From IMG/VR virus record IMGVR_UViG_3300044723_009336, positions 6,007 to 70,006 of that record: a DNA stretch of 64,000 bases; one strand, 5' to 3'. The DNA is from a virus. Under the pieces are notes generated by a model, which had not been told where the DNA came from, did no database searches, and was given only the letters and a program-made list of their open reading frames with translations. Below, in pieces: positions 1 to 64,000 of this stretch. The translations under genes were made by a program, and so were the position numbers. Numbering within the stretch: the stretch's first letter is position 1; every line of letters starts with the position of its first letter.

Positions 1-2
1 CT

Positions 3-1103
3 AATCCAGATTATGCAACATTATTGCCTCAGATAGCAAGAGAGACAGATGCTGTAAAAAAGCAAGCGCTTATCGATGAATGTTATCAATTCAATGAGCC
101 TTTGACGCTCGAAGAGAAGAGTTTGTTTTCTTATTTTACTCCGGACGGAATCGAGGATAATGATTATGTAATTGATAATCCTGGATTGATACAGGGTAAC
201 TTGTTCGTAAGTTATGTTGGAGATTATTATAACAGATATGCACAGACCACTACCACCGAGGATGATAATACTTTTGGTGGACCGTTTTATATTTACGGTA
301 CAGGAAAAACTGGATTCGGATCTGGGCAACTAGGATTCTTTTATCCACTCTATACTGATCTAAACGAAATTTCTGGTGAGTATCATGTACATACTTTTGA
401 AGAATATGAGGGATACACTTTTTACATGCCCGATAGCGAAATGAATCATGCAGTCGCGACAGCACCGTCTGACTTATATGAATACGGAGACTTTGATGTA
501 ATACTCGAAGGAGCAGAAGCACCAACTCCAATTATAGTTGTAGAGTACACCCCTCCACCTCAAGAAGAAGCACCTGCCGAAGAAGAGGAAGAAGAAGAGG
601 TAGTGACTACAACACAGACTATCGCAGTATCAGCACCTTCCACAGATGATACCTATAACAACTTTGGCGGTATCACAGGATTGACTTTAGTAAGATCAAC
701 CACAACTTCATCTTCCGAACAATCCGGAACTTTTTATCAAGGAGGAACCTTTGGTAATTCTAATAGCTCAGGCGGAAGAGCAGGTGCTAGAGGTAGAGAT
801 GATCCTGGCACTATAACTATCACTTCTGCTGGAGGAACAAACACAGGAAGTTATGGCACTGGTGGTAGTATACCTGCCGATGATGTAAATGGTGTTGGAG
901 CAGGTCCATGGACAGTATCAACGTCAACTGAAGCTGATGTAGGATATTTCTATTATCAAAATACAACCACTATTTCTTATTCATTCACAAATAACACAGG
1001 ATATTCTGTAACAATAGAAGGTATAGTTATTCCAAACGGTATCGGTCCAGAAGCAATAACAATTTCAGGTGACGTAGATGTTACCTATACGTCGGAGAGT
1101 TAA
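3..1103 (+). CDS. Putative virion/baseplate-region protein, 5'-truncated by the window edge
   Basis: Frame is open from position 3 (AAT CCA GAT TAT...) through the track's TTG at 24. Contains a PPPQEEAPAEEEEEEE linker and a Gly/Thr/Ser-rich C-terminal half. Lies upstream of gp25. Confidence 0.6.
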   Translation, partial: NPDYATLLPQIARETDAVKKQALIDECYQFNEPLTLEEKSLFSYFTPDGIEDNDYVIDNPGLIQGNLFVSYVGDYYNRYAQTTTTEDDNTFGGPFYIYGTGKTGFGSGQLGFFYPLYTDLNEISGEYHVHTFEEYEGYTFYMPDSEMNHAVATAPSDLYEYGDFDVILEGAEAPTPIIVVEYTPPPQEEAPAEEEEEEEVVTTTQTIAVSAPSTDDTYNNFGGITGLTLVRSTTTSSSEQSGTFYQGGTFGNSNSSGGRAGARGRDDPGTITITSAGGTNTGSYGTGGSIPADDVNGVGAGPWTVSTSTEADVGYFYYQNTTTISYSFTNNTGYSVTIEGIVIPNGIGPEAITISGDVDVTYTSES

Positions 1104-1943
1104 ATGGTTACGTTGAGAAAAAACAAGGGTTCAGCTCTTACTTATGATGAGATGGATCAAAATCAAGTTGAAGCAGCGCATCGAGTTGCGGGATCAAGTA
1201 TAAGCGAAGACCTTAGTCTAAGTGGCAAACAAAGTTCGATACTGATTGGCGATGATATAACAATTGCTTCAGGAAAAACAGTCACACTTCGAGACTCTGC
1301 ATCGATTGATATAATCAATCCTGAAGACGCAAAAAGTTTATCACTAAGAAAACCAATCCAAGCGCCAGGCTCTATAGTTCAAGTACAATATTATCAAATA
1401 ACTGCAACAAATACCGTACGGTTTACAGTAGGTAATACAGGAGTTGCTACTGCTATGCAAGTCGATAATATTTCATCTGCAAGTAGAATTACATTACCAA
1501 ACATGGTTCCTGGGGAATTCCCAGGTGTAAACAACGGGGTATTTTCAGTCGTCATTACTCCTAAATATTCGAATAGTGTGATTAAAATAGAAGCAATGGT
1601 AAATGGAGAATGGACTGATGATACTTATACTCATAAAACCGGATGGGGTTTTGCTCGTCAAGTAGATGGAGGGATGACCTTTTTAAAAGCGGATCCTTTT
1701 GAGACTCGCTTGGCATGTGTTGCGCCAACATCAAGAAGCTACTTCGGTGATAATGATGCCAGTACTCCAGAATGTGCTAATTATTCTTATTTCGATATAC
1801 CGAATACGACTAAGTCTATCCGATATCATGTAACATGCTTAGGTACAAACAGCAACACTTTTCGAGTTAATAGAACAGCTGATGATGGCTCTGATCATCA
1901 GCGTTTCACATCTTTCATTAGCGCCACGGAAATCGCGCAATAA
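1104..1943 (+). CDS. Putative tail/baseplate-associated structural protein
   Basis: N-terminal TLRKNKGSALTYDEMDQN motif and PGSIVQVQY domain start, both recalled from marine phage tail-associated proteins. Abuts the upstream stop codon. Confidence 0.55.
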   Translation: MVTLRKNKGSALTYDEMDQNQVEAAHRVAGSSISEDLSLSGKQSSILIGDDITIASGKTVTLRDSASIDIINPEDAKSLSLRKPIQAPGSIVQVQYYQITATNTVRFTVGNTGVATAMQVDNISSASRITLPNMVPGEFPGVNNGVFSVVITPKYSNSVIKIEAMVNGEWTDDTYTHKTGWGFARQVDGGMTFLKADPFETRLACVAPTSRSYFGDNDASTPECANYSYFDIPNTTKSIRYHVTCLGTNSNTFRVNRTADDGSDHQRFTSFISATEIAQ

Positions 1944-1946
1944 TGT

Positions 1947-1954
1947 TATAAATA
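1947..1954 (+). promoter_or_regulatory. T4-type late promoter (TATAAATA)
   Basis: Exact gp55 consensus in the intergenic gap, 18 nt before the ATG at 1973. Confidence 0.8.
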
Positions 1955-1972
1955 GAACTAAGAGAGGTTTAA

Positions 1973-2584
1973 ATGAGTACGATAAACGCAGACAATTTAA
2001 CAGTCCAAAATTTAACTGTGTCAGGAACACTTGCTTATTCAAGTGTAACTGCACAAACATCTGGATATCCTGCAGGGTCTATTATAGAAAAATTAGTTGG
2101 TAGATGTAATGGTGAAACTGTCACTGTTTCTTCTGGCACTTATACAATGCCAAATGTAACATCAGAATATCAACTTTCATCTGCGTGGACAGATATAACA
2201 GGATCAGAATTATCTTACACTCCACCAGCAGGAACTAAAAGAGTTTTATACGAATTTCACTTTATTGAAAACGCAGATGATGGAGCTGATGCTATACTTT
2301 CATACAAATGGTTAATTGATGGAACAGAAGTAACTAGCCAATATAAAGCAGGTGGGCACTATAGAGTTGGTGATATGAAGCTTCCACTTATTATTAATTG
2401 TGCTGCAGATGCTGATAATGCTGCAACTGCAGATTTTACAAGTTGGACATCAGCAAAAACTATTAAGTTACAAGGATATGAAAGATCAGGAAGTCCGGGT
2501 GCTCTTCATTCATCGCGTTATTGGGAAGGTGGGGAAATTGCACAAGTATATCCACCTAATTTATTTATTACGGCACTAGCATAA
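1973..2584 (+). CDS. Putative fibre/structural protein (PAGSIIEKL...CNG...YTPPAGTKRV family)
   Basis: 203-aa ORF with late promoter and GAGAGG RBS. Beta-rich, Thr/Ser-rich composition. Confidence 0.55.
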   Translation: MSTINADNLTVQNLTVSGTLAYSSVTAQTSGYPAGSIIEKLVGRCNGETVTVSSGTYTMPNVTSEYQLSSAWTDITGSELSYTPPAGTKRVLYEFHFIENADDGADAILSYKWLIDGTEVTSQYKAGGHYRVGDMKLPLIINCAADADNAATADFTSWTSAKTIKLQGYERSGSPGALHSSRYWEGGEIAQVYPPNLFITALA

Positions 2585-3027
2585 TGGCAGTAAAAGCATT
2601 TTCAATTGAAGACGGTAACTTAGCTACCAAACCGATTACGACTTCGCAGACTCGTACGTACAAGGATATTGACTTAACGTTTGCAAAGAAGGCGACTGGC
2701 GAGGTCTTTAAGAAAACAGACGCAGCTGCCGTCAAGCAATCAATAAAGAATATTTTATTAACTAACAGAACAGAGAAACCTTTCAATCCAACTTTTGGTG
2801 GCGACTTAAATCGATTTCTCTTTTCACTTGATACAGAATTTGATGAATATGAAATAGAAGATGCAGTTATCTCCTCTCTTGCTAAATTTGAACCCAGAGC
2901 AAGAGTAACGAAAATTGATTCGATTATATCACCAGATTATAATTCAGTGAGTATTACAATTCAATTTCGAGTATTAAGCACATCTACGAATGAACAGATT
3001 ACTCTTTCACTTACAAGGTTAAGATAA
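2584..3027 (+). CDS. gp25: Baseplate wedge subunit gp25
   Basis: YKDIDLTF, AVKQSIKNILLTNRTEKPFNPTFGGDL and FEPRARV motifs typical of gp25. Precedes gp6. Confidence 0.92.
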   Translation: MAVKAFSIEDGNLATKPITTSQTRTYKDIDLTFAKKATGEVFKKTDAAAVKQSIKNILLTNRTEKPFNPTFGGDLNRFLFSLDTEFDEYEIEDAVISSLAKFEPRARVTKIDSIISPDYNSVSITIQFRVLSTSTNEQITLSLTRLR

Positions 3028-4871
3028 TGGCTACAATCAATTCTTCAGATCTTGATTTTAATACGATCAAGAATAACTTAAAAACATATTTTCAGCAACA
3101 GTCAGAATTCGCTGATTATAATTTCGAAGCAAGTGGATTATCAAACATACTCGACGTTCTTGCATATAATACACACCTGAACGGATTGATCGCAAATGTT
3201 GGCATCAACGAATCATTTCTGAGTTCAGCTCAGCTGAGATCATCTGTCGTATCCCATGCTGAAAATCTTGGTTATTATCCAAGATCAAAGACTGGCGCAT
3301 CGATTGATGTCACAGTCACCGTTAAGACTTCGGATACGGCAACTTCTACAATCACACTTCCAGCTTATTCAGGATTCACTTCAGACGTCGACGGAACAAC
3401 TTATAACTTTCTTACGACTGCTCCTCATACTGGAACGAATGACGGTTCGGGCAATTTTTCAATTCGTACTTCTGCAGCATCTACTTTGATACCAATTACA
3501 CAAGGGACATTTCGAACAAAGACATTTCTTGTAGGAGAGACAGAAGATCAACAAGTCTATGTGATACCAGATGAAAACTTAGACACCTCAACAATTACTG
3601 TAAAAGTATTTGATACGGTAACATCTACTACAAGTCAGACCTATACAAACGTCAACGAGGTTCTGAGCATCACTCCGATCTCGACTGTCTATATCTTACG
3701 TGAAGCACCGAATGGATATTACGAATTGACATTCAGTGATGGCACAATACTTGGAAGAGCACCTGCAGCAGGAAATAAAATCGTAGTTCAATATTTAGCA
3801 GTTGACGGGGCAGATGGCAATCTCGCATCTACTTTCGAAGGTAACTTTACAATTACAGGATTAACAATTAATGAGATAGAAGTATCTCCATCAGTATCAG
3901 GATCGGTTTCAGCTGGTGGCGCCGAGAAAGAAAGCATCGATTCAATCAAAGTAAATGCACCAATTAAGTTCGCATCACAACAAAGACTTGTAACAGCTGA
4001 AGATTATAAGGCATTAATATTAGCAAACTATGGTAATGTAATTGACAATGTGACAGCATGGGGTGGAAACGATAACGTCCCACCTGTTTATGGAAGAGTA
4101 TATGTCAGTCTTGATTTTAAAGATAATATTAGTAATGCAGTGAAAACGACAACAAAGGCGAGTATACAATCGAATCTTTCAGAGAGTCTTGCTATTTTAT
4201 CAATTGATACATTCTTTACAGATCCAGTAAATACGTTTTTAGAATTAGGAGTAACATTCAACTTTGATCCAGATCAAACTGGAGTAAGTAGCGCGAATAT
4301 TGAAAATACAGTTCGTAATACAATTACAACGTTCTTTACGAATAATCTTGGCACATTCGATTCTGTTTTTAGAAGATCAAATTTACTTTCAGAAATAGAC
4401 GACGTTTCTTCAGCAATACTTAACTCCAAGATGGATGTAAAGATTAGACAATCATTTACACCTGTCGTAAATACTATTCGAGATTATACAGTTAACTTTC
4501 CGGTCCAAATAGTATCTCCTGACGATGAAACACCAATCATTACTTCTACAACATTCACTTTCCAAGGTAACTCAGGTTCATCTCTCAGGAACAAAGTAGA
4601 ACATAACACAACAACAATGCAGATCATCTCTTCAGGAGGAACTGTACTAAAAGATAATGCTGGTAGTTTCAATACTTCAAATGGTACCATCACGCTTACA
4701 GGATTCAACGTAAGTGAATTCACTGGAACTGAAATTAAAATTACAGCAACTCCTGCGAATCAGAGTACGATCAAACCACTAAGAAATTATATTATCAGTC
4801 TTGATACAACAAAACTTGTGATCACTTCAAATGCAGATTTCCAAAACACTGAGGCTTCATTGTCACTATGA
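3027..4871 (+). CDS. gp6: Baseplate wedge subunit gp6
   Basis: DLDFNTIKNNLKTY, YNFEASGLSNILDVLAYNTH, ESFLSSAQLRSSVVSHA and QQRLVTAEDY motifs. Confidence 0.95.
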   Translation: MATINSSDLDFNTIKNNLKTYFQQQSEFADYNFEASGLSNILDVLAYNTHLNGLIANVGINESFLSSAQLRSSVVSHAENLGYYPRSKTGASIDVTVTVKTSDTATSTITLPAYSGFTSDVDGTTYNFLTTAPHTGTNDGSGNFSIRTSAASTLIPITQGTFRTKTFLVGETEDQQVYVIPDENLDTSTITVKVFDTVTSTTSQTYTNVNEVLSITPISTVYILREAPNGYYELTFSDGTILGRAPAAGNKIVVQYLAVDGADGNLASTFEGNFTITGLTINEIEVSPSVSGSVSAGGAEKESIDSIKVNAPIKFASQQRLVTAEDYKALILANYGNVIDNVTAWGGNDNVPPVYGRVYVSLDFKDNISNAVKTTTKASIQSNLSESLAILSIDTFFTDPVNTFLELGVTFNFDPDQTGVSSANIENTVRNTITTFFTNNLGTFDSVFRRSNLLSEIDDVSSAILNSKMDVKIRQSFTPVVNTIRDYTVNFPVQIVSPDDETPIITSTTFTFQGNSGSSLRNKVEHNTTTMQIISSGGTVLKDNAGSFNTSNGTITLTGFNVSEFTGTEIKITATPANQSTIKPLRNYIISLDTTKLVITSNADFQNTEASLSL

Positions 4872-5848
4872 GTCATATAATACAAGATAAGAATAGAAGA
4901 CTAATTAACTTTGATACTGCCAAAGTATCAGAAGTATTACCAGAATATTTTCAAAGTGATTATAGTACACTTACGACCTTTTTAGAAAAGTACTATGACT
5001 TTTTAGATTCTTCGGGTCAACATTCTTTTCATACAGAAATCAATAATATTTTAACTTCACGAGATATATCTCAAACAGATCAAACATATCTTGATGAACT
5101 AATAAAAGAAATTGGTAACGGATTAACCTCTTCATCTTTTTTCAAAAATACAAGATTGATGGCAAGACTACTTCCTCTCTTCTATAGTTCAAAGGGGACA
5201 AGATTATCTGCCGAAGGATTTTTTCGTGGATTCTTTGGAGAAGAAGCAGAGATATCTTATCCAAAAGATAACTTACTCTATGTTGGGGGAATTGATAGTA
5301 CTGGTGCACAAGGACTTATTGGATTTGAAGATCAATTTAGAATACAAGATAATGAACTCTATCAAATCTTTTCAGTTCTTATTCGATCAGGTCTTTCAAG
5401 AAATGATTATGAAACATTGTATAAAAAGTTTGTGCATCCAGGAGGATTCTTTTTTGGTACACAAGTTTTAACCCAAGGTAATGGTATTATTACACTATCT
5501 GGATCAGGTGAGAATCCTCTAGATTCCGCAAGAGGTATAGTTACATTAGTAGATCAGGCTCAGACACTAATGGTTGCTGGATTCAATGATCTGACAGCAT
5601 TAGTCGATTCGGGAGATAACTTACACCGCATTACATTGAATGATGCCATAGACAAATATGACGAATTTACAGTTGATGAATTAACTAGCATTTATAGAAA
5701 TTTAGACACTCTTACTACACCGAATTCGTTTACGTTTGATGATAGCGCGGATCATGCTCCTGATAGTGCTCATATGGGTATGTCAATGATAACAGAAACA
5801 ATGGATAATGATATGTTTACTTCATATTTGAGCGATTCTTCTATATAA
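4868..5848 (+). CDS. gp7: Baseplate wedge initiator, gp7-like (short form)
   Basis: LPEYFQSDY...FLEKYYDFL, YSSKGT...FFRGFF and KKFVHPGG motifs. Sits between gp6 and gp8. Confidence 0.6.
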   Translation: MSHIIQDKNRRLINFDTAKVSEVLPEYFQSDYSTLTTFLEKYYDFLDSSGQHSFHTEINNILTSRDISQTDQTYLDELIKEIGNGLTSSSFFKNTRLMARLLPLFYSSKGTRLSAEGFFRGFFGEEAEISYPKDNLLYVGGIDSTGAQGLIGFEDQFRIQDNELYQIFSVLIRSGLSRNDYETLYKKFVHPGGFFFGTQVLTQGNGIITLSGSGENPLDSARGIVTLVDQAQTLMVAGFNDLTALVDSGDNLHRITLNDAIDKYDEFTVDELTSIYRNLDTLTTPNSFTFDDSADHAPDSAHMGMSMITETMDNDMFTSYLSDSSI

Positions 5849-5852
5849 AGAT

Positions 5853-5860
5853 TATAAATA
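5853..5860 (+). promoter_or_regulatory. T4-type late promoter (TATAAATA)
   Basis: Exact consensus in the gap before 5890. Confidence 0.75.
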
Positions 5861-5889
5861 ACATTATAAGAAAATAAAGGTTTTATTTT

Positions 5890-6498
5890 ATGACGAGACA
5901 AAATATATCAACTGGAACATCGGCAAATGATGGCACTGGCGATACTCTTCGTAGTGCTGGTACAAAGATCAATGCTAACTTTACAGAATTATATACGTTC
6001 CTTGGCGGCGACGCAGATACTCTTTCATCGCAACTATCGATAGGATCTGATGGTATTATTTTTGAAGGATCAACAGCTGATGCGTTTGAAACAACATTGA
6101 AGGTAACAAACCCAACTCAAGATAATATTATCACTTTCCCTGATTCGACAGGTGACGTAATATTAACAAATACGATTCAAACACTAACAAATAAATCAGT
6201 ATCATTTCGAACTTCGACTATTACAGCAAACGGAACAGCAGATGCTACAGCAACCTATATTATATGTAATAAAGGATCGGGTTTAGCTGTAACATTAGGT
6301 AGTGGTAGTCATCCTGGTCAATTGAAAATTTTTACAAACAAAGGTGCGGGAACAGCTACCATAACACCAGATGATGGTGGAAGTATTTTTGCAGGTGGTA
6401 TAAGTTTTGCGATCGCGACAAATGAAGGTGCGACTTGTATTTGGGATGGAACAAACTGGTTCCTAGTTGGTAATCAAAGCGTAACAACGATAGCTTAA
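5890..6498 (+). CDS. Baseplate protein with gp9/gp10-type N-terminus
   Basis: RQNISTGTSANDGTGDTLRSAGTKINANFTELY is the T4 gp9/gp10 N-terminal motif. Confidence 0.75.
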   Translation: MTRQNISTGTSANDGTGDTLRSAGTKINANFTELYTFLGGDADTLSSQLSIGSDGIIFEGSTADAFETTLKVTNPTQDNIITFPDSTGDVILTNTIQTLTNKSVSFRTSTITANGTADATATYIICNKGSGLAVTLGSGSHPGQLKIFTNKGAGTATITPDDGGSIFAGGISFAIATNEGATCIWDGTNWFLVGNQSVTTIA

Positions 6499-6509
6499 TG
6501 GATAATTAA

Positions 6510-7904
6510 ATGGTAGCAATAGTAACAGATACAATCAAAAAGAATATGGCAACATTACTGTTGGATCAGGTAAATAATCCTATTGCCGATTCTCATGAAT
6601 TTTATATCGGTATCGGCAAAACAGATACATATAACTCAACCGATACAACAGTCAATCCATTAAGAACTTTTCGCGAAGAAAGAAATTTTAGAAATAATCT
6701 TCAGGCAGTAAAAAAGGTAGAAGGCGCGTCTCTCGTTATACCAAGATATAACTGGACTGCTGGTACAATCTTTTCAGCATTTTCTGATTCGGTTCAAGGT
6801 ATACCAACGAATTCTTATTATGTTCTAACATCAAATAATGAAGTCTACATTTGCTTGAAACAGCCAACTAATGCTGCAGGAGAGGCACAGACATCAACTG
6901 TACAACCAAATTATTCTACGCAAGGTACCACGATTGATGTACCATTTGAAACGACTGATGGTTATATCTGGAAATACATGTATGAGTTAAGTGCATCACG
7001 TGCAGCGACATTTCTCTCAACTAACTGGATACCGATTGAGTATGTTGATTCAAGTGATCAAGCAACGAATGCTGCAAGTCAGAATCAGTTTAATGTTGAA
7101 GATGCTGCTGTTTCAGGTCAAATACTTGGTGTTATCGTAACATCCGGAGGTTCAGGATATACAAGCACTCCTACTATTTCATTTAGAGGAAACGGAACAG
7201 GTGGTAGTGCGACAGCGACAGTTGTAGGTAATTCTATTACAAAGATTGAAATGGATGACGAAACTTCATTTGGTAGTGGATACGATTATGCAGAAGTAGT
7301 CATTACTGGCGGAAGTGGTTCAGGTGCAGCTGCTCGAGCAATCCTTGGCCCAGTCGAAGGTATAGGAGATAATCCAACTGTCGATCTCAAAGCAAATAAT
7401 ATCATGCTCAATATTAAACCAGACGGAAGAGTGGCACCTGCTAATGATTCTTCAAGAATGAATGCATTCGTAGTTGATGCGGAGTTTAGACAAATCGGTT
7501 TAATGAAAAATATTAGGCACTCGGATAGCGCAAATCCAGGAGCAATCTTCAAAGGTACATCTGGTCGGGCATTACGTTATTTGAAAGTTAGTGATATCAC
7601 TAACTTTAGTAACAGCATTGGAAGATTAATGAGTACTGATAGCTCTCCAGCAACAAATGCGTTTATTGACGATATAGATAGTTCAGCGATCTACTTCCAT
7701 CAAAATGATTCGAGTGGATTCGGTACTTTTCATGTCGGAGCAAATATATCAGGCGCGTCAGGTGGTTCAAGTCAGATATCACAAGGTGTAAGAAATAGTG
7801 CAGTCAATCCTTTCACGGGAGAAATTCTTTACGTTGAAAACAGAGCAGCAGTTCTGAGAGATGCAGATCAACAAGAAGATATTAAAGTTATTATAACGGT
7901 GTAA
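6510..7904 (+). CDS. gp8: Baseplate wedge subunit gp8
   Basis: IPRYNWTAGT, YYVLTSNNEVYICL, DGYIWKYMY, FRQIGLMKN and GEILYVENR...EDIKVII motifs. Confidence 0.9.
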   Translation: MVAIVTDTIKKNMATLLLDQVNNPIADSHEFYIGIGKTDTYNSTDTTVNPLRTFREERNFRNNLQAVKKVEGASLVIPRYNWTAGTIFSAFSDSVQGIPTNSYYVLTSNNEVYICLKQPTNAAGEAQTSTVQPNYSTQGTTIDVPFETTDGYIWKYMYELSASRAATFLSTNWIPIEYVDSSDQATNAASQNQFNVEDAAVSGQILGVIVTSGGSGYTSTPTISFRGNGTGGSATATVVGNSITKIEMDDETSFGSGYDYAEVVITGGSGSGAAARAILGPVEGIGDNPTVDLKANNIMLNIKPDGRVAPANDSSRMNAFVVDAEFRQIGLMKNIRHSDSANPGAIFKGTSGRALRYLKVSDITNFSNSIGRLMSTDSSPATNAFIDDIDSSAIYFHQNDSSGFGTFHVGANISGASGGSSQISQGVRNSAVNPFTGEILYVENRAAVLRDADQQEDIKVIITV

Positions 7905-7908
7905 AAAT

Positions 7909-10900
7909 ATGGCAACAAATATTACCAATACCACTTTTAGTACTACATATAAGGATGATTTTGTTGATAGTGATAACTATCATAGAATACTCTTCAACAG
8001 TGGTAAGTTATTACAAGCGAGAGAATTAACTCAGGCACAGACAATCTTACAAAAACAAATTGAGAGATTTGGTAATAACATCTTCACTGAAGGTGCTATG
8101 GTAAAAGCTGGTGGTGTGAACGTTAACAACGCATATGAATTTGTTAAACTAAATGAAACAACAAACTCTCTTCCTGCTGATACAAGTACAATCGTTGGTA
8201 CAGAATTTACGAGTCAAGGCGCAGATGGAATTAAGTTCGAAGTACTTCAAGTTGTAGAAGCTGCAGGAGCAGATCCTGCAACACTTTATGTGAGATATAC
8301 TTACACAAAAGACGCAACAGCTGGTTTATCAACTCTTCGTATTCCAGACGGAGTAAACCTTAGTAACGGTTCAGTTACTCTTACGACTGCATCATCAAAT
8401 GCTGCTGGTGTCGGTATAGTCGTTAATGTTCAGAATGGTATCTTTTATGCAAAGGGCCACTTTGTCTTTACAGATAATCAATCACTTATCGTTTCAAAAT
8501 ATACAGATACTTTCACAGGAACAGTCGGATTTAAGGTTGTTGAAGACGTAGTCACTATTGCTGATGATACAGATTTATATGACAATCAAGGTGCAGTTCC
8601 GAATGAGGCGGCACCAGGAGCAGACAGATATAGAATCCAATTGACATTGATTGACGAAGCAGATATTAGCGCGAATGAAAGTTTCATCTTCCTAATCCAA
8701 ATGCAAAATGGCGGTGTTGTTCGAACTGTAAATGAATTCAATCCGTACAACGTTCCTTCACAAGTCGTTGCTCAAAGAATAAAAGAAAACTCAGGTGACT
8801 ATACAGTCAAAAAATTTAAAGCAAAATTTGAAGAGGACTCTGCAAATACGCATTTACTTTTGAAAGTAAGCGATGGCGTAGCAGTGATTGACGGATACAG
8901 AGTATCACGTGGTCCTTCCTCAATAAGAGTTCCAAAGTCGCTGAATCAGTATTCAGAGACAGGTGAAGTGGTAGCAGCAGCATTCGGTAACTTCGTCAAG
9001 GTTTCTTCAGACCAAGGAAATACAAATGGTCTACCAAGTCTGAGCACCTTTGAACAATTGAATATACAAGATAGCGCAGACTTTCATGGTGGATCAAATG
9101 CGAAACTTGGTACTGCGAGGGTTCGTGCAATATCAGAAGACGGATCGGATTACAGGTATCATCTCTTTGATATTCAAATGAATGCTAATAAATCATTTCG
9201 TAATGCAAAGAGTATCGGATCAGACTCAGATAACTGGTTCAATATCATTCAAGAAAATAATCAAGCAGTTCTTTATGAAACTGAAAAGAACAATCTACTC
9301 TTTGAATTACCAGGAACAAGACCTGCAAATATTGATACGATATCAATAGAGACACAGAGATTTGCAAATAATATTTCAGTCTCTGGTGCAGATGGTTCGA
9401 TGCCAACTCTGAGTGGTACTGAAACATATGCGAATACTGGAGACTGGGTATTTGCTAAGAACGACAGTGACGTATTTACAGGATCAGTTTCATTTACCTC
9501 GGGTGGCGCGGGACAGCAGACTGCAGACTTTACTCTCGACTCTGCAGCAAATGGAACATATGAAGTTGCATACTATGTGAATAATACTGCCGGAACAATT
9601 CGTACGAAGACAAAGACCTCGACAAACTCTGGTCAAATTGATACATCAGTTGCTTCTAATATCGATTCTGACGGGAACGGATTACTCTCACTTGGTCTTG
9701 GAAAAGCAGATATATTCTCACTCACAGTAATCAAAGATTCGGCAACTGGTACCGAAGATTATTCTGGAAGATTTATATTAGATAACGGACAGCGAGATAA
9801 CTTCTATACAGAAGGTAGACTTATTCTGAAAGGTGGACAGACAATGCCAGATTCTGGTGTTTATGCTACCTTTGATCACTTTACACATACCGGTGGCGAT
9901 TTCTTTGCCGTCAATTCTTATGACTCAGACGACATTGGTGGATATAAGAACATACCGACTCATACTCTAGCAAATGGTTCAGTAGTCTCACTAGCAAATG
10001 TTCTCGACTTTAGACCGGTAAAGAACTCATCCGACGGAACATTCGTTGGAGGTGACGCTCAAGTCAATGAGTTACCTCAACCAAATGATACCGTTCAATT
10101 CAACTCAGACTATTATCTACAAAAATCCGCTAAACTCATTCTCACAAGTGAAGGTTTATTACAATTTATCGAAGGTAGCGATGGCGCACCTGCTATCGAA
10201 TTCCCACCGACACCTGAAAAGACCATGGGATTATATAGTGTAATACTCGGTGCAAATACTCTTCACGATTCAGATCTCTTGATGCAACCAATCGAGCATA
10301 AAAGATTTACGATGAAAGACATATCTCTTCTTGAAAAGAGAATAGACCGATTAGAAGAAGCTACGACATTAACATTACTCGAACTTGACACTAAGAATAT
10401 ACAAATACTTGACTCAGCAGGACTGAACAGAACGAGATCTGGGTTCGTAACAGATAACTTCGAGGATCAGATTCTTTCTGATACGAGAAACGAAGACTAT
10501 GCTGCATCACTTGATCCCTTTGCTTCTTTCTTACATCCCGCGTTCAATGAGGATAACATTAGATTAGTAATTGATTCAGATGCTTGTACAAATATAGTTA
10601 GAAAGGGTGATAACCTTTATCTCGATTATGATTCAGCAGACTTTATCGACGCTTCAAAAGCAAGTACAGCAATCGTAGTGAATCCATTTGATTTTGCACA
10701 ATGGAGAGCGACAGTCAAACTCTCACCAAGTTCAGATGAATGGAGAGATACAGAGACTCGAACAGGTAAGGTGGTTGATGGTGGATTACAATTAGATACG
10801 AAACAAGCATATCTTTGGAATAATCATTCTTGGAACTGGTCAGGTAAAGAAATAGAAGATCTTACAACTGGATCTCGAACCTCAAACACTAAGAACAATA

Positions 10901-11601
10901 TCTTCAATAAAGTTGTTACAGACGAAAAGATACGCGAAGTAATTGGTACAAAAGTTGTCGATTCGGTACTCATACCATTTATGAGACAGAAAAAGATATA
11001 CTTTAGAGCAGATGGATTAAGACCGAATACGCAACACTTTGCATTCTTTGATCGTGAAGCAGTCGCATCCTGGGTAAGAGAAGAAACATTCGTTCGATAC
11101 GCAGATGATGTTACTGATTATGGTAACATCAAAAAGAACGCTACTTCACATCCTGAAGGAACGAGTATACTCGTATCAGATGCTGACGGATCAATTGAGG
11201 GAAGTTTCTTCATTCAAGCACAAAAGTTTAGAACTGGAACTAAAGAATTTCATCTTCTTGACGTAACAGGATTTAATCGTGATAACGCAAGTTCAATTGC
11301 AGTAGGAACATTCACTTCTGCTGGTTTACTTGATATTGTCGAAGAAGATATTAAGTCGACTAGAGTACTAACTTTCAAGAGTCAAAAAGTGCCACCGCCT
11401 AGACCTGTTCATAGATCTAATAACAATAACAATGATAACGAACGCAAAGGACATAAAGGCGTAGCATATGTTATCGCTGGTGGAAAACTAGTAAAAGTAA
11501 GAAACACCGATGGTACGCTGGTAGGATCAGGGACAAGGGCTGATCGAATAGGTGGGGCTGGAGTCATGGGTGGAGAAGCAGACGTAAATTGGGGCTTTTA
11601 A
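7909..11601 (+). CDS. DUF4815/VrlC-like large virion structural protein, N-terminal part
   Basis: YKDDF...NYHRILFNSGKLLQARELTQAQTILQKQIERFG, APGADRYRIQL, RFTMKDISLLEKRIDRLE and GFVTDNF motifs. Confidence 0.85.
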   Translation: MATNITNTTFSTTYKDDFVDSDNYHRILFNSGKLLQARELTQAQTILQKQIERFGNNIFTEGAMVKAGGVNVNNAYEFVKLNETTNSLPADTSTIVGTEFTSQGADGIKFEVLQVVEAAGADPATLYVRYTYTKDATAGLSTLRIPDGVNLSNGSVTLTTASSNAAGVGIVVNVQNGIFYAKGHFVFTDNQSLIVSKYTDTFTGTVGFKVVEDVVTIADDTDLYDNQGAVPNEAAPGADRYRIQLTLIDEADISANESFIFLIQMQNGGVVRTVNEFNPYNVPSQVVAQRIKENSGDYTVKKFKAKFEEDSANTHLLLKVSDGVAVIDGYRVSRGPSSIRVPKSLNQYSETGEVVAAAFGNFVKVSSDQGNTNGLPSLSTFEQLNIQDSADFHGGSNAKLGTARVRAISEDGSDYRYHLFDIQMNANKSFRNAKSIGSDSDNWFNIIQENNQAVLYETEKNNLLFELPGTRPANIDTISIETQRFANNISVSGADGSMPTLSGTETYANTGDWVFAKNDSDVFTGSVSFTSGGAGQQTADFTLDSAANGTYEVAYYVNNTAGTIRTKTKTSTNSGQIDTSVASNIDSDGNGLLSLGLGKADIFSLTVIKDSATGTEDYSGRFILDNGQRDNFYTEGRLILKGGQTMPDSGVYATFDHFTHTGGDFFAVNSYDSDDIGGYKNIPTHTLANGSVVSLANVLDFRPVKNSSDGTFVGGDAQVNELPQPNDTVQFNSDYYLQKSAKLILTSEGLLQFIEGSDGAPAIEFPPTPEKTMGLYSVILGANTLHDSDLLMQPIEHKRFTMKDISLLEKRIDRLEEATTLTLLELDTKNIQILDSAGLNRTRSGFVTDNFEDQILSDTRNEDYAASLDPFASFLHPAFNEDNIRLVIDSDACTNIVRKGDNLYLDYDSADFIDASKASTAIVVNPFDFAQWRATVKLSPSSDEWRDTETRTGKVVDGGLQLDTKQAYLWNNHSWNWSGKEIEDLTTGSRTSNTKNNIFNKVVTDEKIREVIGTKVVDSVLIPFMRQKKIYFRADGLRPNTQHFAFFDREAVASWVREETFVRYADDVTDYGNIKKNATSHPEGTSILVSDADGSIEGSFFIQAQKFRTGTKEFHLLDVTGFNRDNASSIAVGTFTSAGLLDIVEEDIKSTRVLTFKSQKVPPPRPVHRSNNNNNDNERKGHKGVAYVIAGGKLVKVRNTDGTLVGSGTRADRIGGAGVMGGEADVNWGF

Positions 11602-11633
11602 TGGAAATTCAAATTTATAAGATAGGTATATAA

Positions 11634-13241
11634 ATGACAGCAACAAGTTTAGCATATGAAGTAGATCAATATTCTCTCGCTCAATCATTCTATGTGAACG
11701 AAGAGAACGGGATCTTTATCACCAAAATTGAGTTATTTTTTCAAGACATAGGTGCTTCGAATACTTTACCAGTCTTACTTGAATTAAGACCAATGGTGAA
11801 TGGATTTCCGTCATCATCATCTATTATCCCTGGTTCAGAAATAGTTGTAAAAGCAGCAGACATTAATGTTTCAACTGATGCTTCAACACCAACTATCTTT
11901 GAATTTGACGAGCCTATCTTTTTGAACGGATTGACTGATTACTGTTTTGTAGTTGCAACGAATACTTCGAAATATAAACTCTTTGCTTCTCAAGGCGACA
12001 CATTCGTTATCGGATCAACCGAAGAGAGAATATCCAAACAACAGACAAACGGTAGTTTATTCTTCAGTCAAAATGCTGCGACATTTACTGCTGCACAAGA
12101 TACAGATCTTTCTTTTAAAATAAAAAAAGCAGCATTCAAAGCACATTTGACTGGGTTAATTACTCTTAAGAACACTTCATTGCCACAAAAACTATTATCA
12201 AATAATCCTATATCAACTACATCTGGTTCATCAGTCGTAGTTGTAAATCATCCGAATCATGGATTTCAACCGAATGATTTCATCAATCTTCACATGGGTG
12301 GAGGATCAGTTGGCGGATTAGACAGCAGTCATCTATCAGGATATCATAAAATATTATCAAGTGACAGCGATGTTGATTATACAGGATTTAAGATTAACGT
12401 AGGAACAAACGCAACTGACACTGCTATTGGCGGTGGTAATGCAGTTCTTTGTGATAAGAACATTAGATATAGTGTTGTTCAACCGAATGTAGCAACTCTC
12501 ATACCAAATGAAACTGGTCTTGGCGCTGGTATTAAATTAACGAGTACAGAAAACTTCGGATCAACAAACTATGGATCTTCTTCAGCATCTTCGAGATATT
12601 CAAAAGATACAGAATTTTCTTTCCTTGCTCTCAACGCAGATAATGAAGCAGCGAATCCTTTCTCATTACTCAGTTCATCTGTAGCAGATAGCGCTGGTAT
12701 CACAGACGGATCTGCAGTTGTTCAGATAGCAATAGGTTCTGATGATTCGAACGTGGCACCTATGATTGATTTACAAAGAGCTTCATTGACAGCAATTGGT
12801 TATCAGATCGACAAACAAGCACAGTCGGTAACAACTGGATTTAACGTCCCGATTAACTATGTTCCAGAATCAAATCCAACAGGTGGTTCAGCCGCATCAA
12901 AACATATTACTTCTCCAGTTACACTTGCTGAAGATGCTGTAGGTCTCAAGATCATACTTGCTGCAAATCGTCCGAGTGATACAGATTTTCAAATGTGGTT
13001 CCGAACAGCAACATCGGATGAACTAATTACTGATAAAGCCTGGACACTTCAAGCAGAAGAAACAAATAATCCAGTTGACGATATATCAACAATCTTCCGT
13101 GATTATGAGTATCTTCCAGGTGGCGAAGGTGGCGACTTAACGCCATTCACAAAGTTTCAATTAAAGATCGTAATGCGATCAACTAGTTTTGCCAAGGCTC
13201 CTACTTTCCAGAGCCTAAGAGTAATAGCACTGAGTACATAA
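11634..13241 (+). CDS. DUF4815/VrlC-like protein, C-terminal part as a separate ORF
   Basis: SLAQSFYV...GIFITKIELFF, LELRPMVNGFP and FTKFQLKIVMRS...P...LRVIAL motifs. Own AGGT RBS at 11624-11627. Confidence 0.8.
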   Translation: MTATSLAYEVDQYSLAQSFYVNEENGIFITKIELFFQDIGASNTLPVLLELRPMVNGFPSSSSIIPGSEIVVKAADINVSTDASTPTIFEFDEPIFLNGLTDYCFVVATNTSKYKLFASQGDTFVIGSTEERISKQQTNGSLFFSQNAATFTAAQDTDLSFKIKKAAFKAHLTGLITLKNTSLPQKLLSNNPISTTSGSSVVVVNHPNHGFQPNDFINLHMGGGSVGGLDSSHLSGYHKILSSDSDVDYTGFKINVGTNATDTAIGGGNAVLCDKNIRYSVVQPNVATLIPNETGLGAGIKLTSTENFGSTNYGSSSASSRYSKDTEFSFLALNADNEAANPFSLLSSSVADSAGITDGSAVVQIAIGSDDSNVAPMIDLQRASLTAIGYQIDKQAQSVTTGFNVPINYVPESNPTGGSAASKHITSPVTLAEDAVGLKIILAANRPSDTDFQMWFRTATSDELITDKAWTLQAEETNNPVDDISTIFRDYEYLPGGEGGDLTPFTKFQLKIVMRSTSFAKAPTFQSLRVIALST

Positions 13242-13447
13242 TGAGTAAATTTTTGAAAGTTGAAGGTCATAAAGATCTAGTTCGTGATAAAGCAACTGGC
13301 GTGGTATTGAATATAAATAAAAGTGAAGCAGCACTTGCTCGTGAAAGAAAAAGAATTCGTAAAGAAAAAGAAAAAGAATTTGAAGACTTAAAGAATGAAG
13401 TTGGTGAAATCAAACAATTACTTAACAAGATAATAGAGAAGCTATAA
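13241..13447 (+). CDS. Small conserved protein following the VrlC-like gene
   Basis: KVEGHKDLVRD...GVVLNIN plus C-terminal coiled coil (LKNEVGEIKQLL). TAATG coupling on both sides. Confidence 0.7.
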   Translation: MSKFLKVEGHKDLVRDKATGVVLNINKSEAALARERKRIRKEKEKEFEDLKNEVGEIKQLLNKIIEKL

Positions 13448-14085
13448 TGGCACGTTTCGGAAAATCAGAACTTCAACTTTCAAATACCATATCAACACTC
13501 GTTACTGAATTAAATAATATTGCCGACGATCTTGGTAATATTGATAATATTGCTGATAGTAATGTAATTGACGCGATTGGTACTTTACAAACAAATATTA
13601 ACAATAGTGATAGCGATATCGGTACAAGGGCTTCTCTTGCTACAACAGATAAAAGAGATCTTGTAAGAGCAATTAACGAGATACATGGAGTAATTACTCC
13701 GTTCGATATATCACTAGATACATCACCTCAACTTGGTGGGAATCTTGATCTTAACAGCAGTGATATCACAGGTACAGGTAATATCAATATTACCGGTACT
13801 ATTACTTCAACTGGTGCAGTTGATTTTGGATCTGGCAGTATTACAACAACTGGAACCGTAACAACTGGTGCGATTGCAGCAGGATCTTCAAACATTACCA
13901 CAACAGGAAATATCACCGGTCCAGTTACTCAGATAATAGCAGGAACGGTTGCTCTTGGTTCTTGGACTATTACTACAAGTGCAACAAATTTAATCTTCTC
14001 ATATAGTGGTACACCAAAAGTTAAGATTGCAAGTAATGGAGATATCACTTCAGTAGGAGATGTTGTAGCAGAAGGAACGATCTAA
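13447..14085 (+). CDS. Putative short fibre/whisker protein
   Basis: Helical N-terminus, DTSPQLGGNLDLN shaft motif, ITGTG/TTG repeats and a WTIT...LIFSYSG...GDI C-terminal module. Confidence 0.55.
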   Translation: MARFGKSELQLSNTISTLVTELNNIADDLGNIDNIADSNVIDAIGTLQTNINNSDSDIGTRASLATTDKRDLVRAINEIHGVITPFDISLDTSPQLGGNLDLNSSDITGTGNINITGTITSTGAVDFGSGSITTTGTVTTGAIAAGSSNITTTGNITGPVTQIIAGTVALGSWTITTSATNLIFSYSGTPKVKIASNGDITSVGDVVAEGTI

Positions 14086-15128
14086 TGGCGTTACAATCAA
14101 GTGGTCAGATCTCTCTTTCTGATTTAGCTTCTGAATTCCAAGATACAGCACCATATTCCCTTAAGTCTTATTATCGAAAAGCAGGATTGGTTGATTCCGA
14201 TATTGGAGGGACAATCACAGCACCAACTTTAGGCACCGGTGGAGGTAAACCTGTTACTTCTAATTTTGGTAACATATCTGGATTAGATATTCAATCTCCT
14301 AGCGAAAAGTATAATTACTATGTGCAGATAAGAGGACTCAATGGACAATCTCCTGGGGTCTTGAACGGTACTCGAAATATTAATCAGGCTGGAACACTTA
14401 CAACCTATTCGACTGGGTGGCATAATCGTACTTGGAATTGTAGACTAGATAGATGGGGAACATCTATGGTTCGCGAGACAGATAACTCTGTTGCTTGGTG
14501 TAAAATGGGTCAAGTGTCTTCAGGAAGACTTTCTTGGGAATATTCAAATCCAAGCGGATATACTCAAAATCCTTATTATTTTACGATTAAGATAGTTGGT
14601 AAACATAGAACTAGCCCAACTGGTGCTTTCTTAACTGGTGAGCATTGGTATACTCTTAGAATAACAAGAAGTAATAATGTTCCAGGACAAGCTGAAATGT
14701 TTAGAAAAGATGGATATCCTGGAAATCCTGGTGCAAGTAGCCTTGCTACCGGAGGAACATCAACAGTTGAGTCTGGAATATATTATCTGTATGATTTAGA
14801 TTTAACTGAGGCTGAATTTTATTTTAATGCTAGTCAGCCTGGAACTTCTTCAGCAGTGTTTACTTTTTACTGGGGATCTGGAGGAGGAACAGCCGATCCA
14901 AGTGCAAGTGATTCTGACGAAAATCCAGATGTTTATAATTTCATAAACAACTCAGGAGTTGATGTTACGATCGGAGACACAGTTTTATCAGACGGAGACA
15001 GCGCAGATTTTGGATCAACCTCTGAGACAACAGAAAGGTTATTTGATCTTACGTGTGTTGTAAATCAAAGTGTTCCAGAATCTGGTATAATTAGGCTTAC
15101 AGATTTATATGGAGCTAGAAATACGTAA
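14085..15128 (+). CDS. Putative fibre-tip adhesin
   Basis: MALQSSGQISLSDL...SLKSYY N-terminal motif and VPESGIIRLTDLYG C-terminal motif. Aromatic-rich central domain. Confidence 0.55.
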   Translation: MALQSSGQISLSDLASEFQDTAPYSLKSYYRKAGLVDSDIGGTITAPTLGTGGGKPVTSNFGNISGLDIQSPSEKYNYYVQIRGLNGQSPGVLNGTRNINQAGTLTTYSTGWHNRTWNCRLDRWGTSMVRETDNSVAWCKMGQVSSGRLSWEYSNPSGYTQNPYYFTIKIVGKHRTSPTGAFLTGEHWYTLRITRSNNVPGQAEMFRKDGYPGNPGASSLATGGTSTVESGIYYLYDLDLTEAEFYFNASQPGTSSAVFTFYWGSGGGTADPSASDSDENPDVYNFINNSGVDVTIGDTVLSDGDSADFGSTSETTERLFDLTCVVNQSVPESGIIRLTDLYGARNT

Positions 15129-15139
15129 TTCTTGTTTTT

Positions 15140-15147
15140 TATAAATA
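15140..15147 (+). promoter_or_regulatory. T4-type late promoter (TATAAATA)
   Basis: Exact consensus. Extended sequence TATAAATAGTACTAAATA is also found at 23230. Confidence 0.8.
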
Positions 15148-15206
15148 GTACTAAATAAGGCAGGGGCGTGAGAGCGCGTCCGACAAAGATTTACGGAAGG
15201 TATCTC

Positions 15207-15557
15207 ATGGCCCAGTACGAAGAATTCACCATAGACCAAGGTGCAGATGTAGCTATTGAATTGCACTTGGTTGACAAAAATGACGCAGTCAAAGATATTA
15301 CAAATCACACCGTAACTGCGAAACTCAAGAAAAATTATAATAGTGATAGTGCAGATACGACTGACTTTACAGCAATCGTATCAAATCCCACTTCTGGTAT
15401 CGCAACTTTATCACTAACAAATGCTCAAACAGATGGTTTGAAAACTGGAAGATATGTATATGATGTAGAACTCTCTTTTACTGATAGTGACGGAGAAACA
15501 ATCGTAGAACGAATACTCGAAGGTCGTATGCAAGTATCTCCTTCTGTGACGAAGTGA
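15207..15557 (+). CDS. Small Ig-like/BppU-N-like tail-fibre attachment protein
   Basis: IDQGAD...GRYVYDVE...RILEG motif set. Start re-placed at ATG 15207 behind GGAAGG (track start 15168 is an upstream GTG). Confidence 0.65.
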   Translation: MAQYEEFTIDQGADVAIELHLVDKNDAVKDITNHTVTAKLKKNYNSDSADTTDFTAIVSNPTSGIATLSLTNAQTDGLKTGRYVYDVELSFTDSDGETIVERILEGRMQVSPSVTK

Positions 15558-15565
15558 GGTAGGAT

Positions 15566-18500
15566 ATGGCAATCAAAGTTACAAGTACAGGTCAAACTAC
15601 ATTCGTCAAAAAAATCGTCGTTGGTACACCGGTTCGAAGTGTTACAGAATCTACCACAATTAACAGTTTAACTGATGTTATCTCCACTAATACGAGCAAC
15701 GGTCAGATACTCATATATGATTCTGACGAAGGAGCGTTCAAAAATTCTGACCTAATTGGTGGAACAGGAATCACTTCAACCTATTCTAATGATAGTGATA
15801 AAACTACTCTGAGTATTACCAATACTGGAGTAACAGCAGGATCATACGGTACCGCATTTAGTATTCCTAATATTACGATCAACGAACAGGGACAAATCAC
15901 AGCTGTTGCTGAAGAAGCTGTCGAGGTTCCTTTATCGGATGGAACGAATACCTATAATCTAAATTCTACCGATGAAAGATTAACTTTCAAAGGTTCAAAT
16001 GCGATTAAACCAACACTTTCTGCAAACGAAATTAATTATGCAATTGATTCAACAGCAGATGCTACGCTAACAAATCTTACTCTGACTGGCGACTTACGTG
16101 GTCCTGCTGTCTTTACGATCGATCCTGCTGGTATCGGTGATAATACAGGAAGAGTTGTTATTGCTGGTGACTTACAAGTTGACGGTACTACGACTACAAT
16201 TAATTCAACTGAACTGACTATAGAAGATGTTAACATCGTTCTAGCAGATGGCGCACTCGACAGTGCAGATGCCGATGGAGCAGGATTAACTGTAAGTGGT
16301 GCAAATGCGACATTCACATATGATAATAGTAGTTCAAAATGGGTACTTAACAGAGGTCTTGTCGTATCGGGGGATTTAATTCCTAATGTTGATAGTGCCT
16401 ACGATCTTGGTTCAAACTCAGCTAAATGGAAAGATCTACACTTAAGTGGAAGTACAATTTTTCTTGGTGGCCTTAAGTTAAAAGATTCTTCAACTCAATT
16501 CTCAGTTACTGATTCAGCTGATACTCCGGTTAATTTCAATCTTGAAGGATCAATAGATCAGATAAGAGGATTCTTCAGTGCTGCCGGAGACTTAAGTTAT
16601 AATTCTTCTACCGGTGAATTCACCTTTGATGTAGAACAAGTTTATACAAAGGCAAACTTTGATTCTGATTTTAATACAGCACTTGACGAAGCATCAATTA
16701 ATGGTAATGGTTTATCTTATGATAGTTCGACAAACACTCTCAGCATTACTGATACGGGGGTAATAGCAGGAGAGTATGGAAGTTCTACTCAAATACCAGT
16801 TGTAACCGTTAATGCTCGAGGACAGATTGATTCGATAGGTGAAGTACTTGTCGCTGGAGTAACTAATTTTGTTTGGAATTCTGGTACATCCACTGCAACT
16901 ATCTCGACAGCAGACGGCGGATCTTTCAGTGCTATCATCAATAACTTTGGTGACGATCAAGTACTATCTTTTGGTCAAGACAGTGACTTACAGATATATT
17001 ACACAGATGGTACAGACACGAGTACGATATCAGTCAAGCAATCAAACGGTGTTTTAAAAGTTCAAGCAAATAGTGGATTTGAAGACATGGCAGTCTTCAA
17101 CGGTGGTGGATCCGTTGATCTTTATCACAGTAATAACAAAAAGTTTGAGACTAAAAGTACTGGTGTAACAGTTACAGGTAATCTTGCTGCAAATACAATC
17201 ACTCGCTCAGATGCAACTGATCACTCTGGTGAATATGGTTCGGCAACACAAATACCAATCCTCACTGTTGATGCATCTGGATTTATTGACTCGATTGGGG
17301 AAGTTCTTGTCGCTGGTGTGACTGGTCTTGTGTATGACTCTGCTACCGGTAATTTAACAATATCAACTGCAGATGGTGGATCGTTTAGCGATTCTATCAA
17401 TCTGAGTCCATTTACTACAGATAATTTATCCGAAGGATCAAATTTATACTATACAGATACTCGTGTAAGAAATGCATTATCTGCTAGTGGTGATTTATCA
17501 TATGATCAAGGTACTGGTCAATTTAGTATCGACGTAGAAGACATTTACACAAAAGCAAACTTTGATTCGGATCTTGGTGCGGCACTTGATGGTGGTACAG
17601 GAATTACATATGATTCCTCTACTGATACTATCAGTATTACAGACACAGGAGTCATTGCTGCAACTTATGGTTCTGCTTCTCAGATTCCAGTCTTTACTGT
17701 CAATGCACAAGGTCAATTAGATTCAGCAGGATCTGTCGCAGTTGCTGGTGTTACAAATTTTGCTTGGGATTCTTCAACTTCTCAAGCGACGATTACAACT
17801 GCAGACGGTGGTTCATTTCCAGCAACTATCAACGGATTTGGTAATAATCAAAGACTGTACTTTGGTGATGCTAATGATCTTCAAATCTATAATAATGGCA
17901 CCAACTCTATTATTGCTGAAGGTGGTATTGGAGATCTAGTAATACAAGGTGCAAATATCAGACTAGAAAATGGATCTGGAGAATATTATCTTAGAACATA
18001 TAATAACGGTAAAGTAGAACTTTATTATGATAATTCCAAAAAATTAGAAACAACCGATTCTGGCATAACAGTTACTGGTTCGATTGTTGGAAATTACGCA
18101 GGATTTGACTCCGATTTTACTCAAAAATCCACGTCCGATTTATCTGAAGGCACGAATTTATATTATACGACTGTTAGATCTGATAGTGATTTTGATATAA
18201 GATTGGCAACTAAGTCTACTTCTGATCTATCAGAAGGCACAAACCTTTATTACACAACAGTTAGAGTTGATTCTGATATTGATGCAGCATTTGTTGCTAA
18301 GTCGACCGACGATCTATCAGAAGGATCTACAAACCTTTACTACACATCAGCAAGAGCAGACTCTGATGCGAAGAATGCTATCTCTGTTACAGATAATGGT
18401 GGAGACGGAAGTCTTTCTTATACTCCAGCAACAGGTGTTATTTCTTATACTGGCCCATCTGCTTCTGAAGTCAGAGCACACTTCTCGGGTGGAACTGGTG

Positions 18501-21241
18501 TTACGATTACAGACGGAGAGGTCGCAATTGGTCAATCTGTCGGTACGACCGATGACGTAACATTTGGAGCAGTAACTGGTGACTCTGCTATCTTTGGTGA
18601 GGTCGCATTCAATACAAGTTTCCACGATAGCCATATAGGATTTCAAGAGGGTGCTTTATGGTATGATCCTCATCATAAGAACCTAAATTATTATACAGAC
18701 TTTGATCATCCAATTGAAATCGGTTTGCAGGTTGTTGAGAGAGTCTATAATAATAACGGATATCAGATCAATAAAGGACAACCTCTCTATTATTCTGGTA
18801 ACAGAACCGATGAAGCGGGACAGGAATCACCAACAGTTAGTCTTGCGAATGCTACTTCTGCTTCGAAGTATAATGTCCAAGGTCTTGCTGCAGAGGACAT
18901 ACCTGACGGAGCATATGGACAGATTGTTGTAGCAGGTGTCATTGACGGATTTGACACATCAGGTCTTACTGCAGGACTAAACTTCTTTGCCGGTCTCACT
19001 GATGGGGCAGTTCAAAATGCTGCACCGACTTATCCAAACTATCCAATGTGTCTTGGTTGGGTCATCAAATCAGATTCATCAGATGGTAAAGTTATCATCA
19101 ATCAGCAGAACCACTCGGTAAATTCATTCAGAGTTCAGGGTGATACTCACATTAGTTCGGATCTTCGAGTTGATGGTGACTTGATTGTTGTTGGTACTCA
19201 GACAATCACGTCAACAGCTAATGTTGAAATTGGTGGTAATATTCAGTATCTGAATGCTGGTGATACGATTGGTGAGGCAGGAACGACATTCGTTGGATCA
19301 GGATTAGATGACGCATTCTTTGCTGGACACTATTCAGGAGATAGTTCTACCAAGTCATTCTTTGTCAAAATTGATGCAACAGGTGGCACTGATACATTTG
19401 AATGGGGATTCGATAGTTCAGTCGGAACAGAAGCGACTGGAATAGCTATAACTGGTTCTGCACAATTACTTGACAGTGATTATGGAATCAAGATTGACTT
19501 CGGTGCTACAACAGGTCATACGACTGGTGATAAGTGGACTGGTACTGCTACAGCGACTGATATCGATACCGGATTCTTTACGAATAGAAATACTGGTGAT
19601 GCTGGAGATGGTTACACCCACATAGGATTATTCTTTGACGTATCAGAAAATAAATGGACGTTCCTCAACGACTATGAACCGGAACCAGAAGCACCTATCA
19701 ATCTTTCTGCACCTGGACTAGAATATGGTACAGTTAAAGCGGCATCATTTGAAGGTAATCTGACTGGTGCGGTAACTGGTAATGCATCTACTGCGACAAC
19801 TGCAACAAACGTAACTTCAACAGCAAATAATACAGCAAATGAAACTGTCTATCTGACATTTGTAGATGGTCAGACTGGTGCTCAAGGTATTGAAACAGAT
19901 CTACAACTCACATATAATCCAAGTACGAATACAATCACGGCAGGTACATTCAGTGGATCTGGTGCATCACTTACATCACTCAATGCTTCAAATATTTCTT
20001 CAGGTACGATATCGGACGATCGTTTACCTGGATCAATTACTTCAGATATAACAGGTAATGCTGCAACAGCAACTGCACTTGCAACTGGAAGAACGATTGA
20101 CGTAACAGGTGTAACTGCTACAGGTCAGAGTTTTGATGGTACGGCATCTATCAACATCGAAGTTACTGCAGTTCCTGCATCATTGCTGACAGGAACAATT
20201 GATAACGCAAGAATAAGTCTCGATGCTGCAGAGATTCCGAATCTTGCCACATCAAAGATAACTTCAGGTGTGTTTGACTCAGCAAGAATACCTTTTATTC
20301 CTGGTGGCGATGCCGATACACTTGGTGGTCAAGCAGGAAGTTATTACACAAACGCTTCGAATATTTCTTCTGGTACACTTGCTTCTGCTCGATTACCAGA
20401 TCTTGCAGTTTCTGACTTTGCTGCATCTGCGATCGTAACTGAAGCAGAAGGATTAGCATCAAGTGACAACGATACTTCATTACCAACAACTGCAGCAGTT
20501 GTTGATTATGTTGCTAATACCGCAGGTGGAACAGACTCTGCGACGGTCAGTGCAATTATTACTGCCGATGTTGATAATGCATTCGTAGATGCCTTAAATG
20601 TAAATGCTGCGACAGTTACTGCTACTGCAAATAATACAGCGAATGAAACAGTTTATCTTACGTTTGTAGATGGCGCAACAGGTGAGCAGGGTATTGAAAC
20701 AGATACATTCCTTACATATAATCCAGCAACAAATTCATTAACATTAGGAACAAGTGGTGAGGGTCTTACTCTTAATGATGCTGGAGTTATAACTGCAAAT
20801 GGAAACACTCTTGTACTTAATAGCACAAGTGCAACTGCATTACAACATAATGGAAGCACTAAATTACAAACAACTTCATCTGGTATCGACGTCAACGGAT
20901 CAGTCACAGTCGGTACAAGTGACACATATGTTCTTGATGCTGCCGAGTCAACTCTCTCTACAGTTACACAAACTGCCATAACTACTTTTGACCAAGCGAC
21001 ATATGGTGCTGCTAAGTTTATCGTTACAGCAGTGAGTGGAGGAGAGAGACATATCACTGAAATACTTGTAACACATGATGGAACAACTGCAGTTGCGACT
21101 GAATATGGTACAGTGACTACAAATGGAATACTCGCAACATATGACGTAGACATAAACGGTGATAATGTAAGATTACTTGCGACTGGAGAGTCGGCAACTT
21201 CTACTTCATATAAGGTAGTCAAAACATTGATTGAGGCATAA
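15566..21241 (+). CDS. Long tail fibre/structural protein with internal repeats (1891 aa)
   Basis: Gly/Thr/Ser/Asp-rich. Repeated DLSEGTNLYYT, YGSATQIP and TISTADGGSF modules. C-terminal AKFIV...EILVTHDG...EYG domain. GAGG RBS. Confidence 0.8.
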   Translation: MAIKVTSTGQTTFVKKIVVGTPVRSVTESTTINSLTDVISTNTSNGQILIYDSDEGAFKNSDLIGGTGITSTYSNDSDKTTLSITNTGVTAGSYGTAFSIPNITINEQGQITAVAEEAVEVPLSDGTNTYNLNSTDERLTFKGSNAIKPTLSANEINYAIDSTADATLTNLTLTGDLRGPAVFTIDPAGIGDNTGRVVIAGDLQVDGTTTTINSTELTIEDVNIVLADGALDSADADGAGLTVSGANATFTYDNSSSKWVLNRGLVVSGDLIPNVDSAYDLGSNSAKWKDLHLSGSTIFLGGLKLKDSSTQFSVTDSADTPVNFNLEGSIDQIRGFFSAAGDLSYNSSTGEFTFDVEQVYTKANFDSDFNTALDEASINGNGLSYDSSTNTLSITDTGVIAGEYGSSTQIPVVTVNARGQIDSIGEVLVAGVTNFVWNSGTSTATISTADGGSFSAIINNFGDDQVLSFGQDSDLQIYYTDGTDTSTISVKQSNGVLKVQANSGFEDMAVFNGGGSVDLYHSNNKKFETKSTGVTVTGNLAANTITRSDATDHSGEYGSATQIPILTVDASGFIDSIGEVLVAGVTGLVYDSATGNLTISTADGGSFSDSINLSPFTTDNLSEGSNLYYTDTRVRNALSASGDLSYDQGTGQFSIDVEDIYTKANFDSDLGAALDGGTGITYDSSTDTISITDTGVIAATYGSASQIPVFTVNAQGQLDSAGSVAVAGVTNFAWDSSTSQATITTADGGSFPATINGFGNNQRLYFGDANDLQIYNNGTNSIIAEGGIGDLVIQGANIRLENGSGEYYLRTYNNGKVELYYDNSKKLETTDSGITVTGSIVGNYAGFDSDFTQKSTSDLSEGTNLYYTTVRSDSDFDIRLATKSTSDLSEGTNLYYTTVRVDSDIDAAFVAKSTDDLSEGSTNLYYTSARADSDAKNAISVTDNGGDGSLSYTPATGVISYTGPSASEVRAHFSGGTGVTITDGEVAIGQSVGTTDDVTFGAVTGDSAIFGEVAFNTSFHDSHIGFQEGALWYDPHHKNLNYYTDFDHPIEIGLQVVERVYNNNGYQINKGQPLYYSGNRTDEAGQESPTVSLANATSASKYNVQGLAAEDIPDGAYGQIVVAGVIDGFDTSGLTAGLNFFAGLTDGAVQNAAPTYPNYPMCLGWVIKSDSSDGKVIINQQNHSVNSFRVQGDTHISSDLRVDGDLIVVGTQTITSTANVEIGGNIQYLNAGDTIGEAGTTFVGSGLDDAFFAGHYSGDSSTKSFFVKIDATGGTDTFEWGFDSSVGTEATGIAITGSAQLLDSDYGIKIDFGATTGHTTGDKWTGTATATDIDTGFFTNRNTGDAGDGYTHIGLFFDVSENKWTFLNDYEPEPEAPINLSAPGLEYGTVKAASFEGNLTGAVTGNASTATTATNVTSTANNTANETVYLTFVDGQTGAQGIETDLQLTYNPSTNTITAGTFSGSGASLTSLNASNISSGTISDDRLPGSITSDITGNAATATALATGRTIDVTGVTATGQSFDGTASINIEVTAVPASLLTGTIDNARISLDAAEIPNLATSKITSGVFDSARIPFIPGGDADTLGGQAGSYYTNASNISSGTLASARLPDLAVSDFAASAIVTEAEGLASSDNDTSLPTTAAVVDYVANTAGGTDSATVSAIITADVDNAFVDALNVNAATVTATANNTANETVYLTFVDGATGEQGIETDTFLTYNPATNSLTLGTSGEGLTLNDAGVITANGNTLVLNSTSATALQHNGSTKLQTTSSGIDVNGSVTVGTSDTYVLDAAESTLSTVTQTAITTFDQATYGAAKFIVTAVSGGERHITEILVTHDGTTAVATEYGTVTTNGILATYDVDINGDNVRLLATGESATSTSYKVVKTLIEA
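18121..18370 (+). repeat. Three tandem ~87-90 nt coding repeats (KSTSDLSEGTNLYYTTVRxDSD)
   Basis: Visible in the translation. A fourth degenerate copy lies near 17415-17465. Confidence 0.8.
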
Positions 21242-21243
21242 TT

Positions 21244-21891
21244 ATGGCTACTCGTTATAATCCTAAAATAGTAACAGATGGATTAACTGCTTTACATGAT
21301 GCGGGAAATACTAGATCTTATCCTGGATCAGGAACTGCAGTAACTGATATATCATCTGGAAATAATAACGGAACGATGAATGGTGTGACATTTTCTGCGG
21401 AAGGTGGAGGTAGTTTTGTCTTTGATGCAACTACTGAAGTCATAGATGCAAATATAACAATGCCTCAGCAATACACTCTAGAATTTGCTATATACAGGGA
21501 AGATTACACAGATTCAGAATCAAATAATTATAAATTTTTATTTCATGCCGCAACAGCAAATTTTATAATTATTGAAGAAGATGGAAATATATCGCACAGA
21601 GTTCCTGGCGTGTCTAACGTTAATTTTATAAGTGGAAACATTCCTGTTCAAACATGGACTATATGTGCTGTCACTTATAATCAAAGTTTAAGATCTAACT
21701 ATGTAAATGGCATATTAACTGGAAGTAATTCTGTAGGTTCTGGTACAGTTATTAATACGACTGAAGCAGGATTAAGTAATAGTAGAAATTTTATAGGTAA
21801 ACTTGCATATTATAAAATGTATAATAGAGCACTTACTGCATCTGAAATAGCACAAAACTATAACGCACTCAAAGGGAGGTTCGGTCTCTAA
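21244..21891 (+). CDS. LamG/concanavalin A-like lectin-fold protein 1
   Basis: IVTDGL...DAGNTRSYPGSG N-terminus and YNRALTASEIAQNYNALKGRFGL C-terminus. Confidence 0.8.
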   Translation: MATRYNPKIVTDGLTALHDAGNTRSYPGSGTAVTDISSGNNNGTMNGVTFSAEGGGSFVFDATTEVIDANITMPQQYTLEFAIYREDYTDSESNNYKFLFHAATANFIIIEEDGNISHRVPGVSNVNFISGNIPVQTWTICAVTYNQSLRSNYVNGILTGSNSVGSGTVINTTEAGLSNSRNFIGKLAYYKMYNRALTASEIAQNYNALKGRFGL

Positions 21892-22568
21892 TGGCACTAC
21901 GACACTCTCCTAAAATAGTAACAGATGGATTAGTACTCGCAGTTGATGCAGCAAACACTAGATCGTATCCTGGATCTGGAAGCACATGGAGTGACCTGAG
22001 TGGCAGTGGAAATCATGGTACGATAAGTGGTGATGGTGTTGTATATAGCAGTGATAACAATGGAACTTTAGTGTTTGATGGTGTTGGTGATGACGTAGAA
22101 TTTGGTCCTGGAGCAACTTCTGTATTTACTTATTCAGCATGGTTCAATACAGATGTAGTTTCTGATGGTTTTAGAACTATTCTTGGTTATGCTGGTTCTA
22201 ATTATTCTATGATAATATTAGAAAATGATGCATCGCATATAACATTTTGGGCTAGTGATGGATTGAATCTTTCTTATCGATTAGGCACACCCGCTATATC
22301 TACAGGTAGATGGTATAATGTAGTATTTATTCGTGAGGGTAGTAATATAACAGGAGGTTATAAAGCCTATTTAGATTCAGTTTTTACAGGTAGCTTAAAT
22401 TCTGGTACACAGACACTAAGCACCAATGATTTTCATATTGGAGGTAGACCAGATACTTCTCAATTTTTTGATGGAAAGATATCTTCAGTATCAGTTTACA
22501 ACCGAGCATTATCTGCATCTGAAATAGCACAAAACTATAACGCACTCAAAGGAAGATTTGGATTATGA
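21891..22568 (+). CDS. LamG/concanavalin A-like lectin-fold protein 2
   Basis: Same terminal motifs. WYNVVF and FDGKISSVSVYNRALS. Confidence 0.82.
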   Translation: MALRHSPKIVTDGLVLAVDAANTRSYPGSGSTWSDLSGSGNHGTISGDGVVYSSDNNGTLVFDGVGDDVEFGPGATSVFTYSAWFNTDVVSDGFRTILGYAGSNYSMIILENDASHITFWASDGLNLSYRLGTPAISTGRWYNVVFIREGSNITGGYKAYLDSVFTGSLNSGTQTLSTNDFHIGGRPDTSQFFDGKISSVSVYNRALSASEIAQNYNALKGRFGL

Positions 22569-23224
22569 GTGTAGCTGCTGGACCAGATATAGTAGAAGAT
22601 GGATTAGTACTCGCACTTGATGCAGGAAATATTCGTTCATATCCAGGAAGTGGATCTAGTTGGATAGATATAAGTTCTAACAATAAGAATTTTACTCTCA
22701 GTGGTGGACCAAGTTTTACAACTTTAAATGGGATATCATGTGCTGATAAAACTGGAAGTGGTAAAATCAGTAATACTTCAATGCCAAATTTAGGAAATAA
22801 TTATACTTTAATGTCATGGGCATATTCCCTTACAGATGCTCAAACTTCTGATTGGAGAACTTTATTTCGTACAGATACAGATGAGCATCCTATATTAATA
22901 CAAAATACAACAAATTTGATCGGTATGTGGGACGGAACTTTTAGATCTTATGGGATAACTGCAGACAACTACGAAGGTAAATGGACATGCTACACTGCAG
23001 TTGGTATAGGAGGAAGTTCTCAAACTCTATATTTAAATGATGGTAGTGTAAACGCATCAGTGAATTATAATTCTACAGGCGAGGCTTTAGATTATATTGG
23101 TGGAGATGTCCTTGGTTATCAAAATTTTGGTTATGTTGCGACAGCATTTTTTTATGATAAATCTCTTTCGCAGTTAGAAGTCAAACAAAACTATAACGCA
23201 CTCAAATCTCGCTTTGGGTTGTAA
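22565..23224 (+). CDS. LamG/concanavalin A-like lectin-fold protein 3
   Basis: IVEDGLVLALDAGNIRSYPGSG...YDKSLSQLEVKQNYNALKSRFGL. Confidence 0.8.
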   Translation: MSVAAGPDIVEDGLVLALDAGNIRSYPGSGSSWIDISSNNKNFTLSGGPSFTTLNGISCADKTGSGKISNTSMPNLGNNYTLMSWAYSLTDAQTSDWRTLFRTDTDEHPILIQNTTNLIGMWDGTFRSYGITADNYEGKWTCYTAVGIGGSSQTLYLNDGSVNASVNYNSTGEALDYIGGDVLGYQNFGYVATAFFYDKSLSQLEVKQNYNALKSRFGL

Positions 23225-23229
23225 TTTAT

Positions 23230-23237
23230 TATAAATA
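23230..23237 (+). promoter_or_regulatory. T4-type late promoter (TATAAATA)
   Basis: Exact consensus in the gap before the second fibre gene. Confidence 0.8.
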
Positions 23238-23271
23238 GTACTAAATAGCCGAACTGGGGAGAGTGAACCAT

Positions 23272-26200
23272 ATGGCAAACGATAAAAGATTTATAGTCAA
23301 AAATGGACTACGTGCCGACAATGTAGAGTTCACAGACTCGCAAGACGGCTCCAATCAAATTACTCTTAACATGCTCAACACAGACACTCTCAACTTTGAG
23401 GGTGATGCTGGTTCGCTATTTTCTATTTCAGATGATCTCACAGGTACAGTATTCTCTGTTGGTGATATATCTGGTATTCCAATCATAGAGGCAAATGGTG
23501 ACACTCATAACGTAACCTTCAACGAGTTTGATGGTAAGGTGATGATTGGTGGCACTGACTCTGGTTCGACAGACTCAGATGTATTGAATGTCACAGGTAA
23601 CGTACGAGCAACTGCATATTACGGAGATGGTTCAAACTTATCAGGGATATCAGCGGGTGGAACAGACTCTGCAACAGTCAGTGCAATCATTACTGCAGAT
23701 GTTGATAACGCATTCGTCGACGCACTGAACGTCAATGCTGCAACAGTCACATCGACAGCAAATAATACAACGAATGAAACAGTTTATCTTACGTTTGTAG
23801 ACGGTGCAACTGGTGAACAAGGTATCGAGACAGATACTTCTCTCTTCTATAATCCGAGTACGAACATAATTTCAATTGGTAATGATACTGATAACTATGG
23901 AATTATTGGCAGAGCGAGAATGGGTTTCACTGGGTTCTCTGATTATGCTGGATTTGCACATATAGATAATGCCACGACTACTAATTATGCTCTCCTTCAT
24001 CAAAACAATGGGTCAACATATCTAAACGCAGCATCTGGTGGGAGTATTGCGTTCAGAAACAATAACGTCAACGTTGCCGTTATGAATGCCAATACTTTAG
24101 AGATGCAAGATAATAAAGATCTCGCTCTCGGTACAAGTAGTGATCTCAGTCTAGTACACGACGGATCAAACTCTTATATCAATCAGACTGGTACAGGTAA
24201 TCTATACATTCGTCAGAACAGCACAAATAATATATCTCTGACAGATAACGCAACATATCTTTATTATGCTGGTAATAGTCGTCTCCAGACAACAAGTGCC
24301 GGAATAACTGTAACAGGGACTGCTTCCGCAACTACATTTAGTGGATCCGGTGCTTCTCTTACATCACTTCCAGCAGGCCAACTAACTGGAACAATTGATT
24401 CTGCTAGACTCCCAGTTATTGCATCCGCAAATGATGCTGGAACATTAGACGGAATCAATAGTACATCTTTCTTACGCAGTGATGCCGCAGATACAAAGAC
24501 AAGTGGGACTTTATCATTTAGTGATACTGTCACATTAGATTTTGGTGCTGGTGTCGATTTGAGACTGAGAAGTAATGGCACTAATGGTTATATAGAACAA
24601 ACGAGTGGTAATTCTATTGTTTATAAATCAGGTGGTCATAGTTTTAGAAATGCGGCAGATACAGAACAATTAGCTAAATTTACAGAAAACAGCGCAGTAG
24701 AACTTTATCACGACAACAGCAAAAAGTTTGAAACTACTAGCACAGGCGCGACAGTAACAGGCACTTTGGTAGCTGATGGTGTAGATTTAGGTGACAGTGA
24801 AGAATTACGAATAGGGACTTCTCAAGATTTACGCCTATACCACGATGGAACTAATTCATATATAACTCATAATAATATTGTTACTTCTTCATTAATTATA
24901 CAGAACATCAATACTGACAATAATTCAACAGATGGTATTCGCATAGAAACTATCGACAATACTGCTAGTGGTTTAGATAATTATGTTCATTTGCCAAATA
25001 ATGCAGGTGTAGTATTAGGTGCTTCTGGAGTTGATAAAGTAAGTGTTCTTGGAAGTGGTTCATTTTTTAATCACGATATTATTTTGAATAGCCCTTCTTA
25101 CGAACTTAAATTTAGAGATGGTAGTTACTACACCATATTAGATGCAGTTATATCTGGTTCTCAAGACCACACTGTTACATTACCTGCTGCGACAGGCACT
25201 GTTCCAGTATTTACAACAGCACCAACAGGGGCAATAGCAGATGGCACTAATGGACAGGTGCTAACTACAAATGGGTCTGGTGGTTTATCGTTCACAACGG
25301 TTTCTGGTGGTGGTGGACTAGATTCAGCAGATGTACTTACAGTCAGTGGTCTAACATCAGGATTCAGAGAATATCAAGGTGGAACTACATTTGATCCGGC
25401 AGGTGGTGGTACTGGAACTGATACTGCAACTGATGTTGGTGTAGCTCTTACTTCTGGAACTAGAATTGTTGGAACTGATAATGGATATATTAGAACATTA
25501 TTAGAATGGAACGCGAGTAATACATTAAATATTGGGCAAAGTGGCACTACTCTTATACAACATGTTAGAATCTTTGGTGGTACGCAGGGTGTTGAATTAT
25601 ATGAAAATGGTACAAAACGATTAGAAACTACACCAACTGGCGCTACAGTTACTGGTGAATTAGTTGCTGATTCTGCATCTTTTTCTGGCCCAATACACGT
25701 AGATAATGATGGCACTGATGGACCAGGATCTGGTATTCGAGTCGCTAATACTGAATTCTATGATTTTGGTAGCGGTGATCCTACATTTAGAAATGTAACG
25801 AGTAATACCAAAACTGTTCTTAGAGTTTTACCGAATGGCACAGGAATGTCAGGAGGATTTCCTGCAAACCAATCTTCTGCATTTGAATTTTTTGGTAAAG
25901 ATTATCATACTGATGCTACAACATATCACAATTTTAGAATTTTAGGAAGAGAAGATTCGGATTATATTATTGATACTTCTCACGGTACATCATCTCCAAC
26001 AAATAAAGGTATAAGATTCAACTTAGGATCTAAGGGTGGAAGTTATTCTGCAGAAAATATACTAGTTCTATCAGGTGATAGTGACGGTGGAACAATGGGT
26101 AATGTTGGTATTGGTACAGCAACACCAGCAACTAAACTTGACGTGAATGGTATTATAACTGCTACTGCGGTTCAGGATGCTACTTATTTATCTACAGTCT

Positions 26201-26859
26201 CTGGTTCTAGTACGAGTAAGATCAGATTATGGGATGAAACTAATACTTCACAATATGTCATAGGGATGTCAGATGGATATACATTTGGTGGTTTAAATAA
26301 TGATTATGCTATTAACTTCACTATGTCCAACACCAATAGTCGTGGATTTATCTTTGATGACAATGGCCATGGCAGTAATAGTGGCGCAATGGCGATTACC
26401 ACAGATGGTAAAGTAACAGTTGCACATAGTATTCGTGTAGGATATGGTGAAACAGATACTACGACTCCTGGTGCTACACACACGCTTGATGTCAATGGAT
26501 CATTTGCAGCAACCACAAAATCATTCGTAATTGATCATCCGACTAAAGAAGGTAAGAGACTTCGTTATGGATCACTCGAGGGTCCAGAGAATGGCGTCTA
26601 TGTTCGGGGTCGACTCAAAGGTGATAACAGAATTCAACTTCCTGATTACTGGACTGGACTCGTTGATGAGGACACGATCACAGTCAATCTGACACCAATC
26701 GGTAATCAGCAAAGTCTCTTTGTTGAAGACATAGCAGATAATCAGATACTGATTGGTGGTTGTAGAAAACACGTAGATGCTTGGGACATCAACTGTTTCT
26801 ATACTGTCTACGGTGAACGTAAAGATGTAGATCAATTGGTTGTGGAGTACGATGCATAA
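23272..26859 (+). CDS. Long tail fibre protein (~1195 aa)
   Basis: Shaft repeats (DLRLYHDGTNSYI, KFETTSTGATVTG) and a C-terminal KSFVIDHPTKEGKRLRYGSLEGPENGVYVRG domain typical of phage fibre ends. Start set at ATG 23272 (track GTG 23263). Confidence 0.82.
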   Translation: MANDKRFIVKNGLRADNVEFTDSQDGSNQITLNMLNTDTLNFEGDAGSLFSISDDLTGTVFSVGDISGIPIIEANGDTHNVTFNEFDGKVMIGGTDSGSTDSDVLNVTGNVRATAYYGDGSNLSGISAGGTDSATVSAIITADVDNAFVDALNVNAATVTSTANNTTNETVYLTFVDGATGEQGIETDTSLFYNPSTNIISIGNDTDNYGIIGRARMGFTGFSDYAGFAHIDNATTTNYALLHQNNGSTYLNAASGGSIAFRNNNVNVAVMNANTLEMQDNKDLALGTSSDLSLVHDGSNSYINQTGTGNLYIRQNSTNNISLTDNATYLYYAGNSRLQTTSAGITVTGTASATTFSGSGASLTSLPAGQLTGTIDSARLPVIASANDAGTLDGINSTSFLRSDAADTKTSGTLSFSDTVTLDFGAGVDLRLRSNGTNGYIEQTSGNSIVYKSGGHSFRNAADTEQLAKFTENSAVELYHDNSKKFETTSTGATVTGTLVADGVDLGDSEELRIGTSQDLRLYHDGTNSYITHNNIVTSSLIIQNINTDNNSTDGIRIETIDNTASGLDNYVHLPNNAGVVLGASGVDKVSVLGSGSFFNHDIILNSPSYELKFRDGSYYTILDAVISGSQDHTVTLPAATGTVPVFTTAPTGAIADGTNGQVLTTNGSGGLSFTTVSGGGGLDSADVLTVSGLTSGFREYQGGTTFDPAGGGTGTDTATDVGVALTSGTRIVGTDNGYIRTLLEWNASNTLNIGQSGTTLIQHVRIFGGTQGVELYENGTKRLETTPTGATVTGELVADSASFSGPIHVDNDGTDGPGSGIRVANTEFYDFGSGDPTFRNVTSNTKTVLRVLPNGTGMSGGFPANQSSAFEFFGKDYHTDATTYHNFRILGREDSDYIIDTSHGTSSPTNKGIRFNLGSKGGSYSAENILVLSGDSDGGTMGNVGIGTATPATKLDVNGIITATAVQDATYLSTVSGSSTSKIRLWDETNTSQYVIGMSDGYTFGGLNNDYAINFTMSNTNSRGFIFDDNGHGSNSGAMAITTDGKVTVAHSIRVGYGETDTTTPGATHTLDVNGSFAATTKSFVIDHPTKEGKRLRYGSLEGPENGVYVRGRLKGDNRIQLPDYWTGLVDEDTITVNLTPIGNQQSLFVEDIADNQILIGGCRKHVDAWDINCFYTVYGERKDVDQLVVEYDA

Positions 26860-28676
26860 TGTCAATCGTTATTAAACCGACTGCATCAAACAGTAACTTT
26901 CGAAGGTTAACTGGTGCTGAATCTAAATGGATGATTCCGCAATCATTGACATATAAATTTTCTGCTTTTGAAAATAATACTCGACTATTTCGAAATGGAA
27001 CTTTCAGTACTAATCTTTCAAAACAAACTATTACATCGATAGCTCTTACTGCTGGAGACGTAATGTCTTCTGATAAACCATTTACTTTTTGTTCAACTGG
27101 TGGTGGAACTCTTGGTATTTGTTATGCTTGGGAAGGGACTATCTTTGGTCATAGAATTGATCGATATACTCCTACATTTTATATTACAGCAACGAGAAAA
27201 ACCGCGACTGTTACGATTACAAGACAGACAGGCGGAACAGTTGTTGTAAATGCTCAGTCAGTGGAAAAGGATGAACTCTTTACATATACTGCAGCAGATA
27301 CAGATGATCAATATATTATTACTTCTGATACCCCGATTGCTTGTTATGTAGATGACGTAGAAGGTTCAGGAGATGCTGCAGACTCACTTCCGCTCTTTCC
27401 AGCTTCAACAGACCTATTCGGAACATTTTCAGGTGGAGGTCACATTATAGCTTCACAAGCAACTACTAGTTATAATGGATATGGAAGTGGTGGCGCAACA
27501 ATAAGTGGAACTCTATCTGCTATCGGAGCCGCGACAGAAAATGTTCTAGGCGCCGGCAGTCAATTTACCGGAGCATCATCTCGTATAATAGCAGACAAAC
27601 CTATTTTTGTTGAATCACAAGCCGATGCTGATGGTGGAGAAATGACTCCGTTTGTATCAAAGGAAGCATTCGGTACGCAGTTTATCATACCGAGTAATGA
27701 AAATGAATTTGTTAAACTTACGAGTGACGTACCTGCAAACTATGAAGTATTTAACTCAAGTGGAACCTCAGTTGGAACTGGAACACTTTCTGGAATAGAT
27801 ATATCTGGAGTAGAAGGTGGGATATATGATGCGTACCTTGGAAGCGCGACAGCAGGAAGTACTCTTACAACTGAAGGTAATTTGATTGTTACAGATCAAC
27901 CAGTCTATGCGATCTTTGAAGCTGACGGAGATGATGAGACTGTACTCATCGCAAGAGCACCAGTCAACAATGGATCAACTAATGTAAATGCAAAAACTGT
28001 AACAGATGGATTAATATTTTATTATGACTTTGCTAATACTCGATCATATCCAGGCACGGGATCTACTGTGAACGACTTAAGTATTGTAGGAAACACCTCC
28101 GGTTCGACTGTAGGATCTCCATCATTCTTATCATCTAATTTAGGCGTATTTGACTTTTCTCTCGGAAATAATTATCTTTCGTATAATTGTGAAAACCAAA
28201 GTACAGTATTCAATGGTAGTAATAATTTTACTATGTCTTTATGGTTCAATCCAGATGCAGTAGCACCAAGTACAGGACATAGTGATGCTCCATTGCTTTT
28301 TAGAATAGGAACGCAATTATTATTTTTTACTATGGGTGATGGCGGTGCAGCAGATGAGTTACATTTAAGAGTAAATCAAAATTCAACTTGGCAAACAACA
28401 GTTTCATCTACTTCATTAGATCTACAAGAATGGTATTGTTTTGTAGTAACATATAACGCATCAAGTGGGTATGTTTCTTATACAAATGGAGTACAAACAG
28501 AAACAAGTAGTGTTACAGGAACAATCGCTTCATCAAGTAGTGTCAATTCAATCGGAAGTGTAACTAATAGAGAATATGATGGAAGGATAGCTGCAGCATT
28601 ACTCTACAATCGCGATCTTTCAGCAACAGAAGTAGCACAAAACTTTGAAGCATTACGAGGAAGGTTTGGTATATAA
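26859..28676 (+). CDS. Two-domain adhesin: IgGFc-binding-like N-terminal region plus LamG domain
   Basis: Repeated SDKPF/SDTPI/ADKPI/TDQPV strands and FGTQFIIP. C-terminal VTDGLIFYYDFANTRSYPG...EVAQNFEALRGRFGI. Confidence 0.65.
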   Translation: MSIVIKPTASNSNFRRLTGAESKWMIPQSLTYKFSAFENNTRLFRNGTFSTNLSKQTITSIALTAGDVMSSDKPFTFCSTGGGTLGICYAWEGTIFGHRIDRYTPTFYITATRKTATVTITRQTGGTVVVNAQSVEKDELFTYTAADTDDQYIITSDTPIACYVDDVEGSGDAADSLPLFPASTDLFGTFSGGGHIIASQATTSYNGYGSGGATISGTLSAIGAATENVLGAGSQFTGASSRIIADKPIFVESQADADGGEMTPFVSKEAFGTQFIIPSNENEFVKLTSDVPANYEVFNSSGTSVGTGTLSGIDISGVEGGIYDAYLGSATAGSTLTTEGNLIVTDQPVYAIFEADGDDETVLIARAPVNNGSTNVNAKTVTDGLIFYYDFANTRSYPGTGSTVNDLSIVGNTSGSTVGSPSFLSSNLGVFDFSLGNNYLSYNCENQSTVFNGSNNFTMSLWFNPDAVAPSTGHSDAPLLFRIGTQLLFFTMGDGGAADELHLRVNQNSTWQTTVSSTSLDLQEWYCFVVTYNASSGYVSYTNGVQTETSSVTGTIASSSSVNSIGSVTNREYDGRIAAALLYNRDLSATEVAQNFEALRGRFGI

Positions 28677-29413
28677 TGGGCGTTAACTTTAATCCTGGGA
28701 TTGTAACAGATGGATTATCTTTGCATCTCGATCCTATGAATACTAAATCTTATCCTGGATCAGGAAGTAATTGGACAGATGTAGCTCAAGGAATTAATTT
28801 TACTTCTTCTGGAACTCAAACTCCTCTTGAAACAAAAAATGGCGCTATATGTTTTGGGTTTAATGGGTCTGGTTATTGGACTAGTGACAGCAACCATACT
28901 CTAGTCGATATGGGAGGCGATTGCACTCTTATTATGTGGGTATTTGATGATGGTAATAGAACCATTAGGAGAACCATTTTTGAAAAACAAGAAACCACTG
29001 TTTCTCACTCTTATCGTCAAGAAATAGCAGTGACGTGGGAAATATCTGGAGATAGAGAATTTTCATATTTCTCTAGAAATAGCCCTAATTATGATACTGC
29101 AACAATACCTCCTTTACAATTTGGATCTGGTCAAGATAATATTTGGAAACAATTCGCTTTAAAAATGTCTACAGGAAGAACATCTTCAGCTAGAACAGGG
29201 TTTTATAGTGTTAATGGAGCTCCTTGGGCATCTAGTTATAATTCCCGATCAGATACTGCATTAGTAACAGCAGGTGCTATTCATATAGGTGAAGGATATG
29301 CAGGTATTGTAGAGTCAGGAAATATTGGTTTAGTAACTTGTTATAATAAGATGCTCGATGATACCGAAATAGCACAAAATTTTGAAGCAATGCGTGGTAG
29401 ATTTGGATTATAA
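28676..29413 (+). CDS. LamG/concanavalin A-like lectin-fold protein 5
   Basis: IVTDGLSLHLDPMNTKSYPGSG...EIAQNFEAMRGRFGL. Confidence 0.78.
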   Translation: MGVNFNPGIVTDGLSLHLDPMNTKSYPGSGSNWTDVAQGINFTSSGTQTPLETKNGAICFGFNGSGYWTSDSNHTLVDMGGDCTLIMWVFDDGNRTIRRTIFEKQETTVSHSYRQEIAVTWEISGDREFSYFSRNSPNYDTATIPPLQFGSGQDNIWKQFALKMSTGRTSSARTGFYSVNGAPWASSYNSRSDTALVTAGAIHIGEGYAGIVESGNIGLVTCYNKMLDDTEIAQNFEAMRGRFGL

Positions 29414-29416
29414 ATA
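29409..29416 (+). promoter_or_regulatory. T4-type late promoter (TATAAATA) overlapping the upstream stop codon
   Basis: Exact consensus 22 nt before ATG 29439. Confidence 0.75.
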
Positions 29417-29438
29417 GAGATAAGGTAGGTAGATTTAA

Positions 29439-30341
29439 ATGGCAATATCAGATAGAAATATAGTAATCACGCCAAATGTCTCGGCAACTGGACCTGCGCA
29501 ACCAAAAATTGTGTTTACAGGCGCTGATTCGAGCACAGGTGACTCTGCTGCCATTACGTTGTTCGCTAATCCAGAAAACTCTGGCACACTCAGTTTTAGT
29601 GCTTCTGAAGGCCAACTCTTTTCGATTTCCAATAATCTCACAAGTGGTGATATTTTTACTGTTAACGACGTATCTGGTATACCATCACTCGCTATTAATG
29701 CAAATGGTGTTATTAGTCTTGCAGAGTTTAACGGAAGAGTTTTAGTCGGTGGTGCTGTTGATGACAGTTCATCTGCATTACAAGTGTCGGGAACAGTTGC
29801 TGCTACTTCCTACACAGGAGATGGATCTTTACTTACTGGAATCACATCTAGTGGTGGAGGTGGAGCAGTTAATGATCTCTTCCTAAAATATCGAAAAGTG
29901 ATTGATTCAAATTACACGGTTGATAGTGATGGATTAGGTCGTGGTGTTACAGCATTTACAGGTGTGAATGATAGCGATGGATTAACGATTGCGACTGGAG
30001 TAACAATTACAGTCAATAGTGGATCGGCATGGGTATTATCATCTGGAGATAAGAACATGGGTCTTGACGCGATGGTTGCGACAAGTAACCAGACTGAAAG
30101 AACTATGCGTACTGGTACGATCAAACCAACACTTGATAATACATATGACCTTGGTGACTCTGCGATTGGATGGAGAAATATATATACAAATGACTTGAAC
30201 TTATCAAATATGAATAGCTCTGGAAATGATATCGACGGAACGACTGGTAAGTGGACGATACAGGAAGGTGAAGATCAACTCTATGTTATCAATAAAAGAA
30301 ATGGTAAGAAATATAAGTTTATGCTAGAGGAGATTGTATAA
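29439..30341 (+). CDS. Short mosaic tail fibre protein
   Basis: N-terminal GQLFSISNNL...DVSGIP module paralogous to the 23272 fibre. C-terminal WRNIYTNDLNLSN...WTIQEGEDQLYVINKRNGKKYKF domain of the type common on marine myovirus fibres. Confidence 0.75.
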   Translation: MAISDRNIVITPNVSATGPAQPKIVFTGADSSTGDSAAITLFANPENSGTLSFSASEGQLFSISNNLTSGDIFTVNDVSGIPSLAINANGVISLAEFNGRVLVGGAVDDSSSALQVSGTVAATSYTGDGSLLTGITSSGGGGAVNDLFLKYRKVIDSNYTVDSDGLGRGVTAFTGVNDSDGLTIATGVTITVNSGSAWVLSSGDKNMGLDAMVATSNQTERTMRTGTIKPTLDNTYDLGDSAIGWRNIYTNDLNLSNMNSSGNDIDGTTGKWTIQEGEDQLYVINKRNGKKYKFMLEEIV

Positions 30342-30730
30342 TGACAATTAAGATTGCGAGTGAGGGTGGTACAGTTGATATTGATGCAAGGCAAGGGTTG
30401 GCGAAGGGTTTTATAAATTTTGATGGTGCAGCTACTTTTGATGCCTCTGATACAGAAGTTAGAAAATCTTTAAATATGTCAACATTAACTGATATTGGTA
30501 CTGGTCATTATGTTATTGGTATAACAAGTGCTATGGGTGATACTGACTTTATTATGAATACCACCGCAACTTGGAGTAGTGAACAAGATTATGGGGGTGC
30601 TATGTATCCAAGAAATAGCATAGCTTTTACCACTACACAATTTACTGTTTACATAACTAATCCAGGCAATATGCTTTCATACTTAAATAGTAAATATGCT
30701 TGGATGTTAATACACGGAGATTTAGCATAA
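30341..30730 (+). CDS. Small fibre-tip domain protein
   Basis: AKGFINFDG...SLNMSTLTDIGTGHY motif, recalled from marine phage tail-tip proteins. Confidence 0.6.
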   Translation: MTIKIASEGGTVDIDARQGLAKGFINFDGAATFDASDTEVRKSLNMSTLTDIGTGHYVIGITSAMGDTDFIMNTTATWSSEQDYGGAMYPRNSIAFTTTQFTVYITNPGNMLSYLNSKYAWMLIHGDLA

Positions 30731-31191
30731 TGACAACAACACCACAATTTACAGGCACACATTTATTTGACAGACTATGTTGGGCAAAAGAAAACCTAGA
30801 TGGAGTACAGTCAGACTACCGTGTAGTGTATGAAGACAGCATAGACGAATGTGCAAAGATACTCGTGCCTGACCCAAACTGGATGGCTTGTGCATTGCAG
30901 GGCGGCATACTTCCACCAGTATGGGTGTATTGGGAACTCAAAAAAGACGAATCACAACCTGACTTCAAGAAGCATACTCGTGGTTACTTGTTACACGAGA
31001 CAGAACCAATGGAAGCTATGACTGAAGAACAGGCAATAGAATACCTTATTCAGAAGGATGTGCCAGAACATGTCTGGAAAAATTCAAATAAAATAAATAA
31101 AACAAGAATGGTAATATGTAAAAAAGATCAATTACCGCAAACAAGAGAATGGCGTAACTCTTGGAAGATATCAGAAAGACTAGCAGCATGA
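30730..31191 (+). CDS. Conserved marine phage fibre-associated protein
   Basis: GTHLFDRLCWAKE...LVPDPNWMACALQGGILPP...EYLIQKD...REWRNSW. Start re-placed at ATG 30730 (TAATG coupling). Confidence 0.7.
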   Translation: MTTTPQFTGTHLFDRLCWAKENLDGVQSDYRVVYEDSIDECAKILVPDPNWMACALQGGILPPVWVYWELKKDESQPDFKKHTRGYLLHETEPMEAMTEEQAIEYLIQKDVPEHVWKNSNKINKTRMVICKKDQLPQTREWRNSWKISERLAA

Positions 31192-31553
31192 CAGATACCT
31201 TTATCGTAGACAAAGATGGGAATCGAGTAAATGCATCAAATGTTACGGTACCATCAGATAGATTATTCCGTGATTCATGGGTACTCAGTGGATCAGTTAT
31301 CGAAGAGGATCTAACAAAGGCAAAGGAGATCTTTCGTGATAAAGTTCGTGAAGTAAGAAAAGGATTACTTGATGCAAAAGACGTAGAGTATATGAAGGCA
31401 CTTGAGACGAGTGCAGATACTTCTGCGATTATATCGACAAAACAGAGTTTGAGAGATGCACCAAGTGCGTCAGCAATAGATAATGCAACGACGATTGCTG
31501 AACTAAAAGCAGCATGGGATACAGACTTATTAGGTGATAATCCTTATAGCTAA
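31188..31553 (+). CDS. Putative tail fibre assembly chaperone
   Basis: SDRLFRDSW...KAKEIFRDKVREVRKGLL...KQSLRDAP...ELKAAW. Start at ATG 31188 (ATGA overlap). Confidence 0.7.
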   Translation: MTDTFIVDKDGNRVNASNVTVPSDRLFRDSWVLSGSVIEEDLTKAKEIFRDKVREVRKGLLDAKDVEYMKALETSADTSAIISTKQSLRDAPSASAIDNATTIAELKAAWDTDLLGDNPYS

Positions 31554-32503
31554 TGGAAAGTGAAATGACAGAAGAAAACAAAAATGAAGTGGCTATCTTT
31601 GAACAAATTCGTACGAATGTTCAAGTAGCAGATCGAAATGAATATAAAGTACCGATGGCGATGGTTTTTGGAAAGGGATCACTTGCGCGGACCGAAAGTT
31701 TTGGTGGTAGTTCTCTCGTCGAGAATTCAGAGAAAGTAGATCTCGCCATTCAAAATACAAATGAGTTACAGAATATCTGGAATCACTCGCACTCGCAGTG
31801 GATGTGGAAACATTTGAATCTCTCTTATCATTCTCCTCATAAGAACATGAGACAGATCGCCGCAGAGATGAATCGAAAAAAGTCAGCACTCAACGAGGCG
31901 AAGTGGAGACAGGTCAAGAACGAGGTCAAGATCAAAAAGATCGAAGAAGAACTCGAGTCTGGCAAATGTGATTATTGGAGAGAGGTCGATCTCACAGTCA
32001 AACTCACTGAACTGAGAGAGGGACTCGCCGAAGGTATCGTAACGATCGAAGGTGCGATGAAAGACGTTCTCGTACTCAATGAGTTATACGAGCAACTGAA
32101 AGGTAAGGTCTCTAGTTTCTCTGAAGTCGATATCGAGATGGAAGAGAGTAAGACACACTTGAAGAGAAGTATCGTTCAGTCAATTCGCGACGTTCGTATG
32201 TCGGGATCGATTACGAAGGCAGAACAAGAATACTTAGAACAGATCGGCGTGAATCCAATGAAGATGCAGAATCTGATTCGACAGTACGTCAAACAAGAAG
32301 CAGAGTCGACTTCGTGGGATAACAAAGGATTATATGATTTCGTTGATGGCATAGTGAAAGATTTGATAGACAATCATAAGGTTGATATCATAAGAATGGA
32401 GTATATGGGATTTGACTCGAAGCCTGTAGAGAACATGTCTTATGATACAGTCGTAGCAAGGAGAATAGAAGGCAATGAGCAAACTAATCGTAACGACGAT
32501 TGA
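31553..32503 (+). CDS. Coiled-coil protein of unknown function heading the propeller array
   Basis: Long charged heptad region (NMRQIAAEMNRKKSALNEAKW...LTELREGL) and SIRDVR...ITKAEQEYLEQIGVNP motif. Confidence 0.75.
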   Translation: MESEMTEENKNEVAIFEQIRTNVQVADRNEYKVPMAMVFGKGSLARTESFGGSSLVENSEKVDLAIQNTNELQNIWNHSHSQWMWKHLNLSYHSPHKNMRQIAAEMNRKKSALNEAKWRQVKNEVKIKKIEEELESGKCDYWREVDLTVKLTELREGLAEGIVTIEGAMKDVLVLNELYEQLKGKVSSFSEVDIEMEESKTHLKRSIVQSIRDVRMSGSITKAEQEYLEQIGVNPMKMQNLIRQYVKQEAESTSWDNKGLYDFVDGIVKDLIDNHKVDIIRMEYMGFDSKPVENMSYDTVVARRIEGNEQTNRNDD

Positions 32504-32834
32504 GGATGCGAGTGGAGCAGCAGGTACAGTTACCTTTACGGGTTCTGTCGAAGCAGTCGACTTCAACTCGACTTCTGATGCTCGTCTCAAGACAGAGATC
32601 ACAGGTATCGAAGGAGGTCTGAATAAGATCGCTCAGATGCGAGGTGTGACATTTAAGATTCACGATAAACCATCGGCTGGTGTCGTTGCGCAAGAATTAG
32701 AACAAGTAATTCCTGCTGCAGTCAAGACTGGCGATGATGACTATAAGTCAGTGAACTACAACGTCATTATCGGATATCTGATTGAGGCAGTCAAAGAACT
32801 TCAAGAGGAAGTCAATACTCTGAAAGGTCAGTAA
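32475..32834 (+). CDS. Peptidase S74 intramolecular chaperone with only a ~33-aa N-terminal segment
   Basis: SDARLK (S34/K39), LRGV-like MRGVTF, GVVAQELEQVIP, SVNYNVIIGYLIEAVKEL. AAGGAG RBS at 32458-32463. Confidence 0.85.
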   Translation: MSKLIVTTIEDASGAAGTVTFTGSVEAVDFNSTSDARLKTEITGIEGGLNKIAQMRGVTFKIHDKPSAGVVAQELEQVIPAAVKTGDDDYKSVNYNVIIGYLIEAVKELQEEVNTLKGQ

Positions 32835-32835
32835 A

Positions 32836-33792
32836 GTGGCCTATCAAGTCAGTGGCACTGAAAAGATAAAAGATGATAACACTGTAACATTCAAGACAGT
32901 TACAGTGACAAATTACTATACGCTTTTTGGTGGGATTGGGGCGGGTGCTTCTTTTGGATATTCATCTGGTGGATTTTCTCCACCGTATGTCAATACGATT
33001 GATAAATTTACTTTTAGTGCTGATGCTAATGCAACTGATGTCGGTGATCTCACTCAAGCAAGAGGATTTATAGCAGGCCAATCTTCTGCTACAAATGGAT
33101 ACACATCTGCTGGCACTACTCCTGGAGCAGTCAATACAATCGACAAATTTCCTTTTAGTGTAGACGCTAATGCTACTGATGTTGGGGATGTGATTCAAGC
33201 AAGAAGCGGAGTAGCAGGCCAATCATCAACTGAAAATGGGTATGTATCTGGAGGAAGTGTTAGTAATATAATAGAAAAATTTCCTTTTAGTACAGACGCT
33301 AACGCAGCTGACGTAGGCGACTTAACTCAAGCAAGAGATCGCGTTATAGGACAATCATCTATTTCGAATGGTTACACATCAGCAGGACTAATTCCAGGTC
33401 CAACTACAGTCAATACAATCGACAAATTTCCTTTTAGTGCTGACGCTAACGCAACAGACGTTGGTGATCTCACTCAAGCAAGATACGGTGCAGCAAATCA
33501 TTCATCAATTGACAATGGTTATGCTGCTGGAGGGTTTGCTCCAGGATTAGTAAATATAATAGATAAGTTTCCATTTGCTGCTGATGCGAATGCAACAGAT
33601 GTTGGAGACCTAACTCAGTCGAGATCATCTAGTGTTGGGCAAAGCTCAGATACAAATGGGTATAGTTCTGGCGGTAGTAGTCCACCTACTGTCAATATAA
33701 TAGATAAGTTTCCATTTAGTGCAGACGCTAACGCAGCTGACGTAGGTGATCTGAGTCAAGTGAGATATGGCGCAGCAGGACAACAAGGATAG
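32836..33792 (+). CDS. Six-blade Kelch-like beta-propeller protein 1 of 8
   Basis: Six GYxSGG...IDKFPFSADANATDVGDLTQAR...GQSS repeats. GTG start. Confidence 0.85.
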   Translation: MAYQVSGTEKIKDDNTVTFKTVTVTNYYTLFGGIGAGASFGYSSGGFSPPYVNTIDKFTFSADANATDVGDLTQARGFIAGQSSATNGYTSAGTTPGAVNTIDKFPFSVDANATDVGDVIQARSGVAGQSSTENGYVSGGSVSNIIEKFPFSTDANAADVGDLTQARDRVIGQSSISNGYTSAGLIPGPTTVNTIDKFPFSADANATDVGDLTQARYGAANHSSIDNGYAAGGFAPGLVNIIDKFPFAADANATDVGDLTQSRSSSVGQSSDTNGYSSGGSSPPTVNIIDKFPFSADANAADVGDLSQVRYGAAGQQG

Positions 33793-33796
33793 AAAT

Positions 33797-34792
33797 ATGG
33801 TTTATAAAGTATCAGGAACAGACGCACTCAAAGACGATAACACAGCAGTTTTTCGAAATGTAATTGTGACTACGAATCAGACGACATCTACAGGCCTCGG
33901 AGGATCTACGAGTGGATATGCATCAGGCGGAGCAGCTCCTGCTTTTTCTACTGTAATAGATAAATTCCCATTTTCTGCTGACGCAAATGCGACTGATGTA
34001 GGAGATCTAACTCAAGGAAGAACCAATGTATCTGGTCAATCATCAGCTGATAATGGATATTCATCTGGGGGCACACCTGCAATCAATATAATTGATAAAT
34101 TCCCGTTTAGCGCTGATGCCAACGCAACAGATGTAGGAGACTTAACACAAGGCCGAGCTTCGTCATCCGGACAGTCATCGTCTGATAATGGATACACTTC
34201 AGGAGGATCCAATACAGGATTTCCGATAGTTGGTACAAATACAATAGATAAATTCCCATTTTCTGCTGACGCAAATGCGACAGATGTTGGAGATTTATTA
34301 GGTATAAGATTAGATGCTTCTGGCCAGTCTTCTTCATCTAATGGTTATATATCTGGGGGACAAGATCAAACTCCAGGGGGAACAGGTGCCTCTAATATTA
34401 TTCAAAAATTTCCATTTTCTGCCGATGCCAATTCAACAGATGTTGGAGATCTGACCGTAGCTAAAATTCAATCTTCAGGTCAATCATCATCGACCCATGG
34501 ATATACATCTGGCGGTCCAAACAGCAATATTATTGAAAAGTTTTCCTTTAGTACAGACGCAAATGCAACAGATGTGGGAGATTTGACTCAGGCAAGATAC
34601 AAACCTGCAGGCCAATCATCAACTGAAAACGGATATGCTGCTGGTGGGTATAATTCTGGTAATCCAGCTCCGCCACCTCCTCTTCAAAATTTTGATACGA
34701 TTGATAAGTTTCCTTTTAGCACTGATGCTAACGCAACAGATGTTGGTAATTTAACTCAAGCAAGAAATGCTGCTACAGGACAACAGGTGTAA
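33797..34792 (+). CDS. Kelch-like propeller protein 2 of 8
   Basis: Six repeats. Start re-placed at ATG 33797 (MVYKVSG), matching paralog N-termini. Confidence 0.85.
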   Translation: MVYKVSGTDALKDDNTAVFRNVIVTTNQTTSTGLGGSTSGYASGGAAPAFSTVIDKFPFSADANATDVGDLTQGRTNVSGQSSADNGYSSGGTPAINIIDKFPFSADANATDVGDLTQGRASSSGQSSSDNGYTSGGSNTGFPIVGTNTIDKFPFSADANATDVGDLLGIRLDASGQSSSSNGYISGGQDQTPGGTGASNIIQKFPFSADANSTDVGDLTVAKIQSSGQSSSTHGYTSGGPNSNIIEKFSFSTDANATDVGDLTQARYKPAGQSSTENGYAAGGYNSGNPAPPPPLQNFDTIDKFPFSTDANATDVGNLTQARNAATGQQV

Positions 34793-34795
34793 TGA

Positions 34796-35791
34796 ATGCC
34801 GTATAAGATCAATCTACCACTCGTAGGAAGCACGGGAACTCGAAAGAAAGTCGTGATCGACGAGAACAACGATCTATTCATTGATGTGTCTCGCGTCGGA
34901 TCTTTTGTAGGGATTTCACCGGTGCAAGGATCTACGAGTGGATATGCATCTGGTGGTATACCTACTCCTGGCACTTCTACAAATATTATAGATAAGTTTC
35001 CTTTCGCGGCAGATGCGAATGCTACCGATGTGGGAGATCTAACTCAATCAAGATATTCTGTAGCTGGTCAGTCTTCTACTACGAGTGGATATAATTCTGG
35101 TGGACAAGTTCCCCCTTCTACGCCAGTTACCACAATCGATAAATTTCCTTTCAGTGCAGATGCAAATGCAACAGATGTTGGAGATCTAACGCAAGCAAGA
35201 GAACAACCTGTAGGAACATCTTCTGATACAAGCGGATATGCATCAGGTGGAAGAACTCCTGCTACGTCGAATGTAATCGATAAGTTTCCATTCAGTACTG
35301 ATGCAAACGCAACAGACGTAGGAGATCTAACTCAAGGAAGAGGTCAAATTGGAGGTCAATCATCACGTACTCATGGATATAATTCTGGAGGTTTTACACC
35401 ACCTACTCAGACTAATGTAATTGATAAATTTCCTTTTAGTTCTGATGCAAACGCCACCGATGTCGGAGATTTACTTTCTGCTAAAAGAGGTGTGACAGGA
35501 ACATCTTCTGATACAAATGGATATGCTTCAGGAGGATTCCCTTATCAAAATGTCATTGAAAAATTCCCCTTCAGTGCTGATGCAAATGGAGTTGATGTGG
35601 GCGATCTGACTGTATCAAAAGCATTTTCAGCTGGCCAGTCTTCTACTACGAGTGGATATAATTCTGGAGGAAACGGCACACCCCCAATTACTAACATTAT
35701 TGATAAATTTCCTTTTAGTTCAGATGCAAACGCAACTGATGTAGGTGACTTGACACAAGCAAGAAGTTCTTCAACAGGTCAACAGGTGTAA
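34796..35791 (+). CDS. Kelch-like propeller protein 3 of 8
   Basis: Six repeats alternating GYASGG/GYNSGG. Confidence 0.85.
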   Translation: MPYKINLPLVGSTGTRKKVVIDENNDLFIDVSRVGSFVGISPVQGSTSGYASGGIPTPGTSTNIIDKFPFAADANATDVGDLTQSRYSVAGQSSTTSGYNSGGQVPPSTPVTTIDKFPFSADANATDVGDLTQAREQPVGTSSDTSGYASGGRTPATSNVIDKFPFSTDANATDVGDLTQGRGQIGGQSSRTHGYNSGGFTPPTQTNVIDKFPFSSDANATDVGDLLSAKRGVTGTSSDTNGYASGGFPYQNVIEKFPFSADANGVDVGDLTVSKAFSAGQSSTTSGYNSGGNGTPPITNIIDKFPFSSDANATDVGDLTQARSSSTGQQV

Positions 35792-35829
35792 TAAATAGTA
35801 ACATGGCATATAAGATATCAGATACAGCA
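35774..35829 (+). repeat. 56-bp exact direct repeat, copy 1 (gene junction with AATAAATA)
   Basis: ACAGGTCAACAGGTGTAATAAATAGTAACATGGCATATAAGATATCAGATACAGCA, identical to 37770-37825. Confidence 0.9.
35790..35797 (+). promoter_or_regulatory. Probable late promoter (AATAAATA) inside the array
   Basis: NATAAATA variant 5 nt before ATG 35803. No obvious RBS, so the transcript may be near-leaderless. Confidence 0.55.
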
Positions 35830-36819
35830 CTTATTTTTGAATCAGATGGATCTGCAATTTTAGTTGCAGAGACAGTGAACTATCGAGGCACTTTGACTAC
35901 GACGAACACTACGTTCGACTTGGATCCAAATTATATCACAGATTACTTTCCTGCCGGATTTCAAGGAGAAGTAAGTGGATATGCATCTGGTGGCAGTCCT
36001 ACTACTAACATAATCGATAAGTTTCCTTTTAGTGCTGATGCAAATGCTACTGATGTTGGAGATTTAACTCAGGCAAGAAGCGCTAGTGCTGGACAATCAT
36101 CAGGCTCGAATGGTTATTCTTCTGGTGGATTTGCTCCACCTGGTGTTAATACGATTGATAAATTCCCTTTCAGTACTGATGCTAACGCAACTGATGTAGG
36201 TGATCTATCTCAAGCAAGATCATTTGTATCTGGTCAATCATCTGCGTCAAACGGTTATACTTCTGGAGGAATTTTTCCAGAACCTACCGTTAACACAATC
36301 GATAAGTTTCCATTTAGTAGTGATGCAAATGCAACAGATGTGGGCGATTTGTCTCAAGGAAGAAACGCTCTTGCAGGTCAATCGTCTTCTGAGAATGGAT
36401 ACACTTCTGGCGGCGGTGCTCCAGGAAGTGTCAATATAATAGACAAGTTTCCTTTTAGCACAGACGCTAATGCGTCAGACGTTGGTGATTTGAGTCAAAC
36501 AAGAGAAGGCACAACAGGTCAATCGTCTTCTGAAAATGGATATTCATCGGGTGGTTCGACTCCAACTCGAGTCAATACAATCGATAAGTTTCCATTTAGT
36601 GTTGACGCAAATGCGACTGATGTTGGAGATTTGACTCAAGCAAGAAGTGGACCAGGTGGACAATCATCCACTGAAAACGGATACGCATCTGGAGGATCAT
36701 CTGCACCTTTTAGCAGTCAGAATACGATTGATAAGTTTCCGTTCAGTACAGATACAAACGCAACTGACGTAGGTGATCTGACTCAAGTAAGAAATGGATT
36801 AGCAGGACAACAGGTATAA
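35803..36819 (+). CDS. Kelch-like propeller protein 4 of 8
   Basis: Six repeats after a MAYKISDT leader. Confidence 0.85.
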   Translation: MAYKISDTALIFESDGSAILVAETVNYRGTLTTTNTTFDLDPNYITDYFPAGFQGEVSGYASGGSPTTNIIDKFPFSADANATDVGDLTQARSASAGQSSGSNGYSSGGFAPPGVNTIDKFPFSTDANATDVGDLSQARSFVSGQSSASNGYTSGGIFPEPTVNTIDKFPFSSDANATDVGDLSQGRNALAGQSSSENGYTSGGGAPGSVNIIDKFPFSTDANASDVGDLSQTREGTTGQSSSENGYSSGGSTPTRVNTIDKFPFSVDANATDVGDLTQARSGPGGQSSTENGYASGGSSAPFSSQNTIDKFPFSTDTNATDVGDLTQVRNGLAGQQV

Positions 36820-36821
36820 CG

Positions 36822-37787
36822 ATGGTTTATAGAGTCAACAGAGATCCAATCATTGACGGCGACAGAGTACTTCGTGTCGATCGTATGCGCGTGGGAAGTT
36901 TTTCAGAAACCTATAAATTCCAGGGATCTACAAGCGGATATACATCTGGTGGATTTGCACCACCTTATACAAACGTAATTGATAAGTTTCCATTTAGTTC
37001 AGATGCTAACGCAACAGACGTCGGAGATTTGACTTCAGTTAGAGCTGGTCCAGCAGGACAATCTTCAGATGCAAGTGGATATTCGTCTGGAGGCAAAACC
37101 TCGTCTTATCTTAATATTATCGATAAGTTTCCTTTTAGTGCAGATACAAATGCAACAGATGTAGGAGATTTGACCCAAGCAAGATGGATTCCAGCAGGAC
37201 AATCATCATCAGAAAATGGATATACTTCAGGTGGGGATGTACCACCCGAGACTAATATCATTGATAAATTTTCTTTTAGTAGTGATGGAAATGCAACTGA
37301 CGTAGGAGATTTATCTCAAACGAGAGGTAGATTGGCTGGTCAATCTTCTTCTTCGAATGGTTACTCGTCAGGAGGTCATTCTGCATTTCCTACAACTACC
37401 AACGTCATAGATAAATTCCCATTCGCAGCAGATGCGAATGCAACAGATGTAGGAGATTTGACCCAAGCAAGAGGATATCCAGGAGGGCAATCATCTTCCG
37501 AAAATGGATACTCATCAGCTGGTTACGCAGGAGATGCTTCAGGATTGAATACTATAGATAAATTTCCATTTGCCGCAGACGCAAATGCTACTGATGTCGG
37601 AGATGTAACACAAGGAAGATATCCTGTTGCAGGACAATCGTCAACTTCTAATGGTTATTCTTCTGGAGGATATTCTTCTGGTGGGACTAACATTATAGAT
37701 AAATTTCCATTCGCTACTGATGCTAACGCAACTGATGTAGGTGATTTGACTCAAACAAGGTGGGAAACTACAGGTCAACAGGTGTAA
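36822..37787 (+). CDS. Kelch-like propeller protein 5 of 8
   Basis: Six repeats after a MVYRV leader. Confidence 0.85.
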   Translation: MVYRVNRDPIIDGDRVLRVDRMRVGSFSETYKFQGSTSGYTSGGFAPPYTNVIDKFPFSSDANATDVGDLTSVRAGPAGQSSDASGYSSGGKTSSYLNIIDKFPFSADTNATDVGDLTQARWIPAGQSSSENGYTSGGDVPPETNIIDKFSFSSDGNATDVGDLSQTRGRLAGQSSSSNGYSSGGHSAFPTTTNVIDKFPFAADANATDVGDLTQARGYPGGQSSSENGYSSAGYAGDASGLNTIDKFPFAADANATDVGDVTQGRYPVAGQSSTSNGYSSGGYSSGGTNIIDKFPFATDANATDVGDLTQTRWETTGQQV

Positions 37788-37825
37788 TAAATAGTAACAT
37801 GGCATATAAGATATCAGATACAGCA
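37770..37825 (+). repeat. 56-bp exact direct repeat, copy 2
   Basis: Identical to 35774-35829. Includes AATAAATA at 37786-37793. Confidence 0.9.
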
Positions 37826-38794
37826 ATCATAATCGAATCGGACGGAGAGACTATCCTCGTTGCCGAGTCTTTTCAGTACGAAGATAGCATTACGATATCG
37901 AATACTGAGTATACATTGAGTCCAACTTATATCACAGATTATTTTCCTCAACCATACACTTTCCAGGGAGAAACGAGTGGATATACCTCTGGTGGTGGTC
38001 CTAATGTCAACACAATTGATAAATTTTCTTTTACCTCTGACGCTAACGCAACTGATGTAGGTGATTTATCTCAAGGAAGAGGATTTGTAGCAGGCCAAAC
38101 ATCATCTACAAGTGGTTATACTTCTGGAGGAGGATGGCCGCCAACTTCACAAAATACTATTGATAAGTTTCCTTTTAGTACAGATGGTAATGCTACAGAT
38201 GTTGGGGATTTAACACAATTAAGATCAATGACGGTCGGGCAATCATCAGATGCTAACGGATATACATCTGGAGGGTATGTAACAGGACCATATAGTAATG
38301 TTATTGATAAATTTCCGTTTAGTGAAGATGCAAATGCAACTGATGTTGGGGATCTACGCGGGAATAGATACGCTTTAGCAGGTCAATCCTCTACCGAAAA
38401 TGGTTATATATCAGGGGAAGGTGTTATAGAAAAATTCCCTTTCAGTGCTGATGCTAATTCATCAGATGTTGGGGATTTATCTCATTTTCAAAGATTTGGT
38501 TTTGGTCAATCTTCGACAACGCATGGTTACCATTCTGGAGGACCTGATCTCAATATTATAGAAAAATTTCCTTTCAGTGCTGATGCTAATTCATCAGATG
38601 TTGGTGATTTAACAGTTGCAAGAGAGCGAGGGGCTGGCCAATCTTCTACGGAAAACGGATATAGTTCTGCAGGCTACCCACCAGGACTTAGTAGCAATAT
38701 AATTGATAAATTTCCGTTTACCTCGGATGCAAACGCCACTGATGTTGGGGATTTAACTAATAACAGACGTGAAGTTGCAGGACAACAGGTGTAA
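37799..38794 (+). CDS. Kelch-like propeller protein 6 of 8
   Basis: Six repeats. Start re-placed at ATG 37799 (MAYKISDT, as in paralog 4). Confidence 0.85.
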   Translation: MAYKISDTAIIIESDGETILVAESFQYEDSITISNTEYTLSPTYITDYFPQPYTFQGETSGYTSGGGPNVNTIDKFSFTSDANATDVGDLSQGRGFVAGQTSSTSGYTSGGGWPPTSQNTIDKFPFSTDGNATDVGDLTQLRSMTVGQSSDANGYTSGGYVTGPYSNVIDKFPFSEDANATDVGDLRGNRYALAGQSSTENGYISGEGVIEKFPFSADANSSDVGDLSHFQRFGFGQSSTTHGYHSGGPDLNIIEKFPFSADANSSDVGDLTVARERGAGQSSTENGYSSAGYPPGLSSNIIDKFPFTSDANATDVGDLTNNRREVAGQQV

Positions 38795-38796
38795 CG

Positions 38797-39837
38797 ATGG
38801 TTTATAGACTCGACGCAGGTACAGTAATAGACGCAGACGGTAACTTAGTTATCGAGAACCTGTATGCGAGTAGTGTTGCTCAGCAGTATTCATTTCAAGG
38901 ATCTACAAGTGGATATACATCAGGAGGAGCACCCACTTTACCTAGTATTAATAATATTGTTTCTAATACGATCGATAAGTTTCCATTTGCTGCAGATGCG
39001 AATGCAACAGATGTTGGTGATCTGACGTTGTCAACCAATTCATCTGCAGGATCACATTCTATGGAAAATGGGTATGTTTCTGGGGGTACTGCGCCAACGG
39101 ATTTTCCTACAAGAATTACAAATACGATTCAAAAATTTCCGTTCAGTGTCGACACTAATTCTACAGATATCGCAGATTTAACAGAAGCAAAGCATTTATT
39201 TGCAGGCCATTCTTCAGATGCTAATGGTTATACTTCTGGTGGTTCGGAAAATACCACCGTTGCAACACCACCCGCTAATCAATATAATACGATTGAAAAA
39301 TTTCCTTTCAGTGCAGACGCAAATGCAACTGACGTTGGGGATCTCACTCAAGTAAGAAGAAGCTCATCTGGTACGAGTTCGGAAACCCATGGATATACTG
39401 CAGGTGGTAACCTGTTTCCGGAATCACCCGGTACTACGCCAATTACAATTGATCGATTTCCTTTTAGTTCAGATGAAAATTCATCTGATGTAGGTGATCT
39501 CTATGCTGGAGCTGGTTTATCATCAGGTCAATCTTCTACTACTCATGGATATGCTTCGGGTCAAGGACCACCATATTTTTCTAATATTATACAAAAATAT
39601 TCATTTTCATCATCAGCTAACAGTTCCGATGTTGGAGACTTAACTGCAGGGAGAAGTATTCAAGCAGGGCAATCCTCTACAAATCATGGATACGTATCTG
39701 GTGGTCAAATTCCCCCATCGCCATCACCCGATGTAAGAGATATTATTGACAAATTTTCTTTTAGTGTAGACGCTAATGCAACAGACGTAGGTGATCTAAC
39801 TCAAGCAAGAGTATCCGCAACTGGTACAGAGATATAA
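38797..39837 (+). CDS. Kelch-like propeller protein 7 of 8
   Basis: Six repeats after a MVYRL leader. Longer Pro-rich loops. Confidence 0.85.
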   Translation: MVYRLDAGTVIDADGNLVIENLYASSVAQQYSFQGSTSGYTSGGAPTLPSINNIVSNTIDKFPFAADANATDVGDLTLSTNSSAGSHSMENGYVSGGTAPTDFPTRITNTIQKFPFSVDTNSTDIADLTEAKHLFAGHSSDANGYTSGGSENTTVATPPANQYNTIEKFPFSADANATDVGDLTQVRRSSSGTSSETHGYTAGGNLFPESPGTTPITIDRFPFSSDENSSDVGDLYAGAGLSSGQSSTTHGYASGQGPPYFSNIIQKYSFSSSANSSDVGDLTAGRSIQAGQSSTNHGYVSGGQIPPSPSPDVRDIIDKFSFSVDANATDVGDLTQARVSATGTEI

Positions 39838-39840
39838 ATA
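39833..39840 (+). promoter_or_regulatory. T4-type late promoter (TATAAATA) before propeller 8
   Basis: Exact consensus overlapping the upstream stop, 5 nt before ATG 39846. Confidence 0.7.
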
Positions 39841-39845
39841 GCAAC

Positions 39846-40901
39846 ATGGCATCAAAATATAAAATAGGTGGAAAAGCTATCCTAACAGACTCAGACGGAA
39901 CTCGAGATCTCATTGGTGTTTCTGTTGTCTACGAAGACTCTTTCACTGCTACGAATACGATTCGATCACTTGCACCAGATTACTTTGATGCTTATATATT
40001 TCCGAGTAATCCATTTCAGGGTGAAGTGAGTGGATATTCTAGTGGGGGTCGAGCTGCATCGAACGTTATAGATAAATTTCCCTTTGCATCAGATGCAAAT
40101 GCAACAGACCATGGGGATTTACAATATGGAAAAGAACAGCCAGCTGGGAATTCATCGGAAACTCATGGGTATTCATCTGGAACGTATTCTCCTTTCGGTA
40201 ACACTAAAACAATAGAAAAATGGTCATTTACATCTAATACTACTTCATCAAGCATAGGTAATTTAACTGCTCATAATGTTTACACTGGTCTCGGGATAGG
40301 CCAGTCTACTATTACAAACGGGTTTGGATATCACTCTGGTGGTAGAGGTGCGCAAAATACCGTAGAAAAGTTTCCATTCAGTTCAAATGCTGATGCAACC
40401 GATGCTCTTAATTTATCTTCGGGGAGAGAAAATCTTAGTGGTCAATCTGATGATGGCGGCGGGCATGGTTATACTGCAGGAGGTAGAAGAGGAATTCCTC
40501 CGGTAGCTGTTAATATAATTGATAAGTTTCCCTTTGCATCTGATGCGAATGCAACAGACGTAGGAGATACTTCAGTACTACATGACTACGGCACTGGTGG
40601 TCAATCGTCAGAAACTCATGGTTATATCGTTGGCGGGTTTCCACAAAATAGTGTAATCGATAAATTTTCTTTTGCCTCTGATGGAAATGCAACAAATATA
40701 GGAAATTTAATATCAGGTCCGAGAAATGATCGTATGGCAGGGCAATCATCATTTACACATGGATATGCAAGTGGATCAGGCCAGACTGCGCCAGATGGAA
40801 GTAACGTTATTCAAAAATGGCCATTTAGTAGTGATGCTGATGCAACCGACGTAGGTGATTTAACTAGGTCTATGGGTGAAATGGGTGGCCATCAGGTTTA
40901 G
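39846..40901 (+). CDS. Kelch-like propeller protein 8 of 8 (most divergent)
   Basis: Six more degenerate repeats ending GGHQV. Confidence 0.82.
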   Translation: MASKYKIGGKAILTDSDGTRDLIGVSVVYEDSFTATNTIRSLAPDYFDAYIFPSNPFQGEVSGYSSGGRAASNVIDKFPFASDANATDHGDLQYGKEQPAGNSSETHGYSSGTYSPFGNTKTIEKWSFTSNTTSSSIGNLTAHNVYTGLGIGQSTITNGFGYHSGGRGAQNTVEKFPFSSNADATDALNLSSGRENLSGQSDDGGGHGYTAGGRRGIPPVAVNIIDKFPFASDANATDVGDTSVLHDYGTGGQSSETHGYIVGGFPQNSVIDKFSFASDGNATNIGNLISGPRNDRMAGQSSFTHGYASGSGQTAPDGSNVIQKWPFSSDADATDVGDLTRSMGEMGGHQV

Positions 40902-40938
40902 AAACGATATATATAATTTTACATGAATACTTTATGAG

Positions 40939-42210
40939 GTGACAATGAATTCAATAGAATATTTTGAAAAAAATCGATACATTTATCTTGCAGATGTTTT
41001 ACCAAAAAATGTCTGTCAAGATCTCACTCAACATATGCACAATCTTCATAAGGAAGGTAAACTTGTTCAAGACGAACAGTGTCCACTTTCTTGGTCAGTC
41101 TATGGTGACTCGAAGTTTGATACATTACTTGCTAATCTAGCAAAACCAATTGGTGATAAACTTGGAGTAGAGATACTTCCGACATACACTTACGCACGTC
41201 TTTATCAGCCAGGCGATAGACTCAAAAAACATACTGACCGACCATCGTGCGAGATATCTGGTACTATGACACTTGGCTACGATCCAGACTCAGCACTTTG
41301 GCCAATCTTCTTTGGTAAAGATCAAAACGATCCAGGAACGTCATATGACATTGGCGTTGGTGATCTCGTTATGTATCGTGGAAACGAACTCGTTCACTGG
41401 AGACCAGAATATAAAGGTAAGTGGCAGGTTCAGGTTTTCTTCCACTATGTTGACGCAAATGGTCCACATAAGGAATGGGCAAATGATAAGAGAGCAGTTC
41501 TCGGAACTGGTGCTGAAACGAAAAAACAAAACACTGTTCAAAGAGAAACGATGGAAGAACCAGATAAGTACGAGTTTAAATATCATTTCTCTGCGAATAC
41601 AATGGCTATACTTCCTCAGGCAGATCATCTCCCAGGATATGCAGCTTTTTATAGTGGATTCAAACCAAAACTTGCATTTACACCTGAAGAATGTGATAAG
41701 ATTATTGCGACTGCAAGTAATCAATATGCGTCAAAGGCAAGAGTCGGTTCAGAGGCAACATCAAAAACTGACCTCAGTGTACGTAATGTAGATCAATATA
41801 ATATTGAACTGAATGAAGATACTCGATGGATCTATAATAAACTTGTACTTGCAGTCGCGATGGCGAATCACGAACATTTTGGTTTCAATATCAGTGGTAT
41901 TACTCACGATCTTCAATTACTTCACTATCGTTCAGACGATGGTAACGGTCACTATGACTGGCATGTCGACGTAGGTCACGGTCATTCTGCATGTCGTAAA
42001 ATTTCTATTTCAGTTATGCTTTCTCCAGATGATAAATATAAGGGTGGAGACTTAGAAGTAAACGATCACGGAGTACTTAGGCAAGGTGTTCGTGAGCAAG
42101 GATCAATCAACTTATTCCCGAGTTATATGCCACATCGTGTCGCACCAGTTACAGAAGGTGAGAGGTGGGCACTTGTTATATGGATAAACGGATCAGACAG
42201 ATTTAGATAA
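40939..42210 (+). CDS. Tandem double 2OG-Fe(II) oxygenase (N-terminal cyanophage-type domain plus C-terminal PKHD/prolyl-hydroxylase-like domain)
   Basis: Domain 1: YARLY...KKHTDRPSCEIS...ELVHWR. Domain 2: YDWHVD...RKISISVML...GGDL...FPSYMPHRVAPVTEGERWALVIW. Both have HxD...H triads. Start may be ATG 40945. Confidence 0.88.
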   Translation: MTMNSIEYFEKNRYIYLADVLPKNVCQDLTQHMHNLHKEGKLVQDEQCPLSWSVYGDSKFDTLLANLAKPIGDKLGVEILPTYTYARLYQPGDRLKKHTDRPSCEISGTMTLGYDPDSALWPIFFGKDQNDPGTSYDIGVGDLVMYRGNELVHWRPEYKGKWQVQVFFHYVDANGPHKEWANDKRAVLGTGAETKKQNTVQRETMEEPDKYEFKYHFSANTMAILPQADHLPGYAAFYSGFKPKLAFTPEECDKIIATASNQYASKARVGSEATSKTDLSVRNVDQYNIELNEDTRWIYNKLVLAVAMANHEHFGFNISGITHDLQLLHYRSDDGNGHYDWHVDVGHGHSACRKISISVMLSPDDKYKGGDLEVNDHGVLRQGVREQGSINLFPSYMPHRVAPVTEGERWALVIWINGSDRFR

Positions 42211-42220
42211 GGAGAATCAT

Positions 42221-42568
42221 ATGCCTGTTGTAGAATACAAGATGCATGTCATCAATAATAAAGGTGGCGCGACAGCACCACTTTGGGTAGATGATGGTGG
42301 ATATCATACATCACCTATCGATAAGACAAAGATTGGTTGGGTATTACCTGAAGCCGATCGTGAATACTATGTACCAGATACAGTCACTGAGTTATCGAAG
42401 AGTGAGTTCGTAACACGTCAGTTAGCAATCCATGCTGATACGCCATTTCAAAGTCAACCAGTTGACTCAAATGGTGAAGAAGTTGGAGACCCTGTTAATA
42501 TGACAGATGCTGAAGTAACAACCGATATGGAAGCATGGTACGATTCTTTTGTGAGTTCGCATAGCTAA
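42221..42568 (+). CDS. Hypothetical protein (115 aa)
   Basis: AAGGAG RBS. WVDDGGY...IGW...YYVPDTV motif. Confidence 0.7.
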   Translation: MPVVEYKMHVINNKGGATAPLWVDDGGYHTSPIDKTKIGWVLPEADREYYVPDTVTELSKSEFVTRQLAIHADTPFQSQPVDSNGEEVGDPVNMTDAEVTTDMEAWYDSFVSSHS

Positions 42569-42576
42569 TGGAGATA

Positions 42577-42696
42577 ATGCTTGCAAAACAGATACTCGAA
42601 CTCGAATCACACGAGCTCGAAGGTATCTTGATGAAACTGAAAATGGAAGATCGCGAAGCATATGAAAAATTGCAGGAGTTAGTTGAAGACTTATAA
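42577..42696 (+). CDS. Small helical protein (39 aa) missed by the ORF track
   Basis: GGAG RBS at 42570-42573. MLAKQILELESHELEGILMKLKMEDREAYEKLQELVEDL fills the gap between its neighbours. Confidence 0.55.
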   Translation: MLAKQILELESHELEGILMKLKMEDREAYEKLQELVEDL

Positions 42697-42700
42697 TATT

Positions 42701-43435
42701 ATGAATCATTATGAACGTTTTTTGAAAACAAAACTATTTACAGATCGTGTTGGACCAATATACGGTACCGAAGACTTTGGAATATATCTTTACTCAGTTA
42801 TCAAGATGATGAGACCAAAGAATATTTTAGAACTTGGTACTGGGCTTGGTACGACTATGCTATGGGCAGCACAAGCAATTCTTGAGAATAACGAAGGTAT
42901 TATTCACACTTTCGATGACGGAAGTGAATGGAATCATCTGAAGAATGCTCGTGATCAGATGGGCGAGTACTTTCGTGAAGATTATCTTTTCTATATCGAA
43001 AATCTCATTGACTCGTTTGAAATAAGAAAAGCTGTTGAGTTTCATCCAGTTCGAATCGAAGAGATAGAATCAGAGGCGCCAATCGATATACTCTTCTCTG
43101 ATTTCGCGCATGGGCCGTCTGATGTATTACAACTCCTTGCTGAATTTTTACCTCAGATGAATAGTTATAGTAAGATCTATATCGACTCTGCTTCTACTCA
43201 TTATGGGTCATATCACACTCTCGAAAAAGTAATTGATATGCTGAATCAGAATACGATTCCTCGATCCATTTCTGAACGAGCGAAGAATGACACCATACGT
43301 GATATCGTAAATCAGAGTCAGTTTCAACTCGATCATATTGTAGAAAACAAAGATCGTGCACAGAATAGTACTACTTGTATTACAATCCAACCATATGACG
43401 TATTTCCTTATCCGAGAGTCAATGTGAGGTATTGA
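42701..43435 (+). CDS. Class I SAM-dependent methyltransferase
   Basis: Motif I NILELGTGLGTT, IHTFDDG and IDILFSD. Start at ATG 42701 (track TTG 42683 also possible). Confidence 0.8.
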   Translation: MNHYERFLKTKLFTDRVGPIYGTEDFGIYLYSVIKMMRPKNILELGTGLGTTMLWAAQAILENNEGIIHTFDDGSEWNHLKNARDQMGEYFREDYLFYIENLIDSFEIRKAVEFHPVRIEEIESEAPIDILFSDFAHGPSDVLQLLAEFLPQMNSYSKIYIDSASTHYGSYHTLEKVIDMLNQNTIPRSISERAKNDTIRDIVNQSQFQLDHIVENKDRAQNSTTCITIQPYDVFPYPRVNVRY

Positions 43436-43980
43436 TGAAAGTAATCGATAATGTAATTGGTGATAAGTATTCAGAAATGATATTTGAAGAATGTGCGAAA
43501 CTTCCTTGGACCTTTGTACCAGATATATCATTTGGAAACCAAGCAAAGAGAAGTGTTCCAGGATTCTCACATAGTTTCTACCTCGATAAAGAATTCAATA
43601 ATAACGAACCAGTCACGATCGAATCAGAAAAATATCCTCTCATCAAACCTGTACTACTCGAAGCATTTGATAAATTGAATCTCAACATAAATTTACAAAA
43701 TGTTTTTCGTAGCCGCGCAAGACTCACGCTCGATCGTCCTGAATTATCTGAATCCGATCGTATTGACAACATTCACGTAGATTATCAAATCCCTCACCTC
43801 GTTTTGATATACTATGTCAATACGGTCGATGGTGATACTCTGGTATACGAAAATGATAAAATCGTAGAAAGAGTATCACCGAAGCGAGGTCGTTGTTTAC
43901 TGTTTGACGGTTCGCTACAACATACGTCCACGTCTCCTGCTCTTGGTCCAAGGATCATTATCAATAATAATATAAGGTGA
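43435..43980 (+). CDS. 2OG-Fe(II) oxygenase
   Basis: IHVD...LIYYVN..DGDT...PKRGRCLLFDGSLQHTSTSP...RIIINNN. TGATG coupling. Confidence 0.82.
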   Translation: MKVIDNVIGDKYSEMIFEECAKLPWTFVPDISFGNQAKRSVPGFSHSFYLDKEFNNNEPVTIESEKYPLIKPVLLEAFDKLNLNINLQNVFRSRARLTLDRPELSESDRIDNIHVDYQIPHLVLIYYVNTVDGDTLVYENDKIVERVSPKRGRCLLFDGSLQHTSTSPALGPRIIINNNIR

Positions 43981-43984
43981 ACTG

Positions 43985-44536
43985 ATGCATCCGAATCAAC
44001 ATAATCTTTTCGAAACTCCTATCTGGGGATTTATGCTCAACGATCAAAATTTACAGACATTTGATTATACTGATTACATTTTAGATATATCAAACACCGA
44101 ACAGTCTGCGACAAAGAGTAACATGGGTGGTTGGCAATCAAGAGATAATATTCACGAAGAACCGATCTTTCAAGAGTTCAATCGATCAATATTAGGTGCA
44201 GCAAAAAATATACTGAAAGACTACACTCAGTTAGAACCATATATTCAGAGTATGTGGGCAAACATTAATGTGAAGGGAGATTTCAACGCACACCACACTC
44301 ACGAAGGTGAACTATCGGGGGTTTATTACTGCAATGTACCAGAAAAATCAGGAGAATTGATACTCGTTGATCCTAAGGTGAGGTCTCATGTTTCTGTAAT
44401 AAGAAGTGGCAATTTTCCGATTCGTCCTGAAAGACTTGCTCTCATTATCTTTCCAAGTTGGTTAGAACATTACGTACAACCAAGTCAAAGTGATGATCCT
44501 CGAGTCAGTATTAGTTTCAATATAGGAATTAAATAA
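43985..44536 (+). CDS. 2OG-Fe(II) oxygenase-like protein (TIGR02466-type)
   Basis: SNMGGWQS, MWANIN...FNAHHTH...LSGVYY and IFPSWLEHYV...RVSISFN. Confidence 0.82.
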   Translation: MHPNQHNLFETPIWGFMLNDQNLQTFDYTDYILDISNTEQSATKSNMGGWQSRDNIHEEPIFQEFNRSILGAAKNILKDYTQLEPYIQSMWANINVKGDFNAHHTHEGELSGVYYCNVPEKSGELILVDPKVRSHVSVIRSGNFPIRPERLALIIFPSWLEHYVQPSQSDDPRVSISFNIGIK

Positions 44537-44537
44537 T

Positions 44538-44545
44538 TATAAATA
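44538..44545 (+). promoter_or_regulatory. T4-type late promoter (TATAAATA)
   Basis: Exact consensus before gp13. Confidence 0.82.
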
Positions 44546-44575
44546 GCCATAGATATTTTATTTACGGAGATTTCT

Positions 44576-45331
44576 ATGGCAAATCCTAGCTCCCGTGCTA
44601 CATTGATAGATTATTGCAAAAGAAGACTCGGAGATCCTGTCATCGAAATTAACGTTGACGAGGATCAAGTCGAAGATCGTGTAGACGAGGCATTACAATA
44701 CTATCAAGAATACCACTCTGACGCTACAGTTAAAACATATTTGAAACATTTAGTCACTGCTGATGATGTGACAAACGAATATATACCATTATCATCAGAT
44801 ATCATTTTTGTTTCTAGGCTCTTTCCGGTAGCAAGTTCATTCAATAGCTCTTTTAACTTCTTTGATATCAAGTATCAGATGATGTTAAATGATATTGCCG
44901 ATTTACAGAACTTTGCTGGTGATCTAGCTTACTATGAACAAATGCAACAATATCTTTCATTACTCGATACTAAGTTGAATGGCAATCCTCAGGTGCAATT
45001 CCAGAGGAGACAAAATCGTCTTTATATCTTTGGTGACTTTGCAGATGAAGATATTAAAGCCGGTGAGTATATCGTTGCAGAAGTATACCAAATAGTTGAT
45101 CCGGAAACCCATACATCAGTTTATAATGATATGTGGTTAAAAGAATATACAACTGCACTGATTAAACAACAATGGGGAACAAATCTTATTAAGTTCGAAG
45201 GCATGCAACTTCCTGGTGGCGTGGTACTGAACGGTAGACAAATTTATGATGATGCTACTACTGATATTGATAAGTTAAGAGAAACAATTCGGATGGAACA
45301 TGAGATGCCACCAGATTTCTTTGTAGGTTAA
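44576..45331 (+). CDS. gp13: Neck protein gp13
   Basis: LIDYCKRRLGDPVIEINVDEDQ, WLKEYTTALIKQQWGTNLIKF and LPGGVVLNG motifs. Confidence 0.95.
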   Translation: MANPSSRATLIDYCKRRLGDPVIEINVDEDQVEDRVDEALQYYQEYHSDATVKTYLKHLVTADDVTNEYIPLSSDIIFVSRLFPVASSFNSSFNFFDIKYQMMLNDIADLQNFAGDLAYYEQMQQYLSLLDTKLNGNPQVQFQRRQNRLYIFGDFADEDIKAGEYIVAEVYQIVDPETHTSVYNDMWLKEYTTALIKQQWGTNLIKFEGMQLPGGVVLNGRQIYDDATTDIDKLRETIRMEHEMPPDFFVG

Positions 45332-45332
45332 C

Positions 45333-46232
45333 ATGGCAAGAAACGTATACTTTACAGACAAAGTCAGATCAGAACAAAATCTTTATGAAGATATTGTCAT
45401 AGAGTCTCTGAAGATCTATGGACAAGACGTCTATTACATACCAAGAGATATTGTAGCTGAAGATAAGATCTTTGGTGACGACATACCTTCACGATTTAAT
45501 TCATCTCATAAGATTGAGATGTACATCGAGAACATCGAAGGATTTGATGGAGAAGGCGATCTCTTTACTCGATTTGGAGTGGAGATTCGTGATGAGGCAA
45601 CATTTGTAGTATCTCGTCGTAGATGGACACAAACAGTTGCTCGTATGGATAACGGGGTAACTTCAGTTCGTCCTCTTGAAGGAGACTTAATTTTTCTTCC
45701 ACTTTCAAATAAACTCTTTCAGATTATGCATGTAGAGCATGAACAACCTTTTTATCAACTGAGTAATTTACCTGTATTTAAACTGAGAGCACAACTCTTC
45801 GAATACAATGATGAAGATCTTGATACAGGCGTTGATATTATTGATCAGATTGAAAAAGATTATGCATACACTTATATTCTTACACTTGACGGAACAAGTG
45901 GTATTATTACAACAGGCGAGACAGCGACTCAGACTTTATCGAGTGGAATTACAGTTTCAGGAGAAGTTTCCAAGTGGTCTGACTCCGATCAGAAGTTACA
46001 TCTAATTCATATCGACACAAGTGATGATAAATATCATGAGTTTATTACTGGTACAAATATTACAATTACTGGAGCGCAAGGTAGAACCGTCGACTCTGAC
46101 TTTAGTGTTACGGCAATAATAGAAGATAATAAAATATCCAGTAATGAACAGAACGACGACTTTGGTACTATCGGAGGTGGTTTCCTCGACTTTAGTGAGA
46201 ATAACCCATTTGGCGATCCGGAGAATAACTAA
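45333..46232 (+). CDS. gp14: Neck protein gp14
   Basis: EQNLYEDIVIESLKIYGQDVYYIPR, RPLEGDLIF and FLDFSENNPFG motifs. Confidence 0.95.
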   Translation: MARNVYFTDKVRSEQNLYEDIVIESLKIYGQDVYYIPRDIVAEDKIFGDDIPSRFNSSHKIEMYIENIEGFDGEGDLFTRFGVEIRDEATFVVSRRRWTQTVARMDNGVTSVRPLEGDLIFLPLSNKLFQIMHVEHEQPFYQLSNLPVFKLRAQLFEYNDEDLDTGVDIIDQIEKDYAYTYILTLDGTSGIITTGETATQTLSSGITVSGEVSKWSDSDQKLHLIHIDTSDDKYHEFITGTNITITGAQGRTVDSDFSVTAIIEDNKISSNEQNDDFGTIGGGFLDFSENNPFGDPENN

Positions 46233-47005
46233 TGTTTGGGACTCATTTTTATCATCAAAAAGTTCGAACTTGTGTTGCTATCTTTGGTAAGCTCTTTAAT
46301 AACATATACGTGGTAAGACCAAGTAGTCAACTGAAAGTTCCATTATCATACGCACCAAAACAAAAATATCTTGAAAGAATAAGAGAAAATCCTGATTTGG
46401 GTGCAAACTCACAAGTTGCGATTAAACTTCCTCGTATGTCTTTTGAAATAACATCGTTTGCATATGATGCAACGAGACAGTTAACAAAAGTAAGCAACTT
46501 TAATACATTCGGTACATCAAATGCAAATAGACAAAAGTTTTATTCTCCTGTTCCATATAGTGTAAATTTTCAATTAAATGTGTATGCAAAAAGTCAAGAT
46601 GATGCATTACAAATTGTAGAACAAATTTTACCAACATTCAATCCCCAGTATACATTAACAATCAAACCTTTCAGTACAGAATATCCAGATTTCAAAGAAG
46701 ATATACCGATTGTGATACAAGGTCTAAGTTTTTCTGATGATTTTGAAGGAGCAATGGAACAGAGACGAACTATCATTTATACACTTGATTTTGAAATGAA
46801 AGTCAGTTTCTACGGACCGATAAATACTTCAGATATCATACGTACATCAAAGGCAACCTTTTTTGATATAGGTGCTGGATTACTAGATTCTGATATAGGA
46901 CTCGAAAGAATTGACACAACGCCAGATCCTACATCTGTCTTTGGTATGCCAGATAGTGATTTTGGATTTAGTAATACTATAACATTATTAAGTGATAGCG
47001 CATGA
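46232..47005 (+). CDS. gp15: Tail sheath stabilizer/completion protein gp15
   Basis: FYHQKVR...FGKLFNNI, KVPLSYAPKQK, LPRMSFE and QIVEQILPTFNP motifs. Confidence 0.95.
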   Translation: MFGTHFYHQKVRTCVAIFGKLFNNIYVVRPSSQLKVPLSYAPKQKYLERIRENPDLGANSQVAIKLPRMSFEITSFAYDATRQLTKVSNFNTFGTSNANRQKFYSPVPYSVNFQLNVYAKSQDDALQIVEQILPTFNPQYTLTIKPFSTEYPDFKEDIPIVIQGLSFSDDFEGAMEQRRTIIYTLDFEMKVSFYGPINTSDIIRTSKATFFDIGAGLLDSDIGLERIDTTPDPTSVFGMPDSDFGFSNTITLLSDSA

Positions 47006-47346
47006 CAAATGATGAAAAGAATATAAAATCAGATTACGAATATTCACGAGAAACTTATTACGATCTATTAGAAAAGGGAAGAAACTCTCTTGAAGATATG
47101 ATCGAAGTTGCTCGATCTTCCGAACACCCACGTGCTTATGAAGTATTATCAGGAATGATAAAAAACTTGTCAGATGTCAATGATAAGTTAATGGATTTGA
47201 ATAAGAAAAACAAAGATATGAATAGAGAAGAAGTAAAACAAATTGCTTCTACTACAAATAATGTTTTTCTTGGATCGACTGCTGACTTGCAGAAGTTATT
47301 ACAGAATGAGGATAATATAATTGATGTCACTCCTGAACCAAAATGA
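47002..47346 (+). CDS. gp16: Terminase small subunit gp16
   Basis: DYEYSRETYY...EHPRAYEV...NNVFLGSTADLQKLL. Confidence 0.92.
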   Translation: MTNDEKNIKSDYEYSRETYYDLLEKGRNSLEDMIEVARSSEHPRAYEVLSGMIKNLSDVNDKLMDLNKKNKDMNREEVKQIASTTNNVFLGSTADLQKLLQNEDNIIDVTPEPK

Positions 47347-48928
47347 AACTTATCTCGGAAATCCTAGTGTCAAACGAGATGGTGTAGTTCAGGAATGGAC
47401 TCAAGATCTTGTAAAAGAATATGCATTGTGTATGAACAATGCTCAATATTTCGCAGAAAAATACTGTAAAGTAATATCACTCGATAAAGGTTTAGTTCCG
47501 TTTGAGCTATATCCTTATCAGAAAAAAATGTTTCAACAATTCCAGGAAAATCGTTTCAATGTCGTTCTCGCATGTCGTCAATCAGGTAAGTCAATTTCAG
47601 CCTGTGCGTTCCTCCTCTGGTTCGCGCTCTTTCATTCCGAAAAAACAGTCGCTGTCCTTGCAAACAAAGGTGCAACAGCGAGAGAAATGCTCTCAAGAAT
47701 CACACTTATGCTTGAGAATATCCCCTTCTTCTTACAGCCAGGTACAAAGGCACTCAACAAAGGATCGTTGGAGTTTTCCAATAACTCTCGGATTATCGCT
47801 GCTGCTACATCTGGTAGTTCTATTCGTGGACTATCAGTCAACTTACTTTATCTTGACGAGTTTGCCTTTGTTGAGCGGGCTGCTGAGTTCTACACTTCTA
47901 CTTATCCTGTGGTTTCAGCCGGAACGGATACTAAAATTATTGTCACCTCCACCGCAAACGGAATCGGTAACACCTTCTATAAGATCTGGGAAGGTGCTGT
48001 TCAAGGGATAAATGAATTCAAACCATTTCGAGTCGATTGGTGGGATGTTCCTGGAAGAGATGATAAGTGGAAAGAACAAACAGTTGCAAATACTTCTCAG
48101 TTACAGTTTGATCAAGAGTTTGGCAACACGTTTTTTGGAACAGGTGATACACTGATTAATGCAGAGACCCTGATGGGTTTTCGAGCCAAACCGTATAAAA
48201 AAGCATTGGAAGGTGGAGATCTTCTTATCTATGAAGAACCGGTCAAAGGACACAATTATATTATGACTGTTGATGTATCAAAAGGAAGAGGGCAGGATTA
48301 CTCTACTTTTAATTTGATCGATATTAGCGTTCGTCCGTTTGCACAGGTTGCTGTATATCGCAATAACACTATCTCTCCTTTGCTCTTCCCTAATATTATA
48401 TATAAGTACGCAAATTCTTATAACCAAGCATACGTTGTGATTGAAGCAAATGACCAGGGATCACTTGTTTGTAACGGTCTATATCAAGACTTAGAATATG
48501 AGAATGTACATGTAGAATCTGCAATCAAAGCAAATGCGATTGGGGTTGAGATGACAAGAAAAGTTAAAAGACTTGGATGTTCAGCAATCAAAGACATACT
48601 TGAAAATGGTAAGCTTCAAATTGTTGATGAGAATACAATCTTAGAAATATCTACATTTATTTCAAAAGGTCAATCATACGAAGCGTCTACGGGGAATCAT
48701 GATGATTTGATGATGAATCTTGTTATGTTTGGTTACTTTTCATCTTCACAGTACTTTGGCGATATGACTGATATTAACCTCAAAGATATGATATTCAAAA
48801 AACAAATGAAAGAAATAGAAGATGACCTTGTTCCATTCGGATTTATTGACGATGGGACTGATGCGATCAACGAGCTAGAAAATGGTGGGAAATTTGAATG
48901 GCAAGTCGAATATGACCCAAATTTCTAA
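47324..48928 (+). CDS. gp17: Terminase large subunit gp17
   Basis: Walker A ACRQSGKS, Walker B LYLDEFAF, STANG, FDQEF, nuclease DVSKGRGQDYS and HDDLMM. No insertion. Confidence 0.97.
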   Translation: MSLLNQNETYLGNPSVKRDGVVQEWTQDLVKEYALCMNNAQYFAEKYCKVISLDKGLVPFELYPYQKKMFQQFQENRFNVVLACRQSGKSISACAFLLWFALFHSEKTVAVLANKGATAREMLSRITLMLENIPFFLQPGTKALNKGSLEFSNNSRIIAAATSGSSIRGLSVNLLYLDEFAFVERAAEFYTSTYPVVSAGTDTKIIVTSTANGIGNTFYKIWEGAVQGINEFKPFRVDWWDVPGRDDKWKEQTVANTSQLQFDQEFGNTFFGTGDTLINAETLMGFRAKPYKKALEGGDLLIYEEPVKGHNYIMTVDVSKGRGQDYSTFNLIDISVRPFAQVAVYRNNTISPLLFPNIIYKYANSYNQAYVVIEANDQGSLVCNGLYQDLEYENVHVESAIKANAIGVEMTRKVKRLGCSAIKDILENGKLQIVDENTILEISTFISKGQSYEASTGNHDDLMMNLVMFGYFSSSQYFGDMTDINLKDMIFKKQMKEIEDDLVPFGFIDDGTDAINELENGGKFEWQVEYDPNF

Positions 48929-48932
48929 TTAT

Positions 48933-48940
48933 TATAAATA
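48933..48940 (+). promoter_or_regulatory. T4-type late promoter (TATAAATA)
   Basis: Exact consensus before gp18. Confidence 0.82.
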
Positions 48941-49004
48941 ATATGAAATTGAAGATAACCGTATCATGATAACATATAATTAGTAACCGAAAAAGGAAAA
49001 AAAG

Positions 49005-50747
49005 ATGGCACTATTCACACCTTCGCAATCTCCTGCGGTTGTCGTCAAAGAAATAGATCTGACTGGCGGTGTGCCCAACGTCCAGTCAACTACAGGCGCA
49101 TTCGTTGGAAATTTTAGATGGGGACCAGTGGAAGAAAGAGTTCTGATCTCAAATGAAGCAGAACTTACAGAAACTTTTGGTACTCCAGACACTAATAATA
49201 ATCGTAACATCGATTTTGTTAGTGCATCGCAATTCTTAAGATATTCAAATTCACTACAAGTTGTAAGAAATATTGATTCTACAGCTAAAAACGCAAACTT
49301 TACAGATGGGCAAAACCATAATTCAGTTCTGGATGCTCCAACCGTAAAAAATAAAACAGCTTTTGATAACCAACTATCATCTCTTGACTCTGACACACAC
49401 GTATTCATTTCTAGATTTCCTGGGGACTTAGGAAATAGTATTCGTGTTTCACTTTGGGATTCAAGCAGTATTACTGGTTGGACATACGCATCAGAATTTG
49501 ATGCTGCTCCTGGAACTAGTACGTTCGCTTCAAATAACAGTGCAACAAACGATGAAATGCACGTAGTAGTGGTAGACAATCTAGGAGATATCACAGGCAC
49601 AGCTGGTACAATACTAGAAAGATATCCTTTCGTTTCAAAGGTAACAGACGCTAAAAATACCGATGGATCAACTAACTATGTAAAAGATATAATCAATGAA
49701 ACATCAGAATATATCTACATGGTTGATTTTGATTCAGATTTCCAAGCAGTCAGCGCAGGAACAGCAGTTAGTAATTTGAATTATGCTCGAACAATTCGAA
49801 CAGCAACAAATTATGATTTTGGAGGAGGCGTTAACTCTGGCACACTAGGAACTTCTGAAATTTTAGCAGGTTTTGATCTTTTCGAAGATAAAGATACTGT
49901 TGAAGTAGATTTCTTAATTGCTCCGAGCATGACAACAACTACTGACCAAACAACTGTTGTCAACGATCTTGTATCAACTGCTTCATCGACTAGAAAAGAC
50001 TGTATAGCTATAGCTTCTCCAGCAAGAGACGATATAGTTAATTTGACAAGTGCTTCTTCAATTACAACAAATATTGTTGAAACTGCAAATACATTTACTA
50101 AGTCTTCTTATCTAGTAACAGATGGAAACTTCTTAAAAGTTTATGATAAATTTAATGATCAGTATATCCAAGTTCCAGCAGCATCTTCAACTGCTGGTAT
50201 CATGGCAGCAACTGATCGTAACGCAGCTCCTTGGTTCTCACCAGCTGGTGGAAGAAGAGGCCAATATCTTGGTGTAACTGCAATTGATTATACTCCTACT
50301 AAAGCTCAAAGAGATACTCTGTATAAAGCTGGGGTTAATCCGATTGCAAATATTCCTGGACAGGGTATCATACTCTTTGGGGATAAAACAAATCTTGGTA
50401 GACCTTCTGCATTCGATCGTATTAACGTACGTCGTCTCTTTCTTGTTCTTGAAAGAGCAATTAGTAGAGCAGCAGAAAACGTTCTCTTTGAATTCAACGA
50501 TGAATTTACAAGAGCAGAGTTTGTCAATATTGTTGAGCCGGTGCTAAGAGAAGTTAGAGGTAGACGTGGTATTACAGACTTTAGAGTCGTTTGTGACGAA
50601 ACAAACAATACTGCGGCAGTCATTGATCGGAATGAATTCATTGCGAGTATCTTCATTAAGCCGGCACGCTCTATCAACTATGTCACACTAAATTTTGTGG
50701 CTGTCAGATCTGGCGTCGACTTTGAAGAAGTCGTAGGTACGGTATAA
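49005..50747 (+). CDS. gp18: Tail sheath protein gp18
   Basis: SPAVVVKEIDLT, FRWGPVEER, PWFSPAGGRRG, SAFDRINVRRLF and IKPARSINYVTLNFVA motifs. Confidence 0.97.
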   Translation: MALFTPSQSPAVVVKEIDLTGGVPNVQSTTGAFVGNFRWGPVEERVLISNEAELTETFGTPDTNNNRNIDFVSASQFLRYSNSLQVVRNIDSTAKNANFTDGQNHNSVLDAPTVKNKTAFDNQLSSLDSDTHVFISRFPGDLGNSIRVSLWDSSSITGWTYASEFDAAPGTSTFASNNSATNDEMHVVVVDNLGDITGTAGTILERYPFVSKVTDAKNTDGSTNYVKDIINETSEYIYMVDFDSDFQAVSAGTAVSNLNYARTIRTATNYDFGGGVNSGTLGTSEILAGFDLFEDKDTVEVDFLIAPSMTTTTDQTTVVNDLVSTASSTRKDCIAIASPARDDIVNLTSASSITTNIVETANTFTKSSYLVTDGNFLKVYDKFNDQYIQVPAASSTAGIMAATDRNAAPWFSPAGGRRGQYLGVTAIDYTPTKAQRDTLYKAGVNPIANIPGQGIILFGDKTNLGRPSAFDRINVRRLFLVLERAISRAAENVLFEFNDEFTRAEFVNIVEPVLREVRGRRGITDFRVVCDETNNTAAVIDRNEFIASIFIKPARSINYVTLNFVAVRSGVDFEEVVGTV

Positions 50748-50758
50748 GGAGATAGAAA

Positions 50759-51298
50759 ATGGCAGTATTAGGAGTAGATGATTTCAAAGCAAAGATTAGA
50801 GGTGGCGGTGCTCGTCCTAATCTTTTTCAAGCAACACTAAACTTTCCAGCATATGCTGGGGGGTCTGAAGTAACAGAGGTGGCTTCATTCTTATGTGAAG
50901 CAGCTCAATTACCTGGATCGACATTAGGTTCAATTGTAGTTCCTTTCCGAGGACGTCAGTTAAAGATGGCTGGTGATCGTACATTTGAGGCATGGTCAGC
51001 AACCATTATTAACGATACGGATTTCAAAATTCGTAACGCAATGGAACGTTGGATGTCAGGTATAGGTGGTCATTCAGAAAATGTAGGATTAACCAATCCA
51101 ATCGATTACGAAGCTGATCTCAGAATTGCTCAGTTAGATCGTAACGGTTCGAAAATTAAAGAATATATCTTTAATGGGGCGCATCCTACAGATCTTTCAC
51201 CAATCGATGTTGCATATGCAACTACAGATGATATTGAAAGATTTACTGTTACATTCCAGTACCAATACTGGACAACAGTAGATGGCACAGCAGCCTAG
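50759..51298 (+). CDS. gp19: Tail tube protein gp19
   Basis: GGARPNLF, FRGRQLKMAGDRTFEAW and IERFTVTFQYQYW motifs. Confidence 0.96.
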   Translation: MAVLGVDDFKAKIRGGGARPNLFQATLNFPAYAGGSEVTEVASFLCEAAQLPGSTLGSIVVPFRGRQLKMAGDRTFEAWSATIINDTDFKIRNAMERWMSGIGGHSENVGLTNPIDYEADLRIAQLDRNGSKIKEYIFNGAHPTDLSPIDVAYATTDDIERFTVTFQYQYWTTVDGTAA

Positions 51299-51310
51299 AT
51301 AAATATAATA

Positions 51311-51339
51311 GGAGAGGCGAAAAATCGCCTTTCCTTTTT
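51311..51339 (+). terminator. Hairpin plus U-tract after gp19 (probable intrinsic terminator)
   Basis: GGAGAGGCGA-AAAA-TCGCCTTTCC followed by TTTTT. 10-bp stem with one G-U pair. Confidence 0.65.
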
Positions 51340-51353
51340 ATAAGGATTTTTAA

Positions 51354-52892
51354 ATGGCAGATAGAAGTTTTAAATTATTTGGTTTTGAAATAAAACGGGC
51401 AGAAAGTGATGACCCGAAAAAGAAACCTTCGATCGTACCAGCACGAGATGACGACGGCGCTGGATATGTTACTGCTGCAGGAACTCATTATGGCCAATAT
51501 ATCAATATTGATGGTGATGATTCAAAAGATAACTATAATATGATCATGAAATATAGAGGGGTTTCTACACATCCAGAGGTTGACGCAGCAATAGAAGATA
51601 TAGTAAACGAGTCAATTGCTGGTAGCGAATTAGAACAACCAATAGATCTCAATCTTGATAATTTAGAAGTAAGTGACAAGATTAAGAAAACCATGAAAGA
51701 AGAGTTTGATAGCATAGTAGGAATGATGAATTTCCATGAACTCGGTCACGATATCTTTCGTCGTTGGTATGTCGACGGAAGACTTTATCATCATCTTGTA
51801 GTCAATGAATCAAACCTGAAAGCAGGTATTCAAGAAATTAGACCAATTGATTCTGCAAAAATGCGTAAGGTGAAACAGGTCAAAAAGAAAAAAGATCCTG
51901 AAACCGGTGCTCAATTAATTGAAAAAATAGACGAGTATTATATTTACCAAGAAAAACCAGGATCACAACACAATGCTGGCGTTAAAATGTCTCTCGATTC
52001 TGTTTCTTATTGTACATCAGGATTGCTTGATGAGGGCAGAAAGAGAGTAGTTTCATATTTACATAAAGCACTGAAGCCAATCAATCAGTTGCGTATGATG
52101 GAAGATTCACTTGTCATTTACAGATTGGCAAGAGCACCAGAACGTCGTATGTTCTATATCGATGTTGGTAATATGCCGCGTGGTAAAGCTGAGCAGTATA
52201 TGAAAGACATTATGGCAAGATATAGAAATAAACTTGTCTATGATGCACAAACAGGTGAGATCAGAGATGATCGTAAACATCAGTCTATGATCGAAGACTT
52301 TTGGTTACCAAGACGCGAAGGTGGTAGAGGCACAGAGATTAGTACCCTTCCAGGCGGTCAGAATCTGGGTGAGATAGACGATATTGTATATTTCCAAAAG
52401 AGAATGTATCGTTCACTGAATGTACCAATCAATCGTCTCGAACAAGAAGCGCAGTTTAGTCTTGGTAGATCGACTGAGATCGGTCGCGATGAACTAAAGT
52501 TTCAGAAATTTATAGACAGACTCAGACGCAGATTTGCTCATCTCTTCTACGACATTCTTCGTAAACAACTCGTTCTCAAAGGTATTATTACCCAAGAAGA
52601 TTGGGATACGATGAAGAATGATATCATTGTAGACTATGTTCGTGATAACCATTTCACAGAGTTAAAAAATGCAGAACTGATCCGCGAAAGAATACAGACA
52701 CTTGATCAAATGTCACAATATGTTGGGGATTATTTCTCCAAAGAGTGGATTCAAAAGAATGTCTTACAACTTTCTGATGAAGATATTGAAAATATGCAAA
52801 AACAAATTAGTGGCGAAGGTGATGAACCAGAAGAAGATCAGCAACCCACTGCTGAAAAATTTGAATTAAGAACCGTTACTCAAGGAGAATAA
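51354..52892 (+). CDS. gp20: Portal vertex protein gp20
   Basis: HPEVDAAIEDIVNE, RRWYVDGR, LRMMEDSLVIYRLARAPERR and EDFWLPRREGGRGTEISTLPGG motifs. Confidence 0.98.
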   Translation: MADRSFKLFGFEIKRAESDDPKKKPSIVPARDDDGAGYVTAAGTHYGQYINIDGDDSKDNYNMIMKYRGVSTHPEVDAAIEDIVNESIAGSELEQPIDLNLDNLEVSDKIKKTMKEEFDSIVGMMNFHELGHDIFRRWYVDGRLYHHLVVNESNLKAGIQEIRPIDSAKMRKVKQVKKKKDPETGAQLIEKIDEYYIYQEKPGSQHNAGVKMSLDSVSYCTSGLLDEGRKRVVSYLHKALKPINQLRMMEDSLVIYRLARAPERRMFYIDVGNMPRGKAEQYMKDIMARYRNKLVYDAQTGEIRDDRKHQSMIEDFWLPRREGGRGTEISTLPGGQNLGEIDDIVYFQKRMYRSLNVPINRLEQEAQFSLGRSTEIGRDELKFQKFIDRLRRRFAHLFYDILRKQLVLKGIITQEDWDTMKNDIIVDYVRDNHFTELKNAELIRERIQTLDQMSQYVGDYFSKEWIQKNVLQLSDEDIENMQKQISGEGDEPEEDQQPTAEKFELRTVTQGE

Positions 52893-52895
52893 ATT

Positions 52896-53210
52896 ATGAG
52901 TGAAGCAAACCCTGTACAAGATCTGATACAAAATGCTATAGATCAGGATTTCAATAAAGCAAATAATACATTTAATGACATTATGACAGTTAAGATGACA
53001 GATCTTCTTGACCAAGAAAAGATTCGAATAGCCGATCAAATGTATAACGGAGTCGAAGATGAAGAAGACGATGGACAACTCGACCTTGACTTGGACGGAG
53101 GAGACGAGGAAGCATCTGAAGAGTCTTCCGAAGATCAAGATCCTGACGAGGAAGATGCAGGAGCTGACGATGAAACAGAAGATGAGTTTGAAGAGACCGA
53201 AGAAGAATAA
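52896..53210 (+). CDS. Acidic prohead core-associated protein (positional analog of gp67)
   Basis: Helical N-terminus and very acidic C-terminus. Lies between gp20 and gp21. Confidence 0.6.
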   Translation: MSEANPVQDLIQNAIDQDFNKANNTFNDIMTVKMTDLLDQEKIRIADQMYNGVEDEEDDGQLDLDLDGGDEEASEESSEDQDPDEEDAGADDETEDEFEETEEE

Positions 53211-53245
53211 CACTAAAATTACTTTTAAGTAGAAAACAATAAAAT

Positions 53246-53253
53246 CATAAATA
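53246..53253 (+). promoter_or_regulatory. Probable late promoter (CATAAATA)
   Basis: NATAAATA variant 10 nt before ATG 53264. Confidence 0.55.
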
Positions 53254-53263
53254 ATAGTTACAA

Positions 53264-53476
53264 ATGAAAACATTTACACAGATAAGAGAACTCACTGGAA
53301 GAAAACCTGAAGGACAATTGCTTGTCAATAAGAAACAGGGAAAAATTCAGATTCAAGTTTATAAGGAACGAAATGGTTTTGTTGCTTATGTCGACGGAGA
53401 CAGACTTGACTCTTATCGATCAAAGAACGAGGCAGAAAAAGCTGCCACAGAATTTGTAAAGGCATATAAAAAATGA
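53264..53476 (+). CDS. Small protein preceding gp21 (positional analog of gp68)
   Basis: MKTFTQIRE start. ATGA overlap with gp21. Confidence 0.6.
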   Translation: MKTFTQIRELTGRKPEGQLLVNKKQGKIQIQVYKERNGFVAYVDGDRLDSYRSKNEAEKAATEFVKAYKK

Positions 53477-54129
53477 AACTGATTGCAGAATATACAGACA
53501 ATGAATTAGAAGTCTTGACAGAAGAAAAGAATGGCAAGAAGTCTTATGCCATTGAAGGTATCTTCATGCAAGCAGAAGCAAAGAATAGAAACGGTCGGAT
53601 ATATCCGCGTGGAGTAATGGAGTCAGCTGTCGGTAAATATAATTCCGAACAGGTTGTTCCAGGTCGTGCGGTTGGTGAGTTAAATCACCCTGAAGGACCT
53701 ACCGTTAATCTAGATAAAGTTTCTCACAAGATCGAATCTCTCAATTGGCAGGGAAACGATGTTGTGGGCAAGGCAACTATTTTGGCCACTCCTATGGGTG
53801 AAGTCGTTAAGGGTTTACTCGACGGCGGTGTCAAACTAGGTGTTTCGACTCGTGGTATGGGAAGCTTAGCCAGAGGTAATGACGCAATGATCGTCAAAGA
53901 CGATTTTATTCTTAACGCGGTAGATATCGTGCAAGATCCATCTGCTCCAAGCGCTTTTGTTAATGGAGTTATGGAAGGTGTAGAATGGGTTTGGAATAAC
54001 GGAATTATCGAAGCAAAAGCAATTGAAAAAATGGAGACTGAAATTAAACAAGCTCCACGCGCTGATCTCTATGAGACACAGGTTCGTGAGTTCAAGAATT
54101 TCCTCTCGTTACTTAAAAATAACTTGTAA
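53473..54129 (+). CDS. gp21: Prohead protease gp21
   Basis: IEGIFMQAEAKNRNGRIYP, GELNHPEGP, GVSTRGMGS and DIVQDPSAPSAFV motifs. Confidence 0.97.
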   Translation: MKLIAEYTDNELEVLTEEKNGKKSYAIEGIFMQAEAKNRNGRIYPRGVMESAVGKYNSEQVVPGRAVGELNHPEGPTVNLDKVSHKIESLNWQGNDVVGKATILATPMGEVVKGLLDGGVKLGVSTRGMGSLARGNDAMIVKDDFILNAVDIVQDPSAPSAFVNGVMEGVEWVWNNGIIEAKAIEKMETEIKQAPRADLYETQVREFKNFLSLLKNNL

Positions 54130-54138
54130 AAGGAGTCA

Positions 54139-55215
54139 ATGATGACTGATGAAAATCAAATCGATCAGGACGTTGAACTTCATGATGACGAGAATGAAAT
54201 CATGGAAGCACAAGGTCACGATCCTAAAAATGCTGAGGCTCAGTCTGTAGCATCTGTTGATAAAGCAGGTGAAGCAACTTCCACAGCAAAAAAGCGCAAA
54301 GGCGATAACACTAAACAAGATCCAATGCCTAAAATGCCAGGAACAAAAGCTGGTATGATTAACGCTATGTATAACAAAATGAACAATATGACAAAGGAAC
54401 AGTTATCAACATTGTTGAATAAATCTGTAACTGAGTCTGTTGAAGAAGATGACGTAGTTGTTGAAACAGCGGATCTTAATTACGAAGTAGATTTCTCTGA
54501 AGACTTAAATGCAATCATGGCTGATGAAGCTACATTGTCAGAAGAGTTTAAAGAAAAAACTGCAGTGATTTTCGAAGCAGCAATTAAGTCTAAGCTAGCT
54601 GAAGAAATTGATCGTCTTGAAGAAAAATACCACGAAGAGTTGGCTGAAGAGATTGAATCTACAAAGTCAGGTCTAGTAGAAAAAGTAGATAGCTATCTAC
54701 ACTACGTTGTCGAACAATGGCTAGAAGATAATAAACTAGCTGTTCAGTCTGGCTTACGTACAGAAATTGCAGAGACATTCATGAATAATCTAAAAGATCT
54801 ATTCACAGAGTCTTACATCGAAGTACCTGAGTCTAAGGTAGACCTAGTCGACGATCTTGCTGAACAAGTTGAAGAGCTTGAGACCCAGCTAAACAACACA
54901 ACAGCAAATGCTATCGAAATGGCAGAAGAGTTAGAAGCTTATAAGCGTGAAGCAGTAATTGCAGAAGCAGCTAAAGATCTTGCTGACACCCAAGCCGAGA
55001 AACTAAAGTCATTAGTAGCTGATATGGATTTCGATAACGAAGAAACTTTTGCTTCAAAAGTTGCTACTGTTAAAGAATCATATTTCACAAAAACTACTAA
55101 GACAGTAACTGAGTCTGCAGACTTTGAATCAGATGACCAAGATGATACAATCGAGGTTTCTGGATCAATGGCTCAGTATTTAACAGCCCTTAATCGAACA
55201 TCGAAAAAACAATAG
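54139..55215 (+). CDS. gp22: Prohead core scaffold protein gp22
   Basis: LSEEFKEKTAVIFEAA, KVDSYLHYVVEQW and AETFMNNLKDLF motifs. Confidence 0.93.
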   Translation: MMTDENQIDQDVELHDDENEIMEAQGHDPKNAEAQSVASVDKAGEATSTAKKRKGDNTKQDPMPKMPGTKAGMINAMYNKMNNMTKEQLSTLLNKSVTESVEEDDVVVETADLNYEVDFSEDLNAIMADEATLSEEFKEKTAVIFEAAIKSKLAEEIDRLEEKYHEELAEEIESTKSGLVEKVDSYLHYVVEQWLEDNKLAVQSGLRTEIAETFMNNLKDLFTESYIEVPESKVDLVDDLAEQVEELETQLNNTTANAIEMAEELEAYKREAVIAEAAKDLADTQAEKLKSLVADMDFDNEETFASKVATVKESYFTKTTKTVTESADFESDDQDDTIEVSGSMAQYLTALNRTSKKQ

Positions 55216-55226
55216 GAGACTAATCG

Positions 55227-56570
55227 ATGCATAACGTAATATCTTACGACAAGCTCGTAGAAAAATGGTCCCCAGTTCTGAATGAAGAGTCTGCGGGTAC
55301 TATCAAAGATCATCACAGAAAAGCAGTTACTGCTGCAATTCTAGAAAACCAAGAAGTCGCTTTACGTGAGCAAAACTTAATGGAAGGACCTCCAAGTGGT
55401 GCAAATTCAGGATCAGTTGATAACTGGAATCCAGTACTTATCGCACTCGTAAGACGTGCAATGCCAAACCTAATGGCATATGATATTGCTGGGGTTCAGC
55501 CAATGTCAGGACCAACTGGCTTGATCTTCGCTATGAAGTCACGTTATGGCTCTGGTACAACAACTGCACGCGAAGCGCTCTTCAACGAAGCAGAAACTCA
55601 GTTCTCAGGTGATTCCGGTGGAACACACGATTCAGACGATGTATCAGGTTTTGCTACAGCAGATTCTGCTGGTGCAGGCGACGTATCTGGTGATTCATCT
55701 ATCGACTCTGAGCGTAATACTGATATCTTCGCTGGTGGTATGGCAACAGGTAATGCTGAAGCTCTTGGATCAGGTTCAGGCGCAACAGACTTCTCTGAGA
55801 TGGGATTCACTATCGAAAAAGCTACTGTGACTGCTAAGTCACGTGCTCTAAAGGCAGAGTACAGCTTAGAATTAGCGCAAGACTTGAAAGCAATTCATGG
55901 TCTTGATGCTGAAACTGAGTTGGCAAACATTCTGTCAACAGAGATCTTAGCTGAAATCAACCGTGAAGTTGTTCGTACAATTAACTCACAAGCTAAGACA
56001 GGTGCTTTACAAACTAACACAGCAATCAACGGTATCTTCGACGTACAGACAGATGCAGATGGTCGTTGGTCAGTAGAGAAGTTCAAAGGACTTATCCTTC
56101 AGATCGAAAGAGAAGCAAATACAATCGCAAAAGAGACACGTAGAGGTAAAGGTAACTTTATCGTATGTTCCTCTGATGTAGCTTCTGCGCTTTCTGCTTC
56201 AGGTATGCTTGACTATGCTCCTGCAATGTCAACAAACTTGAATGTAGATGACACAGGAAACACATTCGCTGGTGTACTTAACGGTCGTGTAAGAGTCTAT
56301 GTTGATCCTTACTCACAAACAGATTACATTAACGTTGGTTATAAGGGTACTAACCCATATGACGCAGGTGTATTCTATTGCCCATACGTTCCATTAACAA
56401 TGGTACGTGCTGTTGGTGAGGACACATTCCAGCCGAAAATTGGATTTAAGACACGCTACGGCATGGCTTCAAACCCATTCGTTGGATCATCACCAGCTGA
56501 CGGTTTAGCAGCAGTGAAGACTAACCAATATTACAGAATCTTCAGGGTTGACAATATCCTTGGTGCATAA
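55227..56570 (+). CDS. gp23: Major capsid protein gp23
   Basis: GVQPMSGPTGLIFAM, KSRALKAEYSLELAQDLKAIHGLDAE and FQPKIGFKTRYG motifs. Confidence 0.99.
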   Translation: MHNVISYDKLVEKWSPVLNEESAGTIKDHHRKAVTAAILENQEVALREQNLMEGPPSGANSGSVDNWNPVLIALVRRAMPNLMAYDIAGVQPMSGPTGLIFAMKSRYGSGTTTAREALFNEAETQFSGDSGGTHDSDDVSGFATADSAGAGDVSGDSSIDSERNTDIFAGGMATGNAEALGSGSGATDFSEMGFTIEKATVTAKSRALKAEYSLELAQDLKAIHGLDAETELANILSTEILAEINREVVRTINSQAKTGALQTNTAINGIFDVQTDADGRWSVEKFKGLILQIEREANTIAKETRRGKGNFIVCSSDVASALSASGMLDYAPAMSTNLNVDDTGNTFAGVLNGRVRVYVDPYSQTDYINVGYKGTNPYDAGVFYCPYVPLTMVRAVGEDTFQPKIGFKTRYGMASNPFVGSSPADGLAAVKTNQYYRIFRVDNILGA

Positions 56571-56591
56571 GTCTAGTAATAGAATAAAAAG

Positions 56592-56616
56592 AAAGGCAGC
56601 TTCGGCTGCCTTTTTT
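56592..56616 (+). terminator. Intrinsic terminator with cUUCGg tetraloop after gp23
   Basis: AAAGGCAGC-TTCG-GCTGCCTTT followed by a T run. Confidence 0.92.
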
Positions 56617-56629
56617 ATTATCTTTTTTA

Positions 56630-56637
56630 TATAAATA
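56630..56637 (+). promoter_or_regulatory. T4-type late promoter (TATAAATA)
   Basis: Exact consensus between the terminator and gp3. Confidence 0.82.
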
Positions 56638-56654
56638 GATAAAAGGAATATAAT

Positions 56655-57218
56655 ATGGCAAACTTAACAGAAAATTTTAATTATCTACAACCAACTTCGT
56701 TCAAGATTACTATTGATCGAAAGAACTTTCCTAATTTAGAATTCTTCTGTCAAAGTTTTGTACATCCAGGAATGATTATGAATTCGGTAGAAATGCCTTA
56801 CCAAAAAATTACTGGTATACCTTTCATTGGTGATAAACTTACATTCAATGAACTTCAAGCAAATATACTTCTTGATGAAGATATGAAATCCTATGATGAA
56901 ATGTATTCTTGGATGAGAAGAAATCTTGATATTGAAATGGTATCTCCATTACAAAGAACAAATGATCAACCTCCAGCAATGTCTGATATCACACTTTCTA
57001 TATTATCAAGTCATAATAACACAACCAAAACTGTTAAATATATAGACAGTATACCAACAGCTCTTACAGATATTCAATTCGAATCAACTGCAGGTGGAGA
57101 ATCATTTATTTCTTTTGGAGCATCATTTAGATTTTCCTATTTTGAATTATCAGGAGCAAGTTATACATCAAATGTAGATGGTTCTCCATCAATAACAGTG
57201 AATAGAAATCTGATATAA
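56655..57218 (+). CDS. gp3: Tail completion/tube terminator protein gp3
   Basis: NYLQPTSF...FFCQ, GDKLTFNEL...LDEDMKSY.E.Y.W. Position after gp23 as in marine T4-like phages. Confidence 0.85.
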   Translation: MANLTENFNYLQPTSFKITIDRKNFPNLEFFCQSFVHPGMIMNSVEMPYQKITGIPFIGDKLTFNELQANILLDEDMKSYDEMYSWMRRNLDIEMVSPLQRTNDQPPAMSDITLSILSSHNNTTKTVKYIDSIPTALTDIQFESTAGGESFISFGASFRFSYFELSGASYTSNVDGSPSITVNRNLI

Positions 57219-57221
57219 ATA
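57214..57221 (+). promoter_or_regulatory. T4-type late promoter (TATAAATA) before uvsY
   Basis: Exact consensus overlapping the gp3 stop. Confidence 0.7.
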
Positions 57222-57230
57222 ACTTTATAA

Positions 57231-57689
57231 TTGGAGTATATAATGATTGATTTGAAAAGCATCCACGATATGTGGAAACAAGACTGTATAATAGATGAAA
57301 TGAAACTTGATGAATCCTCCCGCCAAGCACCAATCATCCACTCGAAATATTTAGAATTACTATCAACTGTTAAACTACAGCTGAAACGTGCTGAGTTTAG
57401 TCAGAAAACTTTACTGAAACAAAAATGGTTATATTACAATGGTAAGATGGATCAAGAAACAGTCGTGGAACTTGGTTGGGACCCTGATCCTTTTAACGGT
57501 CTCAAAATACTTAAAGGTGAGCTTGATTATTATTATGACAGTGATCCTGAAATTCAAAAGTCTGAAGAAAAAATACAGTACTATAAAGCAACAATAGAGA
57601 CTCTTACAGAGATCCTAAATAACATTACATGGCGACATCAAACAATAAAGAATATGATCGAATGGAAAAAATTTCAGTCCGGAAATTAA
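57231..57689 (+). CDS. uvsY: Recombination mediator UvsY
   Basis: HSKYLELL, KWLYYNGKM...DPF.GLKILK and ITWRHQTIKNMIEWKKF. True start may be ATG 57243. Confidence 0.9.
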   Translation: MEYIMIDLKSIHDMWKQDCIIDEMKLDESSRQAPIIHSKYLELLSTVKLQLKRAEFSQKTLLKQKWLYYNGKMDQETVVELGWDPDPFNGLKILKGELDYYYDSDPEIQKSEEKIQYYKATIETLTEILNNITWRHQTIKNMIEWKKFQSGN

Positions 57690-59146
57690 ATCATGCAAAT
57701 TTGCATATACAATGTGAGAGTGGAACTGCACAAGAACTGAGAGAGTTTTTCTCGTTTTTTGTTCCAGGTTACAGATTTATGCCAATGTATAAAAATAGGC
57801 TATGGGATGGCAAAATCAGGCTATTTGATATTAATAGTGGCGAGCTTCCGGCAGGTTTATTTTATCATTTAAACAAATTTGCTAACTCTCGTGGGTATAT
57901 AGTTGAATCAGAGAAAACTAACTATGGGATGCCACACGAAAATGCTACAGTCGATATTCAGCAACTTGCCAATTATATTGACAGTCTCGGTCTTCCTTTT
58001 CGTCCTTATTCATATCAGCTATCAGGCATTGAAGAAGGTTTAAAACGAAAGAGAGCGATTCTTATATCACCGACTGGTTCTGGTAAGTCTCTTATTATTT
58101 TCATTTTAATTAAATATTGGTTACACCTTCTCACCAGTGGATTGAAATATCCGAAAGGTGGAAGAGTATTAGTGATTGTACCAACTACTGGATTAGTTGA
58201 ACAGATGCATGGGGATTTTAAATCATACGGTCAAGATGAACGTGGTATGCATAGAATCTATTCTGGTAAAGATAAAACATTTGATGCTGCTATTTGTATA
58301 TCTACTTGGCAGTCAATATATAAATTACCGAAAGCATGGTTCGAACAATTTGGTATGGTTATAGGAGATGAGTGTCACGGATTCAAATCGAAATCACTCA
58401 TGAACATTATGAACAAAGCAACCGAAGCAGAATATCGTTTCGGAACGACAGGAACACTTGATGGAACTCAAACACATGAACTGGTCTTACAAGGTCTTTT
58501 CGGACCAATACACCGCGTTACCTCAACAAAAGCCTTACAAGATGACGATACTCTCGCGCAATTACATATCAAGCGAATTATTTTGGATTATGGCGAAAAG
58601 GAACGATTGGACTTTGGACAAAGAACGTACATGGACGAGATCGACTATATTGTCACAAACACCAAACGAAATAACTTCATACGAAATCTGGCCGTAGATC
58701 AAAAGGGTAATACGCTAGTTCTTTATAATTATGTCGATAAACATGGCAAACCTCTCTTTGATTTGATTACAGATAAAGTAGACGAAAATAGGAAAGTGTT
58801 TTTCGTGTCCGGTAAAACAGACACTGAAGATAGAGAGGCAATAAGAGGTATAGTTGAAAAACAAAAGAATTCTATTATCGTAGCGTCTCTTGGTACATTT
58901 TCTACAGGGATAAATATTAAGAATCTGCATAATATTATATTTGCTTCACCAAGTAAATCGCAGATAAGGGTTTTACAGAGTATAGGTAGAGGACTACGAA
59001 AGAGTGAGGACGGATCTCCGACTACACTTTACGATATTATAGATAATATTACTAATAAAAACTTTGCCATGTTGCATTCGAACGAACGTCTTAAAATTTA
59101 TGAAAAAGAACAGTTTAACCATAAAACCTATAAGGTCAATATATAA
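57662..59146 (+). CDS. uvsW: DNA helicase UvsW (SF2)
   Basis: WDGKIRLF, SPTGSGKS, GDECH, GTTGT and QSIGRGLR. Start re-placed at ATG 57662. Confidence 0.96.
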   Translation: MEKISVRKLNHANLHIQCESGTAQELREFFSFFVPGYRFMPMYKNRLWDGKIRLFDINSGELPAGLFYHLNKFANSRGYIVESEKTNYGMPHENATVDIQQLANYIDSLGLPFRPYSYQLSGIEEGLKRKRAILISPTGSGKSLIIFILIKYWLHLLTSGLKYPKGGRVLVIVPTTGLVEQMHGDFKSYGQDERGMHRIYSGKDKTFDAAICISTWQSIYKLPKAWFEQFGMVIGDECHGFKSKSLMNIMNKATEAEYRFGTTGTLDGTQTHELVLQGLFGPIHRVTSTKALQDDDTLAQLHIKRIILDYGEKERLDFGQRTYMDEIDYIVTNTKRNNFIRNLAVDQKGNTLVLYNYVDKHGKPLFDLITDKVDENRKVFFVSGKTDTEDREAIRGIVEKQKNSIIVASLGTFSTGINIKNLHNIIFASPSKSQIRVLQSIGRGLRKSEDGSPTTLYDIIDNITNKNFAMLHSNERLKIYEKEQFNHKTYKVNI

Positions 59147-59637
59147 TGCCAGATATAAAACAATTTAAACTGACTAATGATGATGAGATCATATGTGAAG
59201 TAATACAATGGGATGATCCTGAAAACGCAGCGATGGTTGTACGTGGAGCGATGCGAATTATAGCTGCCGAAGATTATAATCGTGGCGTTCGCTTTTATGC
59301 GTTTAGACCTTGGTTATCGTTTAGTGATAGTCCCGAAGAATTACAAACATTAAATTCAGTGCATATTATTGCCGAAATGAATCCTTCATCGGCTCTTGTA
59401 GGTCATTATGTTAAAACTATTCAAGCTGTTAAAAAGACATTGAATAAAAAAGATTATCCTCTTGACACTTTAGCCCCAAAAGTTGAAGACATGGGCGAAG
59501 AAGAGTTTCAGGAATATCTAGATCAGTATCTTAAAGAAAACGATGTCGATTTGTTTAATCCCAATGATATTGATTTAACTGATTCTGATGCTGTCGATAA
59601 TATAATTAAATTTAAACCAAAAGGAACAATGCACTAG
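59146..59637 (+). CDS. Conserved protein following uvsW in marine T4-like phages (possibly Sm-like fold)
   Basis: KQFKLTNDDEIICEV...FRPW and a C-terminal NIIKFKP motif. Confidence 0.7.
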   Translation: MPDIKQFKLTNDDEIICEVIQWDDPENAAMVVRGAMRIIAAEDYNRGVRFYAFRPWLSFSDSPEELQTLNSVHIIAEMNPSSALVGHYVKTIQAVKKTLNKKDYPLDTLAPKVEDMGEEEFQEYLDQYLKENDVDLFNPNDIDLTDSDAVDNIIKFKPKGTMH

Positions 59638-60257
59638 TGGAAGACACCGCAGAGGATCTGGTTTGGAAATCGATTAAACCAGATCATATATGGATTCTAG
59701 ATAAATTAATTCTATCAAGAAAGCTTGGTTATAAGTGTGGACCTGTCGGAACCGATGTTCCTCGACCCGAATGGTATATTGTGAGACCGTGTGTAAATGC
59801 ACTTGGATTGGGCCTTGGTGCTCAAAAAATCTTTATCGAAAAAGAAACTATGCATTTGCCAGTTGGGCATTTTTGGTGCGAATGGTTTGATGGTGAACAT
59901 CATAGTGTTGATTATTTGCCCAAAAGTAAAACAAAAGTAAATACTATAAAAGGAATTAAATATTCCCATATGGATTTGGTTCAATGGGAGAAATGGATTA
60001 AAGTTGATCATAAAAAAGAACATATAATACCAGACTTTCTTTTTCCAATTATTCTAGATTATGAATGTATTAATTTAGAATATATTGGCAATAAATTAAT
60101 TGAAGCTCACTTAAGACCGAATGAAGACTTTAGTGAAGGAAAAGCCTCTGAAGAGTTTATTCCTGTATGGAAAGGACAAAAGACTGCACCTCCCGTGGGA
60201 TACCGTTATATTGATTACCCCGATGTTCATGGAAGGATTGGTGCGTTTGTAAAATAG
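59637..60257 (+). CDS. Hypothetical protein, possibly ATP-grasp-like
   Basis: LDKLILSRKLGY.CGP, YIVRPCVNALGLGLGA, FWCEWFDGEHHSVDY, INLEYIGNKLIEAHLR. GTG start overlapping the upstream stop. Confidence 0.55.
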   Translation: MEDTAEDLVWKSIKPDHIWILDKLILSRKLGYKCGPVGTDVPRPEWYIVRPCVNALGLGLGAQKIFIEKETMHLPVGHFWCEWFDGEHHSVDYLPKSKTKVNTIKGIKYSHMDLVQWEKWIKVDHKKEHIIPDFLFPIILDYECINLEYIGNKLIEAHLRPNEDFSEGKASEEFIPVWKGQKTAPPVGYRYIDYPDVHGRIGAFVK

Positions 60258-60287
60258 TATATTCTTTCCCCCTGGAACGTTATACTT

Positions 60288-60316
60288 ATTATACCATAAC
60301 TTTCTGTTTCTGTAAA
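60288..60316 (-). promoter_or_regulatory. Leftward sigma70-type promoter TTTACA-17-TATAAT
   Basis: Plus-strand TGTAAA at 60311-60316 and ATTATA at 60288-60293, exactly 17 nt apart. Confidence 0.65.
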
Positions 60317-60352
60317 CCCATTAAATTTTCATTTTATTTAAAAATAAAATAG

Positions 60353-60381
60353 TATACATTCCTCAATAATTACGATATAAT
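60353..60381 (+). promoter_or_regulatory. Sigma70-type promoter TATACA-17-TATAAT upstream of gp55
   Basis: -35 at 60353-60358, -10 at 60376-60381. Confidence 0.65.
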
Positions 60382-60398
60382 ATACATAATGAAAGGAT

Positions 60399-60998
60399 TT
60401 GATCATGGCTCGTACTAAAAGAAAAAGTATACATTATGTAAATAATGCAGACTTCTCACAAGCCGTAGTTGATTATGTTACGTTGGTTCGTGAAGCCAAC
60501 AAAAATAAAACAACTATCCCAAAAGTACCAGATTATGTTGCTCAGTGTTTTCTTCGAATTGCTGAAGGGCTTTCACATAAGTCAAATTTTATAAGATATA
60601 CCTATCGTGAAGAAATGGTCATGGATGCTGTTGAGAATTGCTTAAAAGCAATTAGTAATTATAATCTTGAAGCAGCAACCCGTACTGGTAAACCGAATGC
60701 ATTTGCATATTTTACACAAATATCTTGGTTCGCTTTTCTTCGAAGAATTGCAAAAGAAAAAAAACAACAAGATGTTAAGATGAAATATCTTACACAATCT
60801 GGTATTGAGAATTTTATTATTAATGAAAATGGCGATGATACCAGTCAACATATTGTAGATGCTTTTGTTGATACATTACGCGATCGTATTGATAAAATAA
60901 AAAGTCAAGATACTTTGGTTAAGGAATATGCGAAAACCGAAAAGAAAAAGAAAAGAACCGTTAAGGTTGATTCTGATTTGAGTGAATTTTTAGAATGA
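60399..60998 (+). CDS. gp55: Late-transcription sigma factor gp55
   Basis: HYVNNADF, YVAQCFLRIAEGLSHKSNF..Y.YREEMVMDAVENC and NAFAYFTQI..FAFLRRIAKEKKQ. Start may be ATG 60405. Confidence 0.96.
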   Translation: MIMARTKRKSIHYVNNADFSQAVVDYVTLVREANKNKTTIPKVPDYVAQCFLRIAEGLSHKSNFIRYTYREEMVMDAVENCLKAISNYNLEAATRTGKPNAFAYFTQISWFAFLRRIAKEKKQQDVKMKYLTQSGIENFIINENGDDTSQHIVDAFVDTLRDRIDKIKSQDTLVKEYAKTEKKKKRTVKVDSDLSEFLE

Positions 60999-62056
60999 AA
61001 ATAGCAGTACTGAATGACACTCACTGCGGTGTACGAAACTCTTCTGAGATATTTCTCAATAACGCAGCTGACTTTTATGATAACGTATTCTTTCCGGAAT
61101 GCGAAAAACGTGGGGTAAAACAGATCTTACACCTCGGCGATTACTACGATCATCGTAAGTTTGTTAACTTTAAAGCTTTGAATCATAATCGCAAACACTT
61201 CCTCAATGAACTAAGAAATCGTGGCATGACGATGGATATTATTCCAGGCAATCACGATACGTATTATAAGAACACAAACGATCTCAACTCACTCAAAGAA
61301 TGTCTTGGCCACTACATGAATGAGATTAATATTGTTATGGAATCAACAGTCATGGAATATGGCTCACTGAAGATAGCATTGATTCCTTGGATATGTCAAG
61401 AAAACTATGATCAGGTAATGTCTTTTATTAATGACTGTAAAGCTGACTGGTGCGGAGCTCACTTAGAACTTGGTGGGTTTGACATGATGCGTGGTGTACA
61501 ATCTCATGGTGGTATGAATCATAAACTTTTTGATAAGTTTGAGCTCGTTCTTACTGGTCATTTTCATACCGCATCTCGTAAAGATAATATATGGTATCTT
61601 GGTAGCCAAATGGAATTCTTTTGGTCTGATGCTCACGATCCAAAATATTTTCATATAATCGATACTGAAACCCGTGAGATCGAAAAAATTAAAAATAATC
61701 ACACTTTGTTTGAAAAAATTGTTTACAATGACGAGAAAATAGATTATAATGATTATGACGTATCAATCCTTGATAAGAAATTTGTGAAGGTGACGGTTGT
61801 GAATAAGACTGATGCTTTTATCTTTGATAGATTTATTGATCGTATTCAAAACCAAGATATCTATGAGCTTAAAATTGCCGAAAACTTTAATGAGTTTATT
61901 GGTGATAGTGTATCTGACGAGGGATTAGATGTTGAAGATACATATCAATTAGTTCAAGACTATATTGATAGTGTTGATACGGATCTTGAGAAAGATCGTA
62001 TAAAGATTAGTATGCGTGAATTAATGACAGAAGCACAGGCTCTCGAAATAGCATGA
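60995..62056 (+). CDS. gp47: Recombination endonuclease subunit gp47 (Mre11-like)
   Basis: DTHCG, GDYYDHR, PGNHD, GAHLE and GHFH metallophosphoesterase motifs. Confidence 0.96.
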   Translation: MKIAVLNDTHCGVRNSSEIFLNNAADFYDNVFFPECEKRGVKQILHLGDYYDHRKFVNFKALNHNRKHFLNELRNRGMTMDIIPGNHDTYYKNTNDLNSLKECLGHYMNEINIVMESTVMEYGSLKIALIPWICQENYDQVMSFINDCKADWCGAHLELGGFDMMRGVQSHGGMNHKLFDKFELVLTGHFHTASRKDNIWYLGSQMEFFWSDAHDPKYFHIIDTETREIEKIKNNHTLFEKIVYNDEKIDYNDYDVSILDKKFVKVTVVNKTDAFIFDRFIDRIQNQDIYELKIAENFNEFIGDSVSDEGLDVEDTYQLVQDYIDSVDTDLEKDRIKISMRELMTEAQALEIA

Positions 62057-63765
62057 TATTATTTAAGACAGTTAAATATAAGAATTTTCTTTCATCAGGA
62101 AATTCTTTTACAGAGATCAATCTCGACCAGACTAAATCCACGCTGGTTGTTGGTCAAAACGGTGCAGGTAAATCCACAATGCTGGATGCCATCTCATTCG
62201 CTCTCTTTGGCAAACCACATCGTAATATTAACAAAAACCAGCTGGTTAACTCGATTAATCAGAAAGCGTGTGTAGTTGAGATTGGATTTAGCATAGGAAG
62301 TTCTGACTTTAGAATTGTACGTGGCATCAAACCAGGAATCTTCGAGATCTGGAAAAATGGTACTATGATCAACCAGTCTTCTCATGCTAAAGAATATCAG
62401 AAGATCCTCGAACAAAATATCCTCAAATTAAATCATAAGTCCTTCCATCAAGTTGTCGTATTGGGTTCCTCCTCTTTCATCCCATTTATGCAACTTTCTG
62501 CAGGGCACAGGCGAGAGGTTATCGAGGATCTTCTTGATATTAACGTATTCTCCCGAATGAACCAGTTACTACGTGATAAGCAAAGTGTACTGAAAGATCA
62601 GCTCAAAGATTTATCTTACCAAATAGATATTACAAAGAATAAGATCGATACACAGAAAAAATATATATCTGATATTAAAACTCTTACCCAAGAGAATAGA
62701 AAAGAATATGAATCTCGTATTGATGAGTCCCAAAATGATATAGATCAATTACAACAAGAAAATGGCAACTTAAGTATCGGCTTAGAAGATTCAATTAAAG
62801 AAACTGAAAGCATACTTTCTAACTTGCATAACAAAAGACAATCTTTACTTCTGGGGAGTCAAGATACAAAGACGAAAGCAAGTGAGGTAGGAAAACGTGC
62901 TAAATTCTTTGAAGAGAATGAAAACTGCCCTGTTTGCGACCAGACGATTACAGATAATCACAAGTCCCATATATTAGAAGGATTAAAATCAGAGGCTAAA
63001 TCCTATAAAAGTACCTTAAAGCAAATAGGTGAAGAAGGTACTACAATCGAATCAAGTATTAAAGAAACAAATTCTTTACTTGAATCCTTACGTTCTAAGG
63101 TTTCTCAACTCAGTCAGAATAACGTAAAGATATCTAGTTTACAAAAACAAATAAAAGAATATCAATTTTATTTGGATAAAAATATAAGTGCTGATCTAGA
63201 CAATGCAACAAAAGATCTTGAGGATCTAAATACAGATAGAAATAATTTACTCGAAAACAAATTTGAGTTATCGGAGAACATATCTTATAATACAGTCATG
63301 GGTGAAATGCTCAAAGATACTGGTATTAAAACTAAAATTATTAAGCAATATCTCCCTGTGATTAATAAATTAGTTAACCAATATCTACAGGTACTGGATT
63401 TCTTTGTGCATTTTGATCTTGATGAAGGATTCAATGAGACAATTAGATCCAGACACCGTGATTCTTTTGTATATGATTCTTTTTCTGAAGGTGAAAAACA
63501 ACGTATTGACTTAGCTCTACTCTTCACTTGGAGGCACATAGCTAAGATGAAGAACTCTGTTGCTACGAATCTTCTTATTCTTGACGAAACATTTGATTCG
63601 AGTCTGGATCACGAAGGTGTGGATAATCTACTTAAGATACTCAATACGCTTTCAGATGACACAAATATTTTTGTCATATCTCATAAAGGTGAGATACTTG
63701 ATGGTAAGTTTAATGCTAAGCTTGAATTTAAGAAAGAAAAGAATTTTAGTAAGATGGTAGCTTAA
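62053..63765 (+). CDS. gp46: Recombination ATPase subunit gp46 (Rad50-like)
   Basis: GQNGAGKST, zinc hook CPVC, FSEGEKQRIDL and ILDETFDSSLD motifs. Confidence 0.97.
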   Translation: MILFKTVKYKNFLSSGNSFTEINLDQTKSTLVVGQNGAGKSTMLDAISFALFGKPHRNINKNQLVNSINQKACVVEIGFSIGSSDFRIVRGIKPGIFEIWKNGTMINQSSHAKEYQKILEQNILKLNHKSFHQVVVLGSSSFIPFMQLSAGHRREVIEDLLDINVFSRMNQLLRDKQSVLKDQLKDLSYQIDITKNKIDTQKKYISDIKTLTQENRKEYESRIDESQNDIDQLQQENGNLSIGLEDSIKETESILSNLHNKRQSLLLGSQDTKTKASEVGKRAKFFEENENCPVCDQTITDNHKSHILEGLKSEAKSYKSTLKQIGEEGTTIESSIKETNSLLESLRSKVSQLSQNNVKISSLQKQIKEYQFYLDKNISADLDNATKDLEDLNTDRNNLLENKFELSENISYNTVMGEMLKDTGIKTKIIKQYLPVINKLVNQYLQVLDFFVHFDLDEGFNETIRSRHRDSFVYDSFSEGEKQRIDLALLFTWRHIAKMKNSVATNLLILDETFDSSLDHEGVDNLLKILNTLSDDTNIFVISHKGEILDGKFNAKLEFKKEKNFSKMVA

Positions 63766-63768
63766 TGG

Positions 63769-63797
63769 TTTACAAATCTATCAAAATGTGTTATAAT
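63769..63797 (+). promoter_or_regulatory. Sigma70-type early promoter TTTACA-17-TATAAT
   Basis: -35 at 63769-63774, -10 at 63792-63797, upstream of gp45. Confidence 0.8.
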
Positions 63798-63823
63798 TAT
63801 TATATAATGAAATGGAGTATATT

Positions 63824-64000
63824 ATGGAACTAAGTGATAAAACATTATCAGTACTGAAGAATTTTTCTGGTATTAACCAGAATATAATGGTTCGTTCTGG
63901 CAATGCACTCAAAACAGTCTCTGAGGCAAGAAACGTTCTTGCAACTGCAGTTGTGGATGAAACATTTCCTCAAGACTTTGGTGTATATGACCTGAATGAA
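63824..64000 (+). CDS. gp45: Sliding clamp gp45, 3'-truncated (not in the ORF track)
   Basis: GGAG RBS. MELSDKTLSVLKNFSGINQNIMVRSGNALKTVSEARNVLATAVVDETFPQDFGVYDLNE. Confidence 0.93.
   Translation, partial: MELSDKTLSVLKNFSGINQNIMVRSGNALKTVSEARNVLATAVVDETFPQDFGVYDLNE

What the first reader, a model, noticed from the sequence alone, without database searches (positions are those of the whole stretch)
31553..44536. Candidate undescribed system: propeller library plus dedicated hydroxylase/methyltransferase cluster
Seen: without intervening core genes, the locus runs coiled-coil, mini-S74, 8 propellers, double 2OG-Fe(II) oxygenase, 115-aa and 39-aa ORFs, SAM methyltransferase, two more oxygenases, then gp13. 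The propeller variable loops are strikingly Pro-rich, and one oxygenase domain is of the PKHD/prolyl-hydroxylase-like type. No collagen Gly-X-Y repeats exist in the window as alternative substrates. Established: marine T4-like phages often carry multiple 2OG-Fe(II) oxygenases of unknown substrate in variable islands. Inference: these enzymes tailor the displayed loops (hydroxylation, methylation, perhaps priming glycosylation), adding a chemical layer of diversity to a genetically diversified adhesin set. An alternative is modification of host-surface or small-molecule substrates.
Basis: partly seen in the sequence, partly recalled or inferred. Interest (0 to 1): 0.8.

Follow-up and report, generated by a model that had tools for sequence, protein, structure and literature searches.

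The report
Phage propeller adhesins with partner enzymes
An uncultured marine T4-like phage carries a 13-kb late-gene cassette of eight Kelch-type propeller proteins that travels, across many related phages, with one fused double oxygenase and two unknown proteins, which gives the abundant but unexplained marine phage oxygenases a testable candidate substrate.

Summary
Window 31553-44536 encodes a 316-aa helical protein, a 119-aa S74 mini-gene, eight six-bladed Kelch-type propellers (AlphaFold pLDDT 91), a fused double oxygenase, conserved 115-aa and 42-aa ORFs, a methyltransferase and two small oxygenases. gp13 follows.

The block is a clean insertion. In close relatives the upstream gene abuts gp13 directly.

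Propellers, the fused oxygenase, the 316-aa protein and the 115-aa ORF co-occur in dozens of viral contigs, in many gene orders and at several insertion sites. Four near-complete genomes each carry one copy of the oxygenase and of the 316-aa protein. The closest cultured relative has none of these genes. A distant cultured cyanophage, S-SKS1, has a similar but only partly verified grouping.

The methyltransferase and the two small oxygenases are accessory. Oxygenase clusters occupy the same site in propeller-less phages.

Late-promoter motifs and RNA-library contigs fit late co-transcription with the propellers.

No result shows that the enzymes modify the propellers, and the complex prediction gave no answer. 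Loop proline is positional (GGxxP), so it is a plausible but untested hydroxylation site. I judge this a real, undescribed gene module whose chemistry is unproven.

The parts
31553..32503 (+). cc316: conserved 316-aa helical protein, single copy per genome, core partner of the module
   Evidence: There is no Pfam, PHROG, NCBIfam or PDB match. 22 orthologs average 65% column identity with many invariant H, W, R, D and E residues. It is always found with the fused oxygenase, orf115 or propellers. Distant relatives hit phrog_1409.
32475..32834 (+). 119-aa stand-alone Peptidase_S74 (intramolecular chaperone) mini-gene
   Evidence: Pfam PF13884 6e-15. It matches the C-termini of many tail-fibre PHROGs.
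32836..33792 (+). Propeller P1
   Evidence: Member of alignment A1. It matches phrog_19111 at 2e-38.
33797..34792 (+). Propeller P2 (the ORF opens at 33767; the likely start is ATG 33797)
34796..35791 (+). Propeller P3
35790..35797 (+). Late-promoter-like AATAAATA, 5 nt upstream of P4
   Evidence: The same 36-nt string recurs before P6.
35803..36819 (+). Propeller P4 (the modelled copy): N-terminal ~55 aa plus a six-bladed Kelch-type propeller
   Evidence: AlphaFold2 pLDDT 91, pTM 0.86. Foldseek finds PDB and AFDB Kelch domains.
36822..37787 (+). Propeller P5
37786..37793 (+). Late-promoter-like AATAAATA upstream of P6
37799..38794 (+). Propeller P6 (the ORF opens at GTG 37760; the likely start is ATG 37799)
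38797..39837 (+). Propeller P7
39833..39840 (+). Exact T4-type late promoter motif TATAAATA upstream of P8. It is the last such motif before gp13.
39846..40901 (+). Propeller P8, the most divergent copy
40945..42210 (+). oxyD423: fused two-domain enzyme. The N half belongs to the cyanophage 'ferrochelatase-domain' family. The C half is a PKHD/P4H-like 2OG-Fe(II) oxygenase.
   Evidence: Pfam 2OG-FeII_Oxy_3 3.6e-15 and phrog_2954/phrog_61. PDB PiuC 1e-6. H96-x-D98...H151 and H340-x-D342...H397 plus R407 are invariant in 27 orthologs.
42221..42568 (+). orf115: conserved protein of unknown function, core partner
   Evidence: No family match. It is conserved at 43-86% identity beside oxyD423 or cc316 in 31 of 67 loci.
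42568..42696 (+). orf42: small acidic helical ORF, frequent accessory gene
   Evidence: It is conserved in 19 of 67 loci.
42683..43435 (+). MT250: class I SAM methyltransferase (Methyltransf_24), accessory gene
   Evidence: Pfam 7.9e-9. It is present in 17 of 67 loci.
43435..43980 (+). oxy182: small 2OG oxygenase-like protein (the family is often mis-annotated as 'endonuclease V'), accessory gene
   Evidence: phrog_274 6e-33. Pfam 2OG-FeII_Oxy_3 scores 23 bits, below the cut-off. It is present in 11 of 67 loci.
43985..44536 (+). oxy183: 2OG-FeII_Oxy_5 / TIGR02466 oxygenase, accessory gene
   Evidence: Pfam 1.4e-19 and TIGR02466 9e-25. It is present in 22 of 67 loci. Relatives at 25-33% identity occur in Mosig and S-CAM8.
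44538..44545 (+). TATAAATA late promoter of gp13. It marks the right boundary of the cassette.
   Evidence: The motif lies upstream of gp13 in 76% of 114 loci.
44576..45331 (+). gp13 neck protein (flank, not part of the cassette)
   Evidence: phrog_211 4e-43. In relatives L133, L135 and L145 it directly follows the homolog of the gene that ends at 31553.

Best explanation
The block 31553-44536 is a mobile, late-expressed accessory-adhesin cassette of uncultured marine T4-like phages.

Its cargo is a tandemly amplified family of small proteins. Each has a short N-terminal attachment region and a six-bladed Kelch-type propeller. One face of the propeller carries the variable loops. I infer that these are virion-displayed binding proteins.

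The propellers depend on a co-inherited, single-copy trio:
- a fused two-domain Fe(II)/2OG oxygenase;
- the conserved 316-aa helical protein;
- the 115-aa protein.

The most likely role of the trio is post-translational maturation of the propellers, made at the same late time. This would be hydroxylation by the oxygenase of a feature repeated in every blade. One candidate is the positionally conserved loop proline (GGxxP). The other is Asn or Asp of the invariant DANATD loop. The two unknown proteins would act as substrate-binding or assembly partners.

The methyltransferase, the 42-aa ORF and the two small oxygenases are optional add-ons. They belong to the general oxygenase island that many marine T4-like phages keep between the tail-fibre genes and gp13.

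Shown: the fold, paralogy, co-occurrence, insertion boundaries, intact catalytic motifs and late-promoter motifs. Inferred: virion display, the enzyme-substrate relation and the modified residue.
For: **Fold.** The model has pLDDT 91 and matches Kelch six-bladed propellers.

**Family size.** More than 4,410 unnamed metagenomic relatives exist. Only 5 hits occur in 185,579 GTDB species genomes, all on MAG contigs of at most 14 kb.

**Variability.** It is confined to the GG-to-IDKF loop, the strand 3-4 hairpin tip and the SSxxN turn. IDKFPF, DANATDVGDL, GQSS and GY-SGG are constant.

**Virion link.**
- The cassette lies between tail-fibre-like genes and gp13.
- Some relatives carry the Mtd_N receptor-binding-protein N-domain, at 9e-15.
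- A Kelch protein is a virion component of phage CBB by mass spectrometry (PMC5259590).

**Module.**
- There are 42 collapsed gene orders in 67 propeller-anchored loci, many of them cut by contig ends. The enzymes often lie between propeller genes.
- Insertion sites include upstream of gp13, between gp13 and gp14, and downstream of gp15.
- Lone propellers also sit between gp14 and gp15.
- The minimal form is gp13-P-oxyD-cc316-gp14 (L064, L065).
- Reverse queries with cc316 and with oxyD423 return the same set. Oxygenase homologs at 43% identity or less lack the partners, apart from the divergent trio in L158.
- Four genomes that are 89-100% complete each have exactly one oxyD423 and one cc316. 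The closest cultured relative, C48C1, has a tail fibre followed by a structural protein and then gp13, and has none of these genes.
- In 83 gp13-anchored loci the association of oxyD423 with cc316 or orf115 gives Fisher p = 2e-7. In L133, L135 and L145 the upstream gene abuts gp13.
- In cultured S-SKS1 the only homolog of the oxygenase N half, plus an annotated 2OG oxygenase, lie within about 1.5 kb of a five-gene propeller-like array. A phrog_1409 protein lies inside that array.

**Enzyme competence.** Both HxD...H triads are invariant in 27 orthologs.

**Timing.**
- gp55 is present.
- All 11 exact TATAAATA motifs are on the + strand and, for those checked against the ORF list, lie just upstream of gene starts.
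- No late motif lies in an intergenic gap between P8 and gp13.
- In relatives, cc316, oxy183 and orf115 carry the motif in 26-35% of cases, against 2.6% background.
- Contigs from RNA libraries bridge the junctions from the P 3' end into oxyD423 and from oxyD423 through to oxy183.
Against: - No direct evidence shows that the enzymes touch the propellers. The complex prediction gave no answer.
- Related oxygenase pairs ('ferrochelatase' plus 2OG oxygenase) at about 30-35% identity, and relatives of oxy183, occupy the same site in propeller-less phages. In Mosig they sit beside ho1 and pcyA. The island therefore collects unrelated auxiliary genes, and the enzyme family does not need propellers.
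- All-or-none presence could partly reflect inheritance of one block.
- 26 of 67 propeller loci show no trio gene in the fetched flanks. One 65-kb fragment has six propellers and no cc316.
- One fragment has the trio without a clear propeller (L105).
- A loop proline may be purely structural.
- The oxygenase nature of the N half rests on a motif only.
- Distant cc316 relatives (phrog_1409) occur in S-RIM2 next to non-Kelch adhesins.
Confidence: 0.45

Rival explanations
1. This is island hitch-hiking. The propeller array and the oxygenase genes merely share the hyperplastic site between the tail fibres and gp13. The oxygenases and the two unknown proteins act on something else: other virion proteins, host proteins, nucleic acids or metabolites. 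Published proposals for cyanophage 2OG oxygenases are 2OG/N-status manipulation and DNA repair.
For: - Oxygenase clusters lie at the same site in the propeller-less Mosig and S-CAM8. They include a 2OG oxygenase, a 'ferrochelatase', an annotated 'endonuclease V' and further 2OG oxygenases. In Mosig they sit next to ho1 and pcyA.
- 231 GenBank phage records hold homologs of the fused enzyme, but only 3 hold propeller relatives.
- Sullivan et al. 2010 propose 2OG and DNA-repair roles (PMC3037559).
- MT250, oxy182 and oxy183 are present in only 11-22 of 67 loci.
Against: - The ortholog group at 47% identity or more, together with cc316 and orf115, stays with propellers through many rearrangements and several insertion sites.
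- It is single-copy in four near-complete genomes.
- It is absent from about 76 close relatives that lack propellers.
- A similar grouping is seen in distant S-SKS1, partly by transitive homology.
- Late-promoter motifs argue against an early host-takeover role.
Confidence: 0.3
2. This is a glycan route. The cassette enzymes build or tailor a sugar or another group that ends up on the propellers or on other fibres. The invariant D-A-N-A-T in every blade fits a D/E-x-N-x-S/T sequon. The hydroxylase and the methyltransferase would act on the glycan or prime it.
For: - DANAT is conserved in each of the six blades.
- A divergent version of the trio (L158) sits directly after a GDP-mannose-dehydratase/epimerase-family gene (5e-50) and a methyltransferase.
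- In S-SKS1 a sulfotransferase lies inside the array.
- MT250 is of the Methyltransf_24 / O-methyltransferase type.
Against: - No glycosyltransferase was identified in the cassette, and no dedicated search was run.
- The DANATD loop may equally be a structural or metal-binding loop.
- The sugar genes are seen in one divergent locus only.
- The sequon match is a resemblance from my own knowledge, not a test.
Confidence: 0.1
3. The propellers are adaptors rather than substrates. As in Kelch substrate adaptors of cullin ligases, the variable face of each propeller recruits a different target, either a host or a phage protein, to the single-copy oxygenase complex.
For: - The closest solved folds are Kelch substrate-adaptor domains such as KEAP1 and KLHL3/12.
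- There are many propellers per one enzyme.
- Variability is concentrated in loops.
Against: - The cassette sits in the late structural region next to tail fibres.
- Some relatives have an Mtd_N N-terminus.
- A phage Kelch protein is found in virions.
- No predicted enzyme-propeller interface was obtained (this is no evidence either way).
Confidence: 0.07

Closest known systems
Kelch-type beta-propeller virion proteins of jumbo phages (for example CBB_552 of Pectobacterium phage CBB; 'virion structural proteins' of PhiPA3, Noxifer and Phabio)
   Same: They share the six-bladed Kelch fold (BFVD matches). CBB_552 is a virion component by mass spectrometry (PMC5259590).
   Different: These proteins have no Pfam Kelch match. 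They form tandem arrays of 1-12 paralogs in T4-like marine phages. They travel with a dedicated oxygenase and two unknown proteins, which has not been reported for the jumbo-phage proteins.
2OG-Fe(II) oxygenase / 'ferrochelatase-domain' gene clusters of marine T4-like phages (Kyanoviridae; Sullivan et al. 2010, PMC3037559)
   Same: oxyD423's halves match the same PHROG families (2954/3531 and 61). oxy182 and oxy183 match PHROG 274 and 81. The genomic site is the same, between the tail fibres and gp13.
   Different: Here the two genes are fused into one 421-aa protein. The ortholog group is tied to cc316, orf115 and propellers. The cultured phages examined (Mosig, S-CAM8, C48C1) lack these partners.
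Viral and bacterial prolyl 4-hydroxylases acting on their own Pro-rich structural proteins (PBCV-1 P4H; Bacillus anthracis P4H, PDB 3itq/5hv0). The substrates are from my own knowledge.
   Same: The C half belongs to the P4H/PKHD clade (2OG-FeII_Oxy_3). It has a weak hit to B. anthracis P4H at E 0.04 and better hits to PiuC at 1e-6. The cassette also encodes proteins with repeated Pro-containing loops.
   Different: There are no collagen-like or (PAPK)n repeats. The candidate sites are single loop prolines in a folded propeller. The enzyme has an extra N-terminal catalytic-looking domain. Activity is untested.
Tail-fibre genes with dedicated maturation factors (T4 gp37 with gp38/gp57A; S74 intramolecular chaperones; Bordetella phage Mtd). 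The T4 details are from my own knowledge.
   Same: These are receptor-binding genes co-located with small, conserved helper genes. An S74 domain is present, and Mtd_N occurs in some relatives.
   Different: The helpers here include a redox enzyme. The adhesin is a monomer-like propeller rather than a trimeric fibre.
PHROG 1409 (unknown function), for example S-RIM2 SWTG_00016
   Same: Distant cc316 relatives (E <= 1e-20 to the cc316 profile) all match phrog_1409. hhalign of cc316 against the S-RIM2 member gives E 3e-4 with shared motifs. That gene also lies among small adhesins, a 2OG oxygenase and a methyltransferase-bearing protein.
   Different: cc316 itself does not reach any PHROG. S-RIM2's neighbours gave no Kelch match in Pfam.

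Membership tests
Kelch-type six-bladed beta-propeller | Six four-stranded antiparallel blades around a central axis | tested here: met
   The AlphaFold2 model has pLDDT 91 and 24 strands in residues 58-337. Foldseek gives TM by target about 0.9 and rmsd about 2 A to KEAP1, KLHL and SAKe6.
Kelch-type six-bladed beta-propeller | Repeat of ~44-56 aa with a Gly-Gly doublet after a hydrophobic strand and a conserved aromatic residue | tested here: met
   The 47-aa repeat has a near-invariant GY-SGG and IDKFPF.
Kelch-type six-bladed beta-propeller | Match to Pfam Kelch models | tested here: not met
   No Kelch family appears at E <= 1 for any of the eight copies. Membership is therefore by fold, not by sequence profile.
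2OG-Fe(II) oxygenase, P4H/PKHD clade (C half of oxyD423) | Pfam 2OG-FeII_Oxy_3 above the gathering score | tested here: met
   57.1 bits against a cut-off of 27.
2OG-Fe(II) oxygenase, P4H/PKHD clade (C half of oxyD423) | HxD...H iron triad and a basic residue for the 2OG C5 carboxylate | tested here: met
   H340, D342, H397 and R407 are invariant in 27 orthologs. The role of R407 is inferred by position.
PKHD-type hydroxylase YbiX/PiuC (NCBIfam equivalogs PRK05467) | Score above the curated equivalog cut-off | tested here: not met
   The best score is 59 bits against a cut-off of 143. It is related to these families but is not a member.
2OG-Fe(II) oxygenase (N half of oxyD423) | Profile match to a known double-stranded beta-helix oxygenase family | tested here: not met
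   There is no Pfam hit. The PDB profile search gives only a Tet-like dioxygenase at E 0.8. hhalign to the C half and to oxy182 is not significant.
2OG-Fe(II) oxygenase (N half of oxyD423) | HxD...H triad | tested here: met
   H96, D98 and H151 are invariant in 22-27 orthologs.
Ferrochelatase (legacy annotation of PHROG 2954/3531) | Homology to ferrochelatase (HemH) families | tested here: not met
   No Pfam, NCBIfam or PDB ferrochelatase match was found. The name is an annotation legacy.
Peptidase_S74 intramolecular chaperone | Pfam PF13884 above cut-off, with the Ser...Lys cleavage motif | tested here: met
   55.7 bits against a cut-off of 22. S-D-A-R-L-K is visible at residues 34-39. Cleavage itself was not tested.
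T4-type late transcription unit | gp55 late sigma factor plus TATAAATA motifs upstream of genes | tested here: met
   gp55 matches phrog_234 at 5e-49. All 11 exact motifs are on the + strand, near gene starts where checked. The motif lies before P4, P6, P8 and gp13. Promoter activity was not tested.
PHROG 1409 (for cc316) | Direct profile match | tested here: inconclusive
   cc316 gives no PHROG hit. Ten of ten distant relatives found with the cc316 profile hit phrog_1409 at 1e-6 to 1e-17. hhalign to the S-RIM2 member gives E 3e-4, and to the S-SKS1 member it is not significant.
Collagen-like P4H substrate | Gly-X-Y repeats | tested here: not met
   There is no run of four or more triplets in six frames.

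The most novel reading that the evidence does not exclude
Every blade of the virion-displayed propellers is hydroxylated by the cassette's double oxygenase, with cc316 and orf115 as specificity or assembly subunits. The site would be the GGxxP loop proline or the DANATD Asn/Asp. In some lineages the product is further methylated, sulfated or glycosylated. Marine T4-like phages would then add an enzymatic chemical layer to a combinatorial library of receptor-binding modules. This would be the first dedicated 2OG-oxygenase modification system for phage adhesins. It would also give a concrete function to part of the very abundant marine phage 2OG-oxygenase pool.
Probability: 0.2. Interest if true: 0.85.

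Novelty: new variant of a known kind. Interest (0 to 1): 0.62.

Why it matters
2OG-Fe(II) oxygenases are among the commonest 'auxiliary' genes of marine phages, and their substrates are unknown. The published ideas are 2OG/N-status control and DNA repair.

This module links one oxygenase ortholog group, by conserved co-occurrence through many rearrangements, to a specific and very large phage-only protein family. That family has more than 4,400 metagenomic members and no name or Pfam model. The module also includes two uncharacterised partner proteins.

This turns an open question into a direct experiment: co-express the proteins and look for +16 Da.

The work also defines a new family of phage Kelch-type propellers. 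They are amplified in tandem with one hypervariable face, so they are likely host-recognition or adhesion modules in uncultured estuarine and marine myoviruses. A cultured cyanophage, S-SKS1 on Synechococcus WH7803, appears to carry an analogous set and could serve as a model system.

Tried and rejected
- **First AlphaFold2 run.** The run on the 8 paralogs alone failed (pLDDT 36). It was repeated with 91 sequences.
- **Complex prediction.** Complex prediction on oxyD423 plus propeller P4 scored 0.00. The verdict was 'no answer', so it is evidence neither for nor against binding.
- **Nucleotide search.** Megablast of the block against 50,697 GenBank phages found no match.
- **cc316 and orf115.** Neither has a tblastn match in GenBank phages. 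Neither has a Pfam, PHROG or NCBIfam match, and a PDB profile search with cc316 found nothing. The ESM Atlas gave no usable lead.
- **Fusions.** A search among 894 cc316 relatives found none. All are about 305-330 aa.
- **N half of oxyD423.** Comparisons with the C half, with oxy182 and with the PDB were not significant.
- **L158 neighbours.** hhalign of the 477-aa and 472-aa proteins against the propeller profile was not significant. Only a language-model lead points to Kelch, at 0.87, below the reliable range.
- **S-SKS1 phrog_1409 protein.** Direct hhalign against cc316 was not significant.
- **Frameshift fusion.** I considered that cc316 and the S74 gene, which overlap by 29 nt, form one frameshifted fibre. 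I rejected this because the two genes are not adjacent in most other loci.
- **orf42 as a RiPP-like precursor.** I rejected this because it is an acidic helical peptide without a Cys/Ser/Thr-rich core.
- **Literature.** Searches for PiuC substrates, for phage Kelch proteins with oxygenases and for S-SKS1 virion data found nothing that describes this module.

Full report
**Context.** The window is part of a 72.9-kb IMG/VR viral contig, about 42% complete. It comes from a T4-like marine myovirus.
- It encodes tail sheath, major head protein and gp55 late sigma factor, and gp13, gp14 and gp15.
- The closest cultured phage by major capsid protein is Phage C48C1 (Kyanoviridae) at 69% identity. Cyanophages, OM43 phages and pelagimyophages are at about 59%.
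- Near-identical DNA occurs in estuary and seawater metagenomes from 16 studies.

**Observation.**
- The eight paralogs are 50-66% identical to the fourth paralog (P4), and each contains six ~47-aa repeats.
- With only the 8 paralogs AlphaFold2 failed (pLDDT 36).
- With 91 family members it gave a confident model: pLDDT 91, pTM 0.86, 24 strands from residue 58 to the C-terminus, and a low-confidence N-terminal ~55 residues.
- Foldseek places the model among six-bladed Kelch domains such as SAKe6 designs, KEAP1 and KLHL3/12. E values are 1e-19 to 1e-20, TM by target about 0.9 and rmsd about 2 A.
- AlphaFold DB and BFVD agree. Viral matches include S-SKS1 proteins, a BcepSaruman 'Kelch-motif' protein and jumbo-phage 'virion structural proteins'.
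- No Pfam Kelch model matches.

**The repeat.** The repeat reads IDKFPF-SxDANATD-VGDLTQxR-xxxx-GQSS-xxN-GYxSGG-xxPxxxNx.
- Entropy is low in the framework.
- Entropy is high in the loop after GG, at the tip of the strand 3-4 hairpin and in the SSxxN turn.
- By propeller topology (inference), the first two lie on one face, and the conserved DANATD loops lie on the other.
- Proline makes up 19.7% of the post-GG loops and 2.5% of the rest.
- It is positional: 42-43% at +3 and 30-32% at +4 after GG, both in the window and in 83 relatives.
- There are no Gly-X-Y runs anywhere in the window.

**Enzymes.**
- The C half of the 421-aa protein is a P4H/PKHD-clade oxygenase. It matches 2OG-FeII_Oxy_3 at 57 bits, PiuC structures at 1e-6 and B. 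anthracis P4H at 0.04. It is below the NCBIfam YbiX/PiuC cut-offs.
- The N half belongs to the cyanophage family traditionally annotated 'ferrochelatase' (phrog_2954, 9e-44). It has no Pfam or PDB relative.
- Across 27 orthologs both halves keep an invariant HxD...H.
- MT250 is Methyltransf_24. oxy183 is 2OG-FeII_Oxy_5/TIGR02466. oxy182 is PHROG 274, often mis-named endonuclease V.

**Is it a module? Propeller-anchored loci.** I ran three kinds of test. A scan of IMG/VR with the propeller alignment gave 263 confirmed stretches, and 67 loci were fetched.
- Mapping the window's proteins onto them gave these counts out of 67: fused oxygenase 40, cc316 34, orf115 31, orf42 19, MT250 17, oxy182 11, oxy183 22.
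- Many of the 26 loci without any trio gene are cut by contig ends.
- The order is extensively shuffled, with 42 collapsed orders, many of them truncated.
- The enzymes often lie between propeller genes.
- The set is found upstream of gp13, between gp13 and gp14 (L064 and L065 show the minimal form P-oxyD-cc316) and downstream of gp15 (L053, L054, L188, L191).
- Lone propellers sit between gp14 and gp15.

**Is it a module? Reverse queries.**
- cc316 relatives are flanked by oxyD423, orf115 or propellers wherever flanks exist.
- oxyD423 orthologs at 47% identity or more sit with cc316, orf115 or propellers.
- Homologs at 43% or less have none, apart from the divergent trio in L158.

**Is it a module? 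Neutral anchor.** I fetched 83 loci through gp13, at 57-92% identity to the window's gp13.
- About 76 contain none of the four families.
- In L133, L135 and L145 the homolog of the gene ending at 31553 directly abuts gp13. The window's 13-kb block is therefore a clean insertion.
- The carriers have the genes together. The association of oxyD423 with cc316 or orf115 gives Fisher p = 2e-7.

**Is it a module? Whole genomes.**
- Four genomes that are 89-100% complete (155-220 kb) each have exactly one oxyD423 and one cc316 alongside several propellers.
- C48C1 has a tail fibre followed by a structural protein and then gp13. It has no propeller, cc316, orf115 or oxyD423.

**An independent, distant case.** Cultured Synechococcus phage S-SKS1 (208 kb) has about five propeller-like genes at about 37% identity, spanning the record ends.
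- Its only homolog of the oxygenase N half, plus an annotated 2OG oxygenase, lie within about 1.5 kb of the array.
- A sulfotransferase lies inside the array.
- So does a protein that matches phrog_1409.
- phrog_1409 is the family hit by all ten sampled distant relatives of cc316.
- The cc316 to phrog_1409 link is transitive. hhalign to the S-RIM2 member gives E 3e-4, but hhalign to the S-SKS1 member is not significant.
- C48C1, S-CAM8 and Mosig have no phrog_1409 gene.

**What weakens the 'dedicated' reading.**
- Propeller-less Mosig and S-CAM8 hold oxygenase clusters between the tail fibres or small adhesins and gp13. They include a 2OG oxygenase, a 'ferrochelatase', an annotated 'endonuclease V' and more 2OG oxygenases. 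In Mosig they lie beside ho1 and pcyA.
- The site is therefore a general island, and the enzyme superfamily does not need propellers.
- MT250, oxy182 and oxy183 behave as optional island genes.
- In S-RIM2 the phrog_1409 gene sits among non-Kelch small adhesins, a 2OG oxygenase and a methyltransferase-bearing protein.
- This hints that the cc316 family serves accessory adhesins in general.

**Timing.**
- All 11 exact TATAAATA motifs in the window are on the + strand, and those checked lie just upstream of gene starts.
- [TA]ATAAATAG(T/C)AAC-ATG precedes P4, P6 and P8, and TATAAATA precedes gp13.
- No late motif lies in an intergenic gap between P8 and gp13, and no convincing terminator was found there.
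- In relatives the motif lies within about 100 nt upstream of gp13 in 76% of cases, cc316 35%, oxy183 29%, orf115 26% and gp14/gp15 1-2%. Background is 2.6%.
- Contigs from three metatranscriptome libraries, two of them DNase-treated, match relatives at 90-97% identity. They bridge the junctions from a propeller 3' end into oxyD423, then oxyD423-orf115, orf115-orf42-MT250, MT250-oxy182 and oxy182-oxy183.
- Contigs cannot prove transcription or timing. They are consistent with polycistronic expression.

**Are the propellers virion proteins?** This is inferred from four points.
- Their position is among tail-fibre-like genes.
- They carry late-promoter motifs.
- Some family members carry the Mtd_N domain of the Bordetella phage receptor-binding protein, at up to 9e-15.
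- There is a mass-spectrometry precedent for a Kelch protein in phage CBB virions (PMC5259590).

The family is essentially phage-only. It has 5 hits in 185,579 species genomes, all on MAG contigs of at most 14 kb.

**Mechanism.** My best reading, at about 0.45, is an accessory-adhesin cassette whose propellers are matured by the co-inherited trio.
- A single-copy enzyme serving 1-12 paralogs with six blades each should recognise a repeated, conserved feature.
- The semi-conserved loop proline (GGxxP) and the invariant DANATD loop are the two candidates.
- The enzyme-substrate step is inference only. The one complex prediction gave no answer.

Rivals are island hitch-hiking with other substrates (0.3), a glycan-tailoring route (0.1) and propellers as targeting adaptors for the enzyme (0.07). 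The glycan route draws on L158's sugar dehydratase, the S-SKS1 sulfotransferase and the DANAT sequon-like motif.

**Novelty.** Phage Kelch proteins and marine phage 2OG oxygenases are each known. I found no description of this propeller family, of cc316 or orf115, or of their conserved association. I rate it a new variant of a known kind: receptor-binding gene cassettes with helper genes. The candidate chemistry is novel but unproven.

Noticed in passing
L158:1-8280: This locus holds a divergent version of the trio: oxygenase at 43%, cc316 at 39% and orf115 at 34% identity. It sits directly after a class I methyltransferase and a GDP-mannose-dehydratase/epimerase-family gene (5e-50). It is followed by three P/S/T/G-rich proteins of 364-477 aa before gp13. 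The 477-aa protein gives only a language-model lead to Kelch repeats (0.87), and hhalign to the propeller profile is not significant.
   Followed up: partly
L124 (S-SKS1 NC_020851.1, 199.8-208.0 kb and 0-1.1 kb): The propeller-like array of this cultured cyanophage contains a sulfotransferase gene and a phrog_1409 gene. A 2OG oxygenase and the 'ferrochelatase'-type gene lie within about 1.5 kb of it. Annotation is patchy here: there are unannotated gaps, and some matches contain stop codons.
   Followed up: partly
L210:8866-11371 (S-RIM2 NC_020859.1): The phrog_1409 protein SWTG_00016 is followed by a 521-aa protein. By eye its C-terminus looks like a class I methyltransferase and its N-terminal part is Cys-rich, but Pfam found no family in it. 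Both lie among small adhesins that share an MSKL...PxGTTAQRP...RFN N-terminus.
   Followed up: no
window 32475-32573: The 33-residue passenger of the S74 mini-gene begins MSKLIV. By eye this resembles the N-termini of the small adhesins of S-CAM8 and S-RIM2 (MSKLIV.., MSKLSI..). It could be the remnant of such an adhesin reduced to its adaptor plus chaperone.
   Followed up: no
window 35786-35821 and 37782-37817: An identical 36-nt string, holding the late-promoter-like motif, the start codon and the first codons, precedes P4 and P6. P8 has a close variant. The three long-N-terminus propellers (P4, P6, P8) each have their own promoter and alternate with short-N-terminus copies (P3, P5, P7). 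This suggests a two-gene duplication unit.
   Followed up: partly
window 39000-40600: In DNA metagenome contigs (run X2) and one RNA-library run, several joints skip 190-1270 nt between repeats of P7 and P8. These could be population variants made by recombination between blades or genes, or assembler artefacts in repeats.
   Followed up: no
L125-L129: The only genome-collection hits of the propeller family are contigs of 1-14 kb binned into Gammaproteobacteria MAGs (Nau_11, Nau_16) and a Glaciecola MAG. This is either a weak host hint or phage contamination of the bins.
   Followed up: no
window 21244-23224 and 28676-29413: Further tandem small paralogs lie upstream, after large fibre genes. 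The two tested (21244-21891 and 28676-29413) match phrog_24074 and phrog_8510 'virion structural protein'. The phage seems to carry several families of small accessory binding proteins, not only the propellers.
   Followed up: no

What the first reader, a model, noticed from the sequence alone, without database searches (positions are those of the whole stretch)
32836..40901. Tandem array of eight six-blade Kelch-like propellers: constant framework, hypervariable Pro-rich binding loops
Seen: 8 genes x 6 blades = 48 repeats of GYxSGG-[variable 2-12 aa]-N(T/I)IDKFPFSxDANATDVGDLTQAR-[variable ~4 aa]-GQSS. The framework is almost invariant while the two gaps differ in nearly every blade (FSPPYV, NPAPPPPLQ, QIPPSPSPDV, QVPPSTPV, WPPTSQ). 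By analogy with the Kelch consensus (YxxGG strand, then the ...R motif), these gaps are the two top-face loops that form the ligand surface. Late-promoter motifs at 35790, 37786 and 39833, the lack of signal peptides and the position among tail genes point to virion proteins. Inference: an antibody-like scaffold library of about 8 kb for receptor recognition or decoying, diversified without a DGR.
Basis: partly seen in the sequence, partly recalled or inferred. Interest (0 to 1): 0.85.

Follow-up and report, generated by a model that had tools for sequence, protein, structure and literature searches.

The report
Tandem Kelch-propeller genes in marine phage
An uncultured estuarine T4-like phage carries eight neighbouring genes that each encode a six-bladed Kelch-type propeller with an almost invariant scaffold and unique surface loops, most likely a set of virion-borne binding heads from a very large, undescribed phage-only protein family.

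Summary
Window 32836-40901 holds eight intact, same-strand genes. Each encodes a 38-62-aa N-terminal segment followed by six ~47-aa repeats, 48 blades in all.

- **Fold:** AlphaFold2 models of the central paralog g4 (pLDDT 90) and the most divergent paralog g8 (pLDDT 84) are six-bladed Kelch propellers. Fit to KLHL17/Keap1/KLHL12 is Z 39, rmsd 1.7-1.9 Å.
- **Variation:** Blade framework identity averages 73%, although synonymous sites are saturated. All 48 B-C loops and all 48 D-A turns differ, and by Kelch topology both lie on one face.
- **Family:** It is very large (8,567 clusters at 50% identity), essentially phage-restricted and unnamed. Tandem arrays of 1-11 genes are its normal form.
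- **Function, inferred:** In longer members the propeller is the C-terminal end of proteins with tail-fibre N-termini. In close relatives the flanking genes are 86-98% identical, but the propellers only 49-78%, and N-terminal segments and propellers have been reshuffled. This points to virion-borne binding heads. Virion location and ligand are untested.
- **No DGR signs** were found.
- **Enzyme link:** The arrays are recurrently tied to a 2OG-Fe(II) oxygenase/methyltransferase/sulfotransferase cassette, which hints at post-translational modification.

Verdict: a real feature and a new variant of a known kind.

The parts
32836..33792 (+). g1: propeller paralog, 318 aa, GTG start one base after the stop of the S74 gene; 40-aa N-terminal segment plus 6 blades
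33797..34792 (+). g2: propeller paralog, 331 aa from the ATG at 33797 (longest ORF starts at 33767); its propeller is 88% identical to one in relative L003 that carries a different N-terminal type
34796..35791 (+). g3: propeller paralog, 331 aa, 6 blades
35803..36819 (+). g4: propeller paralog, 338 aa, long 'MAYKISDTA' N-terminal type; modelled with pLDDT 90, pTM 0.85, Kelch fold
36822..37787 (+). g5: propeller paralog, 321 aa, short 'MVYRV' N-terminal type
37799..38794 (+). g6: propeller paralog, 331 aa from the ATG at 37799 (longest ORF starts at GTG 37760), long N-terminal type
38797..39837 (+). g7: propeller paralog, 346 aa, short N-terminal type, longest B-C loops (up to 16 aa)
39846..40901 (+). 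g8: most divergent paralog, 351 aa (39-49% identical to the others); modelled with pLDDT 84, pTM 0.82, Kelch fold
39833..39840 (+). exact T4-type late-promoter motif TATAAATA, 6 nt upstream of the g8 start
35774..35829 (+). 56-bp stretch identical to 37770-37825. It spans the end of a short-type gene, an AATAAATA motif (35790-35797; second copy 37786-37793) and the start of a long-type gene. It marks a two-gene duplication or conversion unit of 1996 bp.
   Evidence: (D15)
37770..37825 (+). second copy of the 56-bp junction repeat
32475..32834 (+). linked context: stand-alone S74-type intramolecular-chaperone domain with a 33-aa passenger and its own AAGGAG ribosome-binding site. S74-domain ORFs sit directly upstream of propeller blocks in 15 related loci.
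It sits where T4 has wac (fibritin), upstream of gp13.
   Evidence: position by T4 gene order (own knowledge)
40939..44536 (+). linked context: enzyme cassette. It holds a double 2OG-Fe(II) oxygenase, a small ORF, a Methyltransf_24 protein and two more 2OG-Fe(II) oxygenases. Homologs occur in 41 of 68 loci, and in 17 they are flanked on both sides by propeller genes.

Best explanation
The eight genes are old paralogs, transcribed late, of a phage-specific family. Each encodes a short N-terminal docking segment (38-62 aa, in two alternating types) and a C-terminal six-bladed Kelch-type beta-propeller. The 24-strand scaffold, and the loops on one face (A-B and C-D turns), are held nearly identical in every blade by purifying selection. 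The loops on the opposite face (B-C loop and D-A turn) differ in every blade and every paralog, and they form the ligand-binding surface, as in Keap1/KLHL Kelch domains. The proteins are most likely mounted on the virion (tail fibre, baseplate or neck region) through the N-terminal segment. There they would act as a repertoire of adhesin or receptor-binding heads. The repertoire changes by gene duplication and loss, slow divergence and recombination that re-pairs docking segments with propellers, not by a DGR. Shown: the fold, the variability pattern, the family size, the array structure, the synteny and the mosaicism. Inferred: virion location, which face binds, and what is bound.
For: - **Fold:** g4 model pLDDT 90 and g8 model pLDDT 84. 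Foldseek top hits are designed SAKe6 and Keap1/KLHL Kelch domains, TM by target about 0.9, rmsd 1.8-2.1 Å. An exhaustive structural search gives KLHL17/Keap1/KLHL12 at Z 39 (rmsd 1.7-1.9 Å, 276-277 residues aligned) against 18-21 for lectin, YWTD and NHL propellers. A sequence profile hits only Kelch chains, in register.
- **Variability:** over 1,231 blades from 206 distinct genes, entropy is mostly under 1.3 bits in the framework. It is 2.7-3.9 bits, with insertions, at positions 7-12, and 3.3-3.7 bits at positions 37-39.
- **Selection:** framework pS is 0.67-0.69 against pN 0.16-0.18, while in the loops pN is about equal to pS.
- **Late, structural setting:** the array lies between tail-fibre genes and gp13/14/15/17/18/20 homologs, with late-promoter motifs.
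- **Fusions:** in longer relatives the propeller is always C-terminal, behind regions matching tail-fibre PHROGs (30742 at 3.7e-54; also 2631, 7032, 1197), LamG or glycine-rich fibre domains. The chain ends exactly at the last strand in 194 of 201 genes.
- **Hypervariable island:** flanking genes are 86-98% identical to L002/L003/L006, but best propeller matches are 49-78%. Copy number is 8 against 9 and 9.
- **Mosaicism:** the partner with the best N-terminal match and the partner with the best propeller match differ. The g2 propeller is 88% identical to that of L003:5041-6159, which carries the other N-terminal type.
- **Phage-restricted:** only 11 short MAG contigs among 185,579 species genomes, and Atlas clusters are 100% viral.
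Against: - There is no direct evidence that any member is in a virion or binds anything.
- Among 50,697 phage records searched by tblastn, only two cultured-phage entries (both Synechococcus phage S-SKS1) and one single-cell viral genome hold the family. I found no proteomics for them.
- A homotrimer prediction for g5 gave no verdict. The N-terminal segments are modelled with low confidence.
- The extreme conservation of polar residues (K17, D23, N25, D28, D31, R36, Q42) in every blade is more than a scaffold usually needs. The invariant part may itself be functional.
- Loop dN/dS of about 1 comes from saturated sites, so it cannot show positive selection.
- Variability was not mapped on coordinates.
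Confidence: 0.55

Rival explanations
1. The propellers are substrates, or partners, of the neighbouring 2OG-Fe(II) oxygenase / methyltransferase / sulfotransferase cassette. Each blade carries the same recognition motif (the invariant FPFSxDANATDVGDL hairpin or the GG-aromatic-x-P-P loop start). The motif would be hydroxylated and then methylated or sulfated, so the working binding surface is chemically modified. This can hold together with a virion adhesin role.
For: - Homologs of the window's enzymes (40939-44536) occur in 41 of 68 related loci. They lie within 1.5 kb of a propeller gene in 34 loci and are flanked on both sides by propeller blocks in 17.
- The inserted cassettes in L004, L041 and L062 are PF13640 (P4H-like) and PF13759 oxygenases with Methyltransf_24 or a sulfotransferase.
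- In the unrelated siphovirus S-SKS1 the propeller region is flanked by a sulfotransferase and 2OG oxygenases.
- Iyer et al. 2010 (PMC2938197) predicted hydroxylation followed by sulfation of co-encoded tail-collar or collagen-like proteins.
- An enzyme recognition motif would explain why 48 blades keep the same residues at saturated dS.
Against: - 2OG oxygenase families (phrog_61, phrog_81, phrog_2954) are common in marine T4-like phages, while tblastn found the propeller in only 3 of 50,697 phage records. The enzymes therefore do not need propellers.
- The loci are not independent samples.
- No chemistry was tested, and linkage in a hypervariable island may simply reflect co-location of accessory genes.
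Confidence: 0.2
2. Each propeller is a multivalent lectin-like or metal-binding module whose six equivalent sites are formed by the invariant residues. One candidate is the C-D turn with D-x-N-x-T-x-V-x-D spacing, reminiscent of integrin-type Ca2+ hairpins. The variable loops would be largely unconstrained or only modulatory.
For: - Conserved polar residues recur in every blade family-wide: K17 96%, D23 83%, N25 88%, D28 89%, D31 79%.
- Propeller lectins typically keep one site per blade, and beta-propeller lectins occur at eCIS fibre tips (PMC12923769).
- Near-perfect six-fold sequence symmetry is maintained by selection.
Against: - Structural similarity to lectin propellers is far lower (RSL Z 20.8, AAL 18.1) than to BTB-Kelch domains (Z 39).
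- If all sites were identical there would be little reason to keep 8-11 diverged paralogs per genome, or to turn over whole propellers between near-identical phages.
- The Ca2+ motif reading comes from memory of integrin loops and was not tested.
Confidence: 0.15
3. The proteins are on the virion but decorate it (neck, whiskers, sheath or head) to adhere to particles, polymers or non-host surfaces. They would not serve as the primary host receptor-binding proteins.
For:
- Kelch-like proteins in the jumbo phage CBB, one of them (CBB_552) found in virions, were discussed together with its tail hairs (PMC5259590).
- Separate long fibre genes exist upstream.
Against: Fusion partners in relatives match tail-fibre families, not neck or head proteins. 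The island-like turnover is typical of host-range determinants. This rival cannot be separated from the main reading with sequence data.
Confidence: 0.15
4. The proteins are not in the virion and act inside the cell. They would be Kelch substrate adaptors used for host takeover or anti-defence, as with poxvirus BTB-Kelch proteins.
For: The Kelch fold is classically a protein-protein adaptor. No virion evidence exists.
Against: - There is no BTB/BACK or other effector domain.
- The genes lie inside a late structural gene block with late-promoter motifs.
- Relatives fuse the propeller to tail-fibre N-termini, LamG and fn3 domains.
Confidence: 0.05

Closest known systems
BTB-Kelch substrate-adaptor domains (Keap1, KLHL2/3/12/17)
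   Same: Six four-stranded blades, with rmsd 1.7-1.9 Å over about 276 residues and Z 39. Both have the aromatic-x-x-GG end of strand B and a basic residue after strand D. In Keap1/KLHL the B-C and D-A loops bind the ligand (established knowledge), and these are exactly the variable segments here.
   Different: No BTB/BACK domains. Phage-encoded. Blades are about 73% identical to each other in the framework, whereas natural Kelch blades are typically far more divergent (own knowledge). No conserved Trp in strand D. Pfam Kelch models do not reach threshold.
SAKe designed symmetric Kelch propellers (PDB 7ON7, 8PJR, 8PJX and others)
   Same: They are the best Foldseek and sequence-profile matches. 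Both are six-fold, nearly sequence-symmetric Kelch propellers.
   Different: SAKe proteins are man-made consensus designs. Here the symmetry is natural, maintained at saturated synonymous divergence, and combined with asymmetric loops.
Kelch-like proteins of jumbo phages (for example vB_PcaM_CBB CBB_550/552/554, and phiKZ-like phages)
   Same: Phage-encoded Kelch-type propellers. CBB_552 was found in virions by mass spectrometry (PMC5259590). BFVD structural hits include BcepSaruman, PhiPA3 and CBB Kelch proteins.
   Different: Only 14-19% identity. Those are recognised by Kelch domain models, are few per genome, and were not reported as tandem arrays with invariant blades.
Gp38 adhesins of T2/S16-type phages (own knowledge, not tested here)
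   Same: The same logic: a conserved framework (glycine-rich motifs) presents hypervariable segments that set host range. It is a separately encoded tip protein that docks on a fibre.
   Different: A different fold (polyglycine sandwich), one gene per phage, and an experimentally proven function.
Five-bladed propeller 'platform' of staphylococcal phage RBPs (phi11 Gp45 / 80alpha gp61)
   Same: A beta-propeller acts as the receptor-binding domain of a baseplate protein (PMC7048315).
   Different: Five blades, not Kelch, embedded in a trimeric coiled-coil/tower protein, single copy.
DGR-diversified receptor-binding proteins (Bordetella phage BPP-1 Mtd)
   Same: A constant scaffold with variable ligand-binding residues in a phage tail-fibre protein. 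A few family members carry an Mtd_N-type N-terminal domain according to precomputed Pfam hits (PF18454).
   Different: No reverse transcriptase, no template repeat, a Kelch rather than a C-type-lectin fold, and loops stable across samples.

Membership tests
Kelch-type six-bladed beta-propeller (fold/superfamily level) | Six blades, each a four-stranded antiparallel sheet from a 44-56-aa repeat | tested here: met
   Six repeats spaced 41-56 aa in every paralog. DSSP shows 24 strands in the propeller part of the g4 and g8 models.
Kelch-type six-bladed beta-propeller (fold/superfamily level) | Superposes on solved Kelch domains better than on other propeller classes | tested here: met
   KLHL17/Keap1/KLHL12 score Z 39.1-39.5 at rmsd 1.7-1.9 Å. 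YjhT scores 26.6, RSL lectin 20.8, YWTD about 20, NHL about 18, sialidase 16.9.
Kelch-type six-bladed beta-propeller (fold/superfamily level) | Gly-Gly doublet preceded by an aromatic residue at the end of strand B | tested here: met
   Over 1,231 blades: G1 100%, Y2 98%, G5 95%, G6 96%. This aligns in register with YAVGG of Kelch chains.
Kelch-type six-bladed beta-propeller (fold/superfamily level) | Conserved Arg/Lys after strand D | tested here: met
   R36 76% plus K 7%. It aligns with the Arg of SAKe/KLHL12.
Kelch-type six-bladed beta-propeller (fold/superfamily level) | Conserved Trp in strand D of the classical Kelch motif | tested here: not met
   Strand D is T-D-V-G-D-L-T with no Trp. 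Many accepted Kelch repeats also lack it (own knowledge), so I file this as a divergent branch of the fold, not as a Pfam Kelch_1-6 member.
Pfam Kelch families (Kelch_1-6 and related) | Score above the curated gathering threshold | tested here: not met
   No Kelch model is listed at E up to 1 for any of the 8 proteins. A family profile reaches SAKe6FR at E 4.5e-5 and KLHL12 at 0.05. In two Atlas sister clusters, 18-22% of members carry PF01344 or PF24681.
Phage receptor-binding / tail-fibre tip proteins | Encoded in the tail/baseplate-fibre block and expressed late | tested here: met
   Neighbours match tail-fibre, baseplate, gp13/14/15 and sheath families. TATAAATA lies at 39833 and upstream at 29409. 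Transcription itself was not shown.
Phage receptor-binding / tail-fibre tip proteins | Conserved N-terminal anchor joined to a variable, exchangeable C-terminal binding domain | tested here: met
   N-terminal segments match those of relatives at up to 85% while the attached propeller is about 50% identical, and the best partners are discordant. The g2 and L003:5041-6159 propellers are 88% identical but carry different N-terminal types. Flanks are 86-98% identical against 49-78% for propellers.
Phage receptor-binding / tail-fibre tip proteins | Physical presence in the virion and binding to a host surface receptor | not testable with these tools
   Needs virion mass spectrometry, cryo-EM and adsorption assays. 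The only cultured carrier found is Synechococcus phage S-SKS1.
Phage receptor-binding / tail-fibre tip proteins | Homotrimeric assembly | tested here: inconclusive
   Three copies of g5 scored 0.00, and the tool gave no verdict for or against.
DGR variable proteins | Reverse transcriptase and a template/variable repeat pair | tested here: not met
   No RVT_1 match on the 72.9-kb contig, although it is only about 42% of a genome. The only near-exact repeat is the 56-bp gene-junction repeat, and blade DNA copies are 60-82% identical.
Beta-propeller lectins (AAL, RSL, tachylectin type) | Closest structural class, with one conserved sugar site per blade | tested here: inconclusive
   The fold match is much weaker than to Kelch (Z 18-21 against 39). 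The per-blade conserved polar residues neither prove nor exclude repeated sites.

The most novel reading that the evidence does not exclude
The propeller arrays and the adjoining 2OG-Fe(II) oxygenase / methyltransferase / sulfotransferase cassette form one system. The enzymes would hydroxylate, and then methylate or sulfate, a motif repeated in every blade. That requirement would explain why 48 blades (1,231 family-wide) stay nearly identical at saturated synonymous divergence. The product would be a set of chemically modified virion binding heads. If true, this would give a substrate and a purpose to the long-unexplained dioxygenase clusters of marine T4-like phages.
Probability: 0.2. Interest if true: 0.85.

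Novelty: new variant of a known kind. Interest (0 to 1): 0.66.

Why it matters
**Host recognition.** The family is very abundant. It has 8,567 clusters at 50% identity and arrays of up to 11 genes per 20-kb locus, yet it has no name, no Pfam model and no literature that I could find. If the proteins are host-recognition heads, they are a major and overlooked determinant of host range in uncultured marine and estuarine myoviruses. Recombinant propellers could be used as probes to fish out the unknown hosts.

**Protein science.** This is a natural propeller with designed-like six-fold sequence symmetry, kept by selection rather than by recent duplication. Only the loops of one face are free to vary, which makes it a ready-made binding scaffold.

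**The oxygenase puzzle.** The recurrent link to 2OG-Fe(II) oxygenase, methyltransferase and sulfotransferase genes offers a concrete, testable substrate hypothesis for an old question in cyanophage genomics.

Tried and rejected
- **Close DNA relatives:** megablast of the array against 50,697 phage records found no match.
- **Family assignment:** Pfam gave only spurious sub-threshold hits (THDPS_M, DUF4907) caused by the repeat. PHROG 19111 has no function assigned.
- **Homotrimer:** prediction for g5 scored 0.00 and gave no verdict, so it is not evidence either way.
- **Population variation:** laying contigs of four public runs on 29000-46000 gave many short pieces and chimeric joints from related phages and paralogs. 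It showed identical pieces of the array in three other estuary samples, but could not resolve per-site microdiversity. The metatranscriptome contigs are relatives and do not show transcription.
- **dN/dS in loops:** about 1, but all sites are saturated, so I rejected it as evidence of positive selection.
- **Near-identical gene pairs:** only 8 usable pairs. Substitutions ran 3-fold higher in the loops (7.3% and 6.1% against 2.2% in the framework). This is suggestive, but the sample is small.
- **S74 passenger idea:** no convincing similarity between the 33-aa S74 passenger and the propeller N-termini.
- **Frameshift fusion idea:** a fusion of the 31553-32503 gene to the S74 gene is unlikely, because the S74 gene has its own AAGGAG ribosome-binding site.
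- **Recent gene conversion:** rejected as the cause of framework identity, since pS is 0.67-0.69 and the blades are about equally distant within and between genes.
- **Single-site enzyme:** considered unlikely, because conservation is equal in all six blades.
- **Cellular origin or prophage:** rejected, as only 11 short MAG contigs were found.

Full report
**1.

The window is part of a 72.9-kb IMG/VR viral contig with a CheckV completeness of about 42%. Eight + strand ORFs fill 32836-40901 back to back. A simple motif scan finds six repeats per protein at 41-56-aa spacing. A blade HMM built from the window finds six blades in each gene.

All 48 B-C segments (2-16 aa, with 16% Pro) and all 48 D-A segments are different. 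Pairwise blade identity averages 73% in 33 framework columns and 15% in 11 loop columns.

Three small corrections are needed:
- g2 and g6 probably start at 33797 and 37799, as their paralogs do.
- Of the three 'late promoters', only 39833 is an exact TATAAATA. 35790 and 37786 read AATAAATA.
- All 11 exact TATAAATA sites in the window are on the + strand shortly upstream of ORFs, so the motif is very probably a real late promoter here.

**2. The fold is a Kelch-type six-bladed propeller**

AlphaFold2 with a 55-sequence alignment gives g4 a mean pLDDT of 90 and pTM of 0.85. The model has four strands per repeat, and residues 1-55 are modelled with low confidence. The most divergent paralog, g8, gives pLDDT 84 and pTM 0.82.

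For both models, the top Foldseek hits in the PDB are the designed symmetric SAKe6 Kelch propellers and the Keap1/KLHL Kelch domains. TM by target is about 0.9 and rmsd 1.8-2.1 Å.

A search that does not depend on Foldseek ranks KLHL17, Keap1 and KLHL12 first, at Z 39, rmsd 1.7-1.9 Å and 276-277 aligned residues. These lie far above YjhT (26.6), RSL lectin (20.8), YWTD (about 20), NHL (about 18), AAL (18.1) and sialidases (about 17).

Pfam Kelch models do not reach threshold. A profile of the family hits only Kelch chains among all PDB sequences: SAKe6FR at E 4.5e-5 and KLHL12 at 0.05. The alignment is in register, with Y..GG over YAVGG and the basic residue over the Kelch Arg.

I therefore place the proteins in the Kelch-type fold as a divergent branch that lacks the classical strand-D Trp.

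**3. Where the variation lies**

By DSSP, GYxSG is strand B, NxIDKFP is strand C, TDVGDLTQAR is strand D and AGQS is strand A of the next blade. The C-terminal AGQQV strand would close the ring, and 194 of 201 family genes end exactly there.

The variable stretches are therefore the B-C loop and the D-A turn. In an up-down four-stranded blade these two emerge on the same face. In Keap1/KLHL proteins that face binds the ligand (established structural knowledge). The constant A-B and C-D turns lie on the other face. This is a topological inference, as I had no coordinates on which to map entropy.

The pattern holds family-wide. I took 1,231 blades from 206 distinct genes in 68 related loci:

| Blade HMM positions | Structural element | Entropy |
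|---|---|---|
| most framework columns | strands and constant turns | under about 1.3 bits |
| 7-12 | B-C loop | 2.7-3.9 bits, plus insertions |
| 37-39 | D-A turn | 3.3-3.7 bits |

**4. Old paralogs under purifying selection**

Among the 48 blades, synonymous differences are saturated (pS 0.67-0.69). Framework non-synonymous differences are low (pN 0.16-0.18, dN/dS about 0.1). Blades of one gene are no closer to each other than to blades of other genes. At the DNA level the copies are 60-82% identical.

So the constant framework reflects selection, not recent duplication or gene conversion. In the loops pN is about equal to pS, but both are saturated, so this does not show positive selection.

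The one clearly recent event is a 56-bp exact repeat at 35774-35829 and 37770-37825, inside a 182-bp stretch of 81% identity. It spans the end of a short-type gene, the AATAAATA motif and the start of a long-type gene, and it marks a 1996-bp two-gene unit.

No reverse transcriptase is present on the contig and there is no template/variable repeat pair. Identical stretches of the array occur in contigs from three other estuary samples. The loops are inherited alleles, not products of ongoing hypermutation.

**5. The family and its arrays**

The family is very large and essentially unnamed.
- A search of 1.84 billion cluster representatives finds 8,567 clusters at E ≤ 0.001 and 1,565 at E ≤ 1e-30.
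- Every source name shown among the best hits of a 5.8-billion-protein search is either absent or 'hypothetical protein'.
- Atlas clusters are 100% viral.
- Among 185,579 bacterial and archaeal species genomes, only 11 short MAG contigs carry it.
- Among 50,697 phage records, tblastn finds it only in Synechococcus phage S-SKS1 (two records) and one single-cell viral genome.
- I found no paper describing it, including a search for the motif string.

Kelch-like proteins are known from jumbo phages, and one of them is virion-associated (PMC5259590).

Tandem arrays are the family's normal form. The 68 IMG/VR loci hold 1 to 11 six-blade genes each, and the window's closest relatives hold 9 (L003), 9 (L006) and at least 7 (L002).

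**6. Evidence on function**

- **Gene context.** The array lies between tail-fibre or virion structural genes and homologs of gp13, gp14, gp15, gp17, gp18 and gp20. In the closest isolate, phage C48C1 (Kyanoviridae, portal 67% identical), a giant tail-fibre gene and a structural gene occupy that position.
- **Fusions.** In longer family members the propeller is always the C-terminal domain. It follows regions matching tail-fibre PHROGs (30742 at E 3.7e-54; also 2631, 7032, 1197), LamG lectin domains, glycine-rich fibre domains or fn3.
- **Hypervariable island.** Against L002/L003/L006, flanking proteins are 86-98% identical, while the best propeller matches are only 49-78% identical. That is no better than paralogs within the window, at 39-67%.
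- **Mosaicism.** N-terminal segments and propellers have different nearest relatives. The g5 N-terminus is 85% identical to one L003 gene whose propeller is 50% identical. The g2 propeller is 88% identical, unusual loops included, to an L003 propeller that carries the other N-terminal type.

A conserved anchor joined to an exchangeable binding domain inside a fast-turning island is the classical signature of phage host-recognition proteins. I therefore favour virion-borne adhesin or receptor-binding heads at 0.55. Location and ligand are inferred, not shown.

**7. Linked genes and the most novel reading**

An S74 intramolecular-chaperone ORF directly precedes propeller blocks in 15 loci. It is usually the C-terminus of a longer fibre protein. 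In the window it carries only a 33-aa passenger and has its own ribosome-binding site.

Homologs of the 316-aa protein at 31553-32503 occur in 34 loci.

The most notable link is to the enzyme cassette at 40939-44536, which holds a double 2OG-Fe(II) oxygenase, a Methyltransf_24 protein and two more 2OG oxygenases.
- Homologs occur in 41 of 68 loci. They lie within 1.5 kb of a propeller gene in 34 loci and are flanked on both sides by propeller blocks in 17.
- In L062 the cassette includes a sulfotransferase.
- In the unrelated siphovirus S-SKS1 the propeller region is also flanked by a sulfotransferase and 2OG oxygenases.
- Iyer et al. 2010 predicted hydroxylation followed by sulfation of co-encoded tail-collar or collagen-like proteins, and noted the unexplained dioxygenase arrays of cyanophages (PMC2938197).

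A motif that modifying enzymes must recognise in every blade would explain the unusual invariance of polar residues: K17, D23, N25, D28, D31, R36 and Q42. The caveats are that these oxygenase families are common in marine T4-like phages while the propeller was found in only 3 of 50,697 phage records, and that the loci are not independent. I give this reading 0.2.

**8. Rivals**

- **Multivalent lectin or metal site in the invariant turn (0.15).** The weak similarity to lectin propellers and the maintenance of many diverged paralogs argue against it.
- **Virion decoration rather than primary receptor binding (0.15).** Sequence data cannot separate this from the main reading.
- **Intracellular Kelch adaptor (0.05).** The late structural context and the fibre fusions argue against it.

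A homotrimer prediction gave no verdict.

**9. Verdict**

This is a real, well-defined feature. The fold and the logic (a constant scaffold with variable binding loops on a phage fibre-module protein) belong to known kinds. The new elements are:
- the near-perfect natural six-fold symmetry, kept by selection;
- the organisation as large tandem repertoires;
- the sheer size of an unnamed phage-only family;
- the tie to protein-modifying enzymes.

Noticed in passing
window 40939-44536; L004:4417-8868; L041:11239-15418; L062:10906-14347; L001 (S-SKS1) 3512-8191: A cassette of 2OG-Fe(II) oxygenases (PF13640, PF13759) with Methyltransf_24, or with a sulfotransferase in L062 and S-SKS1, recurs next to or inside propeller arrays. 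Homologs occur in 41 of 68 loci, and in 17 the cassette is flanked on both sides by propeller blocks.
   Followed up: partly
window 32475-32834: A stand-alone S74 intramolecular-chaperone domain with only a 33-aa passenger and its own AAGGAG ribosome-binding site at 32459. In 15 related loci an S74-domain ORF, usually the end of a 180-914-aa fibre protein, directly precedes a propeller block.
   Followed up: partly
It lies where T4 has wac (fibritin), upstream of gp13. It overlaps the S74 gene by 29 nt in another frame.
   Followed up: partly
window 30701-31267 (ORF 30700-31191, 163 aa): This bin has roughly 2- to 50-fold the summed contig depth of its neighbouring bins in all four public runs, the metatranscriptome included (608, 623, 488 and 222). 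A segment shared at ≥85% identity with many other community members would explain this. The ORF has no PHROG match.
   Followed up: no
window, all 11 TATAAATA sites (1947, 5853, 13312, 15140, 23230, 29409, 39833, 44538, 48933, 56630, 57214): Every exact T4-type late-promoter motif is on the + strand, 13-135 nt upstream of an ORF start. About 5.6 sites on either strand are expected by chance.
   Followed up: partly
proteins P0121, P0184, P0185, P0189, P0201 (metagenomic relatives): Giant relatives of 1,138-1,934 aa match the propeller in 4-9 separate stretches. The family therefore also exists as several propellers fused in one chain.
   Followed up: no
L071-L081 (genome contigs): The only 'cellular' hits are 11 contigs of 1-14 kb in MAGs (for example Gammaproteobacteria Nau_16, Glaciecola, Planctomycetota). 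They are most likely phage contigs binned into MAGs, not host genes.
   Followed up: no
window 21244-29413 and 29439-30730: Upstream fibre and virion structural genes match PHROGs 8510, 24074, 892 and 11355. Relative P0202 joins a LamG domain of that kind to a propeller in one protein, which links the two gene sets.
   Followed up: no
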